DNA of 64,000 nucleotides. Origin: Phycisphaerae bacterium (GTDB lineage Bacteria; Planctomycetota; Phycisphaerae; UBA1845). Shown here one piece after another: positions 1 through 64,000 of this stretch. The stretch is taken from contig CAXXGO010000006.1 in NCBI GenBank assembly GCA_963666835.2, positions 2,240,001 to 2,304,000 on the forward strand. Direction: 5' to 3'. Below the pieces are notes generated by a model that saw nothing but the letters and a program-made list of their open reading frames with translations, was not told the DNA's origin and did no database searches. Both the position numbers and the translations under genes were made by a program. Numbering within the stretch: the first letter of the stretch is position 1; the number at the start of each line of letters is the position of its first letter.

Positions 1-14
1 CACGGGCTCTGGCA

Positions 15-1115
15 TTGTTTACACGTGTGCTGGAAAGCGAAGACGACAAGGTGCAGCGATTATCTGCCGCCAGCAGTTTGGCACAATGGAACGTACGTAG
101 GGGGGCTGCGGAGCTGGTGGAGCTTCTCGACTGTAGCGAGGTGCTCCCTGGACCCACACGAAGGCAGTATGTTTGGGACAGCGCCCTTGATTTGTTTCTC
201 ACGAAGAACGAGCACAAGGGATGGGGGTTTCCGGCAAAGGCGATTAGAGAAAAGATCTCAGCCAGGGCAGCCCTGAATGAGCACGAGAAGTTACAGCTCT
301 ACATCGCGGAGATCAAGAAGTGGTTCACAGCGAACGAGCAGCGTTTTCCGGAGTGGAAACTCGGTGACCCACTGCCTGCGGCGCCGGAGTTACCACCGAT
401 TCCCCCTGGGCCGGAAAGCACGTTACCGCTGAGCGCGGATTTCACACCGCGCCCGACAGTCTGGACAGTGGGCGAGACAGGGGAGGAAGAACTTCTCTGG
501 AAAGGCGAGCGCTATAGGGCGGCGGAGGGAGTCGATCTTCTCATGAATGTCGCCCTGGAACCCGGTAGCGTGAAGGATCGGGCTGTTGCTCTTCGCCGCC
601 TGGAGAGGTTTGCAGGCCGCCTGAGAAATACAGAACGTATCGCTCAACTGTTGGAGCTGTACGAACGACTGTCGGAGCGGTCGGAGAGAGTTGCTGCTCT
701 GTTCTGCTTGGCCTATAGCGCAGATCCGCGAGCGCTCCCTCTGTTTGCAGAAACGCTGGCCAAGGATGATGGAGAGGATCTCCGCCTTCCGGCTGCGTAC
801 GGGCTGGCAGTGTGGAATGTGCGTTACGGGGTCGGTGAGCTTATAGAACTGCTGTCAGTAGCAAAGACGAGGGAAACCGCGATTTTGCTTAGGCAGCTCA
901 ATCAAGGGAAGTCGTGGTGGATGCCGGAGTCGGACCTTTTTGCCATCGCTCGTGTCCCCAACAGAGCGGAGAATGATGCGTTTGATGCGAGCTATGCGGA
1001 ATTGAAGAAGTGGTTCGCGGAGAACGAGCACCGCTTCCCGGAGTGGAAACTCGGCGACCCATTGCCGAAGGTGACGGAGAAAGAACCGGAGACGCAAGGA
1101 TCGGCGACCGAGTGA
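15..1115 (+). CDS. HEAT-like repeat protein with internal duplication, probably 5'-truncated by window edge; immunity candidate for an upstream module
   Basis: Two copies of LAxWNVRxGxxELxELL...AExKKWFxxNExRFPEWKLGDPLP; helical HEAT-like motifs (ERVAALFCLAYSADPRALPLFAETL); frame is open to the window start. Confidence 0.6.
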   Translation: MFTRVLESEDDKVQRLSAASSLAQWNVRRGAAELVELLDCSEVLPGPTRRQYVWDSALDLFLTKNEHKGWGFPAKAIREKISARAALNEHEKLQLYIAEIKKWFTANEQRFPEWKLGDPLPAAPELPPIPPGPESTLPLSADFTPRPTVWTVGETGEEELLWKGERYRAAEGVDLLMNVALEPGSVKDRAVALRRLERFAGRLRNTERIAQLLELYERLSERSERVAALFCLAYSADPRALPLFAETLAKDDGEDLRLPAAYGLAVWNVRYGVGELIELLSVAKTRETAILLRQLNQGKSWWMPESDLFAIARVPNRAENDAFDASYAELKKWFAENEHRFPEWKLGDPLPKVTEKEPETQGSATE

Positions 1116-1216
1116 ATCGATACCCGGCCACGCGGTGCCGGCGACTGGCCCGCCAGTATAGAGGCTCGAGGGATCTGGCGTGGCGTGACCGATTGTAGAC
1201 GTTGACTTATTGCTAC

Positions 1217-1783
1217 CCCGCGGCACCGGGCGGGTGATTCCGTTCGGCGCCGCGGGTGGTTTGCGCGATGCCCGGTGACAGTTCGCGGGCAGTGGCGGAT
1301 GTCTTTTGGCTTCCGTTGTGCCCGGGCCGGGAGTGTTGTGAAGGCGAGACCACGTGCTGCGCGGTGGGCGACGTTTGCTGCGGCGACGAATGTTGTGATG
1401 AGGATCGTTGTTGCGGAAACGGGGAGTGTTGCGCGGAGGAGTGTGAGGAGTGCCTGGACAACGGGACGCTGTCGGGCGGAACGGTCACTGTGGTGCCGCA
1501 GGTAGTGTGCATCGGGCAGACGATCACCTTTACCGTCGACGGCGTGGTCGATAGCGGCGGTCTGAAGCGGGTTGATTGCTCCAGCACCATCGACCTTCCG
1601 GCCGTGGAGCCGAGCTACACGTGGGTGATCACGAAGCCGGACTCGACCACGGAAAGCGGCTCGGGTGCGTCGGCCAACGTCACAGCCGACCAGGCCGGAG
1701 TCTATTCGTGCATCTTCACGGCCACCGCCAACCGCGACTGCCCGCCGGCGGATCGAGACATCGGCCCGGCGACCGGCACGGCG
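1217..1783 (+). repeat. Cassette head repeat copy 1 (hairpin + Cys-rich + Ig-like segment)
   Basis: Near-identical DNA to 5894-6456, 9727-10290 and 19234-19798; homology ends at the codons for PAxGTA. Confidence 0.95.
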
Positions 1784-2455
1784 GATGGCGCGTATCTGGA
1801 CTTGACAATGCCAAACCCTGGAGCGGTTTTGACGCTGGGGAACGATCTCCTGGTTGAGTATGAGGTCGGGCCGTCCAACGGCAGTGGATTCGATTCTGTC
1901 GAACTGGAGATCAGCAACGCCTTCGGTAACCAAGTGTTCGTGTTGGACGGTCTACCATCCACGCCCGGGAATCACTCGGTGGTCTGGGCCGACGGACGTT
2001 GGAACGTGACCTACCCGGGAACGTTCGCAAACCCGAACAACGGGCCTTACGAAATCAAGCTCATCGGGCAGCAGAGCATCTGTCCCGACGACGAGGCGTC
2101 AACATCGGTATTTACGGAACTCGTAATCGAGGCGGACGTCAAAGATGACATGCCCGGTGGCGCGACGGCAACTCGCAGCGCCGGCTTGGATGACATGCTC
2201 GATGCGCTCGAGATCGTGATGAAGCTGGGGACGGTTGAGACGATAATCTCCGGCCCCGCGGGGATTACCGTAACAGGGCCAGACTCGGCCGACAAGCATG
2301 TTAGGGCTGATGCCCCCGTCCTCAATACGCTTCAGGACGGAGCCTACGACGTGTTGTTCCGCAATCTCCGCGACGAGATCGGCAACTTCGCCGACAGCGA
2401 CGGAAACGCGAGCAATGGAATACAGCCAATAACCTTCACATTGGAGCTACGCTGA
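1256..2455 (+). CDS. Polymorphic module 1: Cys-rich head + FlgD-like Ig + bacterial Ig-like C-terminus (start uncertain)
   Basis: CC-doublet head; VELEISNAFGNQV...WNVTYPG...GPYEIKL (FlgD-Ig-like); LQDGAYDV...RDEIGN (Big-like); TGATG overlap with next gene. Confidence 0.65.
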   Translation: MVCAMPGDSSRAVADVFWLPLCPGRECCEGETTCCAVGDVCCGDECCDEDRCCGNGECCAEECEECLDNGTLSGGTVTVVPQVVCIGQTITFTVDGVVDSGGLKRVDCSSTIDLPAVEPSYTWVITKPDSTTESGSGASANVTADQAGVYSCIFTATANRDCPPADRDIGPATGTADGAYLDLTMPNPGAVLTLGNDLLVEYEVGPSNGSGFDSVELEISNAFGNQVFVLDGLPSTPGNHSVVWADGRWNVTYPGTFANPNNGPYEIKLIGQQSICPDDEASTSVFTELVIEADVKDDMPGGATATRSAGLDDMLDALEIVMKLGTVETIISGPAGITVTGPDSADKHVRADAPVLNTLQDGAYDVLFRNLRDEIGNFADSDGNASNGIQPITFTLELR

Positions 2456-4104
2456 TGACGGTGATCAAGAAACGCGCGATCAACATCCGTTCGTCGCGGA
2501 TAATGCGTCGAACACCCCTGGTCCTCTCCATCGCGGCATGCCTCTCTGCCGCGACATGCGACAGGAATGGGCCAAAGACTGAAGCACGGCCCGGGTCCGA
2601 AACCAAGGCGCCGGCCGCACATCCCGAACACCAGGCGTTTCACCACGAGATGACCGAAGCCTATGAGCGTGCAGAGTATACGCGGGCACGAGAGCTTGCT
2701 CGCGAGCATCTGACGCGAGACCGTGAGAGGTGGCTTACCGCCAAGTCGGACAGCGATCGCAATGGGGTGTGGGTGCGGATTCTGGCCGTTCTGAGGTCGA
2801 TGCTGGATTCGGAGCGGTCACTCCCACCGGAAGAGAGGTTCGGGGCTGATCCGGTCCTCACCGGGTTAGTACATGATCTGGTCCTTCAACTCCGAGAGCC
2901 CTCTCGGGCGATCATCGCTCGCGAACCCGAGCGAATGAGAATCATGAAGACGATGTACCATGCGGTAGTACGGGATTGGTTGTTGGTTCGCGCGGAGTGT
3001 GTACCGCGCGTCCAATGGGAAGACTTGTATGCTACATTCCAATCGGAACTGCGTGAGCAGGGATTCGACTCCGCCGACGCGATACTGGCGTGCTCTAACT
3101 CGAGCAGTCCAAAGAACCGTTCGGCGTTGGCCAAGCGTCAAGTCGAAACCGCACGCGGCCCCGTGCCTTCCGCTCCTCAGCATACTGCAGGGTCCGCCGC
3201 CGAAGACGCTCATTCTAGGCGCAGAGTGTTCTGCTACGATGTTAACGATGCCTATGCGCGTGGCGACTATGCGTTAGCTCGCACGTTGGCGCGCCGCCAC
3301 TTGGACCGAAACCGGCAGACTCTGAAGACTGCGAAGTCCGATACGCACCGGGAAGGGGCTTGGCGGAGGATACTCACAGTCACCAGTGCGGTCCTTCACC
3401 ACGAAGAGAAGGCTCCGCGTGCGGAATCGATGGTCAACGACCCTGAGTTTGCCGCAGCGTTGGAGGCGTCACTTCTTGAGATCCGCACGCCTGCGCGCGC
3501 GTTCATTGCCCGGAATCCGGCCCGAACCAAGTTCCTTCACGTGTCCCTTTGTGAAGCTGCGAGAATGTTGCTTGTCCTTCGTGCCGATATGCTGTCACGC
3601 AGTGAATCGGAGGAGCTGTTCTCCACGTTTGGACCGGAGTTGCTTGTGCAGGGTTTCGACCGGCTCGATGCCGTTCTCGCGGCAGAACCACCGGCACCCG
3701 CGCCGGGAGAGAAGATTCGAACCGTCAGCCAACCCGAAGCGGATCGAATTGTCGAGTCGATTCGGCAGTTCTACCGGGGAATGGCCACCAAGAACACCAG
3801 GCTGCTTGGATTGGCAACCGGTCTGCCGCCCGGCGAGTGCGAGGTGTTCCTTGAAGCCTTACGTGCTGAGTTACAGGAGGACGGCTACGTCGACCTCAAG
3901 AGCTTCTCGATCCCCGCGTTACGGAGCGCGGACGTTCTCCTGCGAGAGGCTCCGCGGCAGCCTGACACCTATTCGCTCACAATAGAGGACGTGACCTTCA
4001 CGATGGAGCTTCCGGATGGGCGGCATGTCACGCGGGTTACGAAGAAACTGTTCATGATACGGCTCAACCGTGGCGGGGAATGGACAATCTTGCCACCGAA
4101 GTAG
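2455..4104 (+). CDS. Exported helical protein with internal duplication and possible NTF2-like C-terminal domain (immunity/accessory candidate)
   Basis: Hydrophobic N-terminus LVLSIAACLSAATC (lipoprotein-like); duplicated AYxRxxYxxARxLARxHLxRxR...TAKSD and TFxxELxxQGFDxxDAxLA; translationally coupled to module 1. Confidence 0.6.
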   Translation: MTVIKKRAINIRSSRIMRRTPLVLSIAACLSAATCDRNGPKTEARPGSETKAPAAHPEHQAFHHEMTEAYERAEYTRARELAREHLTRDRERWLTAKSDSDRNGVWVRILAVLRSMLDSERSLPPEERFGADPVLTGLVHDLVLQLREPSRAIIAREPERMRIMKTMYHAVVRDWLLVRAECVPRVQWEDLYATFQSELREQGFDSADAILACSNSSSPKNRSALAKRQVETARGPVPSAPQHTAGSAAEDAHSRRRVFCYDVNDAYARGDYALARTLARRHLDRNRQTLKTAKSDTHREGAWRRILTVTSAVLHHEEKAPRAESMVNDPEFAAALEASLLEIRTPARAFIARNPARTKFLHVSLCEAARMLLVLRADMLSRSESEELFSTFGPELLVQGFDRLDAVLAAEPPAPAPGEKIRTVSQPEADRIVESIRQFYRGMATKNTRLLGLATGLPPGECEVFLEALRAELQEDGYVDLKSFSIPALRSADVLLREAPRQPDTYSLTIEDVTFTMELPDGRHVTRVTKKLFMIRLNRGGEWTILPPK

Positions 4105-4118
4105 AGAGGAGCGTACTA

Positions 4119-5738
4119 ATGACCGCAACAGAACAGCGATGTACGACGCGCGGCAGACGGTGTGGTTGGCTGGGCCTTCCGATAGCACTGTGCCTTTCGG
4201 TTCAGGTCTATGGGGCCACCTATACCGTTACGGGGATTCTCCACACAACCGACGGCCCGAATCCGGAAGTTAACGATGTTCCGGCAAGGTACATCAGGGT
4301 CATCGTCATGGATAAGGACGTTATCTTCGATGACGAGAAGGGAAGAGGGTACACCGGGCTGATCGGCCAGTTCTCGATTACGTTTACCGCTTCGGAGGCA
4401 CCTGATGTCTACATCAACGTCGAGCATGTCGGAATCGGCGTGGGCGGACACCTGGTTGAAGTGCGAACGGACATTGCCGACCCGGCGCCGATTCTCCTGG
4501 AGAACATCGAGGGGATTGTTCATTGGGATATTCCAGCAGGTACGTTGGGGTTAGGTACGTTACGCCTGAGCAATACACATCCCAACATCATAAACCAGAT
4601 GGGTGATGCTGTGCGGTTCCTTGAATCGCACGGGGGGTGGACCATGCCAGAAGATGTCGATGTACAGGCCCCGACGAACTCCGGAGGAAGTGCAGTGGCT
4701 GGTGATGCTTCATACGTGGAGATCTCCGCAGATGACTACGATCATCCGGGCTTTGGTGACGGAGCGTTGTCCAACATACATCATGAGGTGTTTCATTGGG
4801 CGGCATATCGGGCCTACGGCAATAGATGGCCGGCTCCTCCTTGTGACCCACCTGAGCACTATTCCGACACCGAGTCCTGCGAGGCATTTGCGATAATGGA
4901 GGGATCGGCCGAGTACTTTCAGACGATCTCGGCGGAGCCGGATAACATGAACATCCCACCCGGTCCCGAAGTATGGCGGGGTGAGGATGGGACCGGGCAT
5001 GATCACTCGGGCGAGATAGTCGAAGGTGCTTGCGCCTCAGTCATGTTGTCAGTAGCCGACGAACCTGGCGTCCTGGCTGTCCTCCTGAGCGATGCCCCCG
5101 ACTCCATCAGAGAGTTCAAGGACGGATACGTCGCTGACAAAGGGATGACTTCCGTAGCAGTCCGCGACTTCCTAGACCACTGCGCCGCCAACGGTATCGT
5201 ATATACACGAGGTAGGATCGGTGGTTTCGCTCCGGGCGACCCGCCGGACGTGGGTCCGCCTTCTGCGGGGAATCACAAGACGATTGACAACATTGTGTTT
5301 GTCCGCGGTGAGATTGAGCCCTCCATAGTCCAGTTGCCTGCGGGGGACCTTCGCCTTGCGGTCGGTTCCGCGACGATTGCCGCGGACCGGAAGGAGCTGG
5401 GTATCAAGCCGGCACTGCCGGGCCTTGCCGAGGCCAACGCTGGCGGATTCTCTTTCCTCGGTTCGGTGGGCTTTTCGTCACCCTTGATCTGGGACACAAC
5501 AGGTCACGCCGACGGCGACTACGACATCATCGCCCGCGCGCGGAACATCCACGGTTGGGTCGACACCTTTGACCCTGATTTCACCGGTGATTCTCATACT
5601 GCAACGGACTCGACCGAGAAGTGGCTTAAGACGTTGCAGACTTGGTACAACCAGGATGCTGTGCCTGATAACGACGATGAAGGGAAGGTGATTGTCGACA
5701 ACACAGCGCCGACCGTAACGGGGTTTCAACCGCTCTAG
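4119..5738 (+). CDS. Secreted zincin metallopeptidase (HExxH) with Ig-like C-terminal region
   Basis: GAGGAG RBS before ATG 4119; signal peptide LGLPIALCLSVQVYGA; HHEVFHW...MEGSAEYF gluzincin-like motifs; ends VIVDNTAPTVTGFQPL. Confidence 0.75.
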   Translation: MTATEQRCTTRGRRCGWLGLPIALCLSVQVYGATYTVTGILHTTDGPNPEVNDVPARYIRVIVMDKDVIFDDEKGRGYTGLIGQFSITFTASEAPDVYINVEHVGIGVGGHLVEVRTDIADPAPILLENIEGIVHWDIPAGTLGLGTLRLSNTHPNIINQMGDAVRFLESHGGWTMPEDVDVQAPTNSGGSAVAGDASYVEISADDYDHPGFGDGALSNIHHEVFHWAAYRAYGNRWPAPPCDPPEHYSDTESCEAFAIMEGSAEYFQTISAEPDNMNIPPGPEVWRGEDGTGHDHSGEIVEGACASVMLSVADEPGVLAVLLSDAPDSIREFKDGYVADKGMTSVAVRDFLDHCAANGIVYTRGRIGGFAPGDPPDVGPPSAGNHKTIDNIVFVRGEIEPSIVQLPAGDLRLAVGSATIAADRKELGIKPALPGLAEANAGGFSFLGSVGFSSPLIWDTTGHADGDYDIIARARNIHGWVDTFDPDFTGDSHTATDSTEKWLKTLQTWYNQDAVPDNDDEGKVIVDNTAPTVTGFQPL

Positions 5739-5893
5739 AAGGCTGGAATCGGGCTGGGAAGGAGTAAGAAGGGCTGAGAATCCCTGTTAGTGCGGTTTGG
5801 GGGTAGGATAGCCACGCCGCCGCTGACGGTTCGGATGCAAGAGGACGCAGAACGCGTACTGGTCACTATAGCCGCTAATCTAATGCCGCTCCT

Positions 5894-6456
5894 CGGCACC
5901 GGGCGGGTCACTCCGTTCGGTGCCGCGGGTGGTTTGCGCGATGCCCGGTGACAGTTCGCGGGCAGTGGCGGATGTCTTCTGGCTTCCGTTGTGCCCGGGC
6001 CGGGAGTGCTGTGAAGGCGAAACCGTGTGCTGCGCGGTGGGCGACGTTTGTTGCGGCGACGAATGTTGTGATCCGGAACGTTGTTGCGGGAACGGGGAGT
6101 GTTGCGCGGAGGAGTGTGAGGAGTGCCTGGACAACGGGTCGCTGTCGGGCGGAGCGGTAAGTGTGGTGCCGCAGGTCGTGTGCATTGGGCAGACGATCAC
6201 CTTTACCGTCGACGGCGTGGTCGATAGCGGCGGTCTGAAGCGGGTTGATTGCTCCAGCACCATCGACCTTCCGGCCGTGGAGCCGAGCTACACGTGGGTC
6301 ATCACGAAGCCGGACTCGACCACGGACAGCGGCTCGGGTGCGTCGGCCAACGTCACAACCGACCAGGCCGGAGTCTACTCATGCACCTTCACGGCCACCG
6401 CCAACCGCGACTGCCCCCCGGCGGATCTCGAACTCGCCCCGGCGATCGGCACGGCG
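5894..6456 (+). repeat. Cassette head repeat copy 2
   Basis: Near-identical to copies 1, 3 and 4. Confidence 0.95.
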
Positions 6457-8559
6457 ATTGAACTCCTATTGGACGCTCCGCCGGTTTCCTATTTGCCGGA
6501 GAACGGGAACACGGTGCAGTTGACGGCGACGATCGACGGAGGCACGGCCACGGACCGGATTCGGTTCGAGCTTCTTCAGGTCAGCGATTTCCCCGGCGAT
6601 GCCATGAATCACGGGACGCAATCCGGTGCGGATCCGGACTTCAAGTTCGAATCTGCCGGGAACCCGGGCTTCACCATCTCGTCTAATCAGTTGACGGCCA
6701 CGACGAACGCGGCTGTGGCCGGCGCCACGGTGACGATCAGCGCTTATGACTATGGGGCGAGGGCGAAGATCAAGGCTACGTTGGTGAATCTGGGCTGTGA
6801 GTCGGATGAGCGTGATATACCCCAAGATACGGACGGCGATTGGCTGCCCGATGCGTATGAGAACCTCCAGGCGGACAAGGACTCCGCTAGTGCCGATACG
6901 GACGGCGACGGTGTCCCGGACGGGGAGGAGGACGATGATCCTGAGCGCCCGGTATTGGCCAACGCAGGGCCGGATTCGTATCCCGGTGCCCGGACCGACC
7001 AGGGGCTGACCGGCGATGGCCTCGTCGCGTTCGAGGAGTATCGCGGGTTCTTCATCATGGGAACGCATACCCGGACAACGACGGAGACGAAGGATGTTTT
7101 TGTGGGGGTGGATGCTGCTCCGCCGAACGACATCTCCGTTCACCTCGGCTTTCTAACGAACCTGACCGGATTCGATATCCACGAGATCCAAGTTGCCACG
7201 CCACCTGCGGAATGGGCTGGAGCAGGGACTCGTTTCGTAAACTCGCAACGCGCTGGCATTCCGGGCGCAACGGATCAGCGTGCCCTTCGGGTAGTCCGGA
7301 ACGATACGCTTCAGGATGCTGCTGGGAATCCGTCTTTCGGCATAACCAATGAAATCCCCGGACAGTTGACGGTACAGTCGCCCAACGAAACGGATTATAT
7401 CGAGGTCAATGTGCAGTACCACTACTCCGGCCTGTATGGAACATTGCCGGGTACGGACGGAGTCTACGGCACGCCCGATGACACCACGCGGGCGCTGACA
7501 GCAGCCGAAGCCAATGACGCCCTCCGAGAGACCGTTGGGCATGAATGCGGACACGGCGTCCATATTGAACACAACTGGATTGTCGGAGATGAGCATCAGT
7601 TCGCCGAAGGACACGGCGAACCGGATTCGAACAACATCACAACCGGGCCGGACGGAGTCTGCGACACCGCGGCCGTCGGGAACGACGTACAGTTGATCCC
7701 GGTTGGGCAGGGGACGCCGGGTTCGGTCATTATCACAGACGGCGGTGACGGCCTCGATGCCGGAACACTCCTGTTCTTCGATGACATTATTGTCGGAGAT
7801 AATGTCGTTTCGGGGCCGGATGGTATTGCTCAATCCACGGCAGGTGCCAACGATGTGCAAGCGATTCCGGTCGGGCAAGGCTCCCCAAACACCGTCATCA
7901 TCACGGACGGAGGTGATGGTATCGACTCAGGAACGCTGGTTCAGGGGGACGACGTAATCAATGGAAACACCGTTACTTCGGGCCCGGACGGCGTTGCGCA
8001 GTCCACTGCGAGTGGCAACGACGTGCAGGTGATCCTGGTAGGACATGGATCGCCAGGCTCGATCATCGTTACGGGCGGCAGCGACGGGGTCAACTTGGGG
8101 ACGAACGTTCTGGGAGATGATCTCGTCGCAGGAAACACTGTCATTTCTGGCCCTGATGGCATCGCTCAGTCGACGGCCGGCGGCAACGATGTGCAAGCGA
8201 TTCCGGTTGGGCAGGGTCTGCCGAATCAACCAGCGGTGTCAACGGGAGCGGATGGGATCTCCGATTCGGTTGGGGCCGGCGATGACGTTCAACGGATTCC
8301 TTTGGGAAACGGCGAGCCCTACGCGATCGGGATCACGGCCGGCCCGGACGGCGTTTTGCAGGCAACCCCGTGGGGTGACGATACGGTCATTGCCCTGCCG
8401 GCGATAACCACGGGACCGGATGGCATTCTCGATACATACTCGGATGCCCCGGCGTACGGGGTTCCGAGCATCATGACGTCCGACCTGTTATTGCCGATTC
8501 CCAATACGTACAAGAGTGATGAACTTGACCAGGTACGTTTTCATTTGAAGCATCCATAG
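5920..8559 (+). CDS. Polymorphic module 2: Cys-rich head + Ig + DxDxD Ca-binding repeats + metzincin-like protease with repeat insertion
   Basis: DTDGDWLPDAYE, DTDGDGVPDGEE; GDGLVAFEEYRGF; HECGHGVHIEH (7540-7572); SIM Met-turn-like motif (~8467-8475). Confidence 0.75.
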   Translation: MPRVVCAMPGDSSRAVADVFWLPLCPGRECCEGETVCCAVGDVCCGDECCDPERCCGNGECCAEECEECLDNGSLSGGAVSVVPQVVCIGQTITFTVDGVVDSGGLKRVDCSSTIDLPAVEPSYTWVITKPDSTTDSGSGASANVTTDQAGVYSCTFTATANRDCPPADLELAPAIGTAIELLLDAPPVSYLPENGNTVQLTATIDGGTATDRIRFELLQVSDFPGDAMNHGTQSGADPDFKFESAGNPGFTISSNQLTATTNAAVAGATVTISAYDYGARAKIKATLVNLGCESDERDIPQDTDGDWLPDAYENLQADKDSASADTDGDGVPDGEEDDDPERPVLANAGPDSYPGARTDQGLTGDGLVAFEEYRGFFIMGTHTRTTTETKDVFVGVDAAPPNDISVHLGFLTNLTGFDIHEIQVATPPAEWAGAGTRFVNSQRAGIPGATDQRALRVVRNDTLQDAAGNPSFGITNEIPGQLTVQSPNETDYIEVNVQYHYSGLYGTLPGTDGVYGTPDDTTRALTAAEANDALRETVGHECGHGVHIEHNWIVGDEHQFAEGHGEPDSNNITTGPDGVCDTAAVGNDVQLIPVGQGTPGSVIITDGGDGLDAGTLLFFDDIIVGDNVVSGPDGIAQSTAGANDVQAIPVGQGSPNTVIITDGGDGIDSGTLVQGDDVINGNTVTSGPDGVAQSTASGNDVQVILVGHGSPGSIIVTGGSDGVNLGTNVLGDDLVAGNTVISGPDGIAQSTAGGNDVQAIPVGQGLPNQPAVSTGADGISDSVGAGDDVQRIPLGNGEPYAIGITAGPDGVLQATPWGDDTVIALPAITTGPDGILDTYSDAPAYGVPSIMTSDLLLPIPNTYKSDELDQVRFHLKHP
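7636..8430 (+). repeat. Intragenic 56-aa (168-nt) tandem repeats GPDG...NDVQxIPVGxG
   Basis: GPDG codons at 7645, 7813, 7981 and 8149 (168-nt period), followed by shorter units. Confidence 0.9.
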
Positions 8560-8577
8560 AAGTTAGGAGTCACTAGC

Positions 8578-9684
8578 ATGTTAACCAGCACATTGAAGAA
8601 TAGACGCCCAATCGGGCTCTTGCTGCTGCTGATTTCGCCGACTGGTGCCGCGCATTTGCTGCTGGCGGACACTGCTGTTAACGACGACGTGTCGGTTGCG
8701 TTGCATGCGTCAGTCGCCAATCTGGTGAGAGAGGCCGACCCCCAAAACCCGGACGGCGGAGACTATTATGAAGTGGACGCAGAATCGCTACGGATGATGC
8801 CCATCATCCTTCAAGTGAATCTCTACGCCCATCCGCGAGATACGACAGTGCCTTTGGCCAGTCGAACAGTGCATTGGACCGATGAGATCGAGATGTCTGT
8901 CGAGCGAGATGGACGGGACGTTGAAGGGTTCAGCCTGCGCCTGATCCCGGGATCGGAATTGGCCATATCGGCGGACCAAGCGCGTGTAGGTGATTGGAGA
9001 GATGCTCGCAGAAATCCGACCGCGTTGGCATCCAATGAGTCGCTTGCGTCGTTCTTCGAGTTATCGAGACCGAGACGTGAACCACTTCAGGGAGGAAGGT
9101 ATACGATCTTGCTGGGGCTTACTGACCGCGCCGAGGCGCTCCTTGGTGTGCGAGCTCTCACCTCGCGTGCCGTGGTCTTCGCCGTGAAGTCTCCTCGCCC
9201 GGAAGGGGACGATCTGTTCACCGAGGATCTCATCGAACGGCACTACTTGTGGGGTTGCTGGCTCTACAAGTTCGACAGGGTCGCCAGCAAGAAGGAGTTC
9301 GAGAAGGGCTGGGAGTTGGTTTCCGAGTACATCCGCGCCGGTGCCGGCGACGAACCTGAGCTGTGGAACATCACTCCGCGCTACCAGGCGTCGAGGATTG
9401 CCGGCTGGCTCGACGACAAGGAGCGACAAATCTCGTACCTGAGTCAACTGCTATCCAAAGACGCAACGGCCGCGAGCGAGGGAAGGGACTGTAAGATGCG
9501 TTTCTACCACTTTCATCGCGAGCGCGGCCATTTGCCAAGGAACGTGCGAGACGACCTCACGCGCGGTGTGAACCGGCTGTACGAACGAGTATATGGAAAG
9601 ACGATGAGCGGAAAGACCGTTACACCGCAGGTGCCGCCCGAGAAGAACTTCCCCGATGCATCCGGCGAGCCGGCAGACGAATAG
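8578..9684 (+). CDS. Signal-peptide protein, immunity candidate for module 2
   Basis: AGGAG RBS; MLTSTLKNRRPIGLLLLLISPTGAA N-terminus; starts 19 nt after the module 2 stop. Confidence 0.65.
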   Translation: MLTSTLKNRRPIGLLLLLISPTGAAHLLLADTAVNDDVSVALHASVANLVREADPQNPDGGDYYEVDAESLRMMPIILQVNLYAHPRDTTVPLASRTVHWTDEIEMSVERDGRDVEGFSLRLIPGSELAISADQARVGDWRDARRNPTALASNESLASFFELSRPRREPLQGGRYTILLGLTDRAEALLGVRALTSRAVVFAVKSPRPEGDDLFTEDLIERHYLWGCWLYKFDRVASKKEFEKGWELVSEYIRAGAGDEPELWNITPRYQASRIAGWLDDKERQISYLSQLLSKDATAASEGRDCKMRFYHFHRERGHLPRNVRDDLTRGVNRLYERVYGKTMSGKTVTPQVPPEKNFPDASGEPADE

Positions 9685-9708
9685 CCCCAGCATCAGGGAC
9701 CGTAGTCT

Positions 9709-11703
9709 ATGAGTGAGTGCCACCTTGCGGCACCGGGCGGGTTGCTCCGTTCGGTGCCGCGGGTGGTTTGCGCGATGCCCGGTGACAGTTCGCGGGCAGT
9801 GGCGGATGTCTTCTGGCTTCCGTTGTGCCCGGGCCGGGAGTGCTGTGAAGGCGAAACCGTGTGCTGCGCGGTGGGCGACGTTTGTTGCGGCGACGAATGT
9901 TGTGATCCGGAACGTTGTTGCGGGAACGGGGAGTGTTGCGCGGAGGAGTGTGAGGAGTGCCTGGACAACGGGTCGCTGTCGGGCGGAACGGTCAGTGTGG
10001 TGCCGCAGGTCGTGTGCATCGGGCAGACGATCATCTTTTCCGTCGACGGCGTGGTCGATAGCGGCGGTCTGAAGCGGGTTGATTGCTCCAGCACCATCGA
10101 CCTTCCGGCCGTGGAGCCGAGCTACACGTGGGTGATCACGAAGCCGGACTCGACCACGGAAAGCGGCTCGGGTGCGTCGGCCAACGTCACAGCCGACCAG
10201 GCCGGAGTCTACTCATGCACCTTCACGGCCAACGCCGACCGCGAGTGCCCGCCGGCGGATCTCGAACTCGCCCCGGCGATCGGCACGGCCGCAGAGCTGG
10301 TGGACCTGTCCTTCGAGGGACTCGCTGCGGACGACGAGGACGACCCGGGCGGGTTCTTGTGCGTCGACGGGCCTGCTCCTCTGCCGGCGCTGCTCATCGA
10401 GGCCGACGGAGCGTTGACGAACGGGACCGTGGAGTTCGAGGTGGTCAGCGGCGAGAACCTGATTCAGATGTATAATGACGCGGCCGCAACCACTCCGGTC
10501 ACGTACTTCAATCAGTCGTGGCCGGTAGCGGATTTGCCCATAACGCGCTACGTTCGCGGTATCGAGGTCAGCGCCGCCCCCCGCGACGTAGAGTTCCGCC
10601 TGAGCTACACGGGTGACGGCGGACCTTGCGCCGATACAATGCGGTTGACGGTGGTGAAGGTCGATCTTAAGTCCTTGACATTTACGAGTGACCACGGGGT
10701 CTTGTTGGACAAGAACGACAACTTCGAAAAAGGCGGGGCGTCATTCGGAGAACCTGAGTGGGACGCCGACATACGCCCGCTTGGTGTGCCAATCTCGCAC
10801 ACGATGGGAGAGCACGTGACGGTCGACGTGGAAGTCGAGATCTCCCCACTCGCATTGCCGCCCACTCAGTTTGCTCTTGCCGGGACCGGTCCGCCCGGCT
10901 TCAATTTCGCTGACTTGCCTAGCTTGCACGGAGGCCAGAACGTCGTTCTTGCGACCTCAGCAGACACTGTCGACGAGCAGTTTCATTGGTTCGCGCCGTC
11001 GATCACGTGGCGAATCGAACGTGCCGGACGCCTCTTCCTGGAGACGGAGGCCAGTCCCAAACTGGTATACGTTACGATGGGCGCTCCGCGCGACACGGGG
11101 GCCGACCAACACCAAGCGACTCAGATTCGGATGGAGCGGGCCGTCCAATACGCCGGCGCAGTCGGCTCGCTGAATCCCCATGAGATTGTTGCCAAAGTGC
11201 GCGATGCCGCAGGCACTTATGATCTCAACGCCCCACGCCTCAACGCGTGGGAGGTGCCCGAGAAGGGCGGTGATTGCCAGTCAATCATCCGTTTCGTCGA
11301 GAAGGTAGTTAAGATGGTGGATGTACCAGGCACGTTCGAACATAAGCACATCTATGCCATCGAGACCGCTCCGGCGGTGGCCATAGAGGGTACTGCGACA
11401 GACGGCGGACTTAACGACAATATCCGCATTCATCCGACCCAACCTACGTGGACCTTGTCGTTGATCGATGGCACGCCAGGGTGCAACGCCTACGAGGCGA
11501 CCGCGAGCTACCTGGAGTGCAGCAAACTCCGATACTACCCTGGCGGTGTCCCGCTTGGTGTTATGGCCAATAAAGACGATGTGTTGAGGGTCTTCGCAAC
11601 CCTATCGTGGGTCGAGTTCGTTGGAGGGGTATGCACAGTCCGTGCGGTCGCGTACACGTATCCCGCGGTTCCTGCGCCGCCGGCGGTTCCGAACTGCCCC
11701 TAG
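9709..11703 (+). CDS. Polymorphic module 3: Cys-rich head + Ig-like domains + putative Cys-dependent (transglutaminase/papain-like) C-terminal domain
   Basis: Shared head; GGDCQSIIRFVEKVVKMVDVP resembles the catalytic-Cys helix of transglutaminase-like folds; no catalytic His identified. Confidence 0.6.
   Translation: MSECHLAAPGGLLRSVPRVVCAMPGDSSRAVADVFWLPLCPGRECCEGETVCCAVGDVCCGDECCDPERCCGNGECCAEECEECLDNGSLSGGTVSVVPQVVCIGQTIIFSVDGVVDSGGLKRVDCSSTIDLPAVEPSYTWVITKPDSTTESGSGASANVTADQAGVYSCTFTANADRECPPADLELAPAIGTAAELVDLSFEGLAADDEDDPGGFLCVDGPAPLPALLIEADGALTNGTVEFEVVSGENLIQMYNDAAATTPVTYFNQSWPVADLPITRYVRGIEVSAAPRDVEFRLSYTGDGGPCADTMRLTVVKVDLKSLTFTSDHGVLLDKNDNFEKGGASFGEPEWDADIRPLGVPISHTMGEHVTVDVEVEISPLALPPTQFALAGTGPPGFNFADLPSLHGGQNVVLATSADTVDEQFHWFAPSITWRIERAGRLFLETEASPKLVYVTMGAPRDTGADQHQATQIRMERAVQYAGAVGSLNPHEIVAKVRDAAGTYDLNAPRLNAWEVPEKGGDCQSIIRFVEKVVKMVDVPGTFEHKHIYAIETAPAVAIEGTATDGGLNDNIRIHPTQPTWTLSLIDGTPGCNAYEATASYLECSKLRYYPGGVPLGVMANKDDVLRVFATLSWVEFVGGVCTVRAVAYTYPAVPAPPAVPNCP
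9727..10290 (+). repeat. Cassette head repeat copy 3
   Basis: Near-identical to copies 1, 2 and 4. Confidence 0.95.
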
Positions 11704-11750
11704 TCGGGCGACAGCGGTTGTTGTATTGTGAGAGGTGCTGCAATCGGAGG

Positions 11751-12008
11751 AAGGGGGTATTGGGTTCGCTGCCCCTGGCTACGGCGGGCTTCGGCCCACG
11801 ATGGCGAACGGGGAACAACGGGCGCGCACGACCTGTCGGAGCAGCCCGCACCCCAAAGCAGCGGCTCGGGAAAGGCCGGACAGCGTCCATGAACCGGGAA
11901 ATCAAACCCGAGAACCTCGCCGCCTGGCCGGCCAAGCCGCCCCAGCGGCCGAGTGCTCAGCCATCCCGGCGGACTGCCGGACAGGGGCAGCGAACCCAAT
12001 ACCCCCTT
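11751..12008. mobile_element. 258-bp MITE-like element with perfect 27-bp terminal inverted repeats and 7-bp flanking direct repeat
   Basis: AAGGGGGTATTGGGTTCGCTGCCCCTG at 11751-11777, reverse complement at 11982-12008; TCGGAGG on both sides (11744-11750, 12009-12015). Confidence 0.8.
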
Positions 12009-12065
12009 TCGGAGGATTGGCCTTCCTTTCACAAGGAGTTGAGGCAACCGCGAAAGGAGATGGAT

Positions 12066-12884
12066 ATGAATATACTACAGCTATTTGGATGTATCACATT
12101 ACTATCGGGGATAGTGGTTGTGGCTGGAGGATCTCAAGCGGCGAGCCAGACGGCTCGGCTCAAAGAACGGGAGGCGGAGTTCTACCATCTAGATTTTGGC
12201 CGGAGTCTCGTTCGCGACCGCCCCAGCAACGAGTTCGTGGATCTGACGTTCGAGGCGATTCCGACGGAACTCGTCGATCAGATGTACAGTTACCTGGCCT
12301 TCTCGGTGCATTGGGCAGCTCATCCGCAAAAGCAGGGAGAGGGGCGCGTGGGAGGCGATTTCCGTGTACGTGCCTACGCTGCGCACGGCAAGACAGAGGA
12401 CGACCTGATCGAGTACGCGTGGACGCGGTTCGGACAGGACCTTCGTCTAGTTGCGGGGCTCAATGCGATGCGACTGGACATTAACTTGGGCGACGTCTTA
12501 CGAAATCGAGAAATGGACGATTACGGGTCCAACGCCGTGGCAAGAACCAAGGGTCTTCTTTCGCAGATCCTCCGACTGGCGGGGGTTGATAGAGATGGAC
12601 GCAGTTTCGAGGTCTATCTTCCCTGGCCGGAGGAGCTCGTAGAAGGAACACGGTTCTGCTCGAATTTGGATACTAATCTCATACGCATGAAGAAGTGGCA
12701 CGAACGCGTTGACGTGTATGTCCATGATGGGATCCTGTCCGTTTTGATCTACAAGAAGGTGGAACAGTTGATTGGGTATCAAGACGGCTCGACGTGGTTT
12801 CCCAGCGAGTTTCGGGAATTGGTGCACAGGAAGGCCGAGAAACAGGCCAAGGCGGGCCAATCCGAGAGCGTCAGCAAAGAGTAG
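12066..12884 (+). CDS. Signal-peptide protein, immunity candidate for module 3
   Basis: AAGGAG RBS at 12054-12059; MNILQLFGCITLLSGIVVVAGGSQAA; the ORF-track start at 11607 runs through the MITE and is unlikely. Confidence 0.7.
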   Translation: MNILQLFGCITLLSGIVVVAGGSQAASQTARLKEREAEFYHLDFGRSLVRDRPSNEFVDLTFEAIPTELVDQMYSYLAFSVHWAAHPQKQGEGRVGGDFRVRAYAAHGKTEDDLIEYAWTRFGQDLRLVAGLNAMRLDINLGDVLRNREMDDYGSNAVARTKGLLSQILRLAGVDRDGRSFEVYLPWPEELVEGTRFCSNLDTNLIRMKKWHERVDVYVHDGILSVLIYKKVEQLIGYQDGSTWFPSEFRELVHRKAEKQAKAGQSESVSKE

Positions 12885-13052
12885 GAGACCGCCTAGGGAA
12901 GAAGGAAACCGGGAGGGAGATCGGGAAGGATTGTCGGCGATGCCTCGATATTGCGTGAGGGTCGCTGAGTCCTTCCTGACCCGGCCGGGACCATTCCGGC
13001 CAACGTATTCGGGCAGTCGATTCAGGCTCCGGCCACGTATTACGTTCGCACC

Positions 13053-14912
13053 GTGGCGCCCGGTGATGCCGAGCTACGGCTGACGCTCGAAAGCGATCCC
13101 GATGGGTGTGAAGACCGCGTCATGTTGAGGATCTGGCCTACCGATCTGGACGGCGATGCCGACCATGATGCGATAATCGATGATGTCGGTCCCGACGACG
13201 ACCTCGAGGATACTCTGCCGGGCGTTATTGTCCTGTGCAATCAGGACGACGACAACGGAGACGCGGTTGTCGACAATGCGGACGGTGTCATTAACGGGCC
13301 GACTGACGGCGACGATCTGGCGCCGGTCGTGATTCGGATTATGCCGGACCTTCCGTCAGCCTGGACGGTTACGCTTGCTCTGGAGAATCCGACCAACGTT
13401 GCGGCCGGGTTGGGCGCGGGCGACGTCGTTCGCGTTTACCCGGAACTGACGGACGGTACGCCCAGTCTGCTGGGGCCGGGGTCGACCAGCTTCACTCTGC
13501 CCGAGACCGCTGCTGCGCACGATGTCGATCTCACGACGTTGCGTACCGGTGATGTGCCTTTGTGGGTAGAGGGGCTGGAGTTTGCGGCCGAGGTGAAACT
13601 CCGTCTAACGGTCAACGACGATGCCGGCGTTCTGGTTTGCGAGGACGTGATTCAGTTGAAGGTGTCGCCGCTGATTCTGCTGTCGAATCTCGAACCGGCG
13701 GAGACGAGTTATGTATCGCAAGTAGTCGGGACGCAGCCCGTCACGGCCGATTCGTATGCCTATACCACTCAGAGATTCCCGGACCAGACGCCACCGGGAA
13801 TTGTGGATACGATTATCTACCCGCCGGACAATAGCGGTTGGGACGTCTGGGCCCGGGACGAGCTTCAGTTTTGCTACCAGGATTCGCCCGAGAAGAGCAT
13901 GTACGTTGTGCTGGATTCGAAGCGGGACCGCCAGGGAATCGGCTTGCAGCCGTTCCCGCTGACCTTGCTCGGGCCGGATTTCGGCCATATCCAGATAGAA
14001 GATGGCATCTACTCTGCAAACTCGTTCGATTCCTTCGGGAATCTTGAGGTCTCACCTCCGTGCACAACCGCTGTCGGTGACTATCCGCTGGGCCGGATCT
14101 ACTACGGGGATGATGACACACTGGACCTCGAAGATCGCATGGACTCCACGCTCCGAGAGTTTCTTGCTCGGCAAGGCGTGCAGAATCCCTTCACATTGGT
14201 AAGTAGCTGGCTCTTTGTGGGGCACGTGGACGAGTTGATGTCAATCGTTCCAAACCCCTATGCCACTCACGGATGGACAGTCCTGCTGGCCGATCCGGTG
14301 CTGGCCCTCGACATCCTCACCGGTGATGCCGTGGTGAGCGGAGGAGTTGACCAGGCACTCCATATTCCGAAGTACAATGACTACAGCGTAGTACAGTTGG
14401 ATGCGCTGCTCGGGCGCACGACGTCAGATGGTTCGATGACAATCGAACAATACAATGCGGCGGGCGGTGCTTTGGCGTTACACCTCCAGGACTGTAGGGA
14501 TGCCCTTGAGACGGAGCTCGAGTTAAATATGTCCGAGGACTTCTATACCGTTCCTGTGCTGTTTGACTCGGTTGACGGCACAGCGCTAGCGATTACTCCG
14601 AATCTGGTTAACGGCGGCGTATTCGGGACGACGTTGATCGCGCCGGATCCCTTTCTTTGCGCCGCTACGGAGGAGGATGTCAACGCGAACTATGTGCTCG
14701 ATCCCGGCGAGGACACGAACAGCAACTTCATGCTGGACACCACACGTGACCCGTTCCAGGTCTGGCTTAACGCGAACGTGCCGCCCGGCGTCAACGTAGA
14801 GTACGTAGACGATTGGTTCCTTTATCATATTGAGCGCGGCGAGGTCCATTGCAGTTCGAATGAGAAGCGGGCGATACCAAGTGGCCCTGCATGGTGGGAC
14901 TCGATGCCTTGA
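13053..14912 (+). CDS. Protein-arginine deiminase (PAD family) module, 5'-truncated (frame open from 12969)
   Basis: WARDE, DSFGNLEVSPP, GHVDE and GEVHCSSN match the PAD catalytic Asp/His/Asp/Cys motifs; CNQDDDNGD central-domain motif; no signal peptide or clear RBS. Confidence 0.9.
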   Translation: MAPGDAELRLTLESDPDGCEDRVMLRIWPTDLDGDADHDAIIDDVGPDDDLEDTLPGVIVLCNQDDDNGDAVVDNADGVINGPTDGDDLAPVVIRIMPDLPSAWTVTLALENPTNVAAGLGAGDVVRVYPELTDGTPSLLGPGSTSFTLPETAAAHDVDLTTLRTGDVPLWVEGLEFAAEVKLRLTVNDDAGVLVCEDVIQLKVSPLILLSNLEPAETSYVSQVVGTQPVTADSYAYTTQRFPDQTPPGIVDTIIYPPDNSGWDVWARDELQFCYQDSPEKSMYVVLDSKRDRQGIGLQPFPLTLLGPDFGHIQIEDGIYSANSFDSFGNLEVSPPCTTAVGDYPLGRIYYGDDDTLDLEDRMDSTLREFLARQGVQNPFTLVSSWLFVGHVDELMSIVPNPYATHGWTVLLADPVLALDILTGDAVVSGGVDQALHIPKYNDYSVVQLDALLGRTTSDGSMTIEQYNAAGGALALHLQDCRDALETELELNMSEDFYTVPVLFDSVDGTALAITPNLVNGGVFGTTLIAPDPFLCAATEEDVNANYVLDPGEDTNSNFMLDTTRDPFQVWLNANVPPGVNVEYVDDWFLYHIERGEVHCSSNEKRAIPSGPAWWDSMP

Positions 14913-14941
14913 CAGGAGAGAGACTCTTCGGAGATAGAATC

Positions 14942-16177
14942 ATGAACATGACACGTAAGAGTTTTACATGCATCACGCGGGCGGTTGTGTTTCTCGCCTT
15001 GCCGCCATTCTTCGCGGGCACAACAAGGGCCGGGCAGGATCTGGCGGCACTGGAACGCGTGGCGAAAGCCGGTGGCGAGGAGTATATCCGATTGCGCAAC
15101 GCGCTGCTGAAAACACATCCCGAGCCGTGGGATGTCGCCAATGCCGCAGCGCATTCTTGGGATACCGGGATTGCGGCCTTCATTCTGAATGAGCGACAGA
15201 AGGCGGCGGATATGTTTGTTAAATGGGATGCGCTACGCCTGCGGGTTTATGCTGATGGGACGTCCTACGCACTCCACCAAGGCACGTCAGACGCCGCCGC
15301 GGCATTTCTACTTGAGAAGATATGGAAGAGTCCTTCGGAGAGGGAACGCGACAGAGCCTACCGGCAGTTCTGCCGGGGGCACAAGGAGGAGTTCGCTCAT
15401 GCCGGCGATCCAGCATTATGGACCGCTACCTGGGAGCAGTGTGAGGACGAGCAAATCCGATACGCAGTGCTTTATCAGGTTTGCGCTTCCTGCGATCCCT
15501 CCACGCAGCCAATTATCGTGGGGCTCCTAGCGGAAGAGGGCGACTCACTGCCTGTACGTCGGTTGAGGGCTCAGTGCATGAGTGGCCTGTGGCACCGCGA
15601 TACGGAGCAGACTGTGGACGCTGTTCTCGGGGTCTGGGATGTTCTGAGCAAAACCGGCCACTGGAAATACAGCGGTGCGGGCGTACTGGCCAACAACAGC
15701 AGTGAACGGGCCCGTCGGTTTGTGCATGATCTTGTGCTCGATTCTACTGAGGACGAGGATCTGCGGGCCGAGATAGTGATCAAGTGCTGCCTTCGGCCGC
15801 ACCCGGGTGACCTCGAAGTGTTCCGCAGGTTCTTTACCGGGCCGGGGTCGGATAAAATGAAAAAGGACGCACTACGCGGGCTCTACAGGTATCCGCTCAG
15901 CGGCATTCGGCCGCTTCTTCGAGAACTCCTGGTCGAGTCGACCGACCCTGTGATGATCGCCGCCGCGGCACTGACCTTCACCCAAGCGCACCGCTGGGCA
16001 AAAGACGTGCCCGAAGCGACGAAGGCTGAGGATATTGCATTGTTTGAGGAAGTGCTGCGTACGAAGGAGGGCTTATCGGGCGCTACGCGCGTCCACATAG
16101 ACATGTACATCCAGGAGCTCCGGGCCAAGCCGGGCGATCCGCGGCCGACGCTGCCGGATCCTCCGCAGGATAGGTGA
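14942..16177 (+). CDS. Exported HEAT-repeat protein, paralog A (PAD immunity candidate)
   Basis: GGAGA RBS; signal peptide AVVFLALPPFFAGTTRA; helical repeats; paralogous to the next two genes. Confidence 0.75.
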   Translation: MNMTRKSFTCITRAVVFLALPPFFAGTTRAGQDLAALERVAKAGGEEYIRLRNALLKTHPEPWDVANAAAHSWDTGIAAFILNERQKAADMFVKWDALRLRVYADGTSYALHQGTSDAAAAFLLEKIWKSPSERERDRAYRQFCRGHKEEFAHAGDPALWTATWEQCEDEQIRYAVLYQVCASCDPSTQPIIVGLLAEEGDSLPVRRLRAQCMSGLWHRDTEQTVDAVLGVWDVLSKTGHWKYSGAGVLANNSSERARRFVHDLVLDSTEDEDLRAEIVIKCCLRPHPGDLEVFRRFFTGPGSDKMKKDALRGLYRYPLSGIRPLLRELLVESTDPVMIAAAALTFTQAHRWAKDVPEATKAEDIALFEEVLRTKEGLSGATRVHIDMYIQELRAKPGDPRPTLPDPPQDR

Positions 16178-16345
16178 TGCACCGGAAGCCGGCGTGGCGT
16201 GCCCGCATCCGCCCGCCACGCCGGCGTTTCTTGCACGGTCCAACGTACGGAATCGGCGAGATTGGATATCGGCGAAACGCGGCATCCAGCGGTTGCGTCC
16301 GGCCAGATGGTCAGGGCCATGCGGGCAGTGTTCGGAGACGGAAGC

Positions 16346-17581
16346 ATGAGCATGAGACATAAACGTATCATCTGCACCGTAGGAGTCTTCGCGACCGTCG
16401 CCTTGCCGCTGTTCTTGGCATTGACGACGCGAGGAGGAGAGGATTTCGCGCGACTGGAGCGCGTGGCCAGAGCCGAAGGCGACGAGTATGTCCAATTGCG
16501 CGATGCGCTACTTGAGACGCACCCTGAACCGTGGGACGTTGGTGTTGCGGCGGGCCAGTCGTGGGATGCCGGGGTGATGGCGTTCATCCTGAACGCCCGC
16601 CGTGGTGCAAAGGACACGTTTAGGGGTTGGGACGCACTAAGTCCTCGGTACACTGCATCTGGTCGAAGTTATAGCCTCTCTGGCAAGGATTGGACGAGCG
16701 TATGGGCATTCCTGATCGAGAAGATATGGAAGGGGGAGACGGCTAGAGAGAGGGACGGTGCGGACTATGATCTCCAACAATACTGCAGAGAGAGCACCAT
16801 AGAGCTGGGGCATCTGGCCCTCTGGCATGCCATATGGGATGGTTGTGATGATGAGCGGTTGCAGTCTGTTGCGGTGTTCCAGTTGTGTTCGAATCCGGAT
16901 CCATCCACCCAGCCAATTATCGTGGAGCTTCTGAAGGGCGGGAATGGCTCGTTGGACGCGCGTCGACTGAGGGGTCAGTGCATGAGTGGCCTGTGGTACC
17001 GGGATACGGAGCAGACTGTGGACGCTGTTCTCGGCGTCTGGGATGCTCTGAGCAAGACCGGCCACTGGGAATACAGTGGGGCGGGCGTACTGGCCCGCAC
17101 CAGCAGCGAACGCGCCCGGCGGTTTGTCTATGACCTTGTGCTCGATTCTAGTGAGGACGAGAGGCTGCGCGCCGAGACGTTGATGCACTTCTGCCATCGC
17201 CCGCAGCCGGGCGACATCCAAGTGTTCCGCAAGTTCTTTGCGGGACCGGGTTCGGATAAGATGAAGTGGGATGCACTGGGTGGGCTGTACAGGTATCCGC
17301 TCAATGACATTCGCCCGCTTCTTCGTGAACTTCTCATGGACTCGACTGACCCGAAGATGATCGCGAGTGCCGCGTTTGCGCTGAGCAAGGCCGACCTCTC
17401 TACGAAGGATGTGCCCGATGCGACGAAGGCGGAGGATATTGCACTGTTCGAGGAGGTTCTGCGAACAAGAGAGGACTTGCATGAAACGGCTCGCGTTCAC
17501 ATAGACCTGTACATTCGGAGGCTCCGGGCCAAGCCGGGCGATCCGCGGCCGACGCTACCGGATCCTCCGCAGGATAGGTGA
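16346..17581 (+). CDS. Exported HEAT-repeat protein, paralog B
   Basis: TTCGGAGA RBS; MSMRHKRIICTVGVFATVALPLFLALTTRG; same C-terminus LRAKPGDPRPTLPDPPQDR. Confidence 0.75.
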   Translation: MSMRHKRIICTVGVFATVALPLFLALTTRGGEDFARLERVARAEGDEYVQLRDALLETHPEPWDVGVAAGQSWDAGVMAFILNARRGAKDTFRGWDALSPRYTASGRSYSLSGKDWTSVWAFLIEKIWKGETARERDGADYDLQQYCRESTIELGHLALWHAIWDGCDDERLQSVAVFQLCSNPDPSTQPIIVELLKGGNGSLDARRLRGQCMSGLWYRDTEQTVDAVLGVWDALSKTGHWEYSGAGVLARTSSERARRFVYDLVLDSSEDERLRAETLMHFCHRPQPGDIQVFRKFFAGPGSDKMKWDALGGLYRYPLNDIRPLLRELLMDSTDPKMIASAAFALSKADLSTKDVPDATKAEDIALFEEVLRTREDLHETARVHIDLYIRRLRAKPGDPRPTLPDPPQDR

Positions 17582-17749
17582 TGCACCGGAAGCCGGTGTG
17601 GCGTGCCCGCATCCGCCCGCCACGCCGGCGTTCCTTGTATGGTGCAACGTACGGAATCGGCGAGATTGGATATCGGCGAAACGCGGCATCCAGCGGTTGC
17701 GTCCGGCCAGATGGTCAGGGCCATGCGGGCAGTGTTCGGAGACGGAAGC

Positions 17750-18982
17750 ATGAGCATGAGACATAAACGTATCATCTGCACCGTAGGAGTCTTCGCGACC
17801 GTCGCCTTGCCGCTGTTCTTGGCATTGACGACGCGAGGAGGAGAGGATTTCGCGCGACTGGAGCGCGTGGCCAGAGCCGAAGGCGACGAGTATGTCCAAT
17901 TGCGCGATGTGCTACTTGAGACGCACCCTGAACCGTGGGACGTTGGTGTTGCGGCGGGCCAGTCGTGGGATGCCGGGGTGATGGCGTTCATCCTGAACGC
18001 CCGCCGTGGTGCAAAGGAAGAATTCAAGGGTTGGGACGCGCAACGTCCTCAGCCGACAGCCTCTGGCCATAGTTACGACCTCTGCAGCAGGGATTGGACT
18101 AGCGCATGGGCATTCCTGATGGAAAAGACCTGGAAAGGGGAGACGGCTAGAGAGAGGGACGGTGCGGACTATGACCTCCAACAATACTGCAGAAGCGCCA
18201 TAGGGTCGGGTTACCTGGACCTTTGGCACGCCATATGGGACGAGTGCGACGATGAACGGTTCCGCTTGGTTGCGGTGCTTCAGTTGTGTTCGAATACGGA
18301 TCCATCCACCCAGCCAATTATCGTGGAGCTTCTGAAGGGCGGGAATGGCTCGTTGGACGCGCGTCGACTGAGGGGGCAGTGTATGAGTGGCCTGTGGTAC
18401 CGGGATACGGAGCAGACTGTGGACGCTGTTCTCGGCGTCTGGGATGCTCTGAGCAAGACCGGCCACTGGAAATACAGTGGGGCGGGCGTTCTGGCCAACA
18501 ACAGCAGCGAACGGGCGCGGCGGCTTATCCATAAGCTCGTACTCGACCCTTCCGAGGACGAAAAACTACGCGCTGAGACTGTGTGCCGGTGCTGCCTGCG
18601 GCCGCACCCGGGCGACCTCGAAGTGTTCCGCAAGTTTTTTGCCGGACCGGGTTCGGTTAAGATGAAAAGCGATGCACTACGCGGATTGTACAGGTATCCG
18701 CTCAATGGTATTCGGCCGCTTCTTCGAGAACTCCTGGTCGAGTCGACCGACCCTGGGATAATCGCCGACGCGGCAGTGACCTTGACCCAAGCGCACCGGT
18801 GGGCGAAAGACGTGCCGGAAGCGACGAAGGCTGAGGATATCGCATTGTTTGAGGAAGTGCTGCGTACGAAGGAGGGCTTATCGGGCGCTACGCGCGTCCA
18901 CATAGACATGTACATCCAGGAGCTCCGGGCCAAGCCGGGCGATCCGCGGCCGACGCTGCCGGATCCTCCGCAGGACAGGTGA
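17750..18982 (+). CDS. Exported HEAT-repeat protein, paralog C (mosaic of B and A)
   Basis: N-terminal part nearly identical to B, C-terminal part nearly identical to A; spacers 16178-16345 and 17582-17749 are near-identical. Confidence 0.75.
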   Translation: MSMRHKRIICTVGVFATVALPLFLALTTRGGEDFARLERVARAEGDEYVQLRDVLLETHPEPWDVGVAAGQSWDAGVMAFILNARRGAKEEFKGWDAQRPQPTASGHSYDLCSRDWTSAWAFLMEKTWKGETARERDGADYDLQQYCRSAIGSGYLDLWHAIWDECDDERFRLVAVLQLCSNTDPSTQPIIVELLKGGNGSLDARRLRGQCMSGLWYRDTEQTVDAVLGVWDALSKTGHWKYSGAGVLANNSSERARRLIHKLVLDPSEDEKLRAETVCRCCLRPHPGDLEVFRKFFAGPGSVKMKSDALRGLYRYPLNGIRPLLRELLVESTDPGIIADAAVTLTQAHRWAKDVPEATKAEDIALFEEVLRTKEGLSGATRVHIDMYIQELRAKPGDPRPTLPDPPQDR

Positions 18983-19003
18983 TGCACCGGAGGCCGGTGT
19001 GGC

Positions 19004-19233
19004 GTGCCTGATAACGACGACGAAGGGAAGGTGATTGTCGACAACACAGCGCCGACCGTAACGGGGTTTCAACCGCTCTAGAAGGCTGGAATCGGGCTGG
19101 GAAGGAGTAAGAAGAGCTGAGAATCCCTGTCAGTGCGGTTTGCGGGTAGGATAGCCACGCCGCCGCTGACGGTTCGGATGCAAGAGGACGCAGAACGCGT
19201 ACTGATCACCATAGCCGCTAATCTAATGCCGCT
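19004..19233 (+). repeat. Duplicate of ~5661-5890 (3' tail of the zincin gene plus spacer); gene relic at 19004-19081
   Basis: GTGCCTGATAACGACGA...CTCTAGAAGGCTGG...CTAATCTAATGCCGCTCC occurs at both places with few substitutions. Confidence 0.95.
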
Positions 19234-19798
19234 CCGCGACACCGAACGGGTTGATCCGTTCGGTGCCGCGGGTGGTTTGCGATGGGCGGTGCCAGTATGC
19301 GGGCAGTAGCGGAGTTTCTCTGGCGCGTGTTGCGCTGCAGGTCGGGAGTGCTGTGAAGGCGAAACCGTGTGCTGCGCGGTGGGCGACGTTTGTTGCGGCG
19401 ACGAATGTTGTGATCCGGAACGTTGTTGCGGGAACGGGGAGTGTTGCGCGGAGGAGTGTGAGGAGTGCCTGGACAACGGGTCGCTGTCGGGCGGAACGGT
19501 CAGTGTGGTGCCGCAGGTCGTGTGCATCGGGCAGACGATCATCTTTTCCGTCGACGGCGTGGTCGATAGCGGCGGTCTGAAGCGGGTTGATTGCTCCAGC
19601 ACCATCGACCTTCCGGCCGTGGAGCCGAGCTACACGTGGGTGATCACGAAGCCGGACTCGACCACGGAAAGCGGCTCGGGTGCGTCGGCCAACGTCACAA
19701 CCGACCAGGCCGGAGTCTACTCATGCACCTTCACGGCCAACGCCGACCGCGAGTGCCCGCCGGCGGATCTCGAACTCGCCCCGGCGGTCGGCACGGCG
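19234..19798 (+). repeat. Cassette head repeat copy 4 (5' portion more diverged)
   Basis: Hairpin retained; near identity to the other copies from ~19343. Confidence 0.9.
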
Positions 19799-21031
19799 GA
19801 CGAGTTGGTGGAAGTGACCGTTGAGGCAGAGGACGGGCTCATCGATTGCATGGAAGGACGAGTCGTTACGTTCACGGCAACGGTTGAGGGTGTTGTGCCG
19901 GAGAGCCAGAAGCCTATCGAGTACACTTTCCACTTTGAGCACGCGGATGGTACGCCGTGGACCCATACAATCGTGTCGCACATGTTGCAGGTGGACTACG
20001 ATGCCATCGCGTCACAGGTGCCGGAGGGCAATCCGGATCACTTCTTCGATACACCCATCTACGTCGAAGTGCAACTCCAGGCGTGCGATCCCGTGACGTC
20101 GGATACGCTGGATATTCGAGTCTATGAGCTGTGGATCAACGACTTTCGGCACCACGCCAGTGGCCGAGACTGGCAGGTTGTTGTTGGCGAGGCGATCGAG
20201 TATGCCGCCACGGCGTCATCGGACTGCACCAGCTGGGATTGGGATATGGAAGATGGGTTCCCCGATGTGTGGAATCCGTCGGGAGGTAATGCGAAGACGG
20301 GCGCCAACATGGTAATCCCTTTTACCGATCTTCCGGGGCTGGATGGCGATGATTTCGGCGACGAGTATGGCACCGTTAACGTGTTCTGCGAGGACGGGGA
20401 GGGAAACAACCACCGAGTCTACTCCGCCGATCTCGCGCCGCCGAGACTCGCCAAGGTGTTCTCTGATCCGGCGCTGGACACGAGTGGCAGCCCGCCTAAC
20501 CAAAGTTCTCCTCCATGTTGGTTTCTCTTCTGGCAGAATGGCGCATGTCCCGACCTAGATGAGTTCGAATACAGGCACATGAATGCGTACGGAGAGTCTC
20601 AAGTCATCTTCGGCTGGTTCTGGGATACACACATCCTTAGGGTCGGCATCCCAGCGGGCGGGACGCATTATCCCAATGGCCTATTGATCAACGGCGTGCA
20701 ATATGGAGGTGCATCGGGAATCGACTGCTGCGCGGAAGTGGTCGTTCATGAGATGCACCACAACGTCCTCTCCGTCGAAATAAACGACGGAGCGACAGAT
20801 ACTGATCCGGCGAATCCGCCCGCGGCACCGCACATCGGCGTTTGGTTGCCCGATGCCAGAGAACCCGGACTGGGATGCTCGAACGCGAATAAGGACACTT
20901 TCAATCTGGCAATTCTCAAGGCTCCGGTATACATTGGATATGGCGATAATGAGTACTCTGCCGTAACCACGGCACATGGAAGCATCGGTGTTGCAGCGAA
21001 GGACTGGTCTAAAGGAGGAAAGCAATGGTAG
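19367..21031 (+). CDS. Polymorphic module 4: Cys-rich head + Ig + HExxH zincin-like C-terminal domain; no proper start (frame open from 19310)
   Basis: PPCWFLFW, GIDCCAEVVVHEMHH, GDNEYSA, DWSKGGKQW; in-frame TAG at 19307 precedes RSFSGACCAAGRECC. Confidence 0.7.
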   Translation: MCCAVGDVCCGDECCDPERCCGNGECCAEECEECLDNGSLSGGTVSVVPQVVCIGQTIIFSVDGVVDSGGLKRVDCSSTIDLPAVEPSYTWVITKPDSTTESGSGASANVTTDQAGVYSCTFTANADRECPPADLELAPAVGTADELVEVTVEAEDGLIDCMEGRVVTFTATVEGVVPESQKPIEYTFHFEHADGTPWTHTIVSHMLQVDYDAIASQVPEGNPDHFFDTPIYVEVQLQACDPVTSDTLDIRVYELWINDFRHHASGRDWQVVVGEAIEYAATASSDCTSWDWDMEDGFPDVWNPSGGNAKTGANMVIPFTDLPGLDGDDFGDEYGTVNVFCEDGEGNNHRVYSADLAPPRLAKVFSDPALDTSGSPPNQSSPPCWFLFWQNGACPDLDEFEYRHMNAYGESQVIFGWFWDTHILRVGIPAGGTHYPNGLLINGVQYGGASGIDCCAEVVVHEMHHNVLSVEINDGATDTDPANPPAAPHIGVWLPDAREPGLGCSNANKDTFNLAILKAPVYIGYGDNEYSAVTTAHGSIGVAAKDWSKGGKQW

Positions 21032-22014
21032 GCGTGTTCTGTCGACGTGGCGCGTTTTTATGGTATCTGGCGACTGCAGTGGCGCCCATGGGTGGGCTTG
21101 GCCGCGTTGCGGCGGACGGACCAGAGCCTGGGTGCGATCGTCTCGCTCTTGAGTTGGTTTCCCCTGATGTCAAAGCACGCGAGGCGGCACTCGCCGAGTT
21201 GAATCGCGTGAGACGTCGGTCGAAGGGTGAATTCGACTTAGAACATAAGCTCCTGCTCTTTAAGCAGATTGTGGCATTGGACTCGCCAAACTACGCGTAC
21301 AGGGCGACCTGCTTCCTCGCAAAACTACCCGTGGATGATGAGGTTCTGACGTTGGCAAAGCGGGCCGTTGCGGACGAGAAGTGTGGATTGAGTCTGCTGA
21401 TCGGCAGTCTGGCGTACGCCGAAGGACATGCGCCGGAGGAGTTCGGCAGCTTCTTCAGAAGTCGCAAGTACGAGGAACATGACAAGGCAGTTTTGGCGCT
21501 GTTTGCAGCTTCGGAGGCGGTCCAGGAAATCAGACATGCGCACTTCGGGAGCTTGGTTGATAGCTACCTGACGTGGCAGCCGGGAGACGTGGCCGACACC
21601 GAGAACCCGTTCCGGCCGGCCATCCTGCGCGCCGGTAACTCCATCGTTCCCGAATTGCATGCCGCCTTGAGCACGTGTGGGCAAAACCGGGGATCGGCTA
21701 TCAAGGTCGTGTGGATACTGGGAGAGATCGGTAGTCCTGAGAGTTTCGACCTGTTACTGACTGAGTATTTGGCGGCCCCGTCTCACAGAGTTGGCATCTC
21801 CCTCGGGGCATGCCTCGGTAGCCTTAACGTGGAGCGACTTTTTGCGGAGATAGACGATACGCGGGTGCTGAAACAGCTTCTCAGTGACGTTTATGGGCGT
21901 GATTGGGGGCGTGTCGAGAGTTTCGCGTTGCCTGCAATAAGGAACGATATGATCAAGAACCTGCAAGTGATACGGGAGAACTGCAAACGCCGGAGTGTAC
22001 CGATGTTGGGCTAG
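21025..22014 (+). CDS. Exported HEAT-repeat protein, immunity candidate for module 4
   Basis: ATG overlaps the end of module 4; signal-like N-terminus; SPDVKAREAALAEL, VWILGEIGSPESFDLL. Confidence 0.7.
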   Translation: MVGVFCRRGAFLWYLATAVAPMGGLGRVAADGPEPGCDRLALELVSPDVKAREAALAELNRVRRRSKGEFDLEHKLLLFKQIVALDSPNYAYRATCFLAKLPVDDEVLTLAKRAVADEKCGLSLLIGSLAYAEGHAPEEFGSFFRSRKYEEHDKAVLALFAASEAVQEIRHAHFGSLVDSYLTWQPGDVADTENPFRPAILRAGNSIVPELHAALSTCGQNRGSAIKVVWILGEIGSPESFDLLLTEYLAAPSHRVGISLGACLGSLNVERLFAEIDDTRVLKQLLSDVYGRDWGRVESFALPAIRNDMIKNLQVIRENCKRRSVPMLG

Positions 22015-22160
22015 AGCGAACAGTGAGCTGGAGTATCGGTTCATAGGAAGGTCGCGACTGCTGCGTGCGGCGCGATCGGTTGTGGGCGGATGGACATGGT
22101 CCGTCGCTCGTCGGACCGACGCAGTGAGCTGTCGGACGAAGGCCGAAGGAGGAAAAAGGA

Positions 22161-23480
22161 ATGCTAGTATTCAGTATGGTACGGATCGCAGCCCGGTTGC
22201 GATTGTCCATGATTGTCACGGCTATGCTCGTGGTTATCGCGAGCGCGCACGCTCAGCAAGCGAAACGGATGACCGCGATGGCGTGTGATGACGCACGCGT
22301 GGCGCAGATCAATGCATGGGACGAGAAGACGATTCTGCGCGAGTTGGCCCGAATCCTCGGCACTCAATCCGGCGCCGAGGTCGACTGCAACCGGGTCGTG
22401 CTAAGAAGGGTCCGCGATATGAGCCTCGTCGCCGCTGAGGAGCAGTTAAGGACGTTCGTTGGCGAAGTGCGTCCGCCCTCCAAGTCGCACATTCGCGGTG
22501 AGAGCGATCCGCGATGGGCGATTAAGTATGATGTGATGGCTACCTTGCTGAGCTTTGATTTGGACAGGCGCGGGCTCGACAGTATCGAGGATCGCGCTGC
22601 ATACCTGTTTGCAGCAGTGGAGAAAAAGACGACGACAAAGAGCGATGTGATTAATGCCGAAATCATTTTGCTGCGAGATTGTGCGTCGGGGTTGACGGAC
22701 GTACTACTTAGAATGATCGACAGACCGGCTGGCGACGTGCTGCGGACTGTGGCGCTTGACGTTGGGCGAAATTCGGAGGATCTACGATTCGAGGATGAGC
22801 TTCTGGTGCGAATCGACGACATCCGAACGACCGACCCGGCTATGTATCGCCGGATGCTGGGCGTGCTTGGGGCGATCGGCAGCGAGAGGTCGGTTGCGTA
22901 CTTCGCCGGTCGTTTGAATGGTATTGACGGCGAAGAGAGGAGTGATGCGGCCAGCGGTCTGCGGCTTCTCGCGGCTCACGGGCGAACCAAGCAGGTGCGG
23001 GCGGCCGCCGATGAGGCACTCGCTCAGGAGGCTCCGGCCGCATCGGTGCCTGGGCAAGATAACCGAGATGGGGAGACGCCGGGGGAAGCCGACAGTCCGA
23101 GACGCGTCACGAAGGAAGAGAAGAAACCCAAGTTTGCACGGCCCGAGGAGGTCGGGGAAGACCTGTCCGGGTTGCCTTCGTCGGAACTACTGCGCCGGCT
23201 GGTTCGATCATCCGACAGGATTGAGCGCCGGAAGGCGGCGAAAACGCTCGGTGACAGAGAGCTCGGCAAAACCGGGGCAAAACCGGGGACAGTCAAAACC
23301 GGGGACAGTCACCGATTCACCGGGTCCTTTCCGCATGACCGTCGTGTCTTCTCCGTTGGCGCGCGGCTTCCTAAGGCGGCCCACGGGTATCGCCACGGCA
23401 CGCGAACCACCTTCGCCCGGACCGGGTTCCGCTCGCCGTACCGCAGCCCGCGCCACAGGTGCAACTCGTCCATAAAATAG
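22161..23480 (+). CDS. Exported HEAT-repeat protein, 3' end disrupted by REP/RAYT relic at ~23268
   Basis: AAGGAGG RBS; signal peptide ending ASAHA; LGVLGAIGSERSVAYF; a new HEAT unit (ERRKAAKTLGDRE) runs straight into repeat-derived KTGAKPGTVKTGDSH. Confidence 0.65.
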   Translation: MLVFSMVRIAARLRLSMIVTAMLVVIASAHAQQAKRMTAMACDDARVAQINAWDEKTILRELARILGTQSGAEVDCNRVVLRRVRDMSLVAAEEQLRTFVGEVRPPSKSHIRGESDPRWAIKYDVMATLLSFDLDRRGLDSIEDRAAYLFAAVEKKTTTKSDVINAEIILLRDCASGLTDVLLRMIDRPAGDVLRTVALDVGRNSEDLRFEDELLVRIDDIRTTDPAMYRRMLGVLGAIGSERSVAYFAGRLNGIDGEERSDAASGLRLLAAHGRTKQVRAAADEALAQEAPAASVPGQDNRDGETPGEADSPRRVTKEEKKPKFARPEEVGEDLSGLPSSELLRRLVRSSDRIERRKAAKTLGDRELGKTGAKPGTVKTGDSHRFTGSFPHDRRVFSVGARLPKAAHGYRHGTRTTFARTGFRSPYRSPRHRCNSSIK

Positions 23481-23673
23481 GTGACTGTCCCCGGTTTTAC
23501 CGTCCCCGGTTTTACCCAACCACCTTCGCCCGGACCGGGTTCCGCTCGCCGTACCGCAGCCCGCGCCACAGGTGCAACTCGTAGATAAAATAGGTGACTG
23601 TCCCCGGTTTTACCCCACTCGTAGATAAAATAGGTGACTGTCCCCGGTTTTACCCCGGTTTTACCGGTTTTAC
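23268..23673. mobile_element. REP-like repeat cluster with fragments of a REP-associated tyrosine transposase (RAYT/Y1) on the minus strand
   Basis: AAAACCGGGGACAGTCACC at 23295-23313, inverted at 23480-23498, 23593-23611 and 23633-23651; minus strand reads DELHLWRGLRYGERNPVRAKVVRVPWRYPW (RAYT YIxxNPVRA...YPWSS-like); 65-bp direct repeat 23405-23469/23518-23582. Confidence 0.8.
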
Positions 23674-24020
23674 GGGTTGGTGGAGCCCATTTGTGTTGAC
23701 GGGGCCGTCCACCGGGCGGCGTTTGAACCGGGGGTGGTTGAAGCCCGATGGGAGAAGCCCCAGGGCAACCGCGTCTAATCTGCTGCAGTCTGCGTGGCGG
23801 ACCACTATCGCAAGTTACGTTAAGAGAGGTCAGACGTCGACGATGCGATGTACCGGGCGCCGGTGTTCCAAGGCCGGAAGCCGCGATCGAGGTTTGAATG
23901 CGATTGCCCGCGGAGGCGCCCGCGGTGCGAGCAGGGGCATGGACATGATCCTGGGGCGTGGGTTACGATGTCCATCTGCCGGAGGGTCGGCGTTCTTCTT
24001 GGATTCGGATGCGGACAACG

Positions 24021-24743
24021 ATGAGCGGTTCCGAGCGGGCAGACAATAGGGGGGGCGTCGGAGTTAGTGCAATCGTAGCGATTGTGCTGCTCATCGGGTG
24101 TGGTGCGGCCTATCGGATTGCGACCGCCCGACTCGCGGATGTCTCGGGGTGTGTTCCGCTTCCTCGCGGCACGCTCGAGGCATTACCCACGAAGATTGGT
24201 TCATGGGTCGGGGAGGATATGCCGCTGTCCGAGGTGGTTGTCGAGGCCACCGATACCGATGATCACGTCAGCCGGGTTTACACGCGCTACGGCGGCGGGG
24301 TGGCGTTGTTCGTGGCCTATGGGGTACGTTTTCGTGACTTGGCCCCGCACCGCCCGGAGGTCTGCTATCCGGGTTCCGGCTGGGTACGTCAGGGTGCGGA
24401 GGTGATAGACGTGCCGTTGGCGGATGGATCGAGCCTGGCCGGTCAGCTTCATCACTTCGCCCGTGGAGCCTTTGACTCCGAGACTATTAGCGTACTGAAC
24501 TACTACATCGTGGATGGCAGGCACCATCAGGATATCTCGCGGCTTCGCTCGTTGGCCTGGCGGTTTGAGGCAGATGCGAAGTACGTCGCTCAGGTGCAGA
24601 TAGCTTCTTCTTTCGGAGAGTTCTTTGATCGTTCTGATGAGTTAGTGAAGACGTTCGCGTTCGATGCTGCGCCCGTGATCCGTGCGCTGCTGGAGGAGAA
24701 GGTGGCGGAGGCGATGTCGGGGCGAGAGACGAAACCGGATTGA
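24021..24743 (+). CDS. epsI: Exosortase-associated EpsI family protein
   Basis: N-terminal TM; LPTKIGSWVGED, SRVY, HRPEVCYPGSGW motifs; adjacent to exosortase. Confidence 0.85.
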   Translation: MSGSERADNRGGVGVSAIVAIVLLIGCGAAYRIATARLADVSGCVPLPRGTLEALPTKIGSWVGEDMPLSEVVVEATDTDDHVSRVYTRYGGGVALFVAYGVRFRDLAPHRPEVCYPGSGWVRQGAEVIDVPLADGSSLAGQLHHFARGAFDSETISVLNYYIVDGRHHQDISRLRSLAWRFEADAKYVAQVQIASSFGEFFDRSDELVKTFAFDAAPVIRALLEEKVAEAMSGRETKPD

Positions 24744-24814
24744 CGCTCTCCGGCACGGCATGAGGTGAGGGCACGACGTATGTATCATAGCCGTCTGCTC
24801 GTTGGAGGCGAGGC

Positions 24815-25714
24815 GTGACATCCTCAGGCAAAGCTGTTTCCGCGACGGACCCCGGGCAGGGCAAGATGTCGGCAATGTGGCTGCTGCCCACCTTGGTTGC
24901 CGGGGCTCTGTTGTGGTCGTATTGGCCGACCGCGTGTCCACTCTGGCATGAGTGGCAGACCGACAGTGATTACTCCGTCGGGCAGTTGGTTCCGCTTGCG
25001 GCTCTGTACCTCGTTTGGCAAGAGCGAAGGGCTTTGGCCAAGTGCGGGGCGACACCATGCTGGTGGGGGCTTGGAGTCATTCTTGTGGCACAGGCGGCCC
25101 GCGCCTTCGGCCTTCTGTTTCTCTACGAGTCCGCCGAGCGATACTCGCTCGTGCTGACCGTAGTCGGACTCACTCTCTTGATTGCGGGCCGGCAGGTTTT
25201 CTGGCGCGTCCGTTGGATATTGGCCTTTCTGTTCCTTATGGTGCCGTTGCCGGGGAAGATCCACAATCTCATATCGGGGCCTCTGCAATCGGTTGCGACG
25301 ACAAGCTCCGTGTTCGTCCTGGAGTTGTTCGGCGTTACGGTGACGCGCGAAGGGCATGTCATGGTGTTGAACCACGACACGCCGGTAGCTGTTGCAGAAG
25401 CGTGCAGCGGATTGCGCATGTTGACGGCGTTTGTGATCGTAGCCTCGATTCTAGCGTACGTGGTGAACCGGCCTGGATGGCAGAAGGCGACGCTGGTGCT
25501 TTCCAGTATTCCGATCGCGATTCTGTGCAACGTTGTGCGCTTGGTTGCCACTTCGGTGCTGTTCATGGTGGCGAGCAATGAAACCGCCGAGCGGTTCTTT
25601 CACGACTTCGCGGGCTGGACCATGATGCCGGTAGCCGTACTGGCTCTCGTCGCTGAGTTGTGGATCATGTCCAAATTGGTGGTGGATGCGCCGGTGGGGT
25701 CTAAAGCGCGCTGA
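24815..25714 (+). CDS. Exosortase (EpsH/archaeosortase family)
   Basis: Multi-TM protein with VAEACSGLR (Cys), NVVR (Arg) and HDFAG (His) triad motifs. Confidence 0.92.
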   Translation: MTSSGKAVSATDPGQGKMSAMWLLPTLVAGALLWSYWPTACPLWHEWQTDSDYSVGQLVPLAALYLVWQERRALAKCGATPCWWGLGVILVAQAARAFGLLFLYESAERYSLVLTVVGLTLLIAGRQVFWRVRWILAFLFLMVPLPGKIHNLISGPLQSVATTSSVFVLELFGVTVTREGHVMVLNHDTPVAVAEACSGLRMLTAFVIVASILAYVVNRPGWQKATLVLSSIPIAILCNVVRLVATSVLFMVASNETAERFFHDFAGWTMMPVAVLALVAELWIMSKLVVDAPVGSKAR

Positions 25715-26060
25715 TCGCGGCGGAATCAGGGGGTGGGCTTCGATCCGGAAGTGCTTGTCGTGGTCCCGGCCGTATTGAATGGGGGGGCATCGCGCGGCCG
25801 GGCCGCGACCGGCTTTCCCGGGGCGATCCACCCCGAGTGGCTACGTTGAAGCTAATCGGTGGCGTGAGGGGCATCTCGCGGTACTCTCGCCCGTGCGGGG
25901 AGCGGGCGCCGAGGGGTGGACGACCTCTGAACCGCCGGAAATCGATCGAGCGTTTGCCCGTATTAGGGGCTTGACCCGGGATTGGGCATGTGCGATACTA
26001 TTATCTTGTGTTTTTTCACTTTCTTGCGGGTACCGTGTACTTGCGCTTGGAGGGGCGAAA

Positions 26061-28262
26061 GTGAAGCGAAGACACATCCAGGCGATCCTGATGGGTCTCC
26101 GACTGGCGGTGGTTCTGGGTAGCGTTCTACTCTTTGCCAATGCGGCGAAGAGTGGCGGCGGCCCGGAGAACGCGCTGCTGATTATTGATCCGAGGAGTGC
26201 GGAAGCCGTCTACGTAGGGAACTACTACAGGAACATCCGCAACGTTCCAGACCGGAACGTTATTTACATGGATCCGTCGGCGAGCGACTACGAGAGCCAC
26301 GCCGAGGTACAACTCGACGCATTGTTCGGCATGCTGACGAACCTCGGGGTCGACGATCACATCGACTACATCATCATCCCGCCGGGTTCGTCGTTTTTTG
26401 TGAGTGCGGAGGGGCTCGTTACCGATGCCTGTTCGGCGGTGACTCGTTTCTCGATTTCCTCCGTTTACACCATGGCCTTTCTGGCGGACGAGATTCTGGA
26501 GAGCGCCCAGACCACGCCGGTTTCTACCCAGTTGCGCAACGAGTATTACACGGAGTACAACATCGCTAAAGCGTTCGATGGGAACACCATGTGGTACAAT
26601 GGTAATACCTGGCCGCCGGAGATGTCACTTGCGCGGCGTTACTTCATCGGTGCCTTGTTGGGCTATGATGGTGCGCTTGGCAACACTATCGAAGAAACCA
26701 TCGCGATGATCGATCGTAGCGTGATGGTGGACGGTTCGCGGCCGGCGGGCACGTTCTACTTCATGGAGACATCGGACGAGCTTCGAAGCGGCCCCCGCGA
26801 CGTGGAGTTCTCTGCGGCAGTGGATGCCATCGAGGACATTGGCGGGCAAGCTGAACATCTTCTTGGCGTTCTTCCGCTGGACCACCACGATTGCCTCGGC
26901 ATCATGACCGGGTGGGCGTCTCCGGAGATTGACTCTCCGGACATGACTCTCCTCTCTGGAGCGTTCTGCGATCACTTAACAAGCTACGCCGGCCAGTTTG
27001 ACATTTCGTCGCAGGCCAAGCTCTCGCGGTGGATTGCGGAAGGAGCCAGTGGTTCCTACGGGACGGTTCAGGAACCGTGCAATTACCCGGGTAAGTTCCC
27101 CGACCCGCGTATGCATGTGTTCTACGCTCAAGGGGCGTCGCTTGGCGAGGCCGTGTTGCGTAGTCTGGAGTACGTGCCTTTCCAGGGGTTGACGTACGGT
27201 GATCCGTTGACAAGGCCCTTTGCGTATTTGCCGGATGTCGAGGTCGCTGACGCTCCGTCCGGGGAGATCTCGGGCAATCTCGTTTTGACGCCCACGGCGA
27301 CTACACCGAATCCCGAGGCGGGAATAAGCGGCTTCGATCTGTATGTTGACGGGATACTCCTTGCGGCCGCCGAGGTCGATTCGAGTTTCGTTGTGGATAC
27401 TACCGAATGGCCGGACGGCACTCATGACGTGCGGATTGTGGCGTACGAGGACAGCTCCGTTGCTTCGCAGGGTCGGTGGATTGGGTCGGTTCGAACCAAC
27501 AACCACGGTCGGTCGGCGACGCTTGGCGTTGACCAGGCGGACGGTGAGTTGGGCACGTTGTTTACGATCGACGTATCGGCTTCCGGGGCCGAGGTTACCG
27601 AGATTCGTCTAATAAGCGGGGCTCGTGTATTAGCGAGTTCGCCCTACGCTGCCGGCAGTTTGAAGTTGTTGGGGAAGGACCTTGGCCCGGGGCCGGTGCG
27701 CCTGCACGCGGAGGCTGAGTTTGACGATGGGTTGCTTGCCTTGAGCGATGTCGTTGTCGTCGACGTGCAGCCCAGCGGCGAACCGCAGGCCCACTCAGAC
27801 CCGCCGGTTGCATTCAGTTACCGGAAACATGTCCCTCGGAATGTTCCGATCATTGTCGAGTTGCCGGCCAGCAACCTCGATGGAACTCCGTTGTCGTACA
27901 CGGTCGGGGAGCTACCCGCGCAGGGCGTTTTGGTTGGTAGCGGGCCTACTCGGTTATTGCGGCCGGATCCCGGTGCTGCCGGTGAAGACGCGATCACGTT
28001 TGTCGTAGAAGACGAGGATAGTACCTCAAGTGTCGCGACGATCTCAATCCGGTACGAGTATGTCCTTCTAGGCGATCTGGATCTCGACAGGGATACGGAT
28101 TTGGCTGACCTTAGTCTGTTCCAACGGTGTTTCTCCGGTTCCGATAATCCTCCGGCGTCCGCGTGCCCCGGGGAGGTCGACGCCGACATCGACGGGGATG
28201 GTGGTGATGTTGACCTGGATGACCTCGCGGCATTCATTGATAACATTACCGGACCGTGGTAA
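26061..28262 (+). CDS. TIGR03790-like protein with Ig domains and dockerin-like C-terminus
   Basis: GGAGG RBS before GTG 26061; GPENALLII, DHLTSYAG, GTVQEPC..KFP, YGDPL; GDLDLDRDTDLADL/DIDGDGGDVDLDDL. Confidence 0.75.
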   Translation: MKRRHIQAILMGLRLAVVLGSVLLFANAAKSGGGPENALLIIDPRSAEAVYVGNYYRNIRNVPDRNVIYMDPSASDYESHAEVQLDALFGMLTNLGVDDHIDYIIIPPGSSFFVSAEGLVTDACSAVTRFSISSVYTMAFLADEILESAQTTPVSTQLRNEYYTEYNIAKAFDGNTMWYNGNTWPPEMSLARRYFIGALLGYDGALGNTIEETIAMIDRSVMVDGSRPAGTFYFMETSDELRSGPRDVEFSAAVDAIEDIGGQAEHLLGVLPLDHHDCLGIMTGWASPEIDSPDMTLLSGAFCDHLTSYAGQFDISSQAKLSRWIAEGASGSYGTVQEPCNYPGKFPDPRMHVFYAQGASLGEAVLRSLEYVPFQGLTYGDPLTRPFAYLPDVEVADAPSGEISGNLVLTPTATTPNPEAGISGFDLYVDGILLAAAEVDSSFVVDTTEWPDGTHDVRIVAYEDSSVASQGRWIGSVRTNNHGRSATLGVDQADGELGTLFTIDVSASGAEVTEIRLISGARVLASSPYAAGSLKLLGKDLGPGPVRLHAEAEFDDGLLALSDVVVVDVQPSGEPQAHSDPPVAFSYRKHVPRNVPIIVELPASNLDGTPLSYTVGELPAQGVLVGSGPTRLLRPDPGAAGEDAITFVVEDEDSTSSVATISIRYEYVLLGDLDLDRDTDLADLSLFQRCFSGSDNPPASACPGEVDADIDGDGGDVDLDDLAAFIDNITGPW

Positions 28263-28437
28263 CGCTGCCCGACCAGGCGTTCGTTTCGCTATGCGTGTAA
28301 GTCTAGGGGGAACTTTGCCGTTTACTGCGTTCTTTTGATGTAGCCTGGGGACGGTTGGTGCCAAAGTCGGGCGCCGGGTTCACTTGAACTGTAGCGCTGC
28401 CGGGCGGGGCGGTCGGCGGGAAAAGGCAATTACATCC

Positions 28438-28467
28438 TTGACAGACGGGGGTCATTCCAGTTATAGA
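28438..28467 (+). promoter_or_regulatory. Candidate sigma70 promoter for the PEP-CTERM gene cluster
   Basis: Perfect TTGACA at 28438-28443, then TATAGA after an 18-nt spacer. Confidence 0.4.
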
Positions 28468-28550
28468 AGGGTAGCATAGCGTATGTAGCTAAAGGCGTGG
28501 GGGTGTGCGCAGACGCAACCCGGCGGCGGACTACAAGGGATGTGAGGTTA

Positions 28551-29159
28551 ATGGTCAACACGGCACGGCTTAGTCTGGCTGTTTTGTTCGTAGCGTGGAC
28601 GGCGGGAGCGGTCCATGCAGACCTGACGCCGACCGTGCTGCCGACACCGGCGATGAGCGATTCAGTTGGCTTGCCGCAGGTTGCCGACGCTGATGGGCCC
28701 GGTGGAGGGCCTTCGGCTGATTTTGGTGCGAATCTCGGATCGCACCAGTTTGATGTCGTTGGTGCTCTGGGAGGGGTGTTCGGCACAGGAGTGTCGGATG
28801 GCCTGGTTCGGAGTGACGAATCGGTGGCACGGCGGATCGATCCTCTGCCCAGCAGCCTGAGTCTGTTCTTTTCCGCCATGCTGAGTGTCGGCGGATGGCA
28901 TTTAGCGCGTTCCGCCCGGCACGTGCGCCTGGGTACTCTCCCCGGGTGGTACCACACTGATGCACCGGCCCAGATTGGGCATACCCTTTCGTTCGATTTC
29001 AATTACGCGCCGACAGTGTTGCGTGTTTTCGAGTCCGCGACATGCGGAGTTGATCAGCAAGCTGCCTGGCGCGATCCGTGGGGTGAACGGTGTTTGCGTT
29101 GCACCTCGCAGACTTTCCTGCTTGTCGCGGAACCTCGCGGCCCTCCCAGCGTTTCCTGA
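28551..29159 (+). CDS. Exported protein with internal PEP-CTERM-like TM and C-terminal RGPP motif
   Basis: Signal peptide ending AVHA; PLPSSLSLFFSAMLSVGGWHLARSAR; ends EPRGPPSVS. Confidence 0.65.
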   Translation: MVNTARLSLAVLFVAWTAGAVHADLTPTVLPTPAMSDSVGLPQVADADGPGGGPSADFGANLGSHQFDVVGALGGVFGTGVSDGLVRSDESVARRIDPLPSSLSLFFSAMLSVGGWHLARSARHVRLGTLPGWYHTDAPAQIGHTLSFDFNYAPTVLRVFESATCGVDQQAAWRDPWGERCLRCTSQTFLLVAEPRGPPSVS

Positions 29160-29320
29160 GTACCCGCAGAGCGACACGATAGGGGGCGAATACCCCGGTC
29201 TTGTTGTGCGTTTTTGGTGTTTGAGGAAACGAGAGTTATCAGTTTATAGAAGGGCTTCTCCGGTCCTTCGCCTTGTTGAGGCGGTGGACGCGGTTCGGGG
29301 CGGAGAAAGGGAAAGAGGGG

Positions 29321-30091
29321 ATGAGGACACTGATTTGTATTTTGAAGGTCGTAGTGGTTGTGGCGTTCCTTGCGGCGCCGGTGTTGGCTGATTATACGAG
29401 CGTCACCGGTCCCGGTGAGACGGGGATCCAGAACCTTTTGAATAACCTTTATGGGACGACGTTTTCGCCGAGTGGTTCCAATGCGTCCTATTTCGACAAT
29501 TCTGCTGTCGGAGGGAGCATCTGTGTCACGCGGGTTCACGATCACCTTGCTAGCGGATATGCGGGCGACCCCCTGCACCTGTTGTATGGGGCTACCAGCC
29601 TCGACGATACCGACCAGGTTTGGACAGACGGCATTGCGGCTGTGCGGGCTCGAGCTCGGTTCGCGGGCTACAGTCAGCATTTCGGGTGGGATGGGGGCCT
29701 GGGAACGACTCAGGCGAACTTCGCAGCCAACACTCTGTTTAGCGTATCCGAGGGGTACCACGAGGGTGCATTTACGGGACCGCTGGCGATATCCGGTGAC
29801 TTCCGCTGGGCGCGTGCGAATAACGCGAGCGGTACGAGCAATCTGCAGTGGTCTGAAGTGGCGGCCAATACCGTTGATGGCTTGGACCACATGATAACTT
29901 ACGAGGTCACCGGGGTTGCCGCGCCGGACGTGAGAACATGGTTGATTTTCTTTGATGACCAGATCGGTGGCGGAGACCGCGACTTCAACGACCTTGTCGT
30001 TGAGATTCAGGCCGTTCCGGTGCCCGGTGCCGTTCTTCTGGGCGCGCTGGGATTAGGCATGGTTGGCTTGGTCAAGCGGCGGTTCTCGTAG
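29321..30091 (+). CDS. PEP-CTERM-type surface protein with DUF4114-like motif
   Basis: Signal peptide; FFDDQIGGGDRDFNDLVVEI; VPVPGAVLLGALGLGMVGLVKRRFS. Confidence 0.88.
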   Translation: MRTLICILKVVVVVAFLAAPVLADYTSVTGPGETGIQNLLNNLYGTTFSPSGSNASYFDNSAVGGSICVTRVHDHLASGYAGDPLHLLYGATSLDDTDQVWTDGIAAVRARARFAGYSQHFGWDGGLGTTQANFAANTLFSVSEGYHEGAFTGPLAISGDFRWARANNASGTSNLQWSEVAANTVDGLDHMITYEVTGVAAPDVRTWLIFFDDQIGGGDRDFNDLVVEIQAVPVPGAVLLGALGLGMVGLVKRRFS

Positions 30092-30165
30092 GCGGAGCGA
30101 TTGATTATTCGTGCTCGTTACTGTCCTGACGGTGGCGAATGCGGCTTAGAATAGGAAGGGCTGAG

Positions 30166-30906
30166 ATGACGGGAAAGACATTTGTGCCGGGGGCTCTGGT
30201 GTTGATAACACTGTTTGCCGCACCGGCTTTCGCGGACATTACGACTTTCTTTGGAGAAGACTTAGGGTTGGGCGAGTGGACCAGGTTGCCGGCTTGGTCG
30301 AACGCGGCCGGTGCTCGCGCCGATTTCGATGCAATGCTCACGGGGGGCGTTTCGACCGAGGATTTTGAATCGTACGCTCGAGGTACGTCCCTGCCGCTGG
30401 ATCTGACCTTCACGGGCGGTTACGGCGATATCGGAGCCACGATATCGAGGACCGGGGGAACTTTCGACCCGTACGTCGAGGAAGTGCCCACGGGTACGAA
30501 TGGCTACGGGCGCTTCCCCACGTCCGGCGACAATTACCTGGAGACCAGCAATGCGATGAGGATCGATTTCAACACGGCCGTTGCCGCATTCGGTTTCTAC
30601 GGGATTGATATTGGCGACTTTGACGGCCAGGTTACCGTGACCACCGTCAACGGCGGGACGCACACGTACAATGTCGGCAACACGATGAACGGGGCAGGCG
30701 GATCAGTGCTCTTTTGGGGCATCATCGATACGGATCACCTGTTTACGTCCATCGAGTTTGGGAACACGGCATCCGATGTTGACTGTTTTGGCTTCGACGA
30801 TATGACCGTGGGTGACCAGTATCAGGTCATTCCCGCGCCCGGTGCCGCTCTTCTTGGGGTGTTGGGTCTGAGCATGGTCGGCTGGGTCAAGCGGCGCTTC
30901 TCCTAA
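30166..30906 (+). CDS. PEP-CTERM-type surface protein
   Basis: Signal peptide ending PAFA; IPAPGAALLGVLGLSMVGWVKRRFS. Confidence 0.88.
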   Translation: MTGKTFVPGALVLITLFAAPAFADITTFFGEDLGLGEWTRLPAWSNAAGARADFDAMLTGGVSTEDFESYARGTSLPLDLTFTGGYGDIGATISRTGGTFDPYVEEVPTGTNGYGRFPTSGDNYLETSNAMRIDFNTAVAAFGFYGIDIGDFDGQVTVTTVNGGTHTYNVGNTMNGAGGSVLFWGIIDTDHLFTSIEFGNTASDVDCFGFDDMTVGDQYQVIPAPGAALLGVLGLSMVGWVKRRFS

Positions 30907-30978
30907 GGACGGGGCTATCGGGTGTTTCCGCCTCCACTGAGGGTGGCGGATCTTAGAGCTTATGGAAGGAAAACGCTC

Positions 30979-31692
30979 ATGGTAAGACAAAGACAACTCA
31001 CGAGTTTGGCTGCTGTTGCTGCGTTGATTGTGGCTGGGCTGGTGATATCGGCGCCCGCGCAGGCGGACCCGTCCGTGTTGTCGTTCGGCTATAACACGCT
31101 TGCCGGGTCCTTTACGCCAAGTGGCAGTAACGGCGGCGGTTTCGTTGCGACGGCAACCACGAGTCTGGGCGGCGGACCGTTGTTTACTCAGGGGGCGGCG
31201 ACGAGGTTGGTGGAGCCTACTGGGACAGCCCAGTTTCTCTTTCACCCCGATTTCGACTTCGGCGATGCGGATTTCTCGCTCAATCTGAGTATCTTCGATA
31301 TAGACCGAGACCTGAACACTGCGTTGGCGCACGGGACGTTGACGGCTATTGACATAGACGGAGACGTGATCACCGGTAGTGTGTCCGGCGGCTGGACTCT
31401 GATCGGCGGCCAGGCGACTTTTACCGGTGGTATCAGCGAGCTGGCCATCAGCAGCGATGATGGCTCGTTCGACGGACAGTTCGGGACGGATTTTGATGCC
31501 GCGTTTGATGATCTGGACCAGATGATCGGCGTGGTGACTGATATAACCGGTGTTTCGGGCGGGTTCTTCGAGGAGGGGTTCATCGACCACTCGTCGCTCG
31601 TAACCAGTCAGATTATCCCCGCGCCTGGAGCTGTGGTGCTGGGGGTCATTGGGCTGGGTATGGTGGGCTGGATTCGCAAGCGCACCGGGTAG
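30979..31692 (+). CDS. PEP-CTERM-type surface protein
   Basis: AAGGA RBS; signal peptide ending PAQA; IPAPGAVVLGVIGLGMVGWIRKRTG. Confidence 0.88.
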   Translation: MVRQRQLTSLAAVAALIVAGLVISAPAQADPSVLSFGYNTLAGSFTPSGSNGGGFVATATTSLGGGPLFTQGAATRLVEPTGTAQFLFHPDFDFGDADFSLNLSIFDIDRDLNTALAHGTLTAIDIDGDVITGSVSGGWTLIGGQATFTGGISELAISSDDGSFDGQFGTDFDAAFDDLDQMIGVVTDITGVSGGFFEEGFIDHSSLVTSQIIPAPGAVVLGVIGLGMVGWIRKRTG

Positions 31693-31733
31693 AGACTTTC
31701 CGTACAACAGACAGGGCATGACTTAGCAATTGG

Positions 31734-31774
31734 CGCCGGCGGGGGCTGTGATGAGCCCCGCCGGCGTTCTTCTT
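31734..31774 (+). terminator. Probable intrinsic terminator
   Basis: CGCCGGCGGGGGCT-loop-AGCCCCGCCGGCG followed by TTCTTCTT. Confidence 0.7.
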
Positions 31775-31936
31775 GTCCACCTTCTGAGCGCCCAGATCTG
31801 CAACGATGCGGTTCGCGAGCGTTTCTGGTAGAGTGATCCCAGCGGTAGGGTGGCCGGTGTTCCGACGGGCTCGCCGCTCATTCTAACGGTCAACACATGG
31901 TGGGGTTGGTTGCCTCACACGGAAAGGATTCTCGCC

Positions 31937-34900
31937 ATGAAAGCGTTGCGCCATTCTGGCCGAGTCAACGTCAGGTCGCTGGTCATTCTCGTGCTGGTTG
32001 TGGGGATGCTCGGTTGTGCCGCCGTCGTCGGTCACTACGTGAGGAAACGGATCGTCACCGCGAACGCCCTGGCGGCCGGCAAGGCCGAACTGGATCAGGG
32101 AAACTGGTCGGACGCGTGCAAGCACTTGAAGGTCTATTTGTCGAAGTATCCTGACGACGTGGAGATTCTCGAGGAGTATGCACGGGCGCGCCTTGCTATT
32201 CGTCCACTCGAGGCGGGCAACATCGGGTATGCGATTGGAGCGTATCGCCGATTGCTGCGACACAAGCCTGCCGACGAGATGGTTTGTAGCGAACTTGCCA
32301 GGCTCTACCACGCTGTCCGGGAATACGATGACGCGGCGTATATCTGCCGTGAGCGTTTGAAGGCGGCGTCTTCTGATGCTACGGCCATGCTCTGGCTCGG
32401 CAAGGCGCTTGCCGCCCAGCACAAGTATGACGAGGCGAACGAGCTGCTTACGAGCCTGGTCACGCAACACGGGGAACAGGTGGAGGGTTACCTTTTGTTG
32501 AGCGCTCTGGCCATGCAAAAGGGTGAGAGCTCGTCCAAGAACGTGGCCACGGATTGGCTGAATCAGGCGGTGCAGGCTGTTCCCGATTCGGCCGAAGCGA
32601 GGGTGGAGCGGGCACGGCATCGCCGGGCAAACCTCAACGACTTGGCCGGCGCGCGTGGAGATCTTGAGACTGCAAGTGCGCTGCAGCCTGACGACCCACG
32701 AGTAATGCTGCTTCTGGCGGTGGAGTGGACGTCTCTGGGCGACCTGGACCGGGCGCACGATGCGATGGAAGCTGTTGCGGAAGTCGACCCGGATACTCTT
32801 GCTGATTCGAATATTAGCCCTGCCGGCTTCGTTTTGGCGAGGTCGGTATCTGCAGCCAAGCTGACACTCCTGCGCGGCGAGAACAAGAAGGGGGTGGAGC
32901 TTGCAGATCAGACGCTTGCGCGACTCTCGGATCAGTGGCGAGTGAAGTTTCTTCCCGTCGCGGCGAGGCTCTATGTGGCCGGTGCTTGCGTTGATAAGGC
33001 CCGGGGGGCTGTCAATGAGCTGCGGGCTGCTGTCGAGCTGACCAGTGACGCAAAGGGGTCGATGTACGACGAACTTGCGCTGATTGACGCGGCTGTTTCG
33101 GATGCCGAAGGGCGGTGGTATGCGGTAATCGCCTTGCTTGAGGATCGAGTATCTGTTGATCCCGGACAGGCGAATGAGTGGAGGTTGTTGTGGAGGGCGT
33201 ACGAGGGGAGCGGCCAATCCCGGAGGGCTCTCCGCGCGTTGGAGACTTACGTTAGTCTCAGGCCGGCCGATACAACAGCGGCGCTGGCCCTCGCGCGAGC
33301 CTACGCGAACCGGGATTGGGGCAAAGTCCTTCGGTATGCAGGGCAAGTTGAGCGGGCAAACCCGCACAACCTGGGGGCGAAGCTGTTGCGAATCGAGGCG
33401 ACGCTGCGCGGCGCTCGGGGAAGAGTCGGTGAATCTCAGATTGCCGAATCCGCTGCGGAGCTAGCGGCGCTGCGAGAAGCGAATCCAAGAAGTGTTGGCA
33501 TCCGTCTGCTGCAAGCACTCATTGCCGTTGGGCAGGGACGTCTCGACGACGCAATTGCCGAGTTGGAACATGCGGTTTCCGACACCGACGAGCCGTTGAT
33601 TCCGGCGTTGCAGCTTCTGCAGCTTCATGCCCAGGCCGGCCGGACCGAGCAGGCGATTGCGGTGGCCACAAGTGCCATGGAGCGTCACCCAGACGTTGCG
33701 GTACCGGCGACGGCTCTGGCCGAGCTGCTTGCGAGTTCCGGCCAGGCAGATCGGGCGGAAAAAACGCTAAGAGAAGCGATTGCGCGGTTGACGGGTAGGG
33801 AGAAGGTGCGCGCGGTTCTTACCCTGGCGCGGCACCTGCTTTCCAAGGATGACCGGTCACCGGGGATCGAGTTACTCAGCAGGTTCGCCGTTGATCATCC
33901 GGACGATGTCCAATCCCGGCTGGTGTTGTCGGAACTTCCCGAAGTCCGTGATGATGCGGAAAAGGCGCAGGAGTTGGTCGATGAGCTACGGGGTATCGAG
34001 GGTGAGCGGGGGGTGCGTTGGAGGGTGGCGCAGGCGGTGCTTTGGCTGCGGCAGGCTGATTGGCGGTCTCGGCAGGAAGCGATTGAGGAGTTGTTACGGG
34101 ACAGCATCCAAACTGATCGGGGCTGGTCTGCCCCGGTTCTGGCATTGGGAAGCATGTATGAGCTTTCCGGGAGGGACAGGCAAGCAGAAGAGCTGTACCG
34201 CGGAGTGCTCGCGGCGCTCCCCGAACAAATCGAAGTGGTGAGTCAGCTCGTCGCCTTGTTTGAAAGGCAGCGACGTTTCGCGGAGGCGGCTTCGCTCCTG
34301 GAGGGAATGCCGGAAGTTCCGAAACTGAGCGAGCATCGGGTGATTACGGCGGTTGGCCTTGGAGAGTACGACGCGGCGATCGAGCAACTGCGGCAGCGTA
34401 CGGCGGCAGACCCGGGCAACGTTGGTGCGAAGATAACGCTTGCGAAGCTGCTGTATTCTCACCATGGTGATGTCGGCGGCGCATTGGATCTGTTGGACGA
34501 GGCTCAGACCCTTGCTCCGGATTTACTGACAGCAATAACGGCTAAGACGACGATTCTGCACGCCGAAGGCCGTAACAGCGAGGTCATCACCCTCCTTGAT
34601 AACGAGGTCAAACGTCGGGGGGATTTCGCTGCTTACCTGCTGCGGGGTGCGTACTTCGCCACGATTGGTGAGGTGGATCAGGCCGAGCAGGACTACGTTC
34701 ATTTGACGACGGTTGGACAATCGGCTGTTGATGGTTACGCATCGCTGGGCGAATTCTATCAGAGGTTGGGGAGGACGGATGAGGCCATTGCCGCGTGGGA
34801 GGCTGGTTTGAAGATCGCCCCGAATGATGATCGGATGAAGCGGATGCTCCTGGCGGCTCTTGTGGCCAGCCCGCGCATGCCGGACCGTGAGCGGTCGCGG

Positions 34901-36286
34901 GCAATGCTGCGCGGGCTGCTGGCGCGCGCGCCCGATGATCCGGACGTTCTGTCCGCTCAAGCCGATCTGTTGCTGGCCGACGGTACGCCGGAGGCGATTG
35001 AGCAGGCCACCGATACGCTGGACCGTGTGACAGGCCTCGACCCTCGGAACGTCGGTGCTTACCTGCGTTTGATTCAATTGGCACGACAAGACGGCAATCT
35101 GTCGGAAGCGCGGCGTCTGGCGGTTAGAGGGCTTGGAGCCAACCCGTATGACGTTGCGTTGCTCCTGGTGCGAGCCGGTCTGGAAGCCGAGCTCGACAAT
35201 GTCCGCGTGGCTCGCCAACTGGCGGAGTCGGTCCTGGAGATACACCCAAGAAACGTCGCGGCGTACAACCTGTTGTCAGGATTGGCACTCCTGGCGGGCG
35301 AGATAGAATCAGCGCGAGCACTTAACGAGAAGGCCCTCGAGTTTGATAATCTCAACGAGATTGCTCAGGAAACTCACGCCAAGATCCTCATCGCAGGGGG
35401 ACAATACGATCAAGCTCTTCGAGACCTCGAGTCTTATCGTGGAACTGGGGAGGGCGGTGGCAGCGTTGTCACCCTTCTGGCACTGGCGGCGCTTTATCGA
35501 GAGCGCGGGGACTTTGATACGGCGGGGGAACGCCTTGATGAGGCCGCCGAACTTGCCCCAGGCGATTCGAGCGTTTTCGGCGAACGCCTGCGCTGGTTAG
35601 CGGCACAAGACCGGTTCGACGAGATCGTGAAGAGGCTCGCGGAACATCGTGTCGATCAACCGGGCGAATTGCAGGCCTTACTTGTGGGAGGTGGGCTCCT
35701 TGCCTCCGCAGGGGAGGAGGCCCATGTTCGCACGGCCAAGTCCCTGTTCGAACAAGCCATTGCGTATGAGCCGAACAGTGTTGATGGGCATCTTGGCCTT
35801 GCCCGAGTCGCTTACTTGGGCGGTGAAGTGGAGCTGGCCGAGCGCTCCTATTGGCGAGTTCTAGAGTTGGAACCCTATCACGAGCAGGCGCTGAATGACT
35901 TGGCGTGGATTCTCGTCGTCGAGCTGGATCGGGTCGAGGAGGCGCTGAGTCTGGCTGATAAGGGCGTGGCCCGATATCCGGACGATCCGCATCTGCTGGA
36001 CACGCGAAGCGTAGTGTTCCTGAAGTTGGGTCGGACGGCGGATGCGAGGAGGGACTTGGAAGAGTGTGTGCGTAACGCGGCCGACCTTCCGGCGACCCGA
36101 GCGCGTGCGTTGTTCCACCTTGCCCAAGTATGCTTCGAAGAGAACAGCCTTGCGGATGCCAAAGCGAAGTTGGCGGAGGCTCTGGAAATCGACGGGCGAA
36201 GTCACGTGTTCAACGACCGAGAACGCCAAGAGATTGCGCAACTGAGCGGTAAGCTGTCAACAGCTCCAAGCGAGCAAGATCGTTGA
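31937..36286 (+). CDS. Large membrane-anchored TPR protein (PEP-CTERM/EPS-associated, PrsT-like)
   Basis: AAGGA RBS; N-terminal TM; many TPR units; C-terminal ALNDLAWIL...LLDTRSVVFLKLG. Confidence 0.85.
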   Translation: MKALRHSGRVNVRSLVILVLVVGMLGCAAVVGHYVRKRIVTANALAAGKAELDQGNWSDACKHLKVYLSKYPDDVEILEEYARARLAIRPLEAGNIGYAIGAYRRLLRHKPADEMVCSELARLYHAVREYDDAAYICRERLKAASSDATAMLWLGKALAAQHKYDEANELLTSLVTQHGEQVEGYLLLSALAMQKGESSSKNVATDWLNQAVQAVPDSAEARVERARHRRANLNDLAGARGDLETASALQPDDPRVMLLLAVEWTSLGDLDRAHDAMEAVAEVDPDTLADSNISPAGFVLARSVSAAKLTLLRGENKKGVELADQTLARLSDQWRVKFLPVAARLYVAGACVDKARGAVNELRAAVELTSDAKGSMYDELALIDAAVSDAEGRWYAVIALLEDRVSVDPGQANEWRLLWRAYEGSGQSRRALRALETYVSLRPADTTAALALARAYANRDWGKVLRYAGQVERANPHNLGAKLLRIEATLRGARGRVGESQIAESAAELAALREANPRSVGIRLLQALIAVGQGRLDDAIAELEHAVSDTDEPLIPALQLLQLHAQAGRTEQAIAVATSAMERHPDVAVPATALAELLASSGQADRAEKTLREAIARLTGREKVRAVLTLARHLLSKDDRSPGIELLSRFAVDHPDDVQSRLVLSELPEVRDDAEKAQELVDELRGIEGERGVRWRVAQAVLWLRQADWRSRQEAIEELLRDSIQTDRGWSAPVLALGSMYELSGRDRQAEELYRGVLAALPEQIEVVSQLVALFERQRRFAEAASLLEGMPEVPKLSEHRVITAVGLGEYDAAIEQLRQRTAADPGNVGAKITLAKLLYSHHGDVGGALDLLDEAQTLAPDLLTAITAKTTILHAEGRNSEVITLLDNEVKRRGDFAAYLLRGAYFATIGEVDQAEQDYVHLTTVGQSAVDGYASLGEFYQRLGRTDEAIAAWEAGLKIAPNDDRMKRMLLAALVASPRMPDRERSRAMLRGLLARAPDDPDVLSAQADLLLADGTPEAIEQATDTLDRVTGLDPRNVGAYLRLIQLARQDGNLSEARRLAVRGLGANPYDVALLLVRAGLEAELDNVRVARQLAESVLEIHPRNVAAYNLLSGLALLAGEIESARALNEKALEFDNLNEIAQETHAKILIAGGQYDQALRDLESYRGTGEGGGSVVTLLALAALYRERGDFDTAGERLDEAAELAPGDSSVFGERLRWLAAQDRFDEIVKRLAEHRVDQPGELQALLVGGGLLASAGEEAHVRTAKSLFEQAIAYEPNSVDGHLGLARVAYLGGEVELAERSYWRVLELEPYHEQALNDLAWILVVELDRVEEALSLADKGVARYPDDPHLLDTRSVVFLKLGRTADARRDLEECVRNAADLPATRARALFHLAQVCFEENSLADAKAKLAEALEIDGRSHVFNDRERQEIAQLSGKLSTAPSEQDR

Positions 36287-37220
36287 CGAAGGCGTAGGCC
36301 ACGTGCTCCGGGGCGGCGGGAGTCGGCTGGGCTGCCGGCCGCCCAAAGCAAGTCAGTTTGAAGCGACCGAAGGTTGCTCAGTTCTGTTGACCGCTGAGAC
36401 AGGGGCGGTCTGTGGTGCTGAGGTTCTATTATCGGGTTGTGACGTTTGTGGGCGGATTTGTTGCATTCTTGCGGTAGTGTTAATATTGGCTGGTTCAGGG
36501 GAAGATCTTGCAGTTTGGCGGTAACGAGTTTGTTTGATATCGGGCTGTGTGAGGCGAGATCAGCGGCTTCTACTCGGCAGTTCTGTGCGGGGAATCGAGG
36601 TTGCTTGACTTGTGACCCTGGCATTGCTAAATTAGGACAGTTCCTAGGTGCTCCTGCGTGGTGTGCCGGGACGGTCAGAGGATGGCGCTGTATAAAGCAG
36701 ACCATTTCAATTGTAATTGCCTGCGGACAGCGGTTTTGGATTGGTACGTGCGGACGGCGCGTATACGATACAGACTGGCGGTGTATGCACGCGCCTAGGT
36801 AGAAGCCGGCATTCCGGTTGAATCTTGTGGTGTGCCCTAGTGGTTGGCTACATGTCAGTCGTTGGCGCTGCAGGGCTTTCGGAACGCCTGTGGCGGGTAC
36901 TGTGGCTACCTATCTTGGGGCTGGTTATGAGGGGAAGTCGGGCTCGTTACTGTGGTAGCGAAGTTGCGTTGGAAACGATGGAGGATTTGTCTCGGTCGGC
37001 GTGCAGTGAGGTGGTAAGGACCGAATTAGCTGCCCCGGATCGGATCCGGGAGAGGTGATTCAGGGTTTCGGCAGGTGTGCGAATCACACTGCGGTTCGGC
37101 GTTTATGGTTGCGCGGGGACGGGCGATAAGCCGGTCTTTTGGGCACCGCGATTGTGGTGGAATTGTCGTGAGGCACAGAGTCAAGCCCGCGTCCGTAAGT
37201 AATGGCGGTCGTGGGTTTCT

Positions 37221-37745
37221 TTGGAGTTTCTGATGGTAGCAGTCTCGCCGATAAGTGATATTGTCGCCCGGTGGTGGTTGGTCCACACCAAGCCTCGCCA
37301 CGAGAAGGCTCTGGCAGCAGACCTGGATCGCAAGGGTATCGCCCACTTTCTTCCTCTGGTGCATGTTAAGAGACGTCACGCGGGTCGCGTGTTCGACGTT
37401 CGTCTACCCCTTTTCCCAGGCTACCTTTTTTTGAGCGGCACGGAAGAAGAGCGTTGTGCGGCGTTGATGACGTCTCGAACGGTGAATGTGATCAAGGTGG
37501 CAGATCAGGAGGCACTCCGGCGAGACCTGCAGGACGTGTACCGCATTACCGTCAGCAAGGAGCCGGTGGATCTGTATCCCGGGATCCGAGAGGGCCGTCG
37601 TTGTCGTGTGATCGGTGGTCCTCTTAAGGGTCTTGAGGGAGTGGTCCTTCGCCGGCGCGAGGTGTCTCGCGTGTATGTAGCCGTCCACGCGTTGCTGCAG
37701 TCGGCGGAAGTTGAGATAGACGTGTCGCTGCTCGAACCAGTTTAG
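37221..37745 (+). CDS. NusG-paralog antiterminator (RfaH/UpxY-like)
   Basis: WWLVHTKPRHEKAL, PLFPGYLF, KOW-like RVIGGPLKGLEG; heads a long polysaccharide operon. Confidence 0.88.
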   Translation: MEFLMVAVSPISDIVARWWLVHTKPRHEKALAADLDRKGIAHFLPLVHVKRRHAGRVFDVRLPLFPGYLFLSGTEEERCAALMTSRTVNVIKVADQEALRRDLQDVYRITVSKEPVDLYPGIREGRRCRVIGGPLKGLEGVVLRRREVSRVYVAVHALLQSAEVEIDVSLLEPV

Positions 37746-37992
37746 CCGCGTTCGTCGCCCTAAAGTCTTGTGCGGAAGTTGGTTACGTTCGATTCGGGAG
37801 CGTAGCTGAGGGGGACGAAGTCTGCCCGGACCACGTTAGGCTGCCCTAGATTCGGGTCTTGGCTTACGGGGCGCGTCGCCGGCATGATCGGACGCTGAAC
37901 GGTCCTCCTTTCGGTGGCACGTAGGTTGGACGTCGGTTGTTCTTGCGTATTCCAATGCCGCCGTTGCGGCACTGAACGAACGAGGTGTACGG

Positions 37993-40029
37993 TTGCAGTC
38001 TCTAAGGTGGTACGCGCGACGCATCGGGGCCATGTCATCGGGAGAGGTGTGGTGGCGCGTGGGTGCTGCGCTTCAGGGGCTTGCGGACCGCTGCGTTCTG
38101 GGAGCTCGACAGAGGTCTATTCCTCTTTCGGAGCTTGCTGACGGGGAAGCAGGATTATCGGGACTGCGTCCATGCACGATTGGTGACCGGGCGCGGCAAA
38201 ACGGTGAGGCCGCCGATTCGTCGCCGGTAGTCGTTCGTTGGCGAGAGAACGTGACCGAACGGGCGGACAAGCTGCTTGATAATCGGTTGACGCTCTTCGA
38301 TTTGGAGGATCATGTTCTTGGGCCTGAGGTAGACTGGAACTACGAATACGAAGCACGGAAGGCGACCCCGCGGACGTTCGCCGCCGGAATCGATTACCGG
38401 GACCATACGGTTGCCGGTGACGCCAAGGTGGCATGGGAGCCGAGCCGGCATCAGCATCTGGTGGTGCTGGCCCGAGCTTATCGGCTGACCGGACGCCGTT
38501 GTTACGCGGAAAAGGTCATTCAGCAGCTAGAGAGTTGGATCCGCCAGTGTCCCTACGGACAGGGCATGAACTGGCGCAGTCCGCTCGAGCTGGCGATTCG
38601 CATTATCAACTGGGTGTGGGCTCTGGAGCTGATTGTGCCGTCGAAGGTCGTGACTTCACACCATCTTGACCGGCTGCTTCCGGTGGTCTACCGCCATGTG
38701 TGGGATATTTCCCGGAAGTATTCGCGGTATTCGTCGGCGAACAATCACTTGGTTGGAGAGGCTGCCGGCGTGTTCATCGCCAGCAGCTACTTTGCCGGTT
38801 TCAAGAGCGCGGATGCCTGGACCAAGGAGAGTCGGGCGATTCTCATGCGGGAGATCGCCAGGCAAGCGTTGGATGACGGCGGACATTGTGAACTGGCGAT
38901 GGGATACCACATGTTCGTCCTCGAGTTCTTCTTGCTGGCGGGTCTGGCGGCACGGAGTACGGACTGCGACTTCTCGCGGGAGTACTGGGAACGATTGGAG
39001 CGCATGTTTGAGTTTCTCGCTGCGTTCACCGCGGGGGGCGAGCAGACACCGATGTTCGGTGATTGTGACGACGGTTACGTTCTTGACCTTGGCGGAGATG
39101 GAGACCGCGCCCGCAGTCTGCTGGCTATCGGTGCCACGGTTTTTGAGCGAAGTGATTTCAAGGCGGTCTCGGGAGATTCCGGCGAGCCCGTGTACTGGCT
39201 GCTCGGCGATGCGGGGTATAAGGCGTTTGCGAAGATCGATGCCGCAGGTGCGTCGGGCTCGATCGAGTCGCACGCGTTTAGTGATTCCGGTTATTATCTT
39301 CTTCAGTCCGGTGAGCGCGGGGGCTTGAACTCGATCAGCGTGACCTTCGACTGTGGTGATGTCGGGTTCGGTGCACTCGCGGCGCACGCCCATGCGGACG
39401 CGCTGAGTTTTACCCTGCGAGTTTGCGGTACGGATGTTTTCGTTGACCCGGGGACTTACGATTACTTCACGTATCCTCGATGGCGCGATTATTTCAGAAG
39501 CACGCAGGCACATAATACGATTGTCGTGGACGGCGTGGACCAGTCGGAGATGCTCGGACCTTTTCTCTGGGGGCGTCGAGCTCGCGCCCGGTGTCTGCAC
39601 TGGGCCCCGTCCGCGTTCGGGGGCACCGTTAGCGGCGAGCACGACGGATACGGTTGTCTTGATGATCCGGTTTCTCACCGGCGGGCGATAACTCTGGACA
39701 GTCGCAGCTCAGAGGTAGTCGTACATGACGAGCTCAGCGGTGCCGGGACGCACGCCGCCGCCATGTACCTGCACGTGGCGGAGAATTGTCAGGTTTGTGG
39801 GGGCGCCGGAAACCGGTATGAAATCGACTGCGGGCGAAGTGCCGTTGTTGTACGACTCAACCCCGACCTCGAGGTTGACGTTGTCAAAGGGAGCGACGAG
39901 CCGATCTTGGGTTGGGTGAGTCGCCGATACCACAGCAAGGAGCCCGGCACGACTATTGTCGCCCGTTGTCGGTGGACGGGCAGCGTTACGTTGGACACTC
40001 GGATGACCGTTAAGGCGGAGCGGTTATGA
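37993..40029 (+). CDS. Heparinase II/III-like protein
   Basis: WEPSRHQHL, ANNHLVGE, FGDCDDG, AHAHADALSF, DPGTYDY, HNTIVVDG. Confidence 0.88.
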   Translation: MQSLRWYARRIGAMSSGEVWWRVGAALQGLADRCVLGARQRSIPLSELADGEAGLSGLRPCTIGDRARQNGEAADSSPVVVRWRENVTERADKLLDNRLTLFDLEDHVLGPEVDWNYEYEARKATPRTFAAGIDYRDHTVAGDAKVAWEPSRHQHLVVLARAYRLTGRRCYAEKVIQQLESWIRQCPYGQGMNWRSPLELAIRIINWVWALELIVPSKVVTSHHLDRLLPVVYRHVWDISRKYSRYSSANNHLVGEAAGVFIASSYFAGFKSADAWTKESRAILMREIARQALDDGGHCELAMGYHMFVLEFFLLAGLAARSTDCDFSREYWERLERMFEFLAAFTAGGEQTPMFGDCDDGYVLDLGGDGDRARSLLAIGATVFERSDFKAVSGDSGEPVYWLLGDAGYKAFAKIDAAGASGSIESHAFSDSGYYLLQSGERGGLNSISVTFDCGDVGFGALAAHAHADALSFTLRVCGTDVFVDPGTYDYFTYPRWRDYFRSTQAHNTIVVDGVDQSEMLGPFLWGRRARARCLHWAPSAFGGTVSGEHDGYGCLDDPVSHRRAITLDSRSSEVVVHDELSGAGTHAAAMYLHVAENCQVCGGAGNRYEIDCGRSAVVVRLNPDLEVDVVKGSDEPILGWVSRRYHSKEPGTTIVARCRWTGSVTLDTRMTVKAERL

Positions 40030-40116
40030 CACTGGTTGGGGCTGGTACGGTTTCGGAGAGCGGGTTCGGGAAGCGCACGTCACGGACGTCTTTCGCCGTA
40101 TGAGAGGACGAGAGAA

Positions 40117-41247
40117 ATGTCAGTCAAATCACGACCGACAGATGCCGCATATGGAAGAGAGGGTACGAAGCTGCCTGCACAGAACGAATACGGCAGGGGT
40201 TCTGCGGAGGTATCGGGGATCATTCTGGCGGGTGTCCACAGTTGGGGGCACGGAGCGCTGGAGGGTATGGTATGCAGACCTCTGCTGCCGGTCGCGGGTC
40301 GCCCGCTTATTGAGCATGTCATAACCTGGCTCCGGCGGGAAGGGATCAGCGGAGCGGTTGTCTGCGCAAACAGCGATACGGGCGTTCTGCGCGGGAGCCT
40401 CGGGGATGGGAAAGCTCTGGGGGTCTCCCTGGCGTACTACGAAGATGAAATGCCCAGAGGTCCGGCGGGGTGTGCGCGCGATGCGGCTGGGGTGGTCGGA
40501 GGCAAGGTGTTTGTGGTGGCGGAAGGCGCCATCGTGCCAAGAGTCGATCTTGCGAAGCTGCTGGAGGCCCACCACCGTCGAGAGGCGGCGCTTACGGTAG
40601 TAATGGCGGAAAGCGATTCGACCGGTGAGCGCGCCGGGTCGATGTCGGAGCCGGCGGGCATCTACCTATTCTCGGCGGCGGCGTTGGAGCACGTGCCTGC
40701 GACTGGTTATCAAGACATAAAGGAGACGCTGATCCCGCGCCTGCACGCGCAGGGCAAGCGTGTGGTGATCGAGACTGTTGCGGGGGGGCTTGCTCCGCGA
40801 GTGACGGGGGCGGCATCGTATTTGGCGGTGAATATGTGGGCTACGCAACGGATGGACGAAGAAGCGGCGACGCGCGGCGGTTACACCCGAGTCGAGGGTG
40901 GTTGGGTACACCGGTCCGCCTTGGTTGATGAGACTGCCCGGATTATCGGGTCGGCGGTAGTCGGTCCGGAGACCGTGGTCGGCCCTGAAGCGATGATTGC
41001 CGGCCCCGCGACGGTCGGTCCGGGATGTAGGATAGAGCATCGCAGCATAGTCAGCCGCTCTGCGGTTTGGGGTCGATGCACAATAGGCGCGAGTGCAATT
41101 GTGGATAGCAGCGTTCTCGCAGATGACACGCACATAGAACCCGAGCTGGTCGTGCGAAACACTGTGATTACTCCTAAGCGCCGCTCGCGTTATGAGTTTG
41201 TCAATAGGCTGGCTGCTTATCGTCAGGGGATGCGCAACCGGACATGA
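40117..41247 (+). CDS. NDP-sugar synthase-like protein (nucleotidyltransferase + left-handed beta-helix), degenerate motifs; start uncertain
   Basis: GIILAG...RPLLPVAGRPLI, PRGPAG, hexapeptide repeats. Confidence 0.75.
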   Translation: MSVKSRPTDAAYGREGTKLPAQNEYGRGSAEVSGIILAGVHSWGHGALEGMVCRPLLPVAGRPLIEHVITWLRREGISGAVVCANSDTGVLRGSLGDGKALGVSLAYYEDEMPRGPAGCARDAAGVVGGKVFVVAEGAIVPRVDLAKLLEAHHRREAALTVVMAESDSTGERAGSMSEPAGIYLFSAAALEHVPATGYQDIKETLIPRLHAQGKRVVIETVAGGLAPRVTGAASYLAVNMWATQRMDEEAATRGGYTRVEGGWVHRSALVDETARIIGSAVVGPETVVGPEAMIAGPATVGPGCRIEHRSIVSRSAVWGRCTIGASAIVDSSVLADDTHIEPELVVRNTVITPKRRSRYEFVNRLAAYRQGMRNRT

Positions 41248-41394
41248 ACCGGAGAGCGGGTCATCAATGACAGGGTCTGAGGGATTGTGGGGAGAAGCTT
41301 TGCTGACGCAAGGGGCGAGTGAATCGTCGGCGGACGGGACGATCGGCCCGGTGAGCCGGCGGCGTTCGTTCTTGCTGGGGGGGACGGGATTACG

Positions 41395-43752
41395 ATGGTA
41401 GAACCAGAAGGACGGCAATCTGAATCTTCGCAGGGGGGAAAGGTTCGCGGCGAAATCGTCCCGGTTGAGGTCGGCGGGGCTTTGCCGATTGAGGCGACCG
41501 GCGATCCGGGTTACGGGCTGTTCGGCGGTTTGCCCTCGGGACCGCATGCGCCGGTGCCGGGTTTCTCGATTTCCATGTTGTTGCGGTCAAAGCTGTTGAT
41601 CTTTGCGGTGTTTGTTGTCGTGGCGGCGATGGCGATTCCCTGCATATGGTTGTTTATGGTGCCGGAGTATCGGGCGACGGCAACCGTTCGGGTGTCGCCG
41701 GTAGTCTCGCGGATTGTCTTCAGAACCGAAGACAATGGAATGGTGCCACTTTACCAATCGTACCTTAACACGCAGGTTTCCGTAGTACACAGTCCTACGG
41801 TGCTTCAACGTGTTCTCGATCTGGAGAGTGTGCGCGCAACGGCCTGGTACCGCAGGGATGCCGGTTCCTTGATGTCCATGCTCAGAGCCCCACTCAGTTC
41901 CTTGGAGCGGCTCAAGGACGACTTGTCGATCAGGCCGCGGCGGAACACGGAGTTGATTGACGTATCAATGACTGCGATGGAATCGGCAGATGCGGCACTG
42001 ATCGTCAATGCGGTCGTTGATGAGTACAAGAAACTCAGTGACGAGACCATGCGCGAGAGTGACATCCATCGGCTCGAGATGTTGACCAGCGAACGTGCGG
42101 CTCTTCAGAGAGAGATCGACGGAATCGTGGCCACGAAGTTCAATCTGTCCAAACGACTGGGCACGACCGGTTCCGAGGAGCTTCGTTCGCAGCTAAGTAG
42201 TCACCTAAGCTCGCTGGAAGCGGAAGAAGAACGATTGCAGCGCGAACTCGCGATGGCCCAATGGGAGCTGGAGATCTTGCCGGTGCCGAGCCGGGACGAA
42301 GACGTTGATACTGTTGATACTGATGGGAGCGACGCCGAGGATCCCCGCGAGGACTCGCAGCTTAGATATGCGGCGGATGTTGAGTGGCGTGGGTTGAATT
42401 CCGGTCTTGATATGGCCCGCCACGAATTGGAACTTGCCCGGAAACGCTATGGAGAGGCCCATCCTCGTATCGTGGAACTGATTGCAAGCGTAGACTACGC
42501 TGAGAGGATGTTGCGCGAGCGGGAGGCTCAACTGGCCCAAGAATGGGACGGGGACGTTCCTCAAGTCGCTTCGACTACCGTCGGAACGGTCGGGCCCGGC
42601 AGTCGAGCCGGCCTCGAGCGGCAGGCGCAGAGGTTGGAGCGGCAAATCGGACTACTTAGCGAGGAGATTCAACGCCAACGCAACAGGGTCGCCGAGGCCG
42701 GTGATGTGGCTAAGGATATTGCCCACTACGACGAGGAGATTCGGTACAAACGCGAGCTGTACGATGCGGTCCGTTCTCGCCTGAGTCAACTGGATATGGA
42801 GAGCAAGGCGACGGCGCGGATTTCGGTGGCAGCCCATGCCATCGCACCGACACAACCGCACCGTGACCGTCGGATTCTCTTGAGTGTGATGGCATTGGCA
42901 GGAGCATTGGCAGCCGGGCTGGCGGTCGGCTACCTGCGCGTGAGTACCGACCCGAGAATCCGTGAGGTGAGTGATATTCGTCCCGCCGGTCGGATCCCGT
43001 TCCTTGGGGAGCTGCCGCCGTTTCCTAAATCGATGGACCTTATGGCGGACTGCGACCCTGCCATCACGGAGGGAGTGCGGATGGTACGTACGGCCTTGCT
43101 GGCGCGCCTTGCTGATACGGGCAGCCGTGTGGTCCTGATTACAAGTTCATCAAGTGGGGCAGGCAAGACGAGTGTGGCTGTGATGTTGAGTCGAAGCCTG
43201 GCGCAGGTCGGGAAGCGGACCTTGCTGGTCGAGGCGGATCTTCGCCGGCCGTCGTTATCCGGTTACCTGAAGCTCAAGCCGAGTCCGGGGCTGGCGGCAT
43301 CGTTGAACGGATCGATCGATGATTCGGCGGCGATCATCTCGACCGGTGTGCCCGGCTTCGATGTGCTGCCTGCGGGCGACTGTCCGGCTGATGTCGACTC
43401 AGATCTTCTCGCCAATGGCGTTTTTTCGGCGTGCTTGGATCGCTGGAAGAAGTCGTACGACTACGTGTTATTGGACAGTCCGCCGTTTTTGCCGGTTGCT
43501 GATTCTCGGATGCTCGCCGCTCAGGCCGATGGTACTATCATGGTGCTGAGGATGGCACATTGCCGCCGAACGGAGGTGGTCGAGGCGTATGCCGGGCTGG
43601 GAACGGGAGGCGGCACGCTACTGGGGACCGTCTTGCTCGGCAGCGCCCGCCGTCGCTCAGACTACGGGTATTACGGTGGCTATTATACCCCTTCGTCCGT
43701 TGGTTCCGGACCGTTGGAAACGCAGGAACCGGGTGGGCCCCGGAATGGCTAG
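41395..43752 (+). CDS. wzc: Polysaccharide co-polymerase/tyrosine autokinase
   Basis: Two TMs, coiled coil, Walker A SSGAGKTS, EADLRRP, LLDSPP, Tyr tail DYGYYGGYY. Confidence 0.9.
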   Translation: MVEPEGRQSESSQGGKVRGEIVPVEVGGALPIEATGDPGYGLFGGLPSGPHAPVPGFSISMLLRSKLLIFAVFVVVAAMAIPCIWLFMVPEYRATATVRVSPVVSRIVFRTEDNGMVPLYQSYLNTQVSVVHSPTVLQRVLDLESVRATAWYRRDAGSLMSMLRAPLSSLERLKDDLSIRPRRNTELIDVSMTAMESADAALIVNAVVDEYKKLSDETMRESDIHRLEMLTSERAALQREIDGIVATKFNLSKRLGTTGSEELRSQLSSHLSSLEAEEERLQRELAMAQWELEILPVPSRDEDVDTVDTDGSDAEDPREDSQLRYAADVEWRGLNSGLDMARHELELARKRYGEAHPRIVELIASVDYAERMLREREAQLAQEWDGDVPQVASTTVGTVGPGSRAGLERQAQRLERQIGLLSEEIQRQRNRVAEAGDVAKDIAHYDEEIRYKRELYDAVRSRLSQLDMESKATARISVAAHAIAPTQPHRDRRILLSVMALAGALAAGLAVGYLRVSTDPRIREVSDIRPAGRIPFLGELPPFPKSMDLMADCDPAITEGVRMVRTALLARLADTGSRVVLITSSSSGAGKTSVAVMLSRSLAQVGKRTLLVEADLRRPSLSGYLKLKPSPGLAASLNGSIDDSAAIISTGVPGFDVLPAGDCPADVDSDLLANGVFSACLDRWKKSYDYVLLDSPPFLPVADSRMLAAQADGTIMVLRMAHCRRTEVVEAYAGLGTGGGTLLGTVLLGSARRRSDYGYYGGYYTPSSVGSGPLETQEPGGPRNG

Positions 43753-43754
43753 CT

Positions 43755-45518
43755 TTGCTTTCCCTGGTCATTGATCATCAGGCTCCGTACTTGTCCTCCT
43801 CTTGTGGCGTGGTCTCGCTCGCGGCCTTGCCCTTTGGTACCGGTTCCTTCCTAGATCACGTTGCCACGACGATGGCCGGCGTTGCTGACGGGGATCTGTT
43901 GGTAATGCCGGCCTTTCAACCCGGCTCGGAGTATAAAGAGGCGATCGAAAGCAGCACGTCGCGCGGTATCAAAGTCATCTCGCCTGAGACCCTGCCTGCT
44001 GTACTGAGTGAATGTGAGCCTGCGGATTTTCTGCTCGCCGTGGATCTGGCACGTTGGCCGGGGGGCGGCTTTGATCTTGCGGAGATGACGCGCGATCACT
44101 GCGAGTATCGGGGGGCTTCGCACGTCGTAGCGATCGGATCCGGTGCTGACAACACGCGTGAACACGTCGAGCGCGATGGGCAGGGTGCGGTAAGGCGGGT
44201 ACAGCGGCTCTACGACAGGATAAGTTGGCCGGAGGTTGCGGCGAAGGCGGTGTTCCTTTCGTTTGCGCCGGCTCGAGTGGTTGGTGACACGCGTTTTGGA
44301 TCGCTGGCCGAGCTGCGTTCGGCGCTCTCCGCCAAGGGCGTTTTGAGTCGTGACATACCTCTATCCTGCGATGTGCTTGATCTGCGGGAGGAAGCAGGCT
44401 TCTTAGCGCTTCACGAGCAGATGCTTGCAGCGGGGTTGCAACGCCGATACTCGGGCACTTCCACGAATGGTGGCGACATTGTGATCGGTCGCGGTTGTTC
44501 GATCGCTGAGTCAGCGCGAATGGTCGCGCCGATCATCATTCATGACAACGTGACCGTAGAAGAAGGGGCGACAATCATCGGTCCGGCGCTGGTGGCCACG
44601 GCGAGTCATGTTGGGCGGGGGTCGACCGTTGTGAATTCGATTCTGGCTCCGAACACAGTTGTGGATGATTGTGCGGCAGTAGTCCACCGTGTGGGCTCCG
44701 GGCGATGCTCAGGTTCGATGTCGGACAGCGACGTGCGGACGTACTGTTTTCTATCGCTTGAGCACGCGCAGAAGCAACAGCATACCGATGGCCGCATTGT
44801 GGCGATCCAACGCGGCAAGCAGAGATATCGAAGGATGCAGATGATCCTCAAACGGACCATCGATTTGGTGCTGGCTTCGATGGGGTTGGTGGTGTTCTCG
44901 CCGCTTCTGGTGCTCGTGGCGATTGCCATCAAGCTGGAATCACGTGGTCCGGTGTTGTTTTCGCACCGGCGCGAGCAGAGGAACGGGAAAGAGTTTCCGT
45001 GCCTGAAGTTCCGCACAATGTGCGCAGACGCCCACCGGCGGCAACGTGAGCTCTATAAGGACAATGAAGTCGACGGCCCGCAGTTCAAGATTAATCACGA
45101 CCCGCGACTGACTCGAATCGGCCCTCTTCTGCGATCAACGAACATTGACGAGCTTCCCCAGTTGGTCAACGTCGTATTGGGGCATATGAGCCTCGTCGGT
45201 CCCCGCCCGTCTCCGTTCAGGGAGAACCAGATTTGCGTACCGTGGCGACGTGCCAGGCTCTCCGTGAGGCCGGGCGTAACGGGTCTTTGGCAGCTTTGCC
45301 GAGACGATCGCGAAGGGGGGGACTTCCATCAGTGGATCTACTACGATTTAGTCTACGTGCGGAACCTGTCGGTGCGGCTTGACATTAAGATTCTTCTTGC
45401 CACCGTGTTAACCTTGGGGGGGAGGCACAACGCTCCTCTCTCCTGGTTTGTTCGCGGCGCAGATGTTGAACCGGACTTTTCCGAGGTTACGGTTGTTGAG
45501 GCGGCGGAAGCGCGTTAG
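43755..45518 (+). CDS. Priming sugar transferase with N-terminal degenerate nucleotidyltransferase/LbH region
   Basis: [46 protein letters not shown] start just after the wzc stop. Confidence 0.85.
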
Positions 45519-45532
45519 ATCACCCCGAGAGG

Positions 45533-46786
45533 ATGGACCCCGGGGGCAGGCAGGCTGAAGAGTACCGGACAGGAAGAGGGAGTGTCATGGATATGGGCCT
45601 TCACCGATTGAATCGACAAGGCGCTGGGCGTCTTATGGAGTTCGGTTCCGTGATTCTGGTCGCGTGCACCCTGGCAGGCTGTACGGACCATCGCGTGAGC
45701 TTGGCGGATTTTCTGGCTATGCAGCAGGACGTACGCGAGATGAATTCGGCGCCCATGTCGGCCGAGGAGTTGGCGTCTGCGAGAGAGCTGATCGACCGGC
45801 AACTCGGACCGTATCGGGTAGGCCCGTCTGATGTACTCGTAGTCACGCTGACTAATGCCGATCAGACGGCGTTGTTTGCCCCGACCCCGGTACGCGTTGA
45901 CAGCAGCGGCGAAATCGACCTGCCGTTGGTCGGCGCGGTCAAGGTCGTTGACCTGGGACTCGAGGCCGTGGATGACGCCATCCGCAGCGCCTATGTGCCT
46001 GCGATTGTGAAGGACGCTGTCGTTCATGTCGAGCTGACCACCGCGAAACCCACGAATGTTATCGTTACGGGGGCGGTCACTTTGCCGGGCCTGGTTGCGC
46101 TTCGACGCACGGAGTGTAACCTCCTGTTCGCCATCGTCGGTGCCGGTGGGGCGTCAGAACTCGCGTCGGGGAAAGTGACCTTGCGGCGTATCCGGCGTCC
46201 CACGGAGGAGATTACGCTGGATCTCTCAGATCCAACGGAGCTGCGGGCCGCCTTGGCCTTGAAACCGTTGGAGGATGGGGACATTGTGAATGTGCATGCT
46301 GCGGCTCCGAATACGGTCTTTGTCGGGGGGTTGGTCAATGCCCCGCGTCCACAGGCCTATCCGCCGGGCGTGCAGGTGTCGATTCTGCAGGCCGTTGCTG
46401 CTGCCGGCGGGCTACGTGATGATCTCTGCGTAAAAGAGGGCACGCTGGTGCGACGTATGCCGAACGGGCGCGACGTACACGTAAAGCTCGCGCTGGACCG
46501 CATTGCGGACGGCCGGGATCCCAACATCCTGTTGGCGGCGGGGGACATCCTCTGGGTGCCGCATACGCTTGGGACAAGGGTCCAAGATTTCATCAACCGC
46601 AATGTCTTCCTGCGAGCCGGAGCCAGCGTGAACTACAACGTGACGGGGGTTGAGTATATGAACCGCCGCAGCCAGCAGACGTCTCGGTATAGTGGGAGCA
46701 CGGAGGATTCATACGATCCCTTCGGCTTCTTGACGCGCGGCGCCGCTCTGGAGAGTCTGGGGACGCAGGTCCCTCTCGTACCATGA
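45533..46786 (+). CDS. wza: Polysaccharide export lipoprotein with SLBB domains (true start probably further downstream)
   Basis: Lipobox TLAGC; YRVGPSDVL, VDSSGEIDLPLVG, LEDGDIV. Confidence 0.82.
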   Translation: MDPGGRQAEEYRTGRGSVMDMGLHRLNRQGAGRLMEFGSVILVACTLAGCTDHRVSLADFLAMQQDVREMNSAPMSAEELASARELIDRQLGPYRVGPSDVLVVTLTNADQTALFAPTPVRVDSSGEIDLPLVGAVKVVDLGLEAVDDAIRSAYVPAIVKDAVVHVELTTAKPTNVIVTGAVTLPGLVALRRTECNLLFAIVGAGGASELASGKVTLRRIRRPTEEITLDLSDPTELRAALALKPLEDGDIVNVHAAAPNTVFVGGLVNAPRPQAYPPGVQVSILQAVAAAGGLRDDLCVKEGTLVRRMPNGRDVHVKLALDRIADGRDPNILLAAGDILWVPHTLGTRVQDFINRNVFLRAGASVNYNVTGVEYMNRRSQQTSRYSGSTEDSYDPFGFLTRGAALESLGTQVPLVP

Positions 46787-47922
46787 CTTCGCTTGAAACC
46801 GCAGAGCTTAACGGTTCCTGCAGCGCGGGTGGGCCGGCCCGGGACAGTCTCAGGGCATTGGCTCTGGAGGCGCTGGGCCGAATGTACCGCTCGGACAGAG
46901 GTCTGTTCGCGTTTCGATTGCGCGGGCCAAGCGATCGCGAACTGCTCGAAGGCGAAAGTCGACGGTACACGGCGATTGCGCTTATTGGCTTGAGCACGCA
47001 GGACGAGGCGACCGGCAGAGGCGTGCTCGGCGGTGAGAGCGCCTGCGATGTTTGCCGGCGTCTGCTCGATGGCGTCAGTGACAGTGAGAACCTCGGTGAC
47101 GTGGCCCTGGTGCTTTGGGCGGCGCTGGCTCTGCATATTGACGAAGCGGGCAGAGCCTGCGATCGCATGCGAGTCCTTCAACCGTGTGACGGCTCTCATC
47201 CGACGGTCGAGTTGGCATGGGCTTTGACGTCCTTGGCGGTTGATGCGGGATTCGGTGAGACGGAAGAGAGACTTCGCCACGATATTGCCGAGATGCTCTT
47301 ATCGTCGTTCGTGTCGGCGTCCGAGATGTTTTCGCATTGGCCGACCGGTGCCAACCGCGGGTCATGGCGGTCCCATGTGAGCTGCTTCGCGGACCTTGTT
47401 TACCCGATCCAGGCACTGGCCCACCATTACATGTGTACGTCGGATCAAAGGGCCATCGCGATTGCGCAGCGCTGCGCGACGCGCCTGTGCAGTTTGCAGG
47501 GGGCATCGGGTCAGTGGTGGTGGCATTACGACGTGCGAACCGGGCAAGTGATCGAACGCTATCCTGTGTACGCGGTTCATCAGGATGCAATGGCTCCAAT
47601 GGCGCTCCTCGCTTTGAACGAAGCGGGAGGGGGGGGCTTTGACTCGGCGATCGAGCGGGGGTTTCGCTGGCTGAATGACCCGCCCGAGCTGGCGGGATCG
47701 TTGATCGACCACGCTTGTGGCGTAATCTGGCGCAAAGTGGCGCGACGCGAACCCGGCAAGGTGTCGCGCGGAGTTCAGGCCCTTGCCAGTCGCGTTCACC
47801 CGCGGTTGCGCGTGCCGGGGCTCGGGGCGGTCCTTCGGCCCGGTCGGATCGACTACGAATGCAGGCCATACCATCTTGGCTGGTTGCTGTACGCCTTGTC
47901 GGATCGGCGGCCCGGCTCGTGA
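46783..47922 (+). CDS. Conserved EPS-locus protein, probable alpha/alpha-toroid
   Basis: FADLVYPIQAL, GQWWWHYD, YPVYAVHQDAMAP, ECRPYHLGW; ATGA coupling to wza. Confidence 0.55.
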   Translation: MTSLETAELNGSCSAGGPARDSLRALALEALGRMYRSDRGLFAFRLRGPSDRELLEGESRRYTAIALIGLSTQDEATGRGVLGGESACDVCRRLLDGVSDSENLGDVALVLWAALALHIDEAGRACDRMRVLQPCDGSHPTVELAWALTSLAVDAGFGETEERLRHDIAEMLLSSFVSASEMFSHWPTGANRGSWRSHVSCFADLVYPIQALAHHYMCTSDQRAIAIAQRCATRLCSLQGASGQWWWHYDVRTGQVIERYPVYAVHQDAMAPMALLALNEAGGGGFDSAIERGFRWLNDPPELAGSLIDHACGVIWRKVARREPGKVSRGVQALASRVHPRLRVPGLGAVLRPGRIDYECRPYHLGWLLYALSDRRPGS

Positions 47923-48728
47923 TGGTGGGCAGCGATGTGCGGCCGTGGCCTGTCTGCACTTTTTCGGGCGTCCCTATTCACGCGTTGACGATGCGTCAGG
48001 CGATTTCGATCGTCGACGAGACTATCGAACAGCGTGGTCGCTTGCTTATCGGCGTAGTGAATGCTGCCAAGATGGTTAATATGCGGCGCGATGAGTCTCT
48101 GCGCCGAGCGGTGCTGGGTTGCGATGTCATTCTGGCCGACGGCATGGCGGTAGTGTGGGCGAGTCGGATTCTGCGGCGGGGACTGCCTGAGCGAGTTCCG
48201 GGAATCGACCTGATGCACGGAATCCTGCAGCGCGGCGACGATCGCCACTACCGCGTCTATCTCCTCGGGGCGACGGACGAGGTGCTTCGCGTGTCGGCTG
48301 CCCGGATTGCCGAAGACTACCCGCGTGTGGCTTTGGTGGGGACCCGAAACGGGTATTTCGAACCCGACGAGGAAGCGGAGATTGCGGCGGAGATACGAGC
48401 GGCGCGGCCGGACGTTGTCTTCGTGGCGATGAGCCCGCCTAAGAAAGAGCTGTTCATGGCGCGTTGGTTTGCGACGCTTGACGCGCCTGTGTGCCACGGT
48501 GTTGGCGGTGCATTGGACGTTCTTGCCGGAAAAGTCCAGCGCGCTCCGAAACGCTGGCAACGTTTCGGCTTAGAGTGGCTCTACCGGGTCAAGCAGGAAC
48601 CCCGCCGCATGTGGCGGCGATACTTGGTTACCAATACGCTGTTTTGCGGGATGGTGCTCAGGGAGTTGTTCACTCCCGGCCAAGCCGCCCGTGAGGAACT
48701 GCGTACATCGGGCCGTACACGAGAGTAG
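47922..48728 (+). CDS. WecB/TagA/CpsF family glycosyltransferase
   Basis: ADGMAVVWA, ERVPGIDL, PKKELF, GVGGALD, RAP..GLEWLYR..EPRRMWRRY. Confidence 0.92.
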   Translation: MVGSDVRPWPVCTFSGVPIHALTMRQAISIVDETIEQRGRLLIGVVNAAKMVNMRRDESLRRAVLGCDVILADGMAVVWASRILRRGLPERVPGIDLMHGILQRGDDRHYRVYLLGATDEVLRVSAARIAEDYPRVALVGTRNGYFEPDEEAEIAAEIRAARPDVVFVAMSPPKKELFMARWFATLDAPVCHGVGGALDVLAGKVQRAPKRWQRFGLEWLYRVKQEPRRMWRRYLVTNTLFCGMVLRELFTPGQAAREELRTSGRTRE

Positions 48729-48764
48729 GATGCCCGTCGCCGGGTTGCTCCAAGAAAGTCAGCC

Positions 48765-49958
48765 GTGTTATCTCGGGAGGAATGCAAAACGGAGCGCGCG
48801 TTGGCTGGAACTGTCGTAGCGGAAAAGCCGCCTCTGACCGTCGATCTCGTGACGGACTACGAGGACTTTCTGGGGCTCGCTCCGGAATGGGATGAGTTAC
48901 TCGCGGCCAGTCGTCTGAACATCGTTTTCCTTACGCATGCCTGGTTTCGGTGTTGGTGGGAGGCGTTCGGCGGCGACAGCCGACTGCACATTGTATGCGT
49001 GAGAGACCACGGTCGACTCGTGGGTATTGCTCCGCTACATCTGTGCAGGTCGCGGTTTCGAGGCTTGCCGGTGCGGAAGCTCGCTTTCATGGCGAATGCC
49101 TATTCGGGGGACGGGGATTTTATCGTTGCTTCTCCGGAGCGACCGGTGCTCCGGGCGATTCTGAATTACTTGGCCGAGGGCCGCGGCGTTTGGGATTTGC
49201 TCGAGCTGGCGCGCGTTCGCGATGACTCGCCCTTGCGGGAAGAGCTTGCGGATGCAACGCGCGTTTGTAAGCTGCGCTACGTTGTGCGGCCGGACATCGA
49301 GGTTCCCTACATGCCGATTGAGGGGGACTGGCCGGCGTTTCTGGCGCAGCGTTCGCGAAGTTTCAGGAAGGCGTACAACAAGAGAACCAACCGGATCGAC
49401 AAGCACGAGGAGCCGGTGAAAGTCGTCAGGCTGTCTTCGCCGGAGGACGTCAAGGCGGCGTTTCCGGCTGTTCTGGACGTTTCCTCCAGGAGTTGGAAGG
49501 CCGCCAGGGGGCGGGCGATTACGGATGAAGCTGGTGCGGTCGATTTCCTTGAGCGACTTTCGTCGCTGGCTGATCGAGGTTCCGCCGTCGTGTGGGCGGT
49601 CCTCGCCGGATCGCGCATGATCGCATTTGAGTTTCACGTTAGCCATAACGGGGTTACCTATCCGATCCGCGCGGATTTTGATGAGACGTATGGGGCCCTT
49701 TCACCCGGCGCCCATTTGGAGTATTCGATCATTCGGACGTTGTTTGAAGACCGCGCAAGGAGCATCCGGGAGTATAACACGTGTGCCGACGGCTACGCGT
49801 ATGAGCTTCGCTGGACGGACAAGCTGCGGTTGCACGAACGAATCTGGATCTTCGCGCCGTCGTGGTATCGGATGGTTCTGTACCCGCTCGGACGGTTACG
49901 CGGCTACCATCGCAACGGCCACACCAGGAAGGCGACCAGTTGTCGATCAGCGCGGTGA
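48765..49958 (+). CDS. GNAT-fold acyltransferase (CelD/BcsL-like)
   Basis: WDELL..IVFLTHAWF, LVGIAPL, LSPGAHL. Confidence 0.78.
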   Translation: MLSREECKTERALAGTVVAEKPPLTVDLVTDYEDFLGLAPEWDELLAASRLNIVFLTHAWFRCWWEAFGGDSRLHIVCVRDHGRLVGIAPLHLCRSRFRGLPVRKLAFMANAYSGDGDFIVASPERPVLRAILNYLAEGRGVWDLLELARVRDDSPLREELADATRVCKLRYVVRPDIEVPYMPIEGDWPAFLAQRSRSFRKAYNKRTNRIDKHEEPVKVVRLSSPEDVKAAFPAVLDVSSRSWKAARGRAITDEAGAVDFLERLSSLADRGSAVVWAVLAGSRMIAFEFHVSHNGVTYPIRADFDETYGALSPGAHLEYSIIRTLFEDRARSIREYNTCADGYAYELRWTDKLRLHERIWIFAPSWYRMVLYPLGRLRGYHRNGHTRKATSCRSAR

Positions 49959-50024
49959 AGCAACGGTTCGTGACCTTCTTGTCGTTCTGCGGCAACGGCC
50001 GAAGGATGGACTTGGCAGGTTCAT

Positions 50025-51251
50025 GTGACTGACGACTGCATTGATGCCGGCGAGAGGAATGCACGCGGGTCGATTCGCGGTCTTTCGCGGATAGTCAAGC
50101 TGGCCGGGAAAGGGCTTTTCGGTGCTGTGCGGGAAGCGCCCGGTGCTCTGCGCCGAGAGTACGACTGCCGCACAGGCAAGAGAACAAGTGCCAACCTGAT
50201 CCTCACGTGGGGATGTACGTCGAAGTGTGCTTGCTGTACCGCGTGGCGCCGGACGCGCCATAAAGACCGCGAGCTGAGCTGTGCCGAGTGGATCGAGGTC
50301 GCCAGGAAGTTGGTTTCCCTGGGCGCTGGAACGTTCGAGCTGTTTGGCGGAGATATCTTCCTGCGGAAAGACGTGGTTATTCCGCTGGTCAGGGAGCTCA
50401 AGCTGCTTGGATGCGAAGTTCATACCGCGACGAATAGCAATCTGATAGACCCTCAAACAGCCGAAGCGCTGAGTGAGTGCCTCGACGTCATATATATATC
50501 GACCGACGGGGTCGGAGAATTGCACGACCGGGTTCGGGGTGTACAAGGTACGTTTGGCCGGGTGGACCGCGGTCTCGGGCAGTTCGTGAAGGCACGCGGG
50601 CAAGGGAACCGGCCAAGACTCATCTGCAACACGACGGTATCGCGCTACAACGTTTGCTCTCTGGCGAGAATTGCGGAGTTTGCGGCACGCGCCGGGTACG
50701 ATCAGATCGACTTTGAGTATGTAGGTGAGTTTACGGACGAGATTGTGGCCCGGTCGCGGATCGGAGAATACGAGCCGTCGCCGATCTTCAGGCGCATAGG
50801 GGAGTCATCGCTTGTGCTCGAAGACGCTGTTTCCGTCTTGCGCGAGCAACTGAGGCTGGCAAAACAGTACGATGGTCCGGCAATGGGGGGGGCGAAGCAG
50901 TTTCGGGTGAACACGATCAATATCGATGTGCTTTCCGACAGCGATATCGTCCACGGTACGGTGCCGAGCGGACGTTGCTTCGTAGAACGCCGTGAGGTTG
51001 TGATCGACCCGTATGGTAGTATTGCGCCGTGCTACTTCTTTGATACCTTCAGCTTGGGGAACGTACGCGACGGTGCGCTGGATCGATCCCTGGAAACGCC
51101 GGATCGAGCCCGGTTCCGCAGCTACCGTGATCGGGGACGCTTGGAGATGTGTAAGCACTGCATTCACAATGTTGCGCGGAACTGTGGTTTTATCGATACC
51201 GTAAAACGGGAGTTCATGGAGCGCCTTCGGTATTGGAGAGTATACCGATAG
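50025..51251 (+). CDS. Radical SAM/SPASM protein
   Basis: CTSKCACC; STDG...HDRVRGVQG; C-terminal C..IDPYGSIAPC..LGNV..CKHC. Confidence 0.88.
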   Translation: MTDDCIDAGERNARGSIRGLSRIVKLAGKGLFGAVREAPGALRREYDCRTGKRTSANLILTWGCTSKCACCTAWRRTRHKDRELSCAEWIEVARKLVSLGAGTFELFGGDIFLRKDVVIPLVRELKLLGCEVHTATNSNLIDPQTAEALSECLDVIYISTDGVGELHDRVRGVQGTFGRVDRGLGQFVKARGQGNRPRLICNTTVSRYNVCSLARIAEFAARAGYDQIDFEYVGEFTDEIVARSRIGEYEPSPIFRRIGESSLVLEDAVSVLREQLRLAKQYDGPAMGGAKQFRVNTINIDVLSDSDIVHGTVPSGRCFVERREVVIDPYGSIAPCYFFDTFSLGNVRDGALDRSLETPDRARFRSYRDRGRLEMCKHCIHNVARNCGFIDTVKREFMERLRYWRVYR

Positions 51252-51988
51252 CCGTGATCGCTTCGGGAGAGTATACCGTCCTTCGAGAAGCACTAGGCAG
51301 GATTCGTAACGACGGGGTCTTCACCTTGGGCGCGAAGATCGCGCGACGGCTGGGGAATGTAGTGTTGAGGACGAACTCGGCCGATTGGTATTATACGGAC
51401 CTGTCGCAGGCTGCTGATTACTGCACTGTTTCCCGTCAGGAGGCAGTAGTCGACTTCAACGCAACGAAAGAGGTTATTGCCTGGCTCAGGCAGATTCGAG
51501 GCGAGTTTCCCTGGGCTTGGGTACAAGAGGAACTGGATATCGCGCGGGAGTATAATCACGTATTCGCGCGCCTCCGGATGGGCGAGGAAGCGGTCGGATA
51601 CGTGAAGATCGGGCTGACACGGTCCTATGTTACGGATTTTGCGCGGTGCATCGCGGTGCCCGAGGCGTCGGCGTACATCTACGATACTTTCGTGCATCCG
51701 GAACGTCGCGGGCGCGGACTGGCCACGTTTCTGCTTCTGCAAACACAGGATTTTCTGCGCCGGCAGAACACCCGGTTCGTGTGGTCTCACATACCGAGGT
51801 GGAATCACGCGTCGATCGGGGCGTACAGGCGGGCGGGGTTCGCCGAGGTGAAGCACGTTCGATACGTGCGGTTTATGGGCTTGAGGCTGTTTTCGCATCA
51901 TCCGGAGCGGCTGATGCGATGCGCCGAGGACGGCTTGTTGCGGAGTCTGAGCCGCAGGCAGCATGAGGGCGGGGGTGTTGACAGTTAG
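51233..51988 (+). CDS. GNAT N-acetyltransferase
   Basis: YIYDTFVHPERRGRGLA, NHASIGAYRRAGF. Confidence 0.88.
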   Translation: MESIPIAVIASGEYTVLREALGRIRNDGVFTLGAKIARRLGNVVLRTNSADWYYTDLSQAADYCTVSRQEAVVDFNATKEVIAWLRQIRGEFPWAWVQEELDIAREYNHVFARLRMGEEAVGYVKIGLTRSYVTDFARCIAVPEASAYIYDTFVHPERRGRGLATFLLLQTQDFLRRQNTRFVWSHIPRWNHASIGAYRRAGFAEVKHVRYVRFMGLRLFSHHPERLMRCAEDGLLRSLSRRQHEGGGVDS

Positions 51989-54047
51989 AGACGGCAACGC
52001 GGACCGGATTCCGGTCGTTTTGACGATCGATACCGAGCCGGACAATGCTTGGGAGAACCACCACAATACGAGCGTGGCCAACGTGCAGGAACTTCTTCGT
52101 CTGCAGGAGTTGCTCGACAAGTACGGAGCGAAAGCTACGTGCTTGGTCACGTACCGAGTGATCCAGGATGATCGGGCCGTAAGTGTGTTGCGACAGCTTG
52201 TGGAGCACGGCGGGGCGGAGATCGGCGCCCACCTTCACCCGTGGGAGACTCCCCCGTTCATGGACTCCGGCGTGGACGTGCGATACCAGACCTATCCGCA
52301 TGAACTGCCGGTAGACGTGTTCGAGCAGAAGCTTACGTGTCTGACGGAGGCGATTGCGCGACGTTTTGGCCGGCCCACCTCTTACCGCGGAGGGCGGTGG
52401 GGGCTGGCGGCGGAGCACCTGCCGATTCTGGAACGCCTGGGGTACGAGGTGGATACGTCGGTAATGCCGTTGGAAGACTGGCGGCGTACGCCGGGCGTAC
52501 CGAAGTGTGAAAACGGGCGTGGTGGGATCGACTACCGCTTCGCGCCGATCGGGCCGTATTACCCGTCTTATGAGAGCGTTACGGACGAAGGCGATGCTCG
52601 GATTCTGGAGCTTCCGGTCAGCGTGGGGTTTACTCGCCGCACATCTCGCGCGGTGCGAGAGGTTTGGAGGCACCTGCCGTCGTTTCTGAAACGAGGGCTC
52701 GGTAAGTTGGAGGTTTTGCGGCCAGTCTGGGCCGTGCCTGCCGAGGAGCGGTGCGACCGGTTGGTTGACATGCTGCAGTATGCCATTGGTGTGCTTCCGT
52801 GCATTACTATTGCAGTGCATTCTTCCGAGCTGGCCTTGGGCGGTTCGCCGCGGAGCCGTACGAGCGGGCAGATCGACGAGGTGTTCAGACGCATAGACCG
52901 AATGCTGGATGTTCTTGCCGGGAGCGGTCGTTGTCAGTTTCGTACGATGTCCGACGCCTGTTGCCGATGGCGCGCAGGGGGCCGAGAGCCGGCACAGCCC
53001 AAGCAGTTATGCGGGGCGGTATCGGTGTCGGATTGCGACTCCGCCTCGACCGTGACTAACCCGGTTCAGCCGAGCGAAACGGAGCTGGTATATATTCTGG
53101 CGGCGAGCCACTCCGGTTCAACCTTGTTGGCAATGTTGCTCGGGGCGCATTCGGAGACATGCACGGTCGGAGAGTTGAAGGCTACTTCGCTTGGGAATCG
53201 TGAGACGTATCTCTGCTCCTGCGGTGTACGTATCAGAGGCTGCGAGTTCTGGCGCGAAGTAAGCGCGGAGATGGCGCGCCGCGGCGTCGCGTTCGACATA
53301 ACTGACGCCGGCATCGATATTCGGACGGGCGCTACGTTCTATGTGCGAAAGCTCCTGCAGCCGCTGCATCGTACGAGACGTTGGGAGTGCCTTAGGGACC
53401 TGCTGCTTAACTTGTCGCCGACTTGGCGGGCGAACTTGCCGAGGCTGCAACGGCGTAACCGAATCCTGGTCGAGACCCTGTGCCACTGTTGTAAGGCGCG
53501 CGTTATCATCGATTCCTCAAAGATCGGTCTGCGGCTGAAGTACTTGCTCCAGGATCCTGAACTGAACGTCAAAGTTGTACGGCTGATCCGAGACGGCCGG
53601 GCTGTCGCTCTGACCTATTGCAACCCACGCCTGTATGCGGGGGGCGTTGAAGCCGATGTGTCCGGCGATACGAGCCGAGAGGTTCTACCGGAAGATCCGC
53701 GTTCGATGAAGAAGGCGGCCTATGAATGGCGTCGCAGCAATGAGGAAGCCGAGTGCATCTTGAGCGGTTTGCCGACGTCGCAATGGGCGGAGGTGCGGTA
53801 CGAGGAGCTTTGCGCTGCTCCCGAGCAGACTCTGGATCGCCTGAGTAATTTCCTTAACCTCGATCCGGAGCGGCGTCTTCGGGATTTCCGCGCGCGCGCC
53901 CGACACGTTGTGGGAAACAGCATGCGGCTCGCGACGGCCGAAGGGATCAAGCTTGACGAACGGTGGCGCGCGGTGCTGACCGCTGAAGATCTGCGTGTTT
54001 TCGATGCCGTAGCCGGCCGGATGAACCGTCGATATGGTTATGTGTAA
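51963..54047 (+). CDS. Fused polysaccharide deacetylase + sulfotransferase
   Basis: LTIDTE, EIGAHLHPW, YRGGRW (deacetylase-like); SHSGSTLL, IIDSSK, LIRDGRAV, RYEELC (PAPS sulfotransferase). Confidence 0.82.
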   Translation: MRAGVLTVRDGNADRIPVVLTIDTEPDNAWENHHNTSVANVQELLRLQELLDKYGAKATCLVTYRVIQDDRAVSVLRQLVEHGGAEIGAHLHPWETPPFMDSGVDVRYQTYPHELPVDVFEQKLTCLTEAIARRFGRPTSYRGGRWGLAAEHLPILERLGYEVDTSVMPLEDWRRTPGVPKCENGRGGIDYRFAPIGPYYPSYESVTDEGDARILELPVSVGFTRRTSRAVREVWRHLPSFLKRGLGKLEVLRPVWAVPAEERCDRLVDMLQYAIGVLPCITIAVHSSELALGGSPRSRTSGQIDEVFRRIDRMLDVLAGSGRCQFRTMSDACCRWRAGGREPAQPKQLCGAVSVSDCDSASTVTNPVQPSETELVYILAASHSGSTLLAMLLGAHSETCTVGELKATSLGNRETYLCSCGVRIRGCEFWREVSAEMARRGVAFDITDAGIDIRTGATFYVRKLLQPLHRTRRWECLRDLLLNLSPTWRANLPRLQRRNRILVETLCHCCKARVIIDSSKIGLRLKYLLQDPELNVKVVRLIRDGRAVALTYCNPRLYAGGVEADVSGDTSREVLPEDPRSMKKAAYEWRRSNEEAECILSGLPTSQWAEVRYEELCAAPEQTLDRLSNFLNLDPERRLRDFRARARHVVGNSMRLATAEGIKLDERWRAVLTAEDLRVFDAVAGRMNRRYGYV

Positions 54048-54059
54048 GAGCGAAGCGGC

Positions 54060-55670
54060 GTGGCGAAAGGAATAGATAAACGCGATTGCGCAATCCCGCA
54101 AATGGCCGCAGGCGGGGATGTTGGTGGGTCCGGACAAGAGCGTATCACTGCGAACGTCATAGCAAGTTGGGCCGGGCAATTGGTGTTTATTGCGGCCGGC
54201 TTTGTTCTGCCGCGGTTCATGGACCGCCATCTCGGCCAAGTGGCTCTCGGTGTATGGGACTTCGCTTGGTCCGTGGTAGGGTATTTCGGCCTCGTGCAGG
54301 CCGGGGTCGGCTCATCGGTGAACCGGTACGTGGCGAAGTACCGTTCTGCCGGCGATACCGAGGGGTTGCAGTGTGCGATGGCTTCGGTGAATTGCGTCCT
54401 GCTGACAGCGGCGGGAGTGATTGTGGTGCTGTCAGTTGCTGTCAGCAGGTTACTGCCCGGGTTTGCGGCGCGGCATTTGGGTGAGTACATCGCTGAGGCC
54501 CAATCTGTTGTTCTTCTGCTTGGTTTGGCTTTGGCGATTCAGATCGCCTTCGTTGTGTACTCCGGCGTTATTACGGGATGTCATCGCTGGGGTCTCCATA
54601 ACGGTATCAATTCGGCGTTCTACGCCGCGAGCATCGGAGTCATGGTAATAGCACTCACCCGTGGAGGTGGATTGACGACGCTGGCTGCGGTCTACTGCAG
54701 TGGGGTGGCGTTGACGGAAGTCACCCGTCTTTTTGCAGCGCATCGGATTTGTCCGGAATTGCGCGTGCATTGGAGGCTTGCCCGCTGGTCCGTTGCGCGC
54801 CGGATGATGAGTTTCGGCGGTAAGACGTTCGTTCCACGGGTCGCCGAGCTGATGCTGAACCAGACTGTGAGCATTCTCATCGTAGCCTATACCGGCCCGG
54901 CCTCGTTGGCGCTCTATTCGCGACCGCGGGCGCTCGTTCGGCATGTGCGTACGTTGGTTGGTAAACTGGCATTCGTTTTGACGCCGGTGGCGAGCGCGAT
55001 GCAAGCCACGGCGGATCGGGAACAGGTATGCAAGCTGCTGACGGATTCTGTCAGATACGCCGCGTACCTTGCGTTTCCCATGATTCTGGTGCTGATCATA
55101 CTCGGTGAGCCCATCCTGAGCGTGTGGATGGGACCGGAGTATGCGGTGGGGTCGGTTATAGCTATTCTGGCCGTTGGGTTTCTGGCAACGGTGACGAATC
55201 AGCCGATTCTGAGCATTCTAACAGGCCTGAACGCGCATGGCAGGCCGGGCTTCGCCCGCCTTGGGGGCTCGATTTGTGCGGTGGGGTTTGCCGTCCTGGC
55301 GCTCGGGCCTTTTGGGTGGGGGCTGCCGGGGGCGGCCGCGGCGATATCGGTTCCTCTGACTGTTGTGGATGGCGTGTACTTGCCGATTCTTGCGTGCCAA
55401 CGGCTTGGGCTTCCGCTTCGCACGTATCTGCTCAAAGCGTTCAGTGGTCCGGTGGGTTGCGCCGTTCCATTCGCTGCGTGTCTAGTATTTGCGCGGGCCG
55501 TCTTTGCCGATCGAGCATTGGCTGCTCTGGTGTGCGGTATGACGGTGGGCGGCCTCGTTCTGATGGTGGCCTACTGGAGGTACGCATTACCCGGCAGTTT
55601 GCGTCGTCGGATTACGGGTGTATTTGGCGGGGCGATGTCGCGCATTGCCGGCGTCAAGCCCAGGGCGTAG
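54060..55670 (+). CDS. wzx: Oligosaccharide flippase (Wzx/MOP family)
   Basis: Many TM segments; NVIASWAG, SSVNRYVA, MMSFGG, ILSVWMGPEY. Confidence 0.82.
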   Translation: MAKGIDKRDCAIPQMAAGGDVGGSGQERITANVIASWAGQLVFIAAGFVLPRFMDRHLGQVALGVWDFAWSVVGYFGLVQAGVGSSVNRYVAKYRSAGDTEGLQCAMASVNCVLLTAAGVIVVLSVAVSRLLPGFAARHLGEYIAEAQSVVLLLGLALAIQIAFVVYSGVITGCHRWGLHNGINSAFYAASIGVMVIALTRGGGLTTLAAVYCSGVALTEVTRLFAAHRICPELRVHWRLARWSVARRMMSFGGKTFVPRVAELMLNQTVSILIVAYTGPASLALYSRPRALVRHVRTLVGKLAFVLTPVASAMQATADREQVCKLLTDSVRYAAYLAFPMILVLIILGEPILSVWMGPEYAVGSVIAILAVGFLATVTNQPILSILTGLNAHGRPGFARLGGSICAVGFAVLALGPFGWGLPGAAAAISVPLTVVDGVYLPILACQRLGLPLRTYLLKAFSGPVGCAVPFAACLVFARAVFADRALAALVCGMTVGGLVLMVAYWRYALPGSLRRRITGVFGGAMSRIAGVKPRA

Positions 55671-55681
55671 CCCAGCGGACT

Positions 55682-56827
55682 ATGGCGATAACAATCATCC
55701 GATACTGGGGTAGCAACTTCAAGCGGGCCGGGCATAGCGATCTGTTTGCCCGTATCTTTCGCGAGGCTGCGGTCAAGGGCTGGCGCAGTTGCTTGGTATG
55801 CAGTCACCCACCCGAGGATTCAAGTTGGCTGGAGCCGCTGCGGGAGGTAGGCACGCAGATAGAGTATCTTCCGCGACCAAGGCGGAACTTCGACGTGGGA
55901 TGCATGCGGCGCGTCGCGCGATTGTGCCGGAAACTTAAGTGCGATGTCTTCCATTGTGACAACATGCACACGAGTCCTCTTATCGGGAGTACATTAGCCA
56001 GGGTGCCAGTGCGGTTGTGGTCGAAGCGAGCGATGAACCCGGTTTTTGAAACGGGGCGGAAGCCGACATTTCGCGACCGCTTGGTGCCGAGCCTGCGCTT
56101 GTCCTGTTGGTTGGCGACCAAGACACTGGCCGTGTCGCGTGCCGTCAAGGACGAACTCGTGGAGTTGGGGATCGCGGAAAGGAGGTTGATGGTTCTGCCG
56201 AATCCGGTAGACATAAAGCCGCCTGGAAGTCTCGATCGCGATGGTACCCGAGCTGCGCTTGGGTATAGCGACGGTGAATTCGTGATTTCGACGGTAGGCC
56301 ACGCCGTTCCGGTGAAGGGCTGGGATGTGCTGCTGAGGGCGTTTGGGGCGATCGCAGGCGAGGTGCCCGAAGCGCGATTACTGTTCGTGGGGAGTACGGT
56401 TTCCGCGGAGGAAAAAGCCTGGACCCAGGTTTTGCGAAAGACAATCATGGAGTTGCGCCTGTCAGCGCGAGTGAGGTTCGTCGGGGACATAGACGACGTA
56501 CCGTCTGTGTTGGCAGCGTCTGATCTCTTCGTGCTTCCGTCGCGGTCGGAAGGTTATGGTATGGCGTTGACGGAAGCCCTGGCCGGCGGCCTTCCGTGTA
56601 TTGCGACTCGCGTCGGGGTCGCGCCGGATCTTATTCGGGACGGCCAGAACGGTTTTCTGGTCGCGCGCGAGGATGCCAAGGCGCTGGCCGATTACATGCT
56701 ACGGTTGGCTCGGGATAAGGATGACCGCGAGAGAATGTCGCGCGTCGCCCGATCAGAGAGAGTGGCACCCAGCACTGGTGAGTATGCCAGCCGGGTTGTT
56801 GCCTTGTATGAAACGCTGCTGGCATAA
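55682..56827 (+). CDS. Glycosyltransferase family 4
   Basis: VKGWDVLLRAF, SDLFVLPSRSEGYGMALTEALAGGLP. Confidence 0.9.
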   Translation: MAITIIRYWGSNFKRAGHSDLFARIFREAAVKGWRSCLVCSHPPEDSSWLEPLREVGTQIEYLPRPRRNFDVGCMRRVARLCRKLKCDVFHCDNMHTSPLIGSTLARVPVRLWSKRAMNPVFETGRKPTFRDRLVPSLRLSCWLATKTLAVSRAVKDELVELGIAERRLMVLPNPVDIKPPGSLDRDGTRAALGYSDGEFVISTVGHAVPVKGWDVLLRAFGAIAGEVPEARLLFVGSTVSAEEKAWTQVLRKTIMELRLSARVRFVGDIDDVPSVLAASDLFVLPSRSEGYGMALTEALAGGLPCIATRVGVAPDLIRDGQNGFLVAREDAKALADYMLRLARDKDDRERMSRVARSERVAPSTGEYASRVVALYETLLA

Positions 56828-56841
56828 CGGAATAGGCGGGA

Positions 56842-58005
56842 TTGAGCGCGGGCATGGCCGGAGATCGTTCGACGTTGCGAATCTGCATGGTCGCTCATAA
56901 TGCCTACGGCGCCTTGGCGGGGAGTGTACGGGGGCACATCGGTGGCGTGGAGTGGCAGACGAGCTTGATGGCGAAGCAGTTGGTCCGGAGAGGTTTCCAG
57001 GTGGTGGTGCTGGTTTGGGGCGAGGGGCCGGCTGGGGACGAAACTACATGCGACGGGGTCCGGATCATCAAGATGTGTCGGCAAACGGAGGGGCTACCCG
57101 GTTTGCGGTTCTTTCACCCCCGATGGAGTAGCTTGACCCGGGCGTTGGCCCGGGCGGATTGCGACGTGTATTACCATAATTCTGCCGAGTGTGTTACGGG
57201 CCAAATAGCTCTCTGGTGTCGGCGGCATGGGCGCCGGTTTGTGTATTCAGTGGCCAGCGATATGGACTGCGATGTGGCGTTGCCGGACCTGCCGGGTTTG
57301 CGGGAGCGAGTGCTGTACCGGCTCGGCCTGCGCCGCGCTGATCGAATAATCGCCCAGACGCGCACGCAGCAGGCGATGTTGCGGACCGGTTTCGGACGCG
57401 ATTCGGTGGTTATCCCGATGCCGTGTGCGGGGCCGCGCAGCGGAGAGTATGTGCCGGTTTCACCGCCGGCTGTCGGGCCGCCGCGGGTTTTGTGGGTGGG
57501 CCGGATCGCGCCGGTTAAGCGGGTAGAGCTGTTGTGGGATGTTGCCGCCGCAATGCCTGACGTGTGTTTCGACGTTGTCGGCCCATTGGAGCCGGAAACT
57601 GTTTACACTCGCGAGCAATGCCGGATCGCGGGGGACTTGCCCAATGTGACGCTTCATGGGCGGATTGCACGGGAACGAATGCCGGACCTGTATCGCCAAG
57701 CTTCGTGCCTCTGCTGCACCTCGCGTTTCGAAGGGTTTCCCAACACGTTCTTAGAAGCGTGGAGTTATGGCATCCCGGTTGTATCGACGTTTGATCCGGA
57801 CGGATTGATCGCAGAGCGGGGTTTGGGGGTCGCGGCGTCCGATGTCGCAGGTCTTGTGCGGGGAATTCGAGGGTTGCTGGCATCGCCGGAGCGATGGCGC
57901 GAAGCCGGCGATAACGCGAGACGGTATTACTCGGAGAACCACACGGTGGAAGCGGTTTTGCCCCGATTCGAGCAGGTCTTTCGGGAAGGTCTGAGGAGCG
58001 CATAG
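56842..58005 (+). CDS. Glycosyltransferase family 4
   Basis: WVGRIAPVKR, EGFPNTFLEAWSYGIPVV. Confidence 0.9.
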   Translation: MSAGMAGDRSTLRICMVAHNAYGALAGSVRGHIGGVEWQTSLMAKQLVRRGFQVVVLVWGEGPAGDETTCDGVRIIKMCRQTEGLPGLRFFHPRWSSLTRALARADCDVYYHNSAECVTGQIALWCRRHGRRFVYSVASDMDCDVALPDLPGLRERVLYRLGLRRADRIIAQTRTQQAMLRTGFGRDSVVIPMPCAGPRSGEYVPVSPPAVGPPRVLWVGRIAPVKRVELLWDVAAAMPDVCFDVVGPLEPETVYTREQCRIAGDLPNVTLHGRIARERMPDLYRQASCLCCTSRFEGFPNTFLEAWSYGIPVVSTFDPDGLIAERGLGVAASDVAGLVRGIRGLLASPERWREAGDNARRYYSENHTVEAVLPRFEQVFREGLRSA

Positions 58006-58024
58006 CCGCCACAATGTACGGGAG

Positions 58025-59164
58025 ATGTTGGTGAAGCTTGTTGTTGCGACATCGTTTCCGAAGGATCCGAGCCGGCCGTTCGGCGGCGTGGAGGCGGTCA
58101 GTGTCAACTTGGTCAAGGGACTGGCGGAGCTGGACGACCTTGACGTACACGTGGTAACGACCTGTCGGTCATGCGAATCGCCAACGCAATCGCAATGGTG
58201 CGGAGCTGCGGTCCATCGGCTGCCTTGGGAGGGACGCAATGTACTAACGCACGTTGTGGGCCCGGGACGGCGGCGCGTGCGTGAGTACGTAGCCGGGCTG
58301 GACCCCGACGTTATTCACGCTCACGACATCTACGGGATTATGGTCAAACAGATGGCGATTCCTCGTGTCTTCACTATCCACGGGTTCATCCATGCTGATA
58401 CGCTGGAAGCTCAAGCGAGGTTTGCCCGCGTGCGATCACGGATTTGGCGATCCGTGGAACTTGCGGGGTGGGCGGATCAGCCGCACATAATCTCAATCAG
58501 TCCGTACGTGCGAGAGCGACTCTCCGGAATCGCGAAGGGGGTCATTCACGATATTGACAATCCGATCGCAGAGGGCTTTTTCGATATCGCTCGCGTGGAG
58601 CAGAAGGGGGTCATCTTCAGTGCCGGCTTGATCTGCCCGCGCAAGAACCAATTGAAGCTCGTTGAGGCGGTGGGGATTCTGCGGGCTCGCGGGCTTGACG
58701 TCCGCCTCAGATTGGCTGGCGCGGTCGCCGATCGCCAGTATGGTGAGCGCGTTGAGAATCGGATCAACATGCTTGGCCTTGACAAGCACGTGGCTCTTCT
58801 CGGGTCAATCAGCGTAGAGCAGGTGCAGGACGAACTTGCCTCGGCCGGCGTGTTTGCGCTCGTTTCGTTCGAGGAAGGTTCGCCCATGGGAATCGAAGAA
58901 GCCATGGCTGCCGGGGTGCCCGTCGTTACGTCGAACCGTTGCGGAATGCCGTATATGGTGCGCGACGGCGTTTCCGGTTTCCTTGTTGATCCGCATGACG
59001 AAGAGGATATCGCGTGGCGGATCGGGGAAGTTCTGAAGGACGATTCGTTGCGGGCGTCGATGGGGGCGAAGGCCCGGGAGATCGCGCTGGACCGATTCCA
59101 CCCGGCGGCAGTTGCGCAGCGAACGCGGGAGGTGTATCGTCGAGCCGTGCGGAAGCACAGGTAG
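58025..59164 (+). CDS. Glycosyltransferase family 4
   Basis: RKNQLKL, EGSPMGIEEAMAAGVPVV. Confidence 0.9.
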   Translation: MLVKLVVATSFPKDPSRPFGGVEAVSVNLVKGLAELDDLDVHVVTTCRSCESPTQSQWCGAAVHRLPWEGRNVLTHVVGPGRRRVREYVAGLDPDVIHAHDIYGIMVKQMAIPRVFTIHGFIHADTLEAQARFARVRSRIWRSVELAGWADQPHIISISPYVRERLSGIAKGVIHDIDNPIAEGFFDIARVEQKGVIFSAGLICPRKNQLKLVEAVGILRARGLDVRLRLAGAVADRQYGERVENRINMLGLDKHVALLGSISVEQVQDELASAGVFALVSFEEGSPMGIEEAMAAGVPVVTSNRCGMPYMVRDGVSGFLVDPHDEEDIAWRIGEVLKDDSLRASMGAKAREIALDRFHPAAVAQRTREVYRRAVRKHR

Positions 59165-59171
59165 GACACGA

Positions 59172-60407
59172 TTGAACGTGGATGACGTGCGACTTCGACC
59201 GATCCCATATCCGTACCACGCGGCGCTTGCCATCTGCAGCGATTTGGACGAGACGCCGGACAGGCATGTGTATTGGGAGATTGCCAGTTTTCTGAACACC
59301 AATAAGGTTACGTCTATGGGGCCGGGCGTCGGCCTCGAGGTCGGCAATACGATTTATTTTGATATGTCGCCCGATCAGTTTGCCTATTGGAATACTGACG
59401 ATGCCGGTCGCGAGATGGTGCGGACTCTGATCCGAAGCGGACACGTTGACTGCCTGCATTCGTACGGAGACCTTGCGACGACGCGCGCACACGCCGCGCG
59501 TGCCTTGGACGAACTGGACCGGCACGACTGTCGATTGGAGGTCTGGGTCGATCACGCGGTTGCTCCAACGAACTTCGGGGCGGACATTATGAACGGACAC
59601 GGTGACGTGCCGGGGGCACCTGCCTATCATGCCGACCTGAGCTGTGCTTTCGGTGTGAAGTACGTGTGGCGCGGCCGGATCACGAGCGTCGTTGGACAGG
59701 GCGTGCCGCGGAGCGTTGGCGGTATTGCCGACAGGCGGAACATTGTTGGTTCCGGTAGGACCGTGGCCAAGGAGTGCGTCAAGGGCACATTGGCTCGACT
59801 GGGCAACCGCAAGTACGCCATGCATGGTCCGAATGAAGTTCTTCGTCGCACGCGCTTGCGAGACGGAAGAGAAGTACACGAGTTCATGCGGGCGAACCCA
59901 TACTGGGGCGGTGTGGAACACTCGGCCACGTCCGCGGGTCTGGCGGACGTGATGACTGATCGCTTCCTCAAGCGGCTGGTGGAACGTGGAGGCGTTTGCA
60001 TTCTGTATACGCATTTAGGGAAGATCAAGGATCATGAACGCCCGTTCGGCCTTCCGGCGCAGGACGCCTTGCGGAGGCTGGCAGAATATCAGCAAGGCGG
60101 TTCGATCCTTGTGACAACCACGCATAGGCTGTTGGAGTTTCGGCGAGCCGTAACGGAGGCAGACTGGACGGTCCGGTATGAAGATGACGGAGCTCTTTCG
60201 ATCGATCTGAGGCTCGACTCATTGCCGGATCAACGGGCTGCGGTGTCCGCGATAGACGGGTTGACGTGGTATGTTGGCGATTCGGCGGCTGTACGCCTTA
60301 TCGTCAACGGACGCAAGATAGAGGATCTTCGGATCAATCCTCCCGACCAGACCGGCCGAGCAAGCGTTTCGGTTCCTTGGCCGAGGTTGGAGTTCCCGAG
60401 CCTGTGA
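59172..60407 (+). CDS. Hypothetical protein, deacetylase-like barrel; start uncertain
   Basis: PYPYHAALAICSDLD, DCLHSYGD, WVDH, ILYTHLG. Confidence 0.5.
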   Translation: MNVDDVRLRPIPYPYHAALAICSDLDETPDRHVYWEIASFLNTNKVTSMGPGVGLEVGNTIYFDMSPDQFAYWNTDDAGREMVRTLIRSGHVDCLHSYGDLATTRAHAARALDELDRHDCRLEVWVDHAVAPTNFGADIMNGHGDVPGAPAYHADLSCAFGVKYVWRGRITSVVGQGVPRSVGGIADRRNIVGSGRTVAKECVKGTLARLGNRKYAMHGPNEVLRRTRLRDGREVHEFMRANPYWGGVEHSATSAGLADVMTDRFLKRLVERGGVCILYTHLGKIKDHERPFGLPAQDALRRLAEYQQGGSILVTTTHRLLEFRRAVTEADWTVRYEDDGALSIDLRLDSLPDQRAAVSAIDGLTWYVGDSAAVRLIVNGRKIEDLRINPPDQTGRASVSVPWPRLEFPSL

Positions 60408-61729
60408 ACGCTGAATCAACATCTTCTGCCGCTGCGACAGCCGGGTCCGTTGAAATAGCTCGTGCCGACGCGGGTAATGCGTGCGCTTCGCACTCAGGAT
60501 CAGCGGTCCGCAGGTTACGCCGCTTCTTCGTGCATCTTACGCTACGCTGGCTCATGCTGTTTTACGGTATGATGCTCGGATTGGCGAAGATGCTAGGTTA
60601 TCTGATACGTCCGCGCGCTTACACCGGGCGGTGCGAGGTTGTGGTGACCGGGACGTTCTACTCGGACAACTGGATCACCTCACACCTACGCCCGTTGGCG
60701 GCATCCGGAGAGTGTTCACGTTTGTGGGTTGTATCAACGTATCCGATCCCACGAATACCGAATGTTGAAGCGGTTGCCCCGTCTCACTGGCTGCAGCGTA
60801 CTATCGGCAAGGTGCCGGCTCGTTTGATGCTGTTTGCCGTTACTGTGCTAAGACGCAGACCGGCCGTTGTGGGTGGGTTTCATCTTCTGGTGAATGGGCT
60901 GGTCGCCGCGGTATTGGCGCGGCTTGTGCGGGCTCGATCGATGTACTTCTGTGTCGGTGGTCCGATGGAGGTTCTTGACGGCGGGGTCTGGGCGGAGAAT
61001 CGGGTTTTTGGGCTATTGGAGACCCCGGACCCGGTCATCGAACGACGTCTGCTCCGGGCGGTTTCCGCCTTTGATCTTGTAATCACGATGGGGACCCGTG
61101 CCGTGACCTTTCTGAAACACCGTGGCGTGGAGTCCAGCTTTCACGTGGTATCCGGAGGTATCGAGTCACACCGGTTCAGCGGGGCCGACTCGGATCCCTC
61201 GTTCGACCTAATCATGGTCGGACGGCTCGCGTCAATCAAACGCGTGGACGTTTTTCTGCGTACGCTGGCGCATGTGCGAAGAGAACTGCCGGACACCACG
61301 GCCGTGATCGTGGGCGAAGGTCCCCTGCGCGGCTCACTCGAAGAGCTTGCCCATGATCTTGGTCTGCGGGACTGCGTGACTTTTGCGGGTCATCAGAATG
61401 ATGTCGAGAAGTGGCTCAAAAAGGCGCGAATATTCGTGTTATGTTCGGACTCGGAGGGGCTTGCTCTTTCATTGATGGAGGCAATGATGTGCGGATTGCC
61501 GGCCGTCGTGTCGAATGTCGGCGACTTGGCGGATCTCGTCGAAGAGGGCGTCAATGGCTACCTCGTTGAACGCAGATCCCCGGAAGCGGCCGCTGCTCGA
61601 ATTGTCGACCTACTTGGCGACGAGACCAAACGGGCGGCTTTTGCCAGAGCGGCGCACCAGACCGCCCTGCGCCATGACACGGCGAGCGTTACGAGACAAT
61701 GGGATTCGATTCTCGGACAACTTCCGTGA
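60404..61729 (+). CDS. Glycosyltransferase family 4
   Basis: GRLASIKRVD, SDSEGLALSLMEAMMCGLP; GTGA overlap with the previous gene. Confidence 0.88.
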   Translation: MNAESTSSAAATAGSVEIARADAGNACASHSGSAVRRLRRFFVHLTLRWLMLFYGMMLGLAKMLGYLIRPRAYTGRCEVVVTGTFYSDNWITSHLRPLAASGECSRLWVVSTYPIPRIPNVEAVAPSHWLQRTIGKVPARLMLFAVTVLRRRPAVVGGFHLLVNGLVAAVLARLVRARSMYFCVGGPMEVLDGGVWAENRVFGLLETPDPVIERRLLRAVSAFDLVITMGTRAVTFLKHRGVESSFHVVSGGIESHRFSGADSDPSFDLIMVGRLASIKRVDVFLRTLAHVRRELPDTTAVIVGEGPLRGSLEELAHDLGLRDCVTFAGHQNDVEKWLKKARIFVLCSDSEGLALSLMEAMMCGLPAVVSNVGDLADLVEEGVNGYLVERRSPEAAAARIVDLLGDETKRAAFARAAHQTALRHDTASVTRQWDSILGQLP

Positions 61730-61777
61730 GCGGGCTGCTGAAGCGGATGGGGGTCGGGTCGACGGTCAATCCGGTGT

Positions 61778-63304
61778 GTGAAAGCAAGGCGCGACGGCGC
61801 AGTTATGGTTGAGCGGATTACCGACGAGAACGTAGTATCGATCCACGTCGGGCCGGCGTCGTACTCGACGCAGGCGCCGTACCATCCGACGGACGTGTTC
61901 CCGGAATACCCGTTTTCCGGGTCGGTGGATGGCTGCGAGCCGAACCACGCCTATCGCGCGGTCCGGGGTGCGTTGGAGCTTCTGGGGTTGGACCGCGAGA
62001 AGGCCGGCACGGCCGACTGGAACCCGCTGGGGAGCGTATTGCAGCCGGGACAGACTGTGGTGCTCAAGCCTAACTTCGTTAGAGATTTCCGAGAGAGCAA
62101 TCCCGACCACGGAAACTGTCTTATAACGCACGGCGCTGTTATCCGGGCCGCGGTCGATTACGCGTATATAGCGCTGCAGGGTAAAGGGCGGCTCATCATC
62201 GCCGATGCGCCCCAGAACGATGCCGATTTTGAAGCTATCCGTGGCATCGCCGGACTGGATGAGATCCGGAACTTCTATCAGCGCGAGGCCGGCTTCGAGA
62301 TAGAGGTGTATGACCTGCGTCCGGAGCGGGCTCGGAAGATCGACGGCGTGATCGTTGGTCATGTGCCGCTTCCCGGTGATCCGGCCGGTTACGTCAAGGT
62401 CGATCTCGGTCGGCATTCGGCCTTTACGGAGATCAATCACCTGTGTCACCTGCTCTATGGGGCGGAATACGACACCCGCGAGCTGCGCCGGCACCACCAT
62501 GACGATGTGCACGAATATCTGATCTCCAAGACGGTTCTGGATGCCGATTGCGTGATCAGCCTTCCCAAGCTCAAGACGCACAAGAAGGTCGGCCTGACGG
62601 TCAACATGAAGAATCTGGTCGGCATCAACGGTAACAAGAACTGGCTGCCTCACCATCGCGAAGGAACACCCGCCCAAGGCGGCGACCAGTTCCCCGACGA
62701 TCGACTGAAGCATCGGGTGGAACGAGCGGTGGTGGCCTGCTTCAAACGGGTCTTTCCGAAACTCGGTCCGCTGCGCGCCTTCGTCGCGCGGCCGATCAAG
62801 GCGGCCGGGAAGAGTGTTTTCGGCGACACGAACAACGGAGCAATCCGCTCCGGCAACTGGCACGGGAACGACACGACCTGGCGGATGGTGATCGATCTGA
62901 ACCGGATCCTGCTGTACGCAAAGAGCGACGGCACGCTCAGCGACCGCCGCGCGCGGAACTTCTTCAGTATCGTGGACGGTATCATCGGCGGCGAAGGCAA
63001 CGGCCCCCTAGACCCGACCCCGAAACCCTCCGGCATAGTCCTAGCCGGTACAAACCCGGTGGCAGTAGACACGGCGTGTGCGCGAGTGATGGGGTTTGAT
63101 TGTCGGCGGTTGCCGTTGTTGTGCCACGTGGTTCAGGGGGAGCGTCTCTCCCTTGCGGGGTTTGGGCTCGATGATGTAATCGCCCATTCCAATGCCGAGA
63201 GATTCGACCGTGCATTAACTTCGACTATGACGCCCACGCTGGCATTCGAGCCACACGCGGGGTGGAAGGGATATTTAGACATTGGTTCGCGGACGGGCGA
63301 CTAA
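61778..63304 (+). CDS. DUF362 domain protein
   Basis: VVLKPNFV, ISLPKLKTH, NMKNLVG, IVDGIIGGEGNGP, NPVAVD. Confidence 0.85.
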   Translation: MKARRDGAVMVERITDENVVSIHVGPASYSTQAPYHPTDVFPEYPFSGSVDGCEPNHAYRAVRGALELLGLDREKAGTADWNPLGSVLQPGQTVVLKPNFVRDFRESNPDHGNCLITHGAVIRAAVDYAYIALQGKGRLIIADAPQNDADFEAIRGIAGLDEIRNFYQREAGFEIEVYDLRPERARKIDGVIVGHVPLPGDPAGYVKVDLGRHSAFTEINHLCHLLYGAEYDTRELRRHHHDDVHEYLISKTVLDADCVISLPKLKTHKKVGLTVNMKNLVGINGNKNWLPHHREGTPAQGGDQFPDDRLKHRVERAVVACFKRVFPKLGPLRAFVARPIKAAGKSVFGDTNNGAIRSGNWHGNDTTWRMVIDLNRILLYAKSDGTLSDRRARNFFSIVDGIIGGEGNGPLDPTPKPSGIVLAGTNPVAVDTACARVMGFDCRRLPLLCHVVQGERLSLAGFGLDDVIAHSNAERFDRALTSTMTPTLAFEPHAGWKGYLDIGSRTGD

Positions 63305-64000
63305 AGCGCTTTCACGCAAGAACATCTGGGAAGCCCTGCCTCGCCCAGTGAAAACAGTAGCGGGGGCGGCGTTGGGCAGATTCCCCGTGGCGTACCTGCT
63401 GGGTAGCAGTTTTCGGCGACACCGCGCGCTAGCCCGACAAGCAGACCGGTGGAGCGCTGACGAAGCTCGGGATTACCAGTTGGAACGGTGTCGGCGTATA
63501 TGCCGGCTTGCGTATGAGCAGACACCCTATTATCGAAGGAGCTTCGACGAGGTTGGCTTCGACCCACGCGGGATGAACTCGCTAAGCGATCTTCGCTTGT
63601 TGCTGACTATCGATAAGCACGTTGTCCGGGACCACTTAGGCGAGATGTGTACGGTTGCACCGACTTCGCCGGGTGTAGACTTCGTGTCAACGGGCGGCAC
63701 GGGTGGTGAGCCCTTGAACTTCTACATTGGAGCCGGTCGATCGGCCGTCGAATACGCCCACCTCGTAACGAGTTGGGGGCGGGCCGGCTATCGGCTGGGA
63801 ACGCCGATGGCCGTGATTCGCGGCAGGATAGTGCCCGAGAACCGTAGCGGCCTTCGGCATGAGTACGATCCTCTTCTGCGGCATCACTACTACAGCAACT
63901 TCCACATGACCGACGCGAATATGGAGCGGTACCTGCGGCATATTGCCGGGCTGGGACCATGCTACCTGCATGTCTACCCATCGTCCGTGGCGGCCCTCGC
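63282..64000 (+). CDS. Phenylacetate-CoA ligase/CapK-like adenylate-forming protein, runs off the window
   Basis: Hand translation from TTG 63282 is open to the end: YQLERCRRICRLAYEQTPYYR, TIDKHVVRDH, STGGTGGEPL, LHVYPSS. Confidence 0.8.
   Translation, partial: MVRGRATKALSRKNIWEALPRPVKTVAGAALGRFPVAYLLGSSFRRHRALARQADRWSADEARDYQLERCRRICRLAYEQTPYYRRSFDEVGFDPRGMNSLSDLRLLLTIDKHVVRDHLGEMCTVAPTSPGVDFVSTGGTGGEPLNFYIGAGRSAVEYAHLVTSWGRAGYRLGTPMAVIRGRIVPENRSGLRHEYDPLLRHHYYSNFHMTDANMERYLRHIAGLGPCYLHVYPSSVAAL

Follow-up and report, generated by a model that had tools for sequence, protein, structure and literature searches.

A candidate Sec-dependent polymorphic toxin/immunity-type locus with arrayed tail cassettes and a previously undescribed scaffold in a Phycisphaerae bacterium

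In the CdiA and Rhs/WapA systems a full-length gene is followed by orphan modules of C-terminal tip and immunity gene which retain a stretch of the constant region, and a demarcation motif, VENN or PxxxxDPxGL, precedes the variable tip. Periplasm-acting T6SS effectors (amidases, lipases and peptidases) come with immunity proteins that carry signal peptides. Sec-dependent polymorphic toxins with cassettes have also been described already, and the portions of that paper drawn on here include zincin toxins and toxin-immunity cassette logic, list planctomycete immunity proteins with HEAT repeats and treat immunity proteins that are secreted or lipoproteins as exceptions (Zhang et al., 2012; PMC3482391). 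The locus analysed here is, with a probability that we put at roughly 0.65, a Sec-dependent polymorphic toxin/immunity-type system whose scaffold had not been described. It resembles the Sec/'T2SS' class, as set out in those portions of Zhang et al., 2012, in its constant trunk, its variable C-terminal enzyme and a putative immunity-type gene directly downstream, in its arrays of standalone tail and partner cassettes and in the recombination of 3' tips proposed there; it differs in that the trunk matches, by Pfam, none of the markers given there, no processing peptidase was recognised and essentially all partners appear to be exported. With CdiA/CdiB/CdiI and Rhs/WapA it shares the orphan modules that keep part of the constant region and a sharp demarcation motif before the tip, here RxCPP...GP, but the full-length protein has no TPS domain, FHA repeats, VENN, RHS/YD repeats or PAAR, no CdiB-like transporter gene adjoins its gene, and the payloads are envelope-type enzymes, not nucleases. 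Periplasm-acting T6SS pairs are similar in their envelope enzymes (here M15/Hedgehog-N and phospholipase A2) and in exported partners which, here by prediction, occlude the active site; in contrast to them there is no T6SS marker on or beside the protein, Sec export is predicted, and the payloads sit as tips at the C-terminus of a large protein with a stalk, accompanied by presumably silent cassettes.

We analysed a window of 64,000 nt from a Phycisphaerae bacterium (contig CAXXGO010000006.1, positions 2,240,001 to 2,304,000, forward strand; Table 1). The initial annotation, made from the window alone, had suggested looking upstream for a full-length signal-peptide gene, and one is indeed found 430 nt upstream of the window, carrying a fifth copy of the same head. 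Its product of 1109 aa consists, in this order, of a signal peptide, an acidic repeat region, a conserved N-domain, a Cys-repeat stalk with CC doublets, a PKD-like Ig head with an R-x-C-P-P junction at its end, and a tail (tail 0) with an HExxH motif; none of it matches a Pfam family at E<=0.01. The next gene 3' is that of the HEAT protein partner 0, which runs into the window. Glycosyltransferase genes neighbour the full-length gene, and the locus as a whole is embedded in an exosortase/exopolysaccharide gene cluster. Pfam scans of the window proteins and of the full-length protein bore out the annotation's statement that Rhs/YD, VENN, PAAR, LXG, Hint and MafB markers (the last MafB-N, DUF1020) are missing, and showed no TPS marker; neither RHS nor PAAR appeared among the best five Pfam families per protein in 113 scanned relatives. 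We found no known delivery machinery or marker on or beside the full-length protein.

Table 1. Features of the locus, in window positions.
Feature	Position	Strand	Remarks
Partner 0, 3' part	1..1115	+	gene starts 409 nt upstream of the window, whose start cuts it
Orphan cassette 1	1256..2455	+	head block 1327-1772, tail 1 at 1811-2455
Partner 1	2455..4104	+	lipoprotein-like signal (IAAC), internal duplication
Extra signal-peptide protein	4119..5738	+	HHEVFH (HExxH) motif
Orphan cassette 2	5920..8559	+	head block 6000-6445, tail 2 at 6481-8559, HECGHGVH motif
Partner 2	8578..9684	+	signal peptide
Orphan cassette 3	9709..11703	+	head block 9834-10279, tail 3 at 10318-11703, conserved GDCQSI motif
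Partner 3	12060..12884	+	signal peptide, start at MDMNIL
Headless, 5'-truncated PAD (protein-arginine deiminase) tail	13053..14912	+	Pfam PAD E 1e-61
Three tandem signal-peptide HEAT-like paralogs	14942-16177, 16346-17581, 17750-18982	+	63-84% identical
Orphan cassette 4	19340..21031	+	head block 19342-19787 with degenerate 5' end, tail 4 at 19817-21031, VVHEMHH motif
Partner 4	21025..22014	+	signal-peptide-like; start overlaps the stop of cassette 4
Array-terminal signal-peptide HEAT-like gene	22176..23480	+	not paired with a tail; HEAT_2 19.6 bits, below cut-off

A repeat search places the head copies at 1325, 5998, 9832 and 19340, direct, in register and 95-100% identical over 300 nt, with further repeat blocks beginning at 1195, 5868, 9702 and 19210. 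Over the head blocks of Table 1 the four copies are 82-100% identical per 40-nt bin, mostly 90-100%, and in their alignment the shared DNA stops abruptly at the PAxGTA junction. Copies 1-3 have about 105 nt more of 5' sequence in common, where copy 4 is degenerate (60-85%). The annotation's four heads of ~560 bp with unrelated tails are thus correct as to number and tails, while the length holds for three of them and the fourth measures ~450 bp. BLASTP alignments among the head-bearing ORFs break off at the junction or within 30-70 residues of it, and they include no tail-to-tail match, so that, with the full-length gene, five head copies in one genome carry five unrelated tails. The head itself has a PKD-like Ig fold according to its AF2 model (an Ig-type beta-sandwich, pLDDT 91.9). 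Foldseek ranks collagenase PKD domains first (TM 0.74 on the target, E 3e-3; none at E<=1e-3) and Pfam gives Ig_2/PKD matches below cut-off only; no match to an already described trafficking domain was found in Pfam, NCBIfam or PDB. All four window cassettes lack a signal peptide and have in-frame stops upstream, and their ORFs (399-879 aa), like those of all partners, are intact.

The head copies are mosaic and bear the footprints of recombination: the shared block has 37 variable sites, and 42 of the 120 informative site pairs fail the four-gamete test. A cassette of a close relative (P0001) is a chimera, with a cassette-1-type head over its first ~118 residues followed by a cassette-3-type junction and a tail 3 that is 100% identical.

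The PAD module matches PF03068 with 209.6 bits (cut-off 25) over profile positions 2-348 of 395 and has no head, as had been claimed for it; the genome has no other PAD locus. From end to end the module can be aligned with what follows the head in the head-bearing proteins P0027 (54%), P0086 and P0038, and its truncation point lies inside the pre-PAD domain. Four of the five tails of the locus have no family-level identification, catalytic motifs being the sole clue, and the earlier labels 'metzincin', 'Ig-only' and 'Cys enzyme' went back to motifs, with no sequence match in Pfam, NCBIfam or PDB. In tail 0 the HExxH and a downstream Glu are invariant in 7/7 relatives. This tail and that of its relative P0059 show a weak alignment with the HExxH core of the eCIS_core/DUF4157 zincin (PF13699, the 'PVC-metallopeptidase' of Zhang et al., 2012), with 17.3 bits (E 0.0055) and 20.3 bits (E 6.5e-4), respectively, both below the 22-bit cut-off; unlike in that family the domain is C-terminal here, and no contractile injection system genes lie nearby. 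Tail 1 belongs to no known family and is 62% identical to the C-terminus of a head-bearing protein of 1659 aa (P0020). Tail 2, in whose region 168-nt tandem repeats occur at 7780-8216, has no match in Pfam or PDB. Tail 3 is 46% identical to a cassette in another genome (G370, locus L035); its AF2 model has a pLDDT of 28, and the conserved GDCQSI suggests a putative Cys enzyme. Cassette 4 contains a PKD-like stretch below cut-off. Tails 0 and 3 are also found behind another connector, in proteins without this head, as is expected for mobile toxin modules.

Elsewhere the head is not tied to one fixed tail. The head family comprises 169 representative clusters at E<=1e-3; among the genomes sampled from its class, the head turned up in the window's own family only. 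The tails of 121 head proteins fall into 36 groups, so that among close homologues the trunk is common and the C-terminal domain variable, as in polymorphic toxins. A Pfam enzyme domain follows the head in 15 of 113 proteins scanned: metzincin-type in six, PAD in three (fused directly to the head), phosphodiesterase in two, and M15, Hedgehog-N-like, PLA2 and a weak eCIS_core in one each. N-terminal stalks carry dockerin, Big, PKD and carbohydrate-associated Ig domains. The 38 head ORFs found in loci divide into 11 full-length, 20 short (orphan-like) and 7 cut by contig ends; standalone tail (and immunity-type) cassettes 3' of a full-length gene, another trait of polymorphic toxins, are seen here, and cassette arrays recur in L043, L045/46, L049/50 and G370. 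The same architecture and pairings return in other genera and in metagenomes, with identities of 27-66%.

Tabulating C-termini against downstream genes, as had been proposed, revealed that tail and partner families correspond approximately one to one across 26 modules. The partner family is common to 16 of 22 same-tail module pairs, a count reached by none of 10,000 shuffles (highest 7), after three near-duplicate loci had been dropped and with the remaining modules still related by kinship; six of the 22 have no common partner cluster at the thresholds used. Plain co-inheritance of neighbouring genes could produce this co-variation. Within the locus, partner 0 (507 aa, made up of a signal peptide and two HEAT-like units) pairs as cognate with the zincin tail of the full-length gene, and its homologues lie 3' of the same tail family in L038, L039 and L046. 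Partner 3 is 36.5% identical to the gene 3' of the homologous tail in L035. Partners 1 and 2 have no family match, and the three HEAT-like paralogs downstream of PAD we read as an expanded PAD partner set. The extra protein at 4119..5738, also without a family match, is either a second partner or an independent secreted zincin, it being unclear which; its last 22 codons and the intergenic DNA are duplicated 5' of cassette 4. Stop and start overlap twice, as first reported (1256-2455 with 2455-4104, and 19367-21031 with 21025-22014).

The partners had been described as signal-peptide proteins, often with HEAT repeats. Judged by eye, each of the ten partner-like ORFs in the window begins with a hydrophobic stretch resembling a signal peptide, in partner 4 with a borderline hydropathy of 1.72. 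Across all loci 30 of 34 partner-like ORFs pass a crude hydropathy rule, compared with 57 of the 148 remaining ORFs in these loci. The HEAT assignment stands above the Pfam cut-off for the first partner only (HEAT_2, 38.7 bits), three more ORFs (14891, 16199 and 22161) scoring below it. Complex modelling, another of the annotation's suggestions, was carried out for one cognate pair, and tail 0 with unit 1 of partner 0 gave an ipSAE of 0.78 in 3/3 runs (best of three controls 0.00). That level is reached by 116 of 157 solved complexes and by 2 of 215 mismatched pairs, counts which hold roughly since our own alignments were used. Contacts agree by at least 67% between runs and partner pLDDT is at least 85. 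The predicted interface includes tail residues 202 and 204-208, that is the second His of HExxH and the invariant Glu, so partner 0 is predicted to bind over the catalytic site, the figures expressing model confidence and not a measurement.

We propose that the upstream full-length gene would be the expressed one, its product being exported by Sec and presumably carried on across the outer membrane. The exported HEAT-like partner would bind the tail at its catalytic motif and so may shield the periplasm or surface of the producer and its kin. The four downstream cassettes, each a head with a different tail and its cognate exported partner, would be silent, and the PAD cassette a decayed one left with three partner paralogs. 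The ~445 bp of near-identical head DNA may serve as a handle for recombination through which the expressed tail is exchanged for a cassette together with its partner. As the payload enzymes act outside the cytoplasm, they are probably directed at components of the envelope or the surface of neighbouring bacteria.

The same enzymes admit a more peaceful role. Metzincins, PLA2, phosphodiesterases and PAD are classic extracellular enzymes, the first three being typical also of nutrient-scavenging or host-directed secretomes, and it is conceivable, although in our judgement unlikely, that the locus encodes secreted or surface hydrolases for feeding or for host or algal interaction, each with a periplasmic inhibitor or chaperone on the model of serralysin-type proteases, tail variety then reflecting substrate range. 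The dockerin- and Ig-bearing stalks and the exopolysaccharide setting would fit, and the predicted active-site binding suits an inhibitor equally well. Cassettes without signal peptide or trunk, however, are not exportable as they stand, a fixed enzyme set needs no near-identical handle with mosaic footprints, and tail-specific partners, with partner paralogs beside a decayed PAD, are the signature of conflict systems and not of digestive secretomes.

Conserved catalytic motifs (HExxH and Glu in all tail-0 relatives; the PAD E-value) and the many tails recognisable as enzymes are difficult to reconcile with a variable surface protein that swaps its tip, by antigenic or phase variation, against phages, predators or grazers, its downstream genes being folding or export helpers. 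By analogy, one expression locus with promoterless silent cassettes and a common handle would resemble antigenic-variation systems such as the pilE/pilS-type silent cassettes, and an Ig/PKD-fold head on a long stalk would suit a surface protein, but a partner predicted to sit on the catalytic site makes a better inhibitor than chaperone, and we regard this explanation as quite improbable. Still harder to credit is decaying debris of tandem duplication, with heads as pseudogene fragments beside unrelated secreted proteins: the degenerate 5' end of head 4 and the truncated PAD module are what it would predict, whereas the cassette and partner ORFs are intact, architecture and pairings recur in other genera and metagenomes, and head DNA is kept near-identical amid unrelated flanks.

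For the polymorphic toxin/immunity-type reading, the suggestion of a distinct class needs narrowing, as the novelty is in the scaffold, the payload set and the exported partners, and the kind of system is already known. The term 'arginine deiminase' is absent from 300,000 characters of the main text of Zhang et al., 2012 (PMC3482391), and searches of a paper library returned nothing tying Phycisphaerae, or deiminases, to toxin/immunity pairs. To our knowledge bacterial antagonism in Planctomycetota is almost unstudied. A bolder proposal, which we hold tentatively and rather doubt when all its elements are taken jointly, is a lineage-restricted weapon of one Phycisphaerae family: a Sec-exported disulfide-rich 'spear' of CC-repeat stalk and PKD head would bear interchangeable envelope-attacking enzymes, PAD would be the first case of a protein-arginine deiminase serving as an antibacterial toxin, the active site of each enzyme would be plugged by an exported HEAT-repeat immunity protein, and tails would move among at least two connectors and between two loci in one genome, thus forming a shared arsenal independent of known secretion-system markers.

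If the toxin/immunity-type reading is true, the locus would add a new carrier architecture to the polymorphic toxins, with an envelope-aimed payload set and uniformly exported immunity proteins, and the family would hold many enzyme/inhibitor pairs still to be characterised, among them PAD and its HEAT partners and several zincins that belong to no family. The locus itself would then be a clean natural example of cassette switching via a 445-bp handle.

Same-strand ORFs run through the first 23.5 kb of the window, which occupies positions 2240001-2304000 of contig C6 of the source genome (6.0 Mb, 7 contigs). Four in-register direct copies of the DNA encoding the head, the shared Cys-rich and Ig block that ends at the PAxGTA junction, were recovered here by a repeat search (95–100% identity over 300 nt), and in an alignment with flanks the core block is 82–100% identical per 40-nt bin in all copies, mostly 90–100%. 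About 105 nt of additional 5' DNA is common to copies 1–3, copy 4 being degenerate in that part. At the junction the identity drops to background within ~30 nt and the protein sequences that follow, the tails, are mutually unrelated, so that the observation of the initial annotation, one head joined to four unrelated C-termini, is confirmed by the repeat search, the alignment and the tail comparison alike. A full-length signal-peptide gene, which it had been proposed to look for upstream of the window, is indeed there: searching the whole genome with the head revealed a fifth copy 1.2 kb upstream of the window start, within an ORF of 1109 aa. This protein opens with a Sec-type signal whose hydrophobic core ends ...PQVEA; acidic repeats and a conserved N-domain come next, then CC-doublet repeats over ~250 residues (CCGDPDPCCGSSDP...), and finally the head and a 250-aa tail with HELTH (tail 0). 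A signal-peptide HEAT gene (partner 0) begins 21 nt beyond the stop of this ORF, and its 3' part opens the window. A signal peptide is missing from all four copies within the window, each of which is preceded by in-frame stops; the locus therefore consists of one full-length gene with its partner, four head-tail-partner cassettes and a truncated PAD (protein-arginine deiminase) tail with three paralogous partners, which is the classical layout of an expressed gene plus orphans.

The PAD module is headless, as originally described. An end-to-end alignment pairs its ORF with the region after the head in the database protein P0027 (54% identity); the ORF starts within the domain preceding PAD and is therefore a decapitated cassette. 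One or more ORFs after every module of the window have a signal-peptide-like N-terminus, in agreement with the partners first proposed; that these are often HEAT-repeat proteins holds in part, HEAT_2 being above the Pfam cut-off in one partner and below it in three more. Partner 0 is a tandem duplication of a ~250-aa unit which is single in other loci, and an internal duplication is also apparent in partner 1; such duplicated immunity-like units may widen specificity. A signal-peptide protein with an HHEVFH motif is encoded by an ORF that is not a cassette and cannot readily be called a partner, and a search for its homologue in related loci found none. The downstream edge of the array is marked by two 97-nt direct repeats (98% identity, 113-nt spacing), located where the last HEAT-like gene ends.

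Coordinates of features in and around the array and in related loci (without prefix, window positions; L numbers, other mapped loci)
Feature	Coordinates	Strand	Remark
Head copies 1–4	1325; 5998; 9832; 19340		in-register repeat positions
Core block of head	6000-6445		equivalents in all copies
Partner 0, 3' part	1-1115
Partner 0, tandem duplication	306-398; 996-1088
Partner 1	2455-4104
HHEVFH ORF	4080/4119-5738
Segment missing in one X3 contig	11743-12009
Partner 3, downstream start	12060
PAD ORF	13053-14912		Pfam PAD, E 1e-61
97-nt direct repeats	23405-23614
Exosortase/exopolysaccharide cluster	23958-28262; 31850-63997; L006:10003-16027
Methyltransferase/transposase ORF	L006:58-2796	minus	912 aa
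Second locus of the source genome (L060 = G000:C5:178000-197500)	L060:3219-17308	minus
Long-stalk loci	L014:2220-6949; L018:1669-6257; L019:2-4528

The AF2 model of the head, built from 13 sequences (pLDDT 91.9), has short Cys-rich hairpins packed on an Ig sandwich. Foldseek found no match for it in the PDB at E≤1e-3, the best being PKD domains of clostridial collagenases (E 3e-3, TM 0.74 on the target). Neither the head nor the whole 1109-aa protein has any match above cut-off in Pfam and NCBIfam, so the TPS, VENN, RHS, PAAR, LXG, Hint and MafB-N markers are absent, which bears out the early impression that the array carries none of the Rhs, VENN, PAAR, LXG, Hint or MafB signatures; the array proteins match no family in the NCBIfam scan. 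With the 187-aa head as query, phmmer returned 169 proteins at E≤1e-3 from 1.84 billion representatives (102 at ≤1e-10 and 18 at ≤1e-30), whose heads lie internally or at the N-terminus with 0–1411 residues after them; the R-x-C-x-P motif at the end of the head is found in 122 of 133 representatives. The trunks are of two kinds, either an N-domain and Cys stalk, as at the window locus, or a long stalk of dockerin, Big_5, Glucodextran_B, CarboxypepD_reg, PKD and Big_1 domains and then Cys repeats, for which the Pfam match is Dicty_CTDC. Among sampled relatives the head occurs in 5 of the 24 genomes that belong to the window's family versus none of 16 from the other families of the order; a class-wide sample has it in 3 of 22 family members and in none of 378 other genomes, absence here meaning not found among the genomes searched. 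A pattern scan of genome contigs gave 5 loci and missed genomes that the genome search recovered, so its count is not a census. Public contigs bearing the head are titled Planctomycetota, Phycisphaerae or Phycisphaeraceae, with one MAG labelled Gemmatimonadota.

Head homologues elsewhere could have carried one fixed tail, and they do not: 121 tails of at least 120 aa (113 from database proteins and 8 from mapped loci) fall into 36 single-linkage groups. Of the 113 database proteins, 15 have a Pfam-recognised enzyme domain beyond the head, namely PAD in three (P0027, P0038 and P0086), Reprolysin/M10-type metzincins in six, type I phosphodiesterase in two, and Peptidase_M15_3, Hedgehog-N-like, phospholipase A2 and, weakly, eCIS_core in one each; the other 98 have no recognised tail domain. 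For the tails of our locus, a permissive Pfam scan gave nothing beyond sub-threshold PKD, FlgD_ig and eCIS_core, and tails 0, 2, 3 and 4 had no match below E 0.04 among PDB sequences. All matches of tail 3 in the ESM Atlas are below 0.9 and so serve as leads only, a Transglut_core cluster (20% share) and a DUF4280 cluster both scoring 0.76; its catalytic part, modelled by AF2 from a 3-row alignment, had pLDDT 28 and was left out of the fold searches. The head is not indispensable: homologues of tails 0 and 3 are also found in 12 proteins without it. Six of these have DGNPCT-type Cys repeats (P0153 and P0157–P0160 by Dicty_CTDC or by eye, P0152 more weakly), with a different Ig connector in those whose sequence was inspected, and P0161 and P0162 have Big_2 domains instead.

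Do tails and partners travel together? ORFs were mapped in 28 loci (the window region, 7 genome regions, 3 from genome contigs and 17 from metagenomes), giving 38 head-bearing ORFs, of which 11 are full-length and 20 short, the other 7 being truncated at contig ends. Tandem arrays of modules and partners recur outside the window (for example, three in L043; also in L045/46, L049/50 and genome G370), and of the 34 modules whose tail is complete, 29 have a gene on the same strand that starts within -130 to +200 nt. After removal of 3 near-duplicates (tails at least 90% identical) the remaining 26 modules form 22 pairs of the same tail family, and in 16 of these the partner family is also common, a number reached by none of 10,000 partner shuffles (maximum 7), although kinship inflates such tests. 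Tabulating C-termini and downstream genes, as had been proposed, therefore reveals that the two families co-vary. The pairs are nevertheless old, the tails being 39–86% and the partners 28–82% identical. Wherever the tail 0 family occurs it is paired with the partner 0 family (4 of 4 loci), and tail 3 (46% identity) recurs jointly with its partner (36.5%) in another genus. Export of the partners, also part of the original reading, agrees with a crude hydropathy rule, which scores 30 of 34 partners as signal-peptide-like versus 57 of the 148 remaining ORFs in these loci; two of the four failures are ORF-start artefacts or borderline.

One cognate pair was modelled as a complex, from tail 0 (7-row alignment) and residues 50-272 of partner 0, which make up its first HEAT unit (4-row alignment), and binding is predicted. 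The score was 0.78 in 3 of 3 runs, the best of 3 controls reaching 0.00; among solved complexes 116 of 157 attain 0.78, and among mismatched pairs 2 of 215, counts that hold only roughly here because our own alignments were the input. Contacts agree between runs to at least 67% and partner pLDDT is at least 85. On the tail side the confident interface includes residues 202 and 204-208, while H198, E199, H202 and E208 are invariant in the family alignment, so partner 0 is modelled over the catalytic site. The model supports, but does not show, an inhibitor or immunity role for partner 0. We know of no like complex.

The head DNA bears footprints of recombination. In the 445-nt block, which has 37 biallelic sites, all four gametes are present in 42 of 120 informative site pairs. 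The database protein P0001, probably from a very close genome, is identical to cassette 1 in its first ~118 head residues and then to cassette 3 throughout the junction and the whole of tail 3; it is a clean chimera whose crossover falls within the head. Upstream of cassette 4 there is a second copy of the final 22 codons of the HHEVFH ORF together with the intergenic DNA that follows them. Contigs from four public sequencing runs were placed on window 1-20000 at 90% likeness, with interpretation confined to covered parts; the assemblies break at the head repeats and most contig joints have short, uninformative sides (21–65 nt). One contig of run X6 joins the cassette 4 flank to tail 2 (depth 2.1, side 255, 13 ambiguous letters), which at most hints that the cassettes are ordered differently in a related strain. 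Separately, a contig of run X3 lacks 265 nt (side 255) between the stop of tail 3 and the point where partner 3 probably starts; this favours the downstream start for this partner.

A second locus of the same design, with its own tails, partners and orphans, is found on contig C5 of the source genome. Its full-length gene (1259 aa) has a different connector and a tail of a Reprolysin-like family. Between about -60 and about +780 nt it is mostly 84–100% identical to the window-adjacent full-length gene, with one 50-nt bin at 72%; it is followed by signal-peptide genes and then two short cassettes with a shared leader of their own. In three long-stalk loci the toxin gene is preceded by three conserved genes, encoding a dockerin-containing protein, a paralog of the toxin's Big_5 and dockerin N-terminus and a ~780-aa protein with an IPTL-CTERM (exosortase-type) signal, which may be a surface-anchoring or export set. 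Despite this conserved neighbour, exosortase sorting of the toxins themselves was rejected, as the tails have no PEP-CTERM-like hydrophobic end. The window array is itself surrounded by an exosortase/exopolysaccharide gene cluster: downstream are EpsI, EpsH exosortase, a TIGR03790 protein, a 1478-aa TPR protein, a heparinase-like lyase, a Wzz/tyrosine-kinase-like protein, Poly_export and many glycosyltransferases, and upstream, on the opposite strand, further glycosyltransferases. The array therefore looks like an island that was inserted into this cluster. Locus L006 also encodes a protein with MmeI-type methyltransferase/TRD domains and an IS200-like Y1 transposase domain.

Polymorphic toxin systems are defined in sections of Zhang et al. 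2012 (PMC3482391) which describe cassettes and toxin-immunity pairs, cover HEAT immunity proteins in planctomycetes and zincin toxins, and regard secreted or lipoprotein immunity proteins as rare; 'arginine deiminase' is absent from the 300,000 characters of main text that were searched. Our locus shows the layout set out there for the class and differs from the systems in those sections in its scaffold, its uniformly exported partners and its payload set, while by the membership tests of CdiA, Rhs, MafB and LXG it falls outside all four. Our literature searches found no paper on a deiminase as an antibacterial effector with an immunity protein, on a Phycisphaerae toxin and immunity protein, or on Planctomycetes cysteine-rich, dockerin, secreted proteins; for arginine deiminase together with polymorphic toxin, only papers unrelated by title and abstract were returned. 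The interpretation of the initial annotation, a polymorphic toxin/immunity-type system, is supported at the level that computation allows: the locus probably belongs to a known kind of system, polymorphic toxins, and the novelty would be in the scaffold, the exported partners and the payloads.

In the mechanism that we propose the full-length protein would be exported by Sec, as its signal suggests, and the Cys stalk, probably disulfide-bonded outside the cytoplasm, would present the tail. In the producer's periplasm or on its surface the exported partner is predicted to bind the active site of the tail, and cassettes would replace tail and partner via homologous recombination in the head, as the footprints support. 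With payloads that include M15/Hedgehog-N-like peptidases, phospholipase A2, zincins and PAD, the likely targets are components of the envelope of neighbouring cells.

Follow-up and report, generated by a model that had tools for sequence, protein, structure and literature searches.

A headless PADI-type protein-arginine deiminase (PAD) is encoded at 12969..14912 (+) of the window, the 64,000-nucleotide stretch of Phycisphaerae DNA analysed here, within an array of polymorphic-toxin type. The best explanation, which we hold to be probable, is that this frame represents the orphaned C-terminal cassette of a polymorphic toxin that Phycisphaerae export by Sec, with immunity provided by H, the exported family encoded directly behind it. 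Judged from sequence, a real PADI within a real array of this type would be a new toxin/immunity class in a known kind of system, and the conserved PAD-H pairing suggests that bacteria use citrullination as a so far unrecognised weapon, paired with a protein antidote.

The PAD frame runs for 647 codons from TGA 12966 to a stop at 14910-14912, with no internal stops in the open reading frame. The complete PAD motifs claimed in the original prediction (WARDE, DSFGNLEVSPP, GHVDE and GEVHC) were all located within 12969-14912, in agreement with matches to Pfam PAD (PF03068; E 1.2e-61, 209 bits against a curated cut-off of 25) and to human PAD4 (E 4.9e-43, motifs in register). The catalytic domain occupies 13632..14912 (+), where D297 (13857), H419 (14223), D421 (14229) and C628 (14850) align with the PAD4 catalytic motifs; we take Asp297, His419, Asp421 and Cys628 to be catalytic from the residue roles in PAD4. 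An AF2 model of this catalytic part (residues 222-647) reached a pLDDT of 87.6 and matched PAD4 in Foldseek with E 1e-29 and TM 0.75. These results confirm the frame as a PADI-type deiminase with intact catalytic residues, and a genome-wide search returned it as the sole PAD of the 6.0-Mb genome, whose named relatives belong to Phycisphaerae. It is preceded by an acidic PAD_M-equivalent domain (13143..13670, +), which gave no match to Pfam PAD_M by itself; a clade profile of this domain matched the middle domains of animal PADIs and also the stalk repeats of head-PAD fusions. Its acidic PAD_M-like calcium-site motif and the DS..D motif are retained. At two further positions, presumably calcium ligands, the frame is altered: Arg takes the place of the Gln preceding the first catalytic Asp, a change confined to this frame (1/13 clade rows), and the next ligand, a Glu, is Gln. 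The enzyme had been described as a Ca-dependent PADI; the type assignment stands, and calcium dependence is uncertain because WARDE replaces the (W)AQD of the other 12/13 rows.

The frame begins within an Ig-like stalk remnant (12969..13142, +) that is broken off mid-domain and shares 59% identity with protein P0016 and 33% with module 3. PAD residues 4-90 align with P0016 residues 34-124 at the higher identity. That the frame is a decapitated gene starting in mid-domain is now more firmly shown, because P0016 continues upstream of the aligned region. The by-eye alignment to module 3 on which this had been based proved genuine but remote (29/88 identical, pairwise E 3e-7). The frame encodes no signal peptide. 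Its candidate starts are limited to GTG 13053, ATG 13122 and TTG 13125, with no ribosome-binding site evident at any of them, and a promoter and terminator scan gave nothing exceeding shuffles. At the DNA level, the 5' end showed no homology to the shared heads of the array above shuffles and a marginal similarity to module 3 (score 42 against a shuffle maximum of 39). The hairpin that marks cassette boundaries elsewhere in the array was not found in front of the PAD. Head DNA and boundary hairpin are both absent, and the window PAD is therefore probably a silent, displaced orphan rather than the swappable effector tip originally proposed. The simplest history would be that cassette 3 inserted by recombination into a former head-PAD gene, within the stalk, stranding the PAD. 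Its present role is probably at most that of a donor for patch exchange.

Just upstream of the window lies the master gene M0 (G000:C6:2236529-2239567), encoding a signal peptide, an acidic region, a Cys-rich region made of repeats, a PKD-like head and an HExxH tip. The 3' part of its HEAT-like exported partner is at 15..1115 (+). Four head-bearing cassettes on the + strand end in differing tips, each with a partner gene behind it. Cassette 1 (1256..4104) comprises the shared head and tip at 1256-2455 and an exported partner at 2455-4104, cassette 2 (5920..9684) a head and HExxH tip at 5920-8559 and an exported partner at 8578-9684. Cassette 3 (9709..12884) carries a head, Ig stalk and Cys/His tip at 9709-11703 with an exported partner at 12060-12884, and cassette 5 (19367..22014) a head and HExxH tip at 19367-21031 with a HEAT-like partner at 21025-22014. 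A stand-alone, headless exported HExxH protein lies at 4080..5738 (+), and an additional exported HEAT-like gene begins at 22161, after cassette 5. About 450 nt of the head are repeated at 95% DNA identity across M0 and the four window cassettes, so that a constant exported N-terminus is joined to variable C-terminal domains. Sec signal peptides are predicted on array proteins, M0 included; the N-terminus of the cassette partners is clearly hydrophobic in three and weaker in cassette 5. The head (Cys-rich, PKD-like and acidic Ig stalk) had no curated Pfam or NCBIfam match. No dedicated secretion gene was found within the array; the genome encodes five secretins and T6SS sheath genes outside it. 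Glycosyltransferase genes precede the array, and EpsI, exosortase and PEP-CTERM-like genes follow it (23958-30091).

Several side observations were made on this region and its relatives. The cassette 3 tip (10660-11700) belongs to an unnamed family with a Cys/His pattern found in several phyla (Atlas score 0.96), and a transglutaminase lead for it was weak (0.78). A 265-nt MITE-like element with 27-nt perfect terminal inverted repeats (11751-12008) sits between cassette 3 and its partner. Short direct and inverted, REP-like repeats at 23264-23666 recur at several other places on C6, and PEP-CTERM-like genes likewise adjoin L050, L125 and L126. A second master gene (G000:C5:181000-195316, L274) is 84% identical to M0 across the first 400 residues; it bears an HExxH tip, and two partner genes, further HExxH tips that are orphans and a transposase-like ORF accompany it.

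The boundary element is a GC-rich hairpin of about 55 nt at the 5' edge of each of the four head-bearing window cassettes (1205..1266, 5879..5939, 9713..9773 and 19222..19282, all +). A hairpin profile returned 16 strong copies in the genome: four in the window, eight in an Rhs array, three in a C5 array and one elsewhere. Fifteen of these fall in three polymorphic arrays (that of the window, G000:C6:1062639-1079487 and G000:C5:182345-189115), of which the Rhs array has orphan Rhs ends and the C5 array is the second Cys-rich master array. The hairpin was not found in the loci examined from other genomes. It may serve as a signal for recombination or insertion. The wider Rhs locus (L272, G000:C6:1057715-1080622) also contains small partner genes and, beside a hairpin copy, the reverse transcriptase of a group II intron; by eye, a group-II-intron-like ORF is present in the PAD array L042/L043 as well.

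Repeats at 5661-5938 and 19004-19281 flank a 13.3-kb block. The second copy lies directly behind the last H gene, H3; it duplicates the 3' terminus of the stand-alone HExxH gene, and a short motif in common marks the junction. Strain-level comparison rested on contigs from other sequencing runs (X3 and X6). The X3 contig, from a different study, covers 10454-15628, and the PAD is headless there as well. Across the first catalytic Asp, a patch (13720..14045, +) is replaced in frame in X3 between near-identical flanks, and P0009 matches this form, 34 of its 35 differences from the window PAD falling at residues 251-355. Cassette 2 shows a comparable patch in X3 at 7107-7228. A single X6 contig (depth 2.1) links the H3 end and a head to the cassette-2 tip, which would mean that the cassettes are ordered differently or that the block between repeats 5661 and 19004 forms a circle or tandem. 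Among the strain contigs, none joined a head to the window PAD. Coverage of H2 and H3 was low in run X3, with no bridging contig, and fewer H copies may be the reason. The MITE-like element is missing from the X3 contig. Decay of the PAD to a pseudogene with neighbours present by chance would account for the missing signal peptide, head DNA and start with a ribosome-binding site. It is difficult to reconcile with 647 stop-free codons and with a headless layout that recurs in another study's contig with an in-frame patch exchange, and we regard it as very unlikely. Silence of the window copy is itself likely.

Intact relatives were sought among longer proteins, and this search for PAD fusions gave eight matches. 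P0001 (L044) combines a transmembrane segment, an M0-like domain (E 2e-8), Cys-rich repeats and a PAD (52%); P0002 carries Cys-rich repeats and Ig domains like those of module 3 (E 3e-24), and P0003 Cys-rich repeats and a signal peptide. P0011 and P0014 (L125) fuse the window's own head (E 1e-15 to 1e-21) to a PAD. A total lack of head-PAD fusions in any genome had been named among the grounds for abandoning the original prediction; such fusions exist in other genomes, and that objection therefore falls. The window head was present in 20/279 genomes of the order, and the 29 loci read carried head tips of at least seven unrelated families, PAD included. A profile built from 11 stalk repeats, with the PAD-adjacent domain excluded, matched the middle region of animal PADIs (amphioxus E 4e-11, frog E 5e-9, in a 30-sequence test set whose best shuffled or reversed control scored 0.88). 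The PAD-adjacent profile in turn matched, in L223, a repeat from the stalk of a protein with a non-PAD tip (E 7e-7). These matches make PAD_M one member of a stalk-repeat family.

Three H paralogs, mutually 63-68% identical, follow the PAD on the + strand. H1 (14942..16177) is the putative cognate immunity partner, H2 (16352..17581, start approximate) a putative orphan immunity gene, and H3 (17756..18982, start approximate) a mosaic with an H2-like N-terminal half and a C-terminal end identical to that of H1. A hydrophobic N-terminus was measured for H1 and H2, and the first 45 residues of H3 are the same as those of H2. The original description of three exported HEAT paralogs was correct as to paralogy, while Pfam HEAT_2 matched below its cut-off (E 7.5e-5 to 0.015) and the AF2 model of H1 gave an alpha-solenoid (pLDDT 92) with a single beta-hairpin at mature residues 70-77. 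Armadillo/HEAT solenoids were its best Foldseek matches, at low TM, and searching the ESM Atlas with H recovered generic HEAT clusters only, with low recognition. Divergence of H1 from H2 and H3 is greatest at residues 61-150 (about 40%), and the C-termini are homogenised. H1 alone is likely to be the cognate partner of the window PAD; H2 and H3 resemble orphan immunity genes against other PAD variants. No PAD C-terminal stubs were detected in the spacers before H2 and H3.

The association of H with PAD was assessed across 160 PAD loci (the best 80 of 119 metagenome matches and the best 80 of 111 genome matches). A metagenome scan with a single PAD sequence had yielded no confirmed locus, and the loci were found by an alignment-based scan. 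H lay directly behind the PAD in 14/15 close-clade loci, defined within this set by full-length PAD matches at ≥41% identity, and in 0/145 of the remaining loci. In the one exception, L122, an assembly gap interrupts the PAD. Some loci are near-duplicates (L042/L043; L122-L124 together with the G516 loci; L047/L048, which share one data set), leaving roughly 11 independent loci among the 14. Linkage of this kind, within the best 80 of each of the two match sets, refutes chance adjacency of PAD and H. The proposal of dedicated HEAT inhibitors is supported in part, as a conserved, specific PAD-H pairing and not as three inhibitors of one enzyme, given that H2 and H3 differ from H1 N-terminally.

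Across 12 pairs, PAD and H identities were correlated (Mantel rho 0.77, p 1e-4), a result that reflects co-inheritance and not contact because kin share operons. Mean identity was 26% for H and 54% for PAD, and by this sequence measure H diverges twice as fast as PAD. An H1 search of 279 genomes of the order found matches in six. The nine matches outside the window's own genome comprised six directly behind a PAD or PAD end, two solo copies and one fragment separated from a nearby PAD by an assembly gap. The solo copies are in G336 and G148 (94-95% complete), both without a PAD match. An H profile matched 105 of 401 genomes of the class; full-length matches were confined to the own genome, G299, G148 and G336, and the rest were generic HEAT. 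Tips without a head, and immunity genes that stand alone or in tandem, thus occur in the window array, in stub-plus-partner units of L044 (ordered head-PAD, H, PAD stub, H, next cassette), G032 and G516, and as the two solo H genes.

In a quick tree of 110 PAD domains (SH-aLRT without bootstrap, midpoint root), the window PAD fell in a 21-row clade (SH-aLRT 100) separate from the cyanobacterial/animal clade. The gene behind the PAD is tip-specific, with H in the close clade and other partners in other PAD clades. A second, long-branch Phycisphaerae group has a different exported partner family (H') behind the PAD, and in G032 H' occurs three times in tandem with a PAD C-terminal stub before each copy. 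Downstream ORFs were surveyed in the 143 loci with DNA behind the PAD, and a close ORF was present in 83. One exported family accounted for 32/83, its named members belonging to a Myxococcota/proteobacterial sister clade; no locus named as cyanobacterial or actinobacterial belonged to the partner clusters of this survey. This sister partner family is homologous to H (HHalign 95%, E 3e-8). Homology of H to H' was unsupported (HHalign 2%), that to a third partner family weak (21-45%), and that to the partners associated with extracellular contractile injection systems (eCIS) was rejected (0.8%), although by eye the two have a similar G..Y...R/E motif.

The sister-clade PADs are short and often lipoprotein-like, with a hydrophobic N-terminus in 17/32 against 5/101 of the others, and show no sign of polymorphic heads. 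Lipoprotein-like PADs with an exported partner include L066, L076, L083, L151, L154, L182 and others. No partner gene accompanies the five stand-alone PADs L033-L035, L037 and L038, which come from another Phycisphaerae family and speak against a toxin role; at least L035 and L038 carry a motif that we take to resemble a planctomycete export motif. The sister-clade pairs fit a housekeeping enzyme with its inhibitor or chaperone equally well, and so an alternative in which the PAD is an exported, non-toxic enzyme with a private inhibitor or folding chaperone, H guarding the producer's periplasm only. The modular proteins would then be a repertoire of surface enzymes that remodel the matrix, release nutrients or disarm cationic peptides. 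AprA-AprI and staphopain-staphostatin are parallels of an enzyme with a dedicated inhibitor or chaperone. The 32 sister loci without polymorphic heads, the peptidase-like rather than nuclease tips of the array, and its position between glycosyltransferase genes and an exosortase/EpsI/PEP-CTERM cluster all agree with this alternative. Self-protection alone hardly explains solo H without a PAD match, stub-plus-partner tandems, the fast divergence of H or a boundary element common to an Rhs array, and we consider it unlikely, though the main competitor to immunity by H.

A further alternative is suggested by the hairpin of the partners. In the sister family an Arg (Arg-x-Gly) is kept in 31/32 rows at a hairpin that aligns with that of H, and the partner might be the substrate of the PAD, citrullinated at the hairpin tip as a signalling or kin-recognition mark. 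The position is variable in the H family, being Ala in H1, H2 and H3, and we give this idea very little credence compared with immunity by H.

PAD tips also occur in a different delivery context. In L118 and L188, the PAD terminates a DNA_circ_N/OmpA/PG-binding protein among baseplate and spike genes, a placement shared with eCIS-associated toxins, and the L118 cluster includes a contractile sheath gene. L188, a Methanotrichaceae record, also carries a paralog with an identical head type and another tip. The genes behind these two PADs are related to each other (37%, E 2e-36) and have no signal peptide. In supplement file 4 of Geller et al. (2021, PMC8213781), the number of pfam03068 genes in eCIS loci is zero.

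A secreted master with a constant N-terminus, a variable tip, a gene behind the tip, headless cassettes and poly-immunity tandems are features that the window array shares with polymorphic toxin systems (Rhs, CDI, MafB). It differs from them in a head without a curated Pfam/NCBIfam match and in exported partners. HEAT repeats are listed as a planctomycete immunity class paired with Tox-REase-7, and metallopeptidase and papain-like tips are described, in the searched text of Zhang et al. (2012, PMC3482391), where the strings "deiminase" and "citrullin" do not occur. Catalytic residues, fold and a PAD_M-like domain are common to the window PAD, animal PADI1-4 and cyanobacterial PADI, whereas the window clade is separate, lacks PAD_N, is fused to export heads and has a partner gene. 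The cyanobacterial enzyme citrullinates many proteins and requires calcium, according to the searched text of Cummings et al. (2021, PMC8826395), in which "planctomyc", "toxin" and "secret" were not found. The PF03068 enzyme of Streptomyces citrulassin maturation deiminates a peptide in vivo, and the searched part of that report describes Streptomyces PAD neighbourhoods as highly diverse and lacking conserved context (bioRxiv 10.1101/2020.07.16.207027). In contrast, the window PAD clade has a conserved neighbour, H. Porphyromonas PPAD (PF04371) is likewise a bacterial citrullinating enzyme, but is a secreted, host-directed virulence factor, and we know of no immunity gene for it. The same part of the Streptomyces report states that the PPAD family lacks significant sequence homology to PF03068 (bioRxiv 10.1101/2020.07.16.207027). 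No PAD toxin or PAD immunity protein was found in the full-text literature searched, with most subscription journals outside its scope.

We propose that the full-length toxin, consisting of a signal peptide, Cys-rich repeats, an Ig-like stalk and the PAD, would be exported by Sec and then reach the surface. The exported PAD would citrullinate arginines of envelope or periplasmic proteins in neighbouring cells, a target suggested by the enzyme family. H would bind and block it in the periplasm of the producer and its kin, as PAD-H linkage, the orphans and the matching location suggest. In the window, H1 and its two diverged copies would persist as a small poly-immunity array. Whether citrullination is a widespread unrecognised interbacterial weapon is, in our estimate, evenly balanced. 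On that broader reading, PADI tips were recruited at least twice, by Sec-exported Cys-rich Phycisphaerae proteins and as contractile-injection cargo in bacteria and an archaeon. Alpha-solenoid inhibitors would match the location of delivery, and an ancestrally Arg-tipped hairpin would plug the active site as a pseudo-substrate.

The array defines an unannotated secreted polymorphic protein family of Phycisphaerae, with a hairpin-marked cassette boundary common to an Rhs array. If the toxin interpretation is true, it would provide a function for a large part of bacterial PADIs, and irreversible arginine modification would join the chemistries of interbacterial toxins. Human PADIs are drug targets in autoimmunity, and natural protein inhibitors of this fold may be found in the partner families; were the weapon widespread, its alpha-solenoid partners would be such inhibitors. 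The homology of stalk repeats to animal PAD_M bears on the origin of PADI calcium regulation, and under the same broader reading animal PADIs would carry, as their calcium-binding middle domain, a single copy of the repeat that forms the stalk of such exported proteins.
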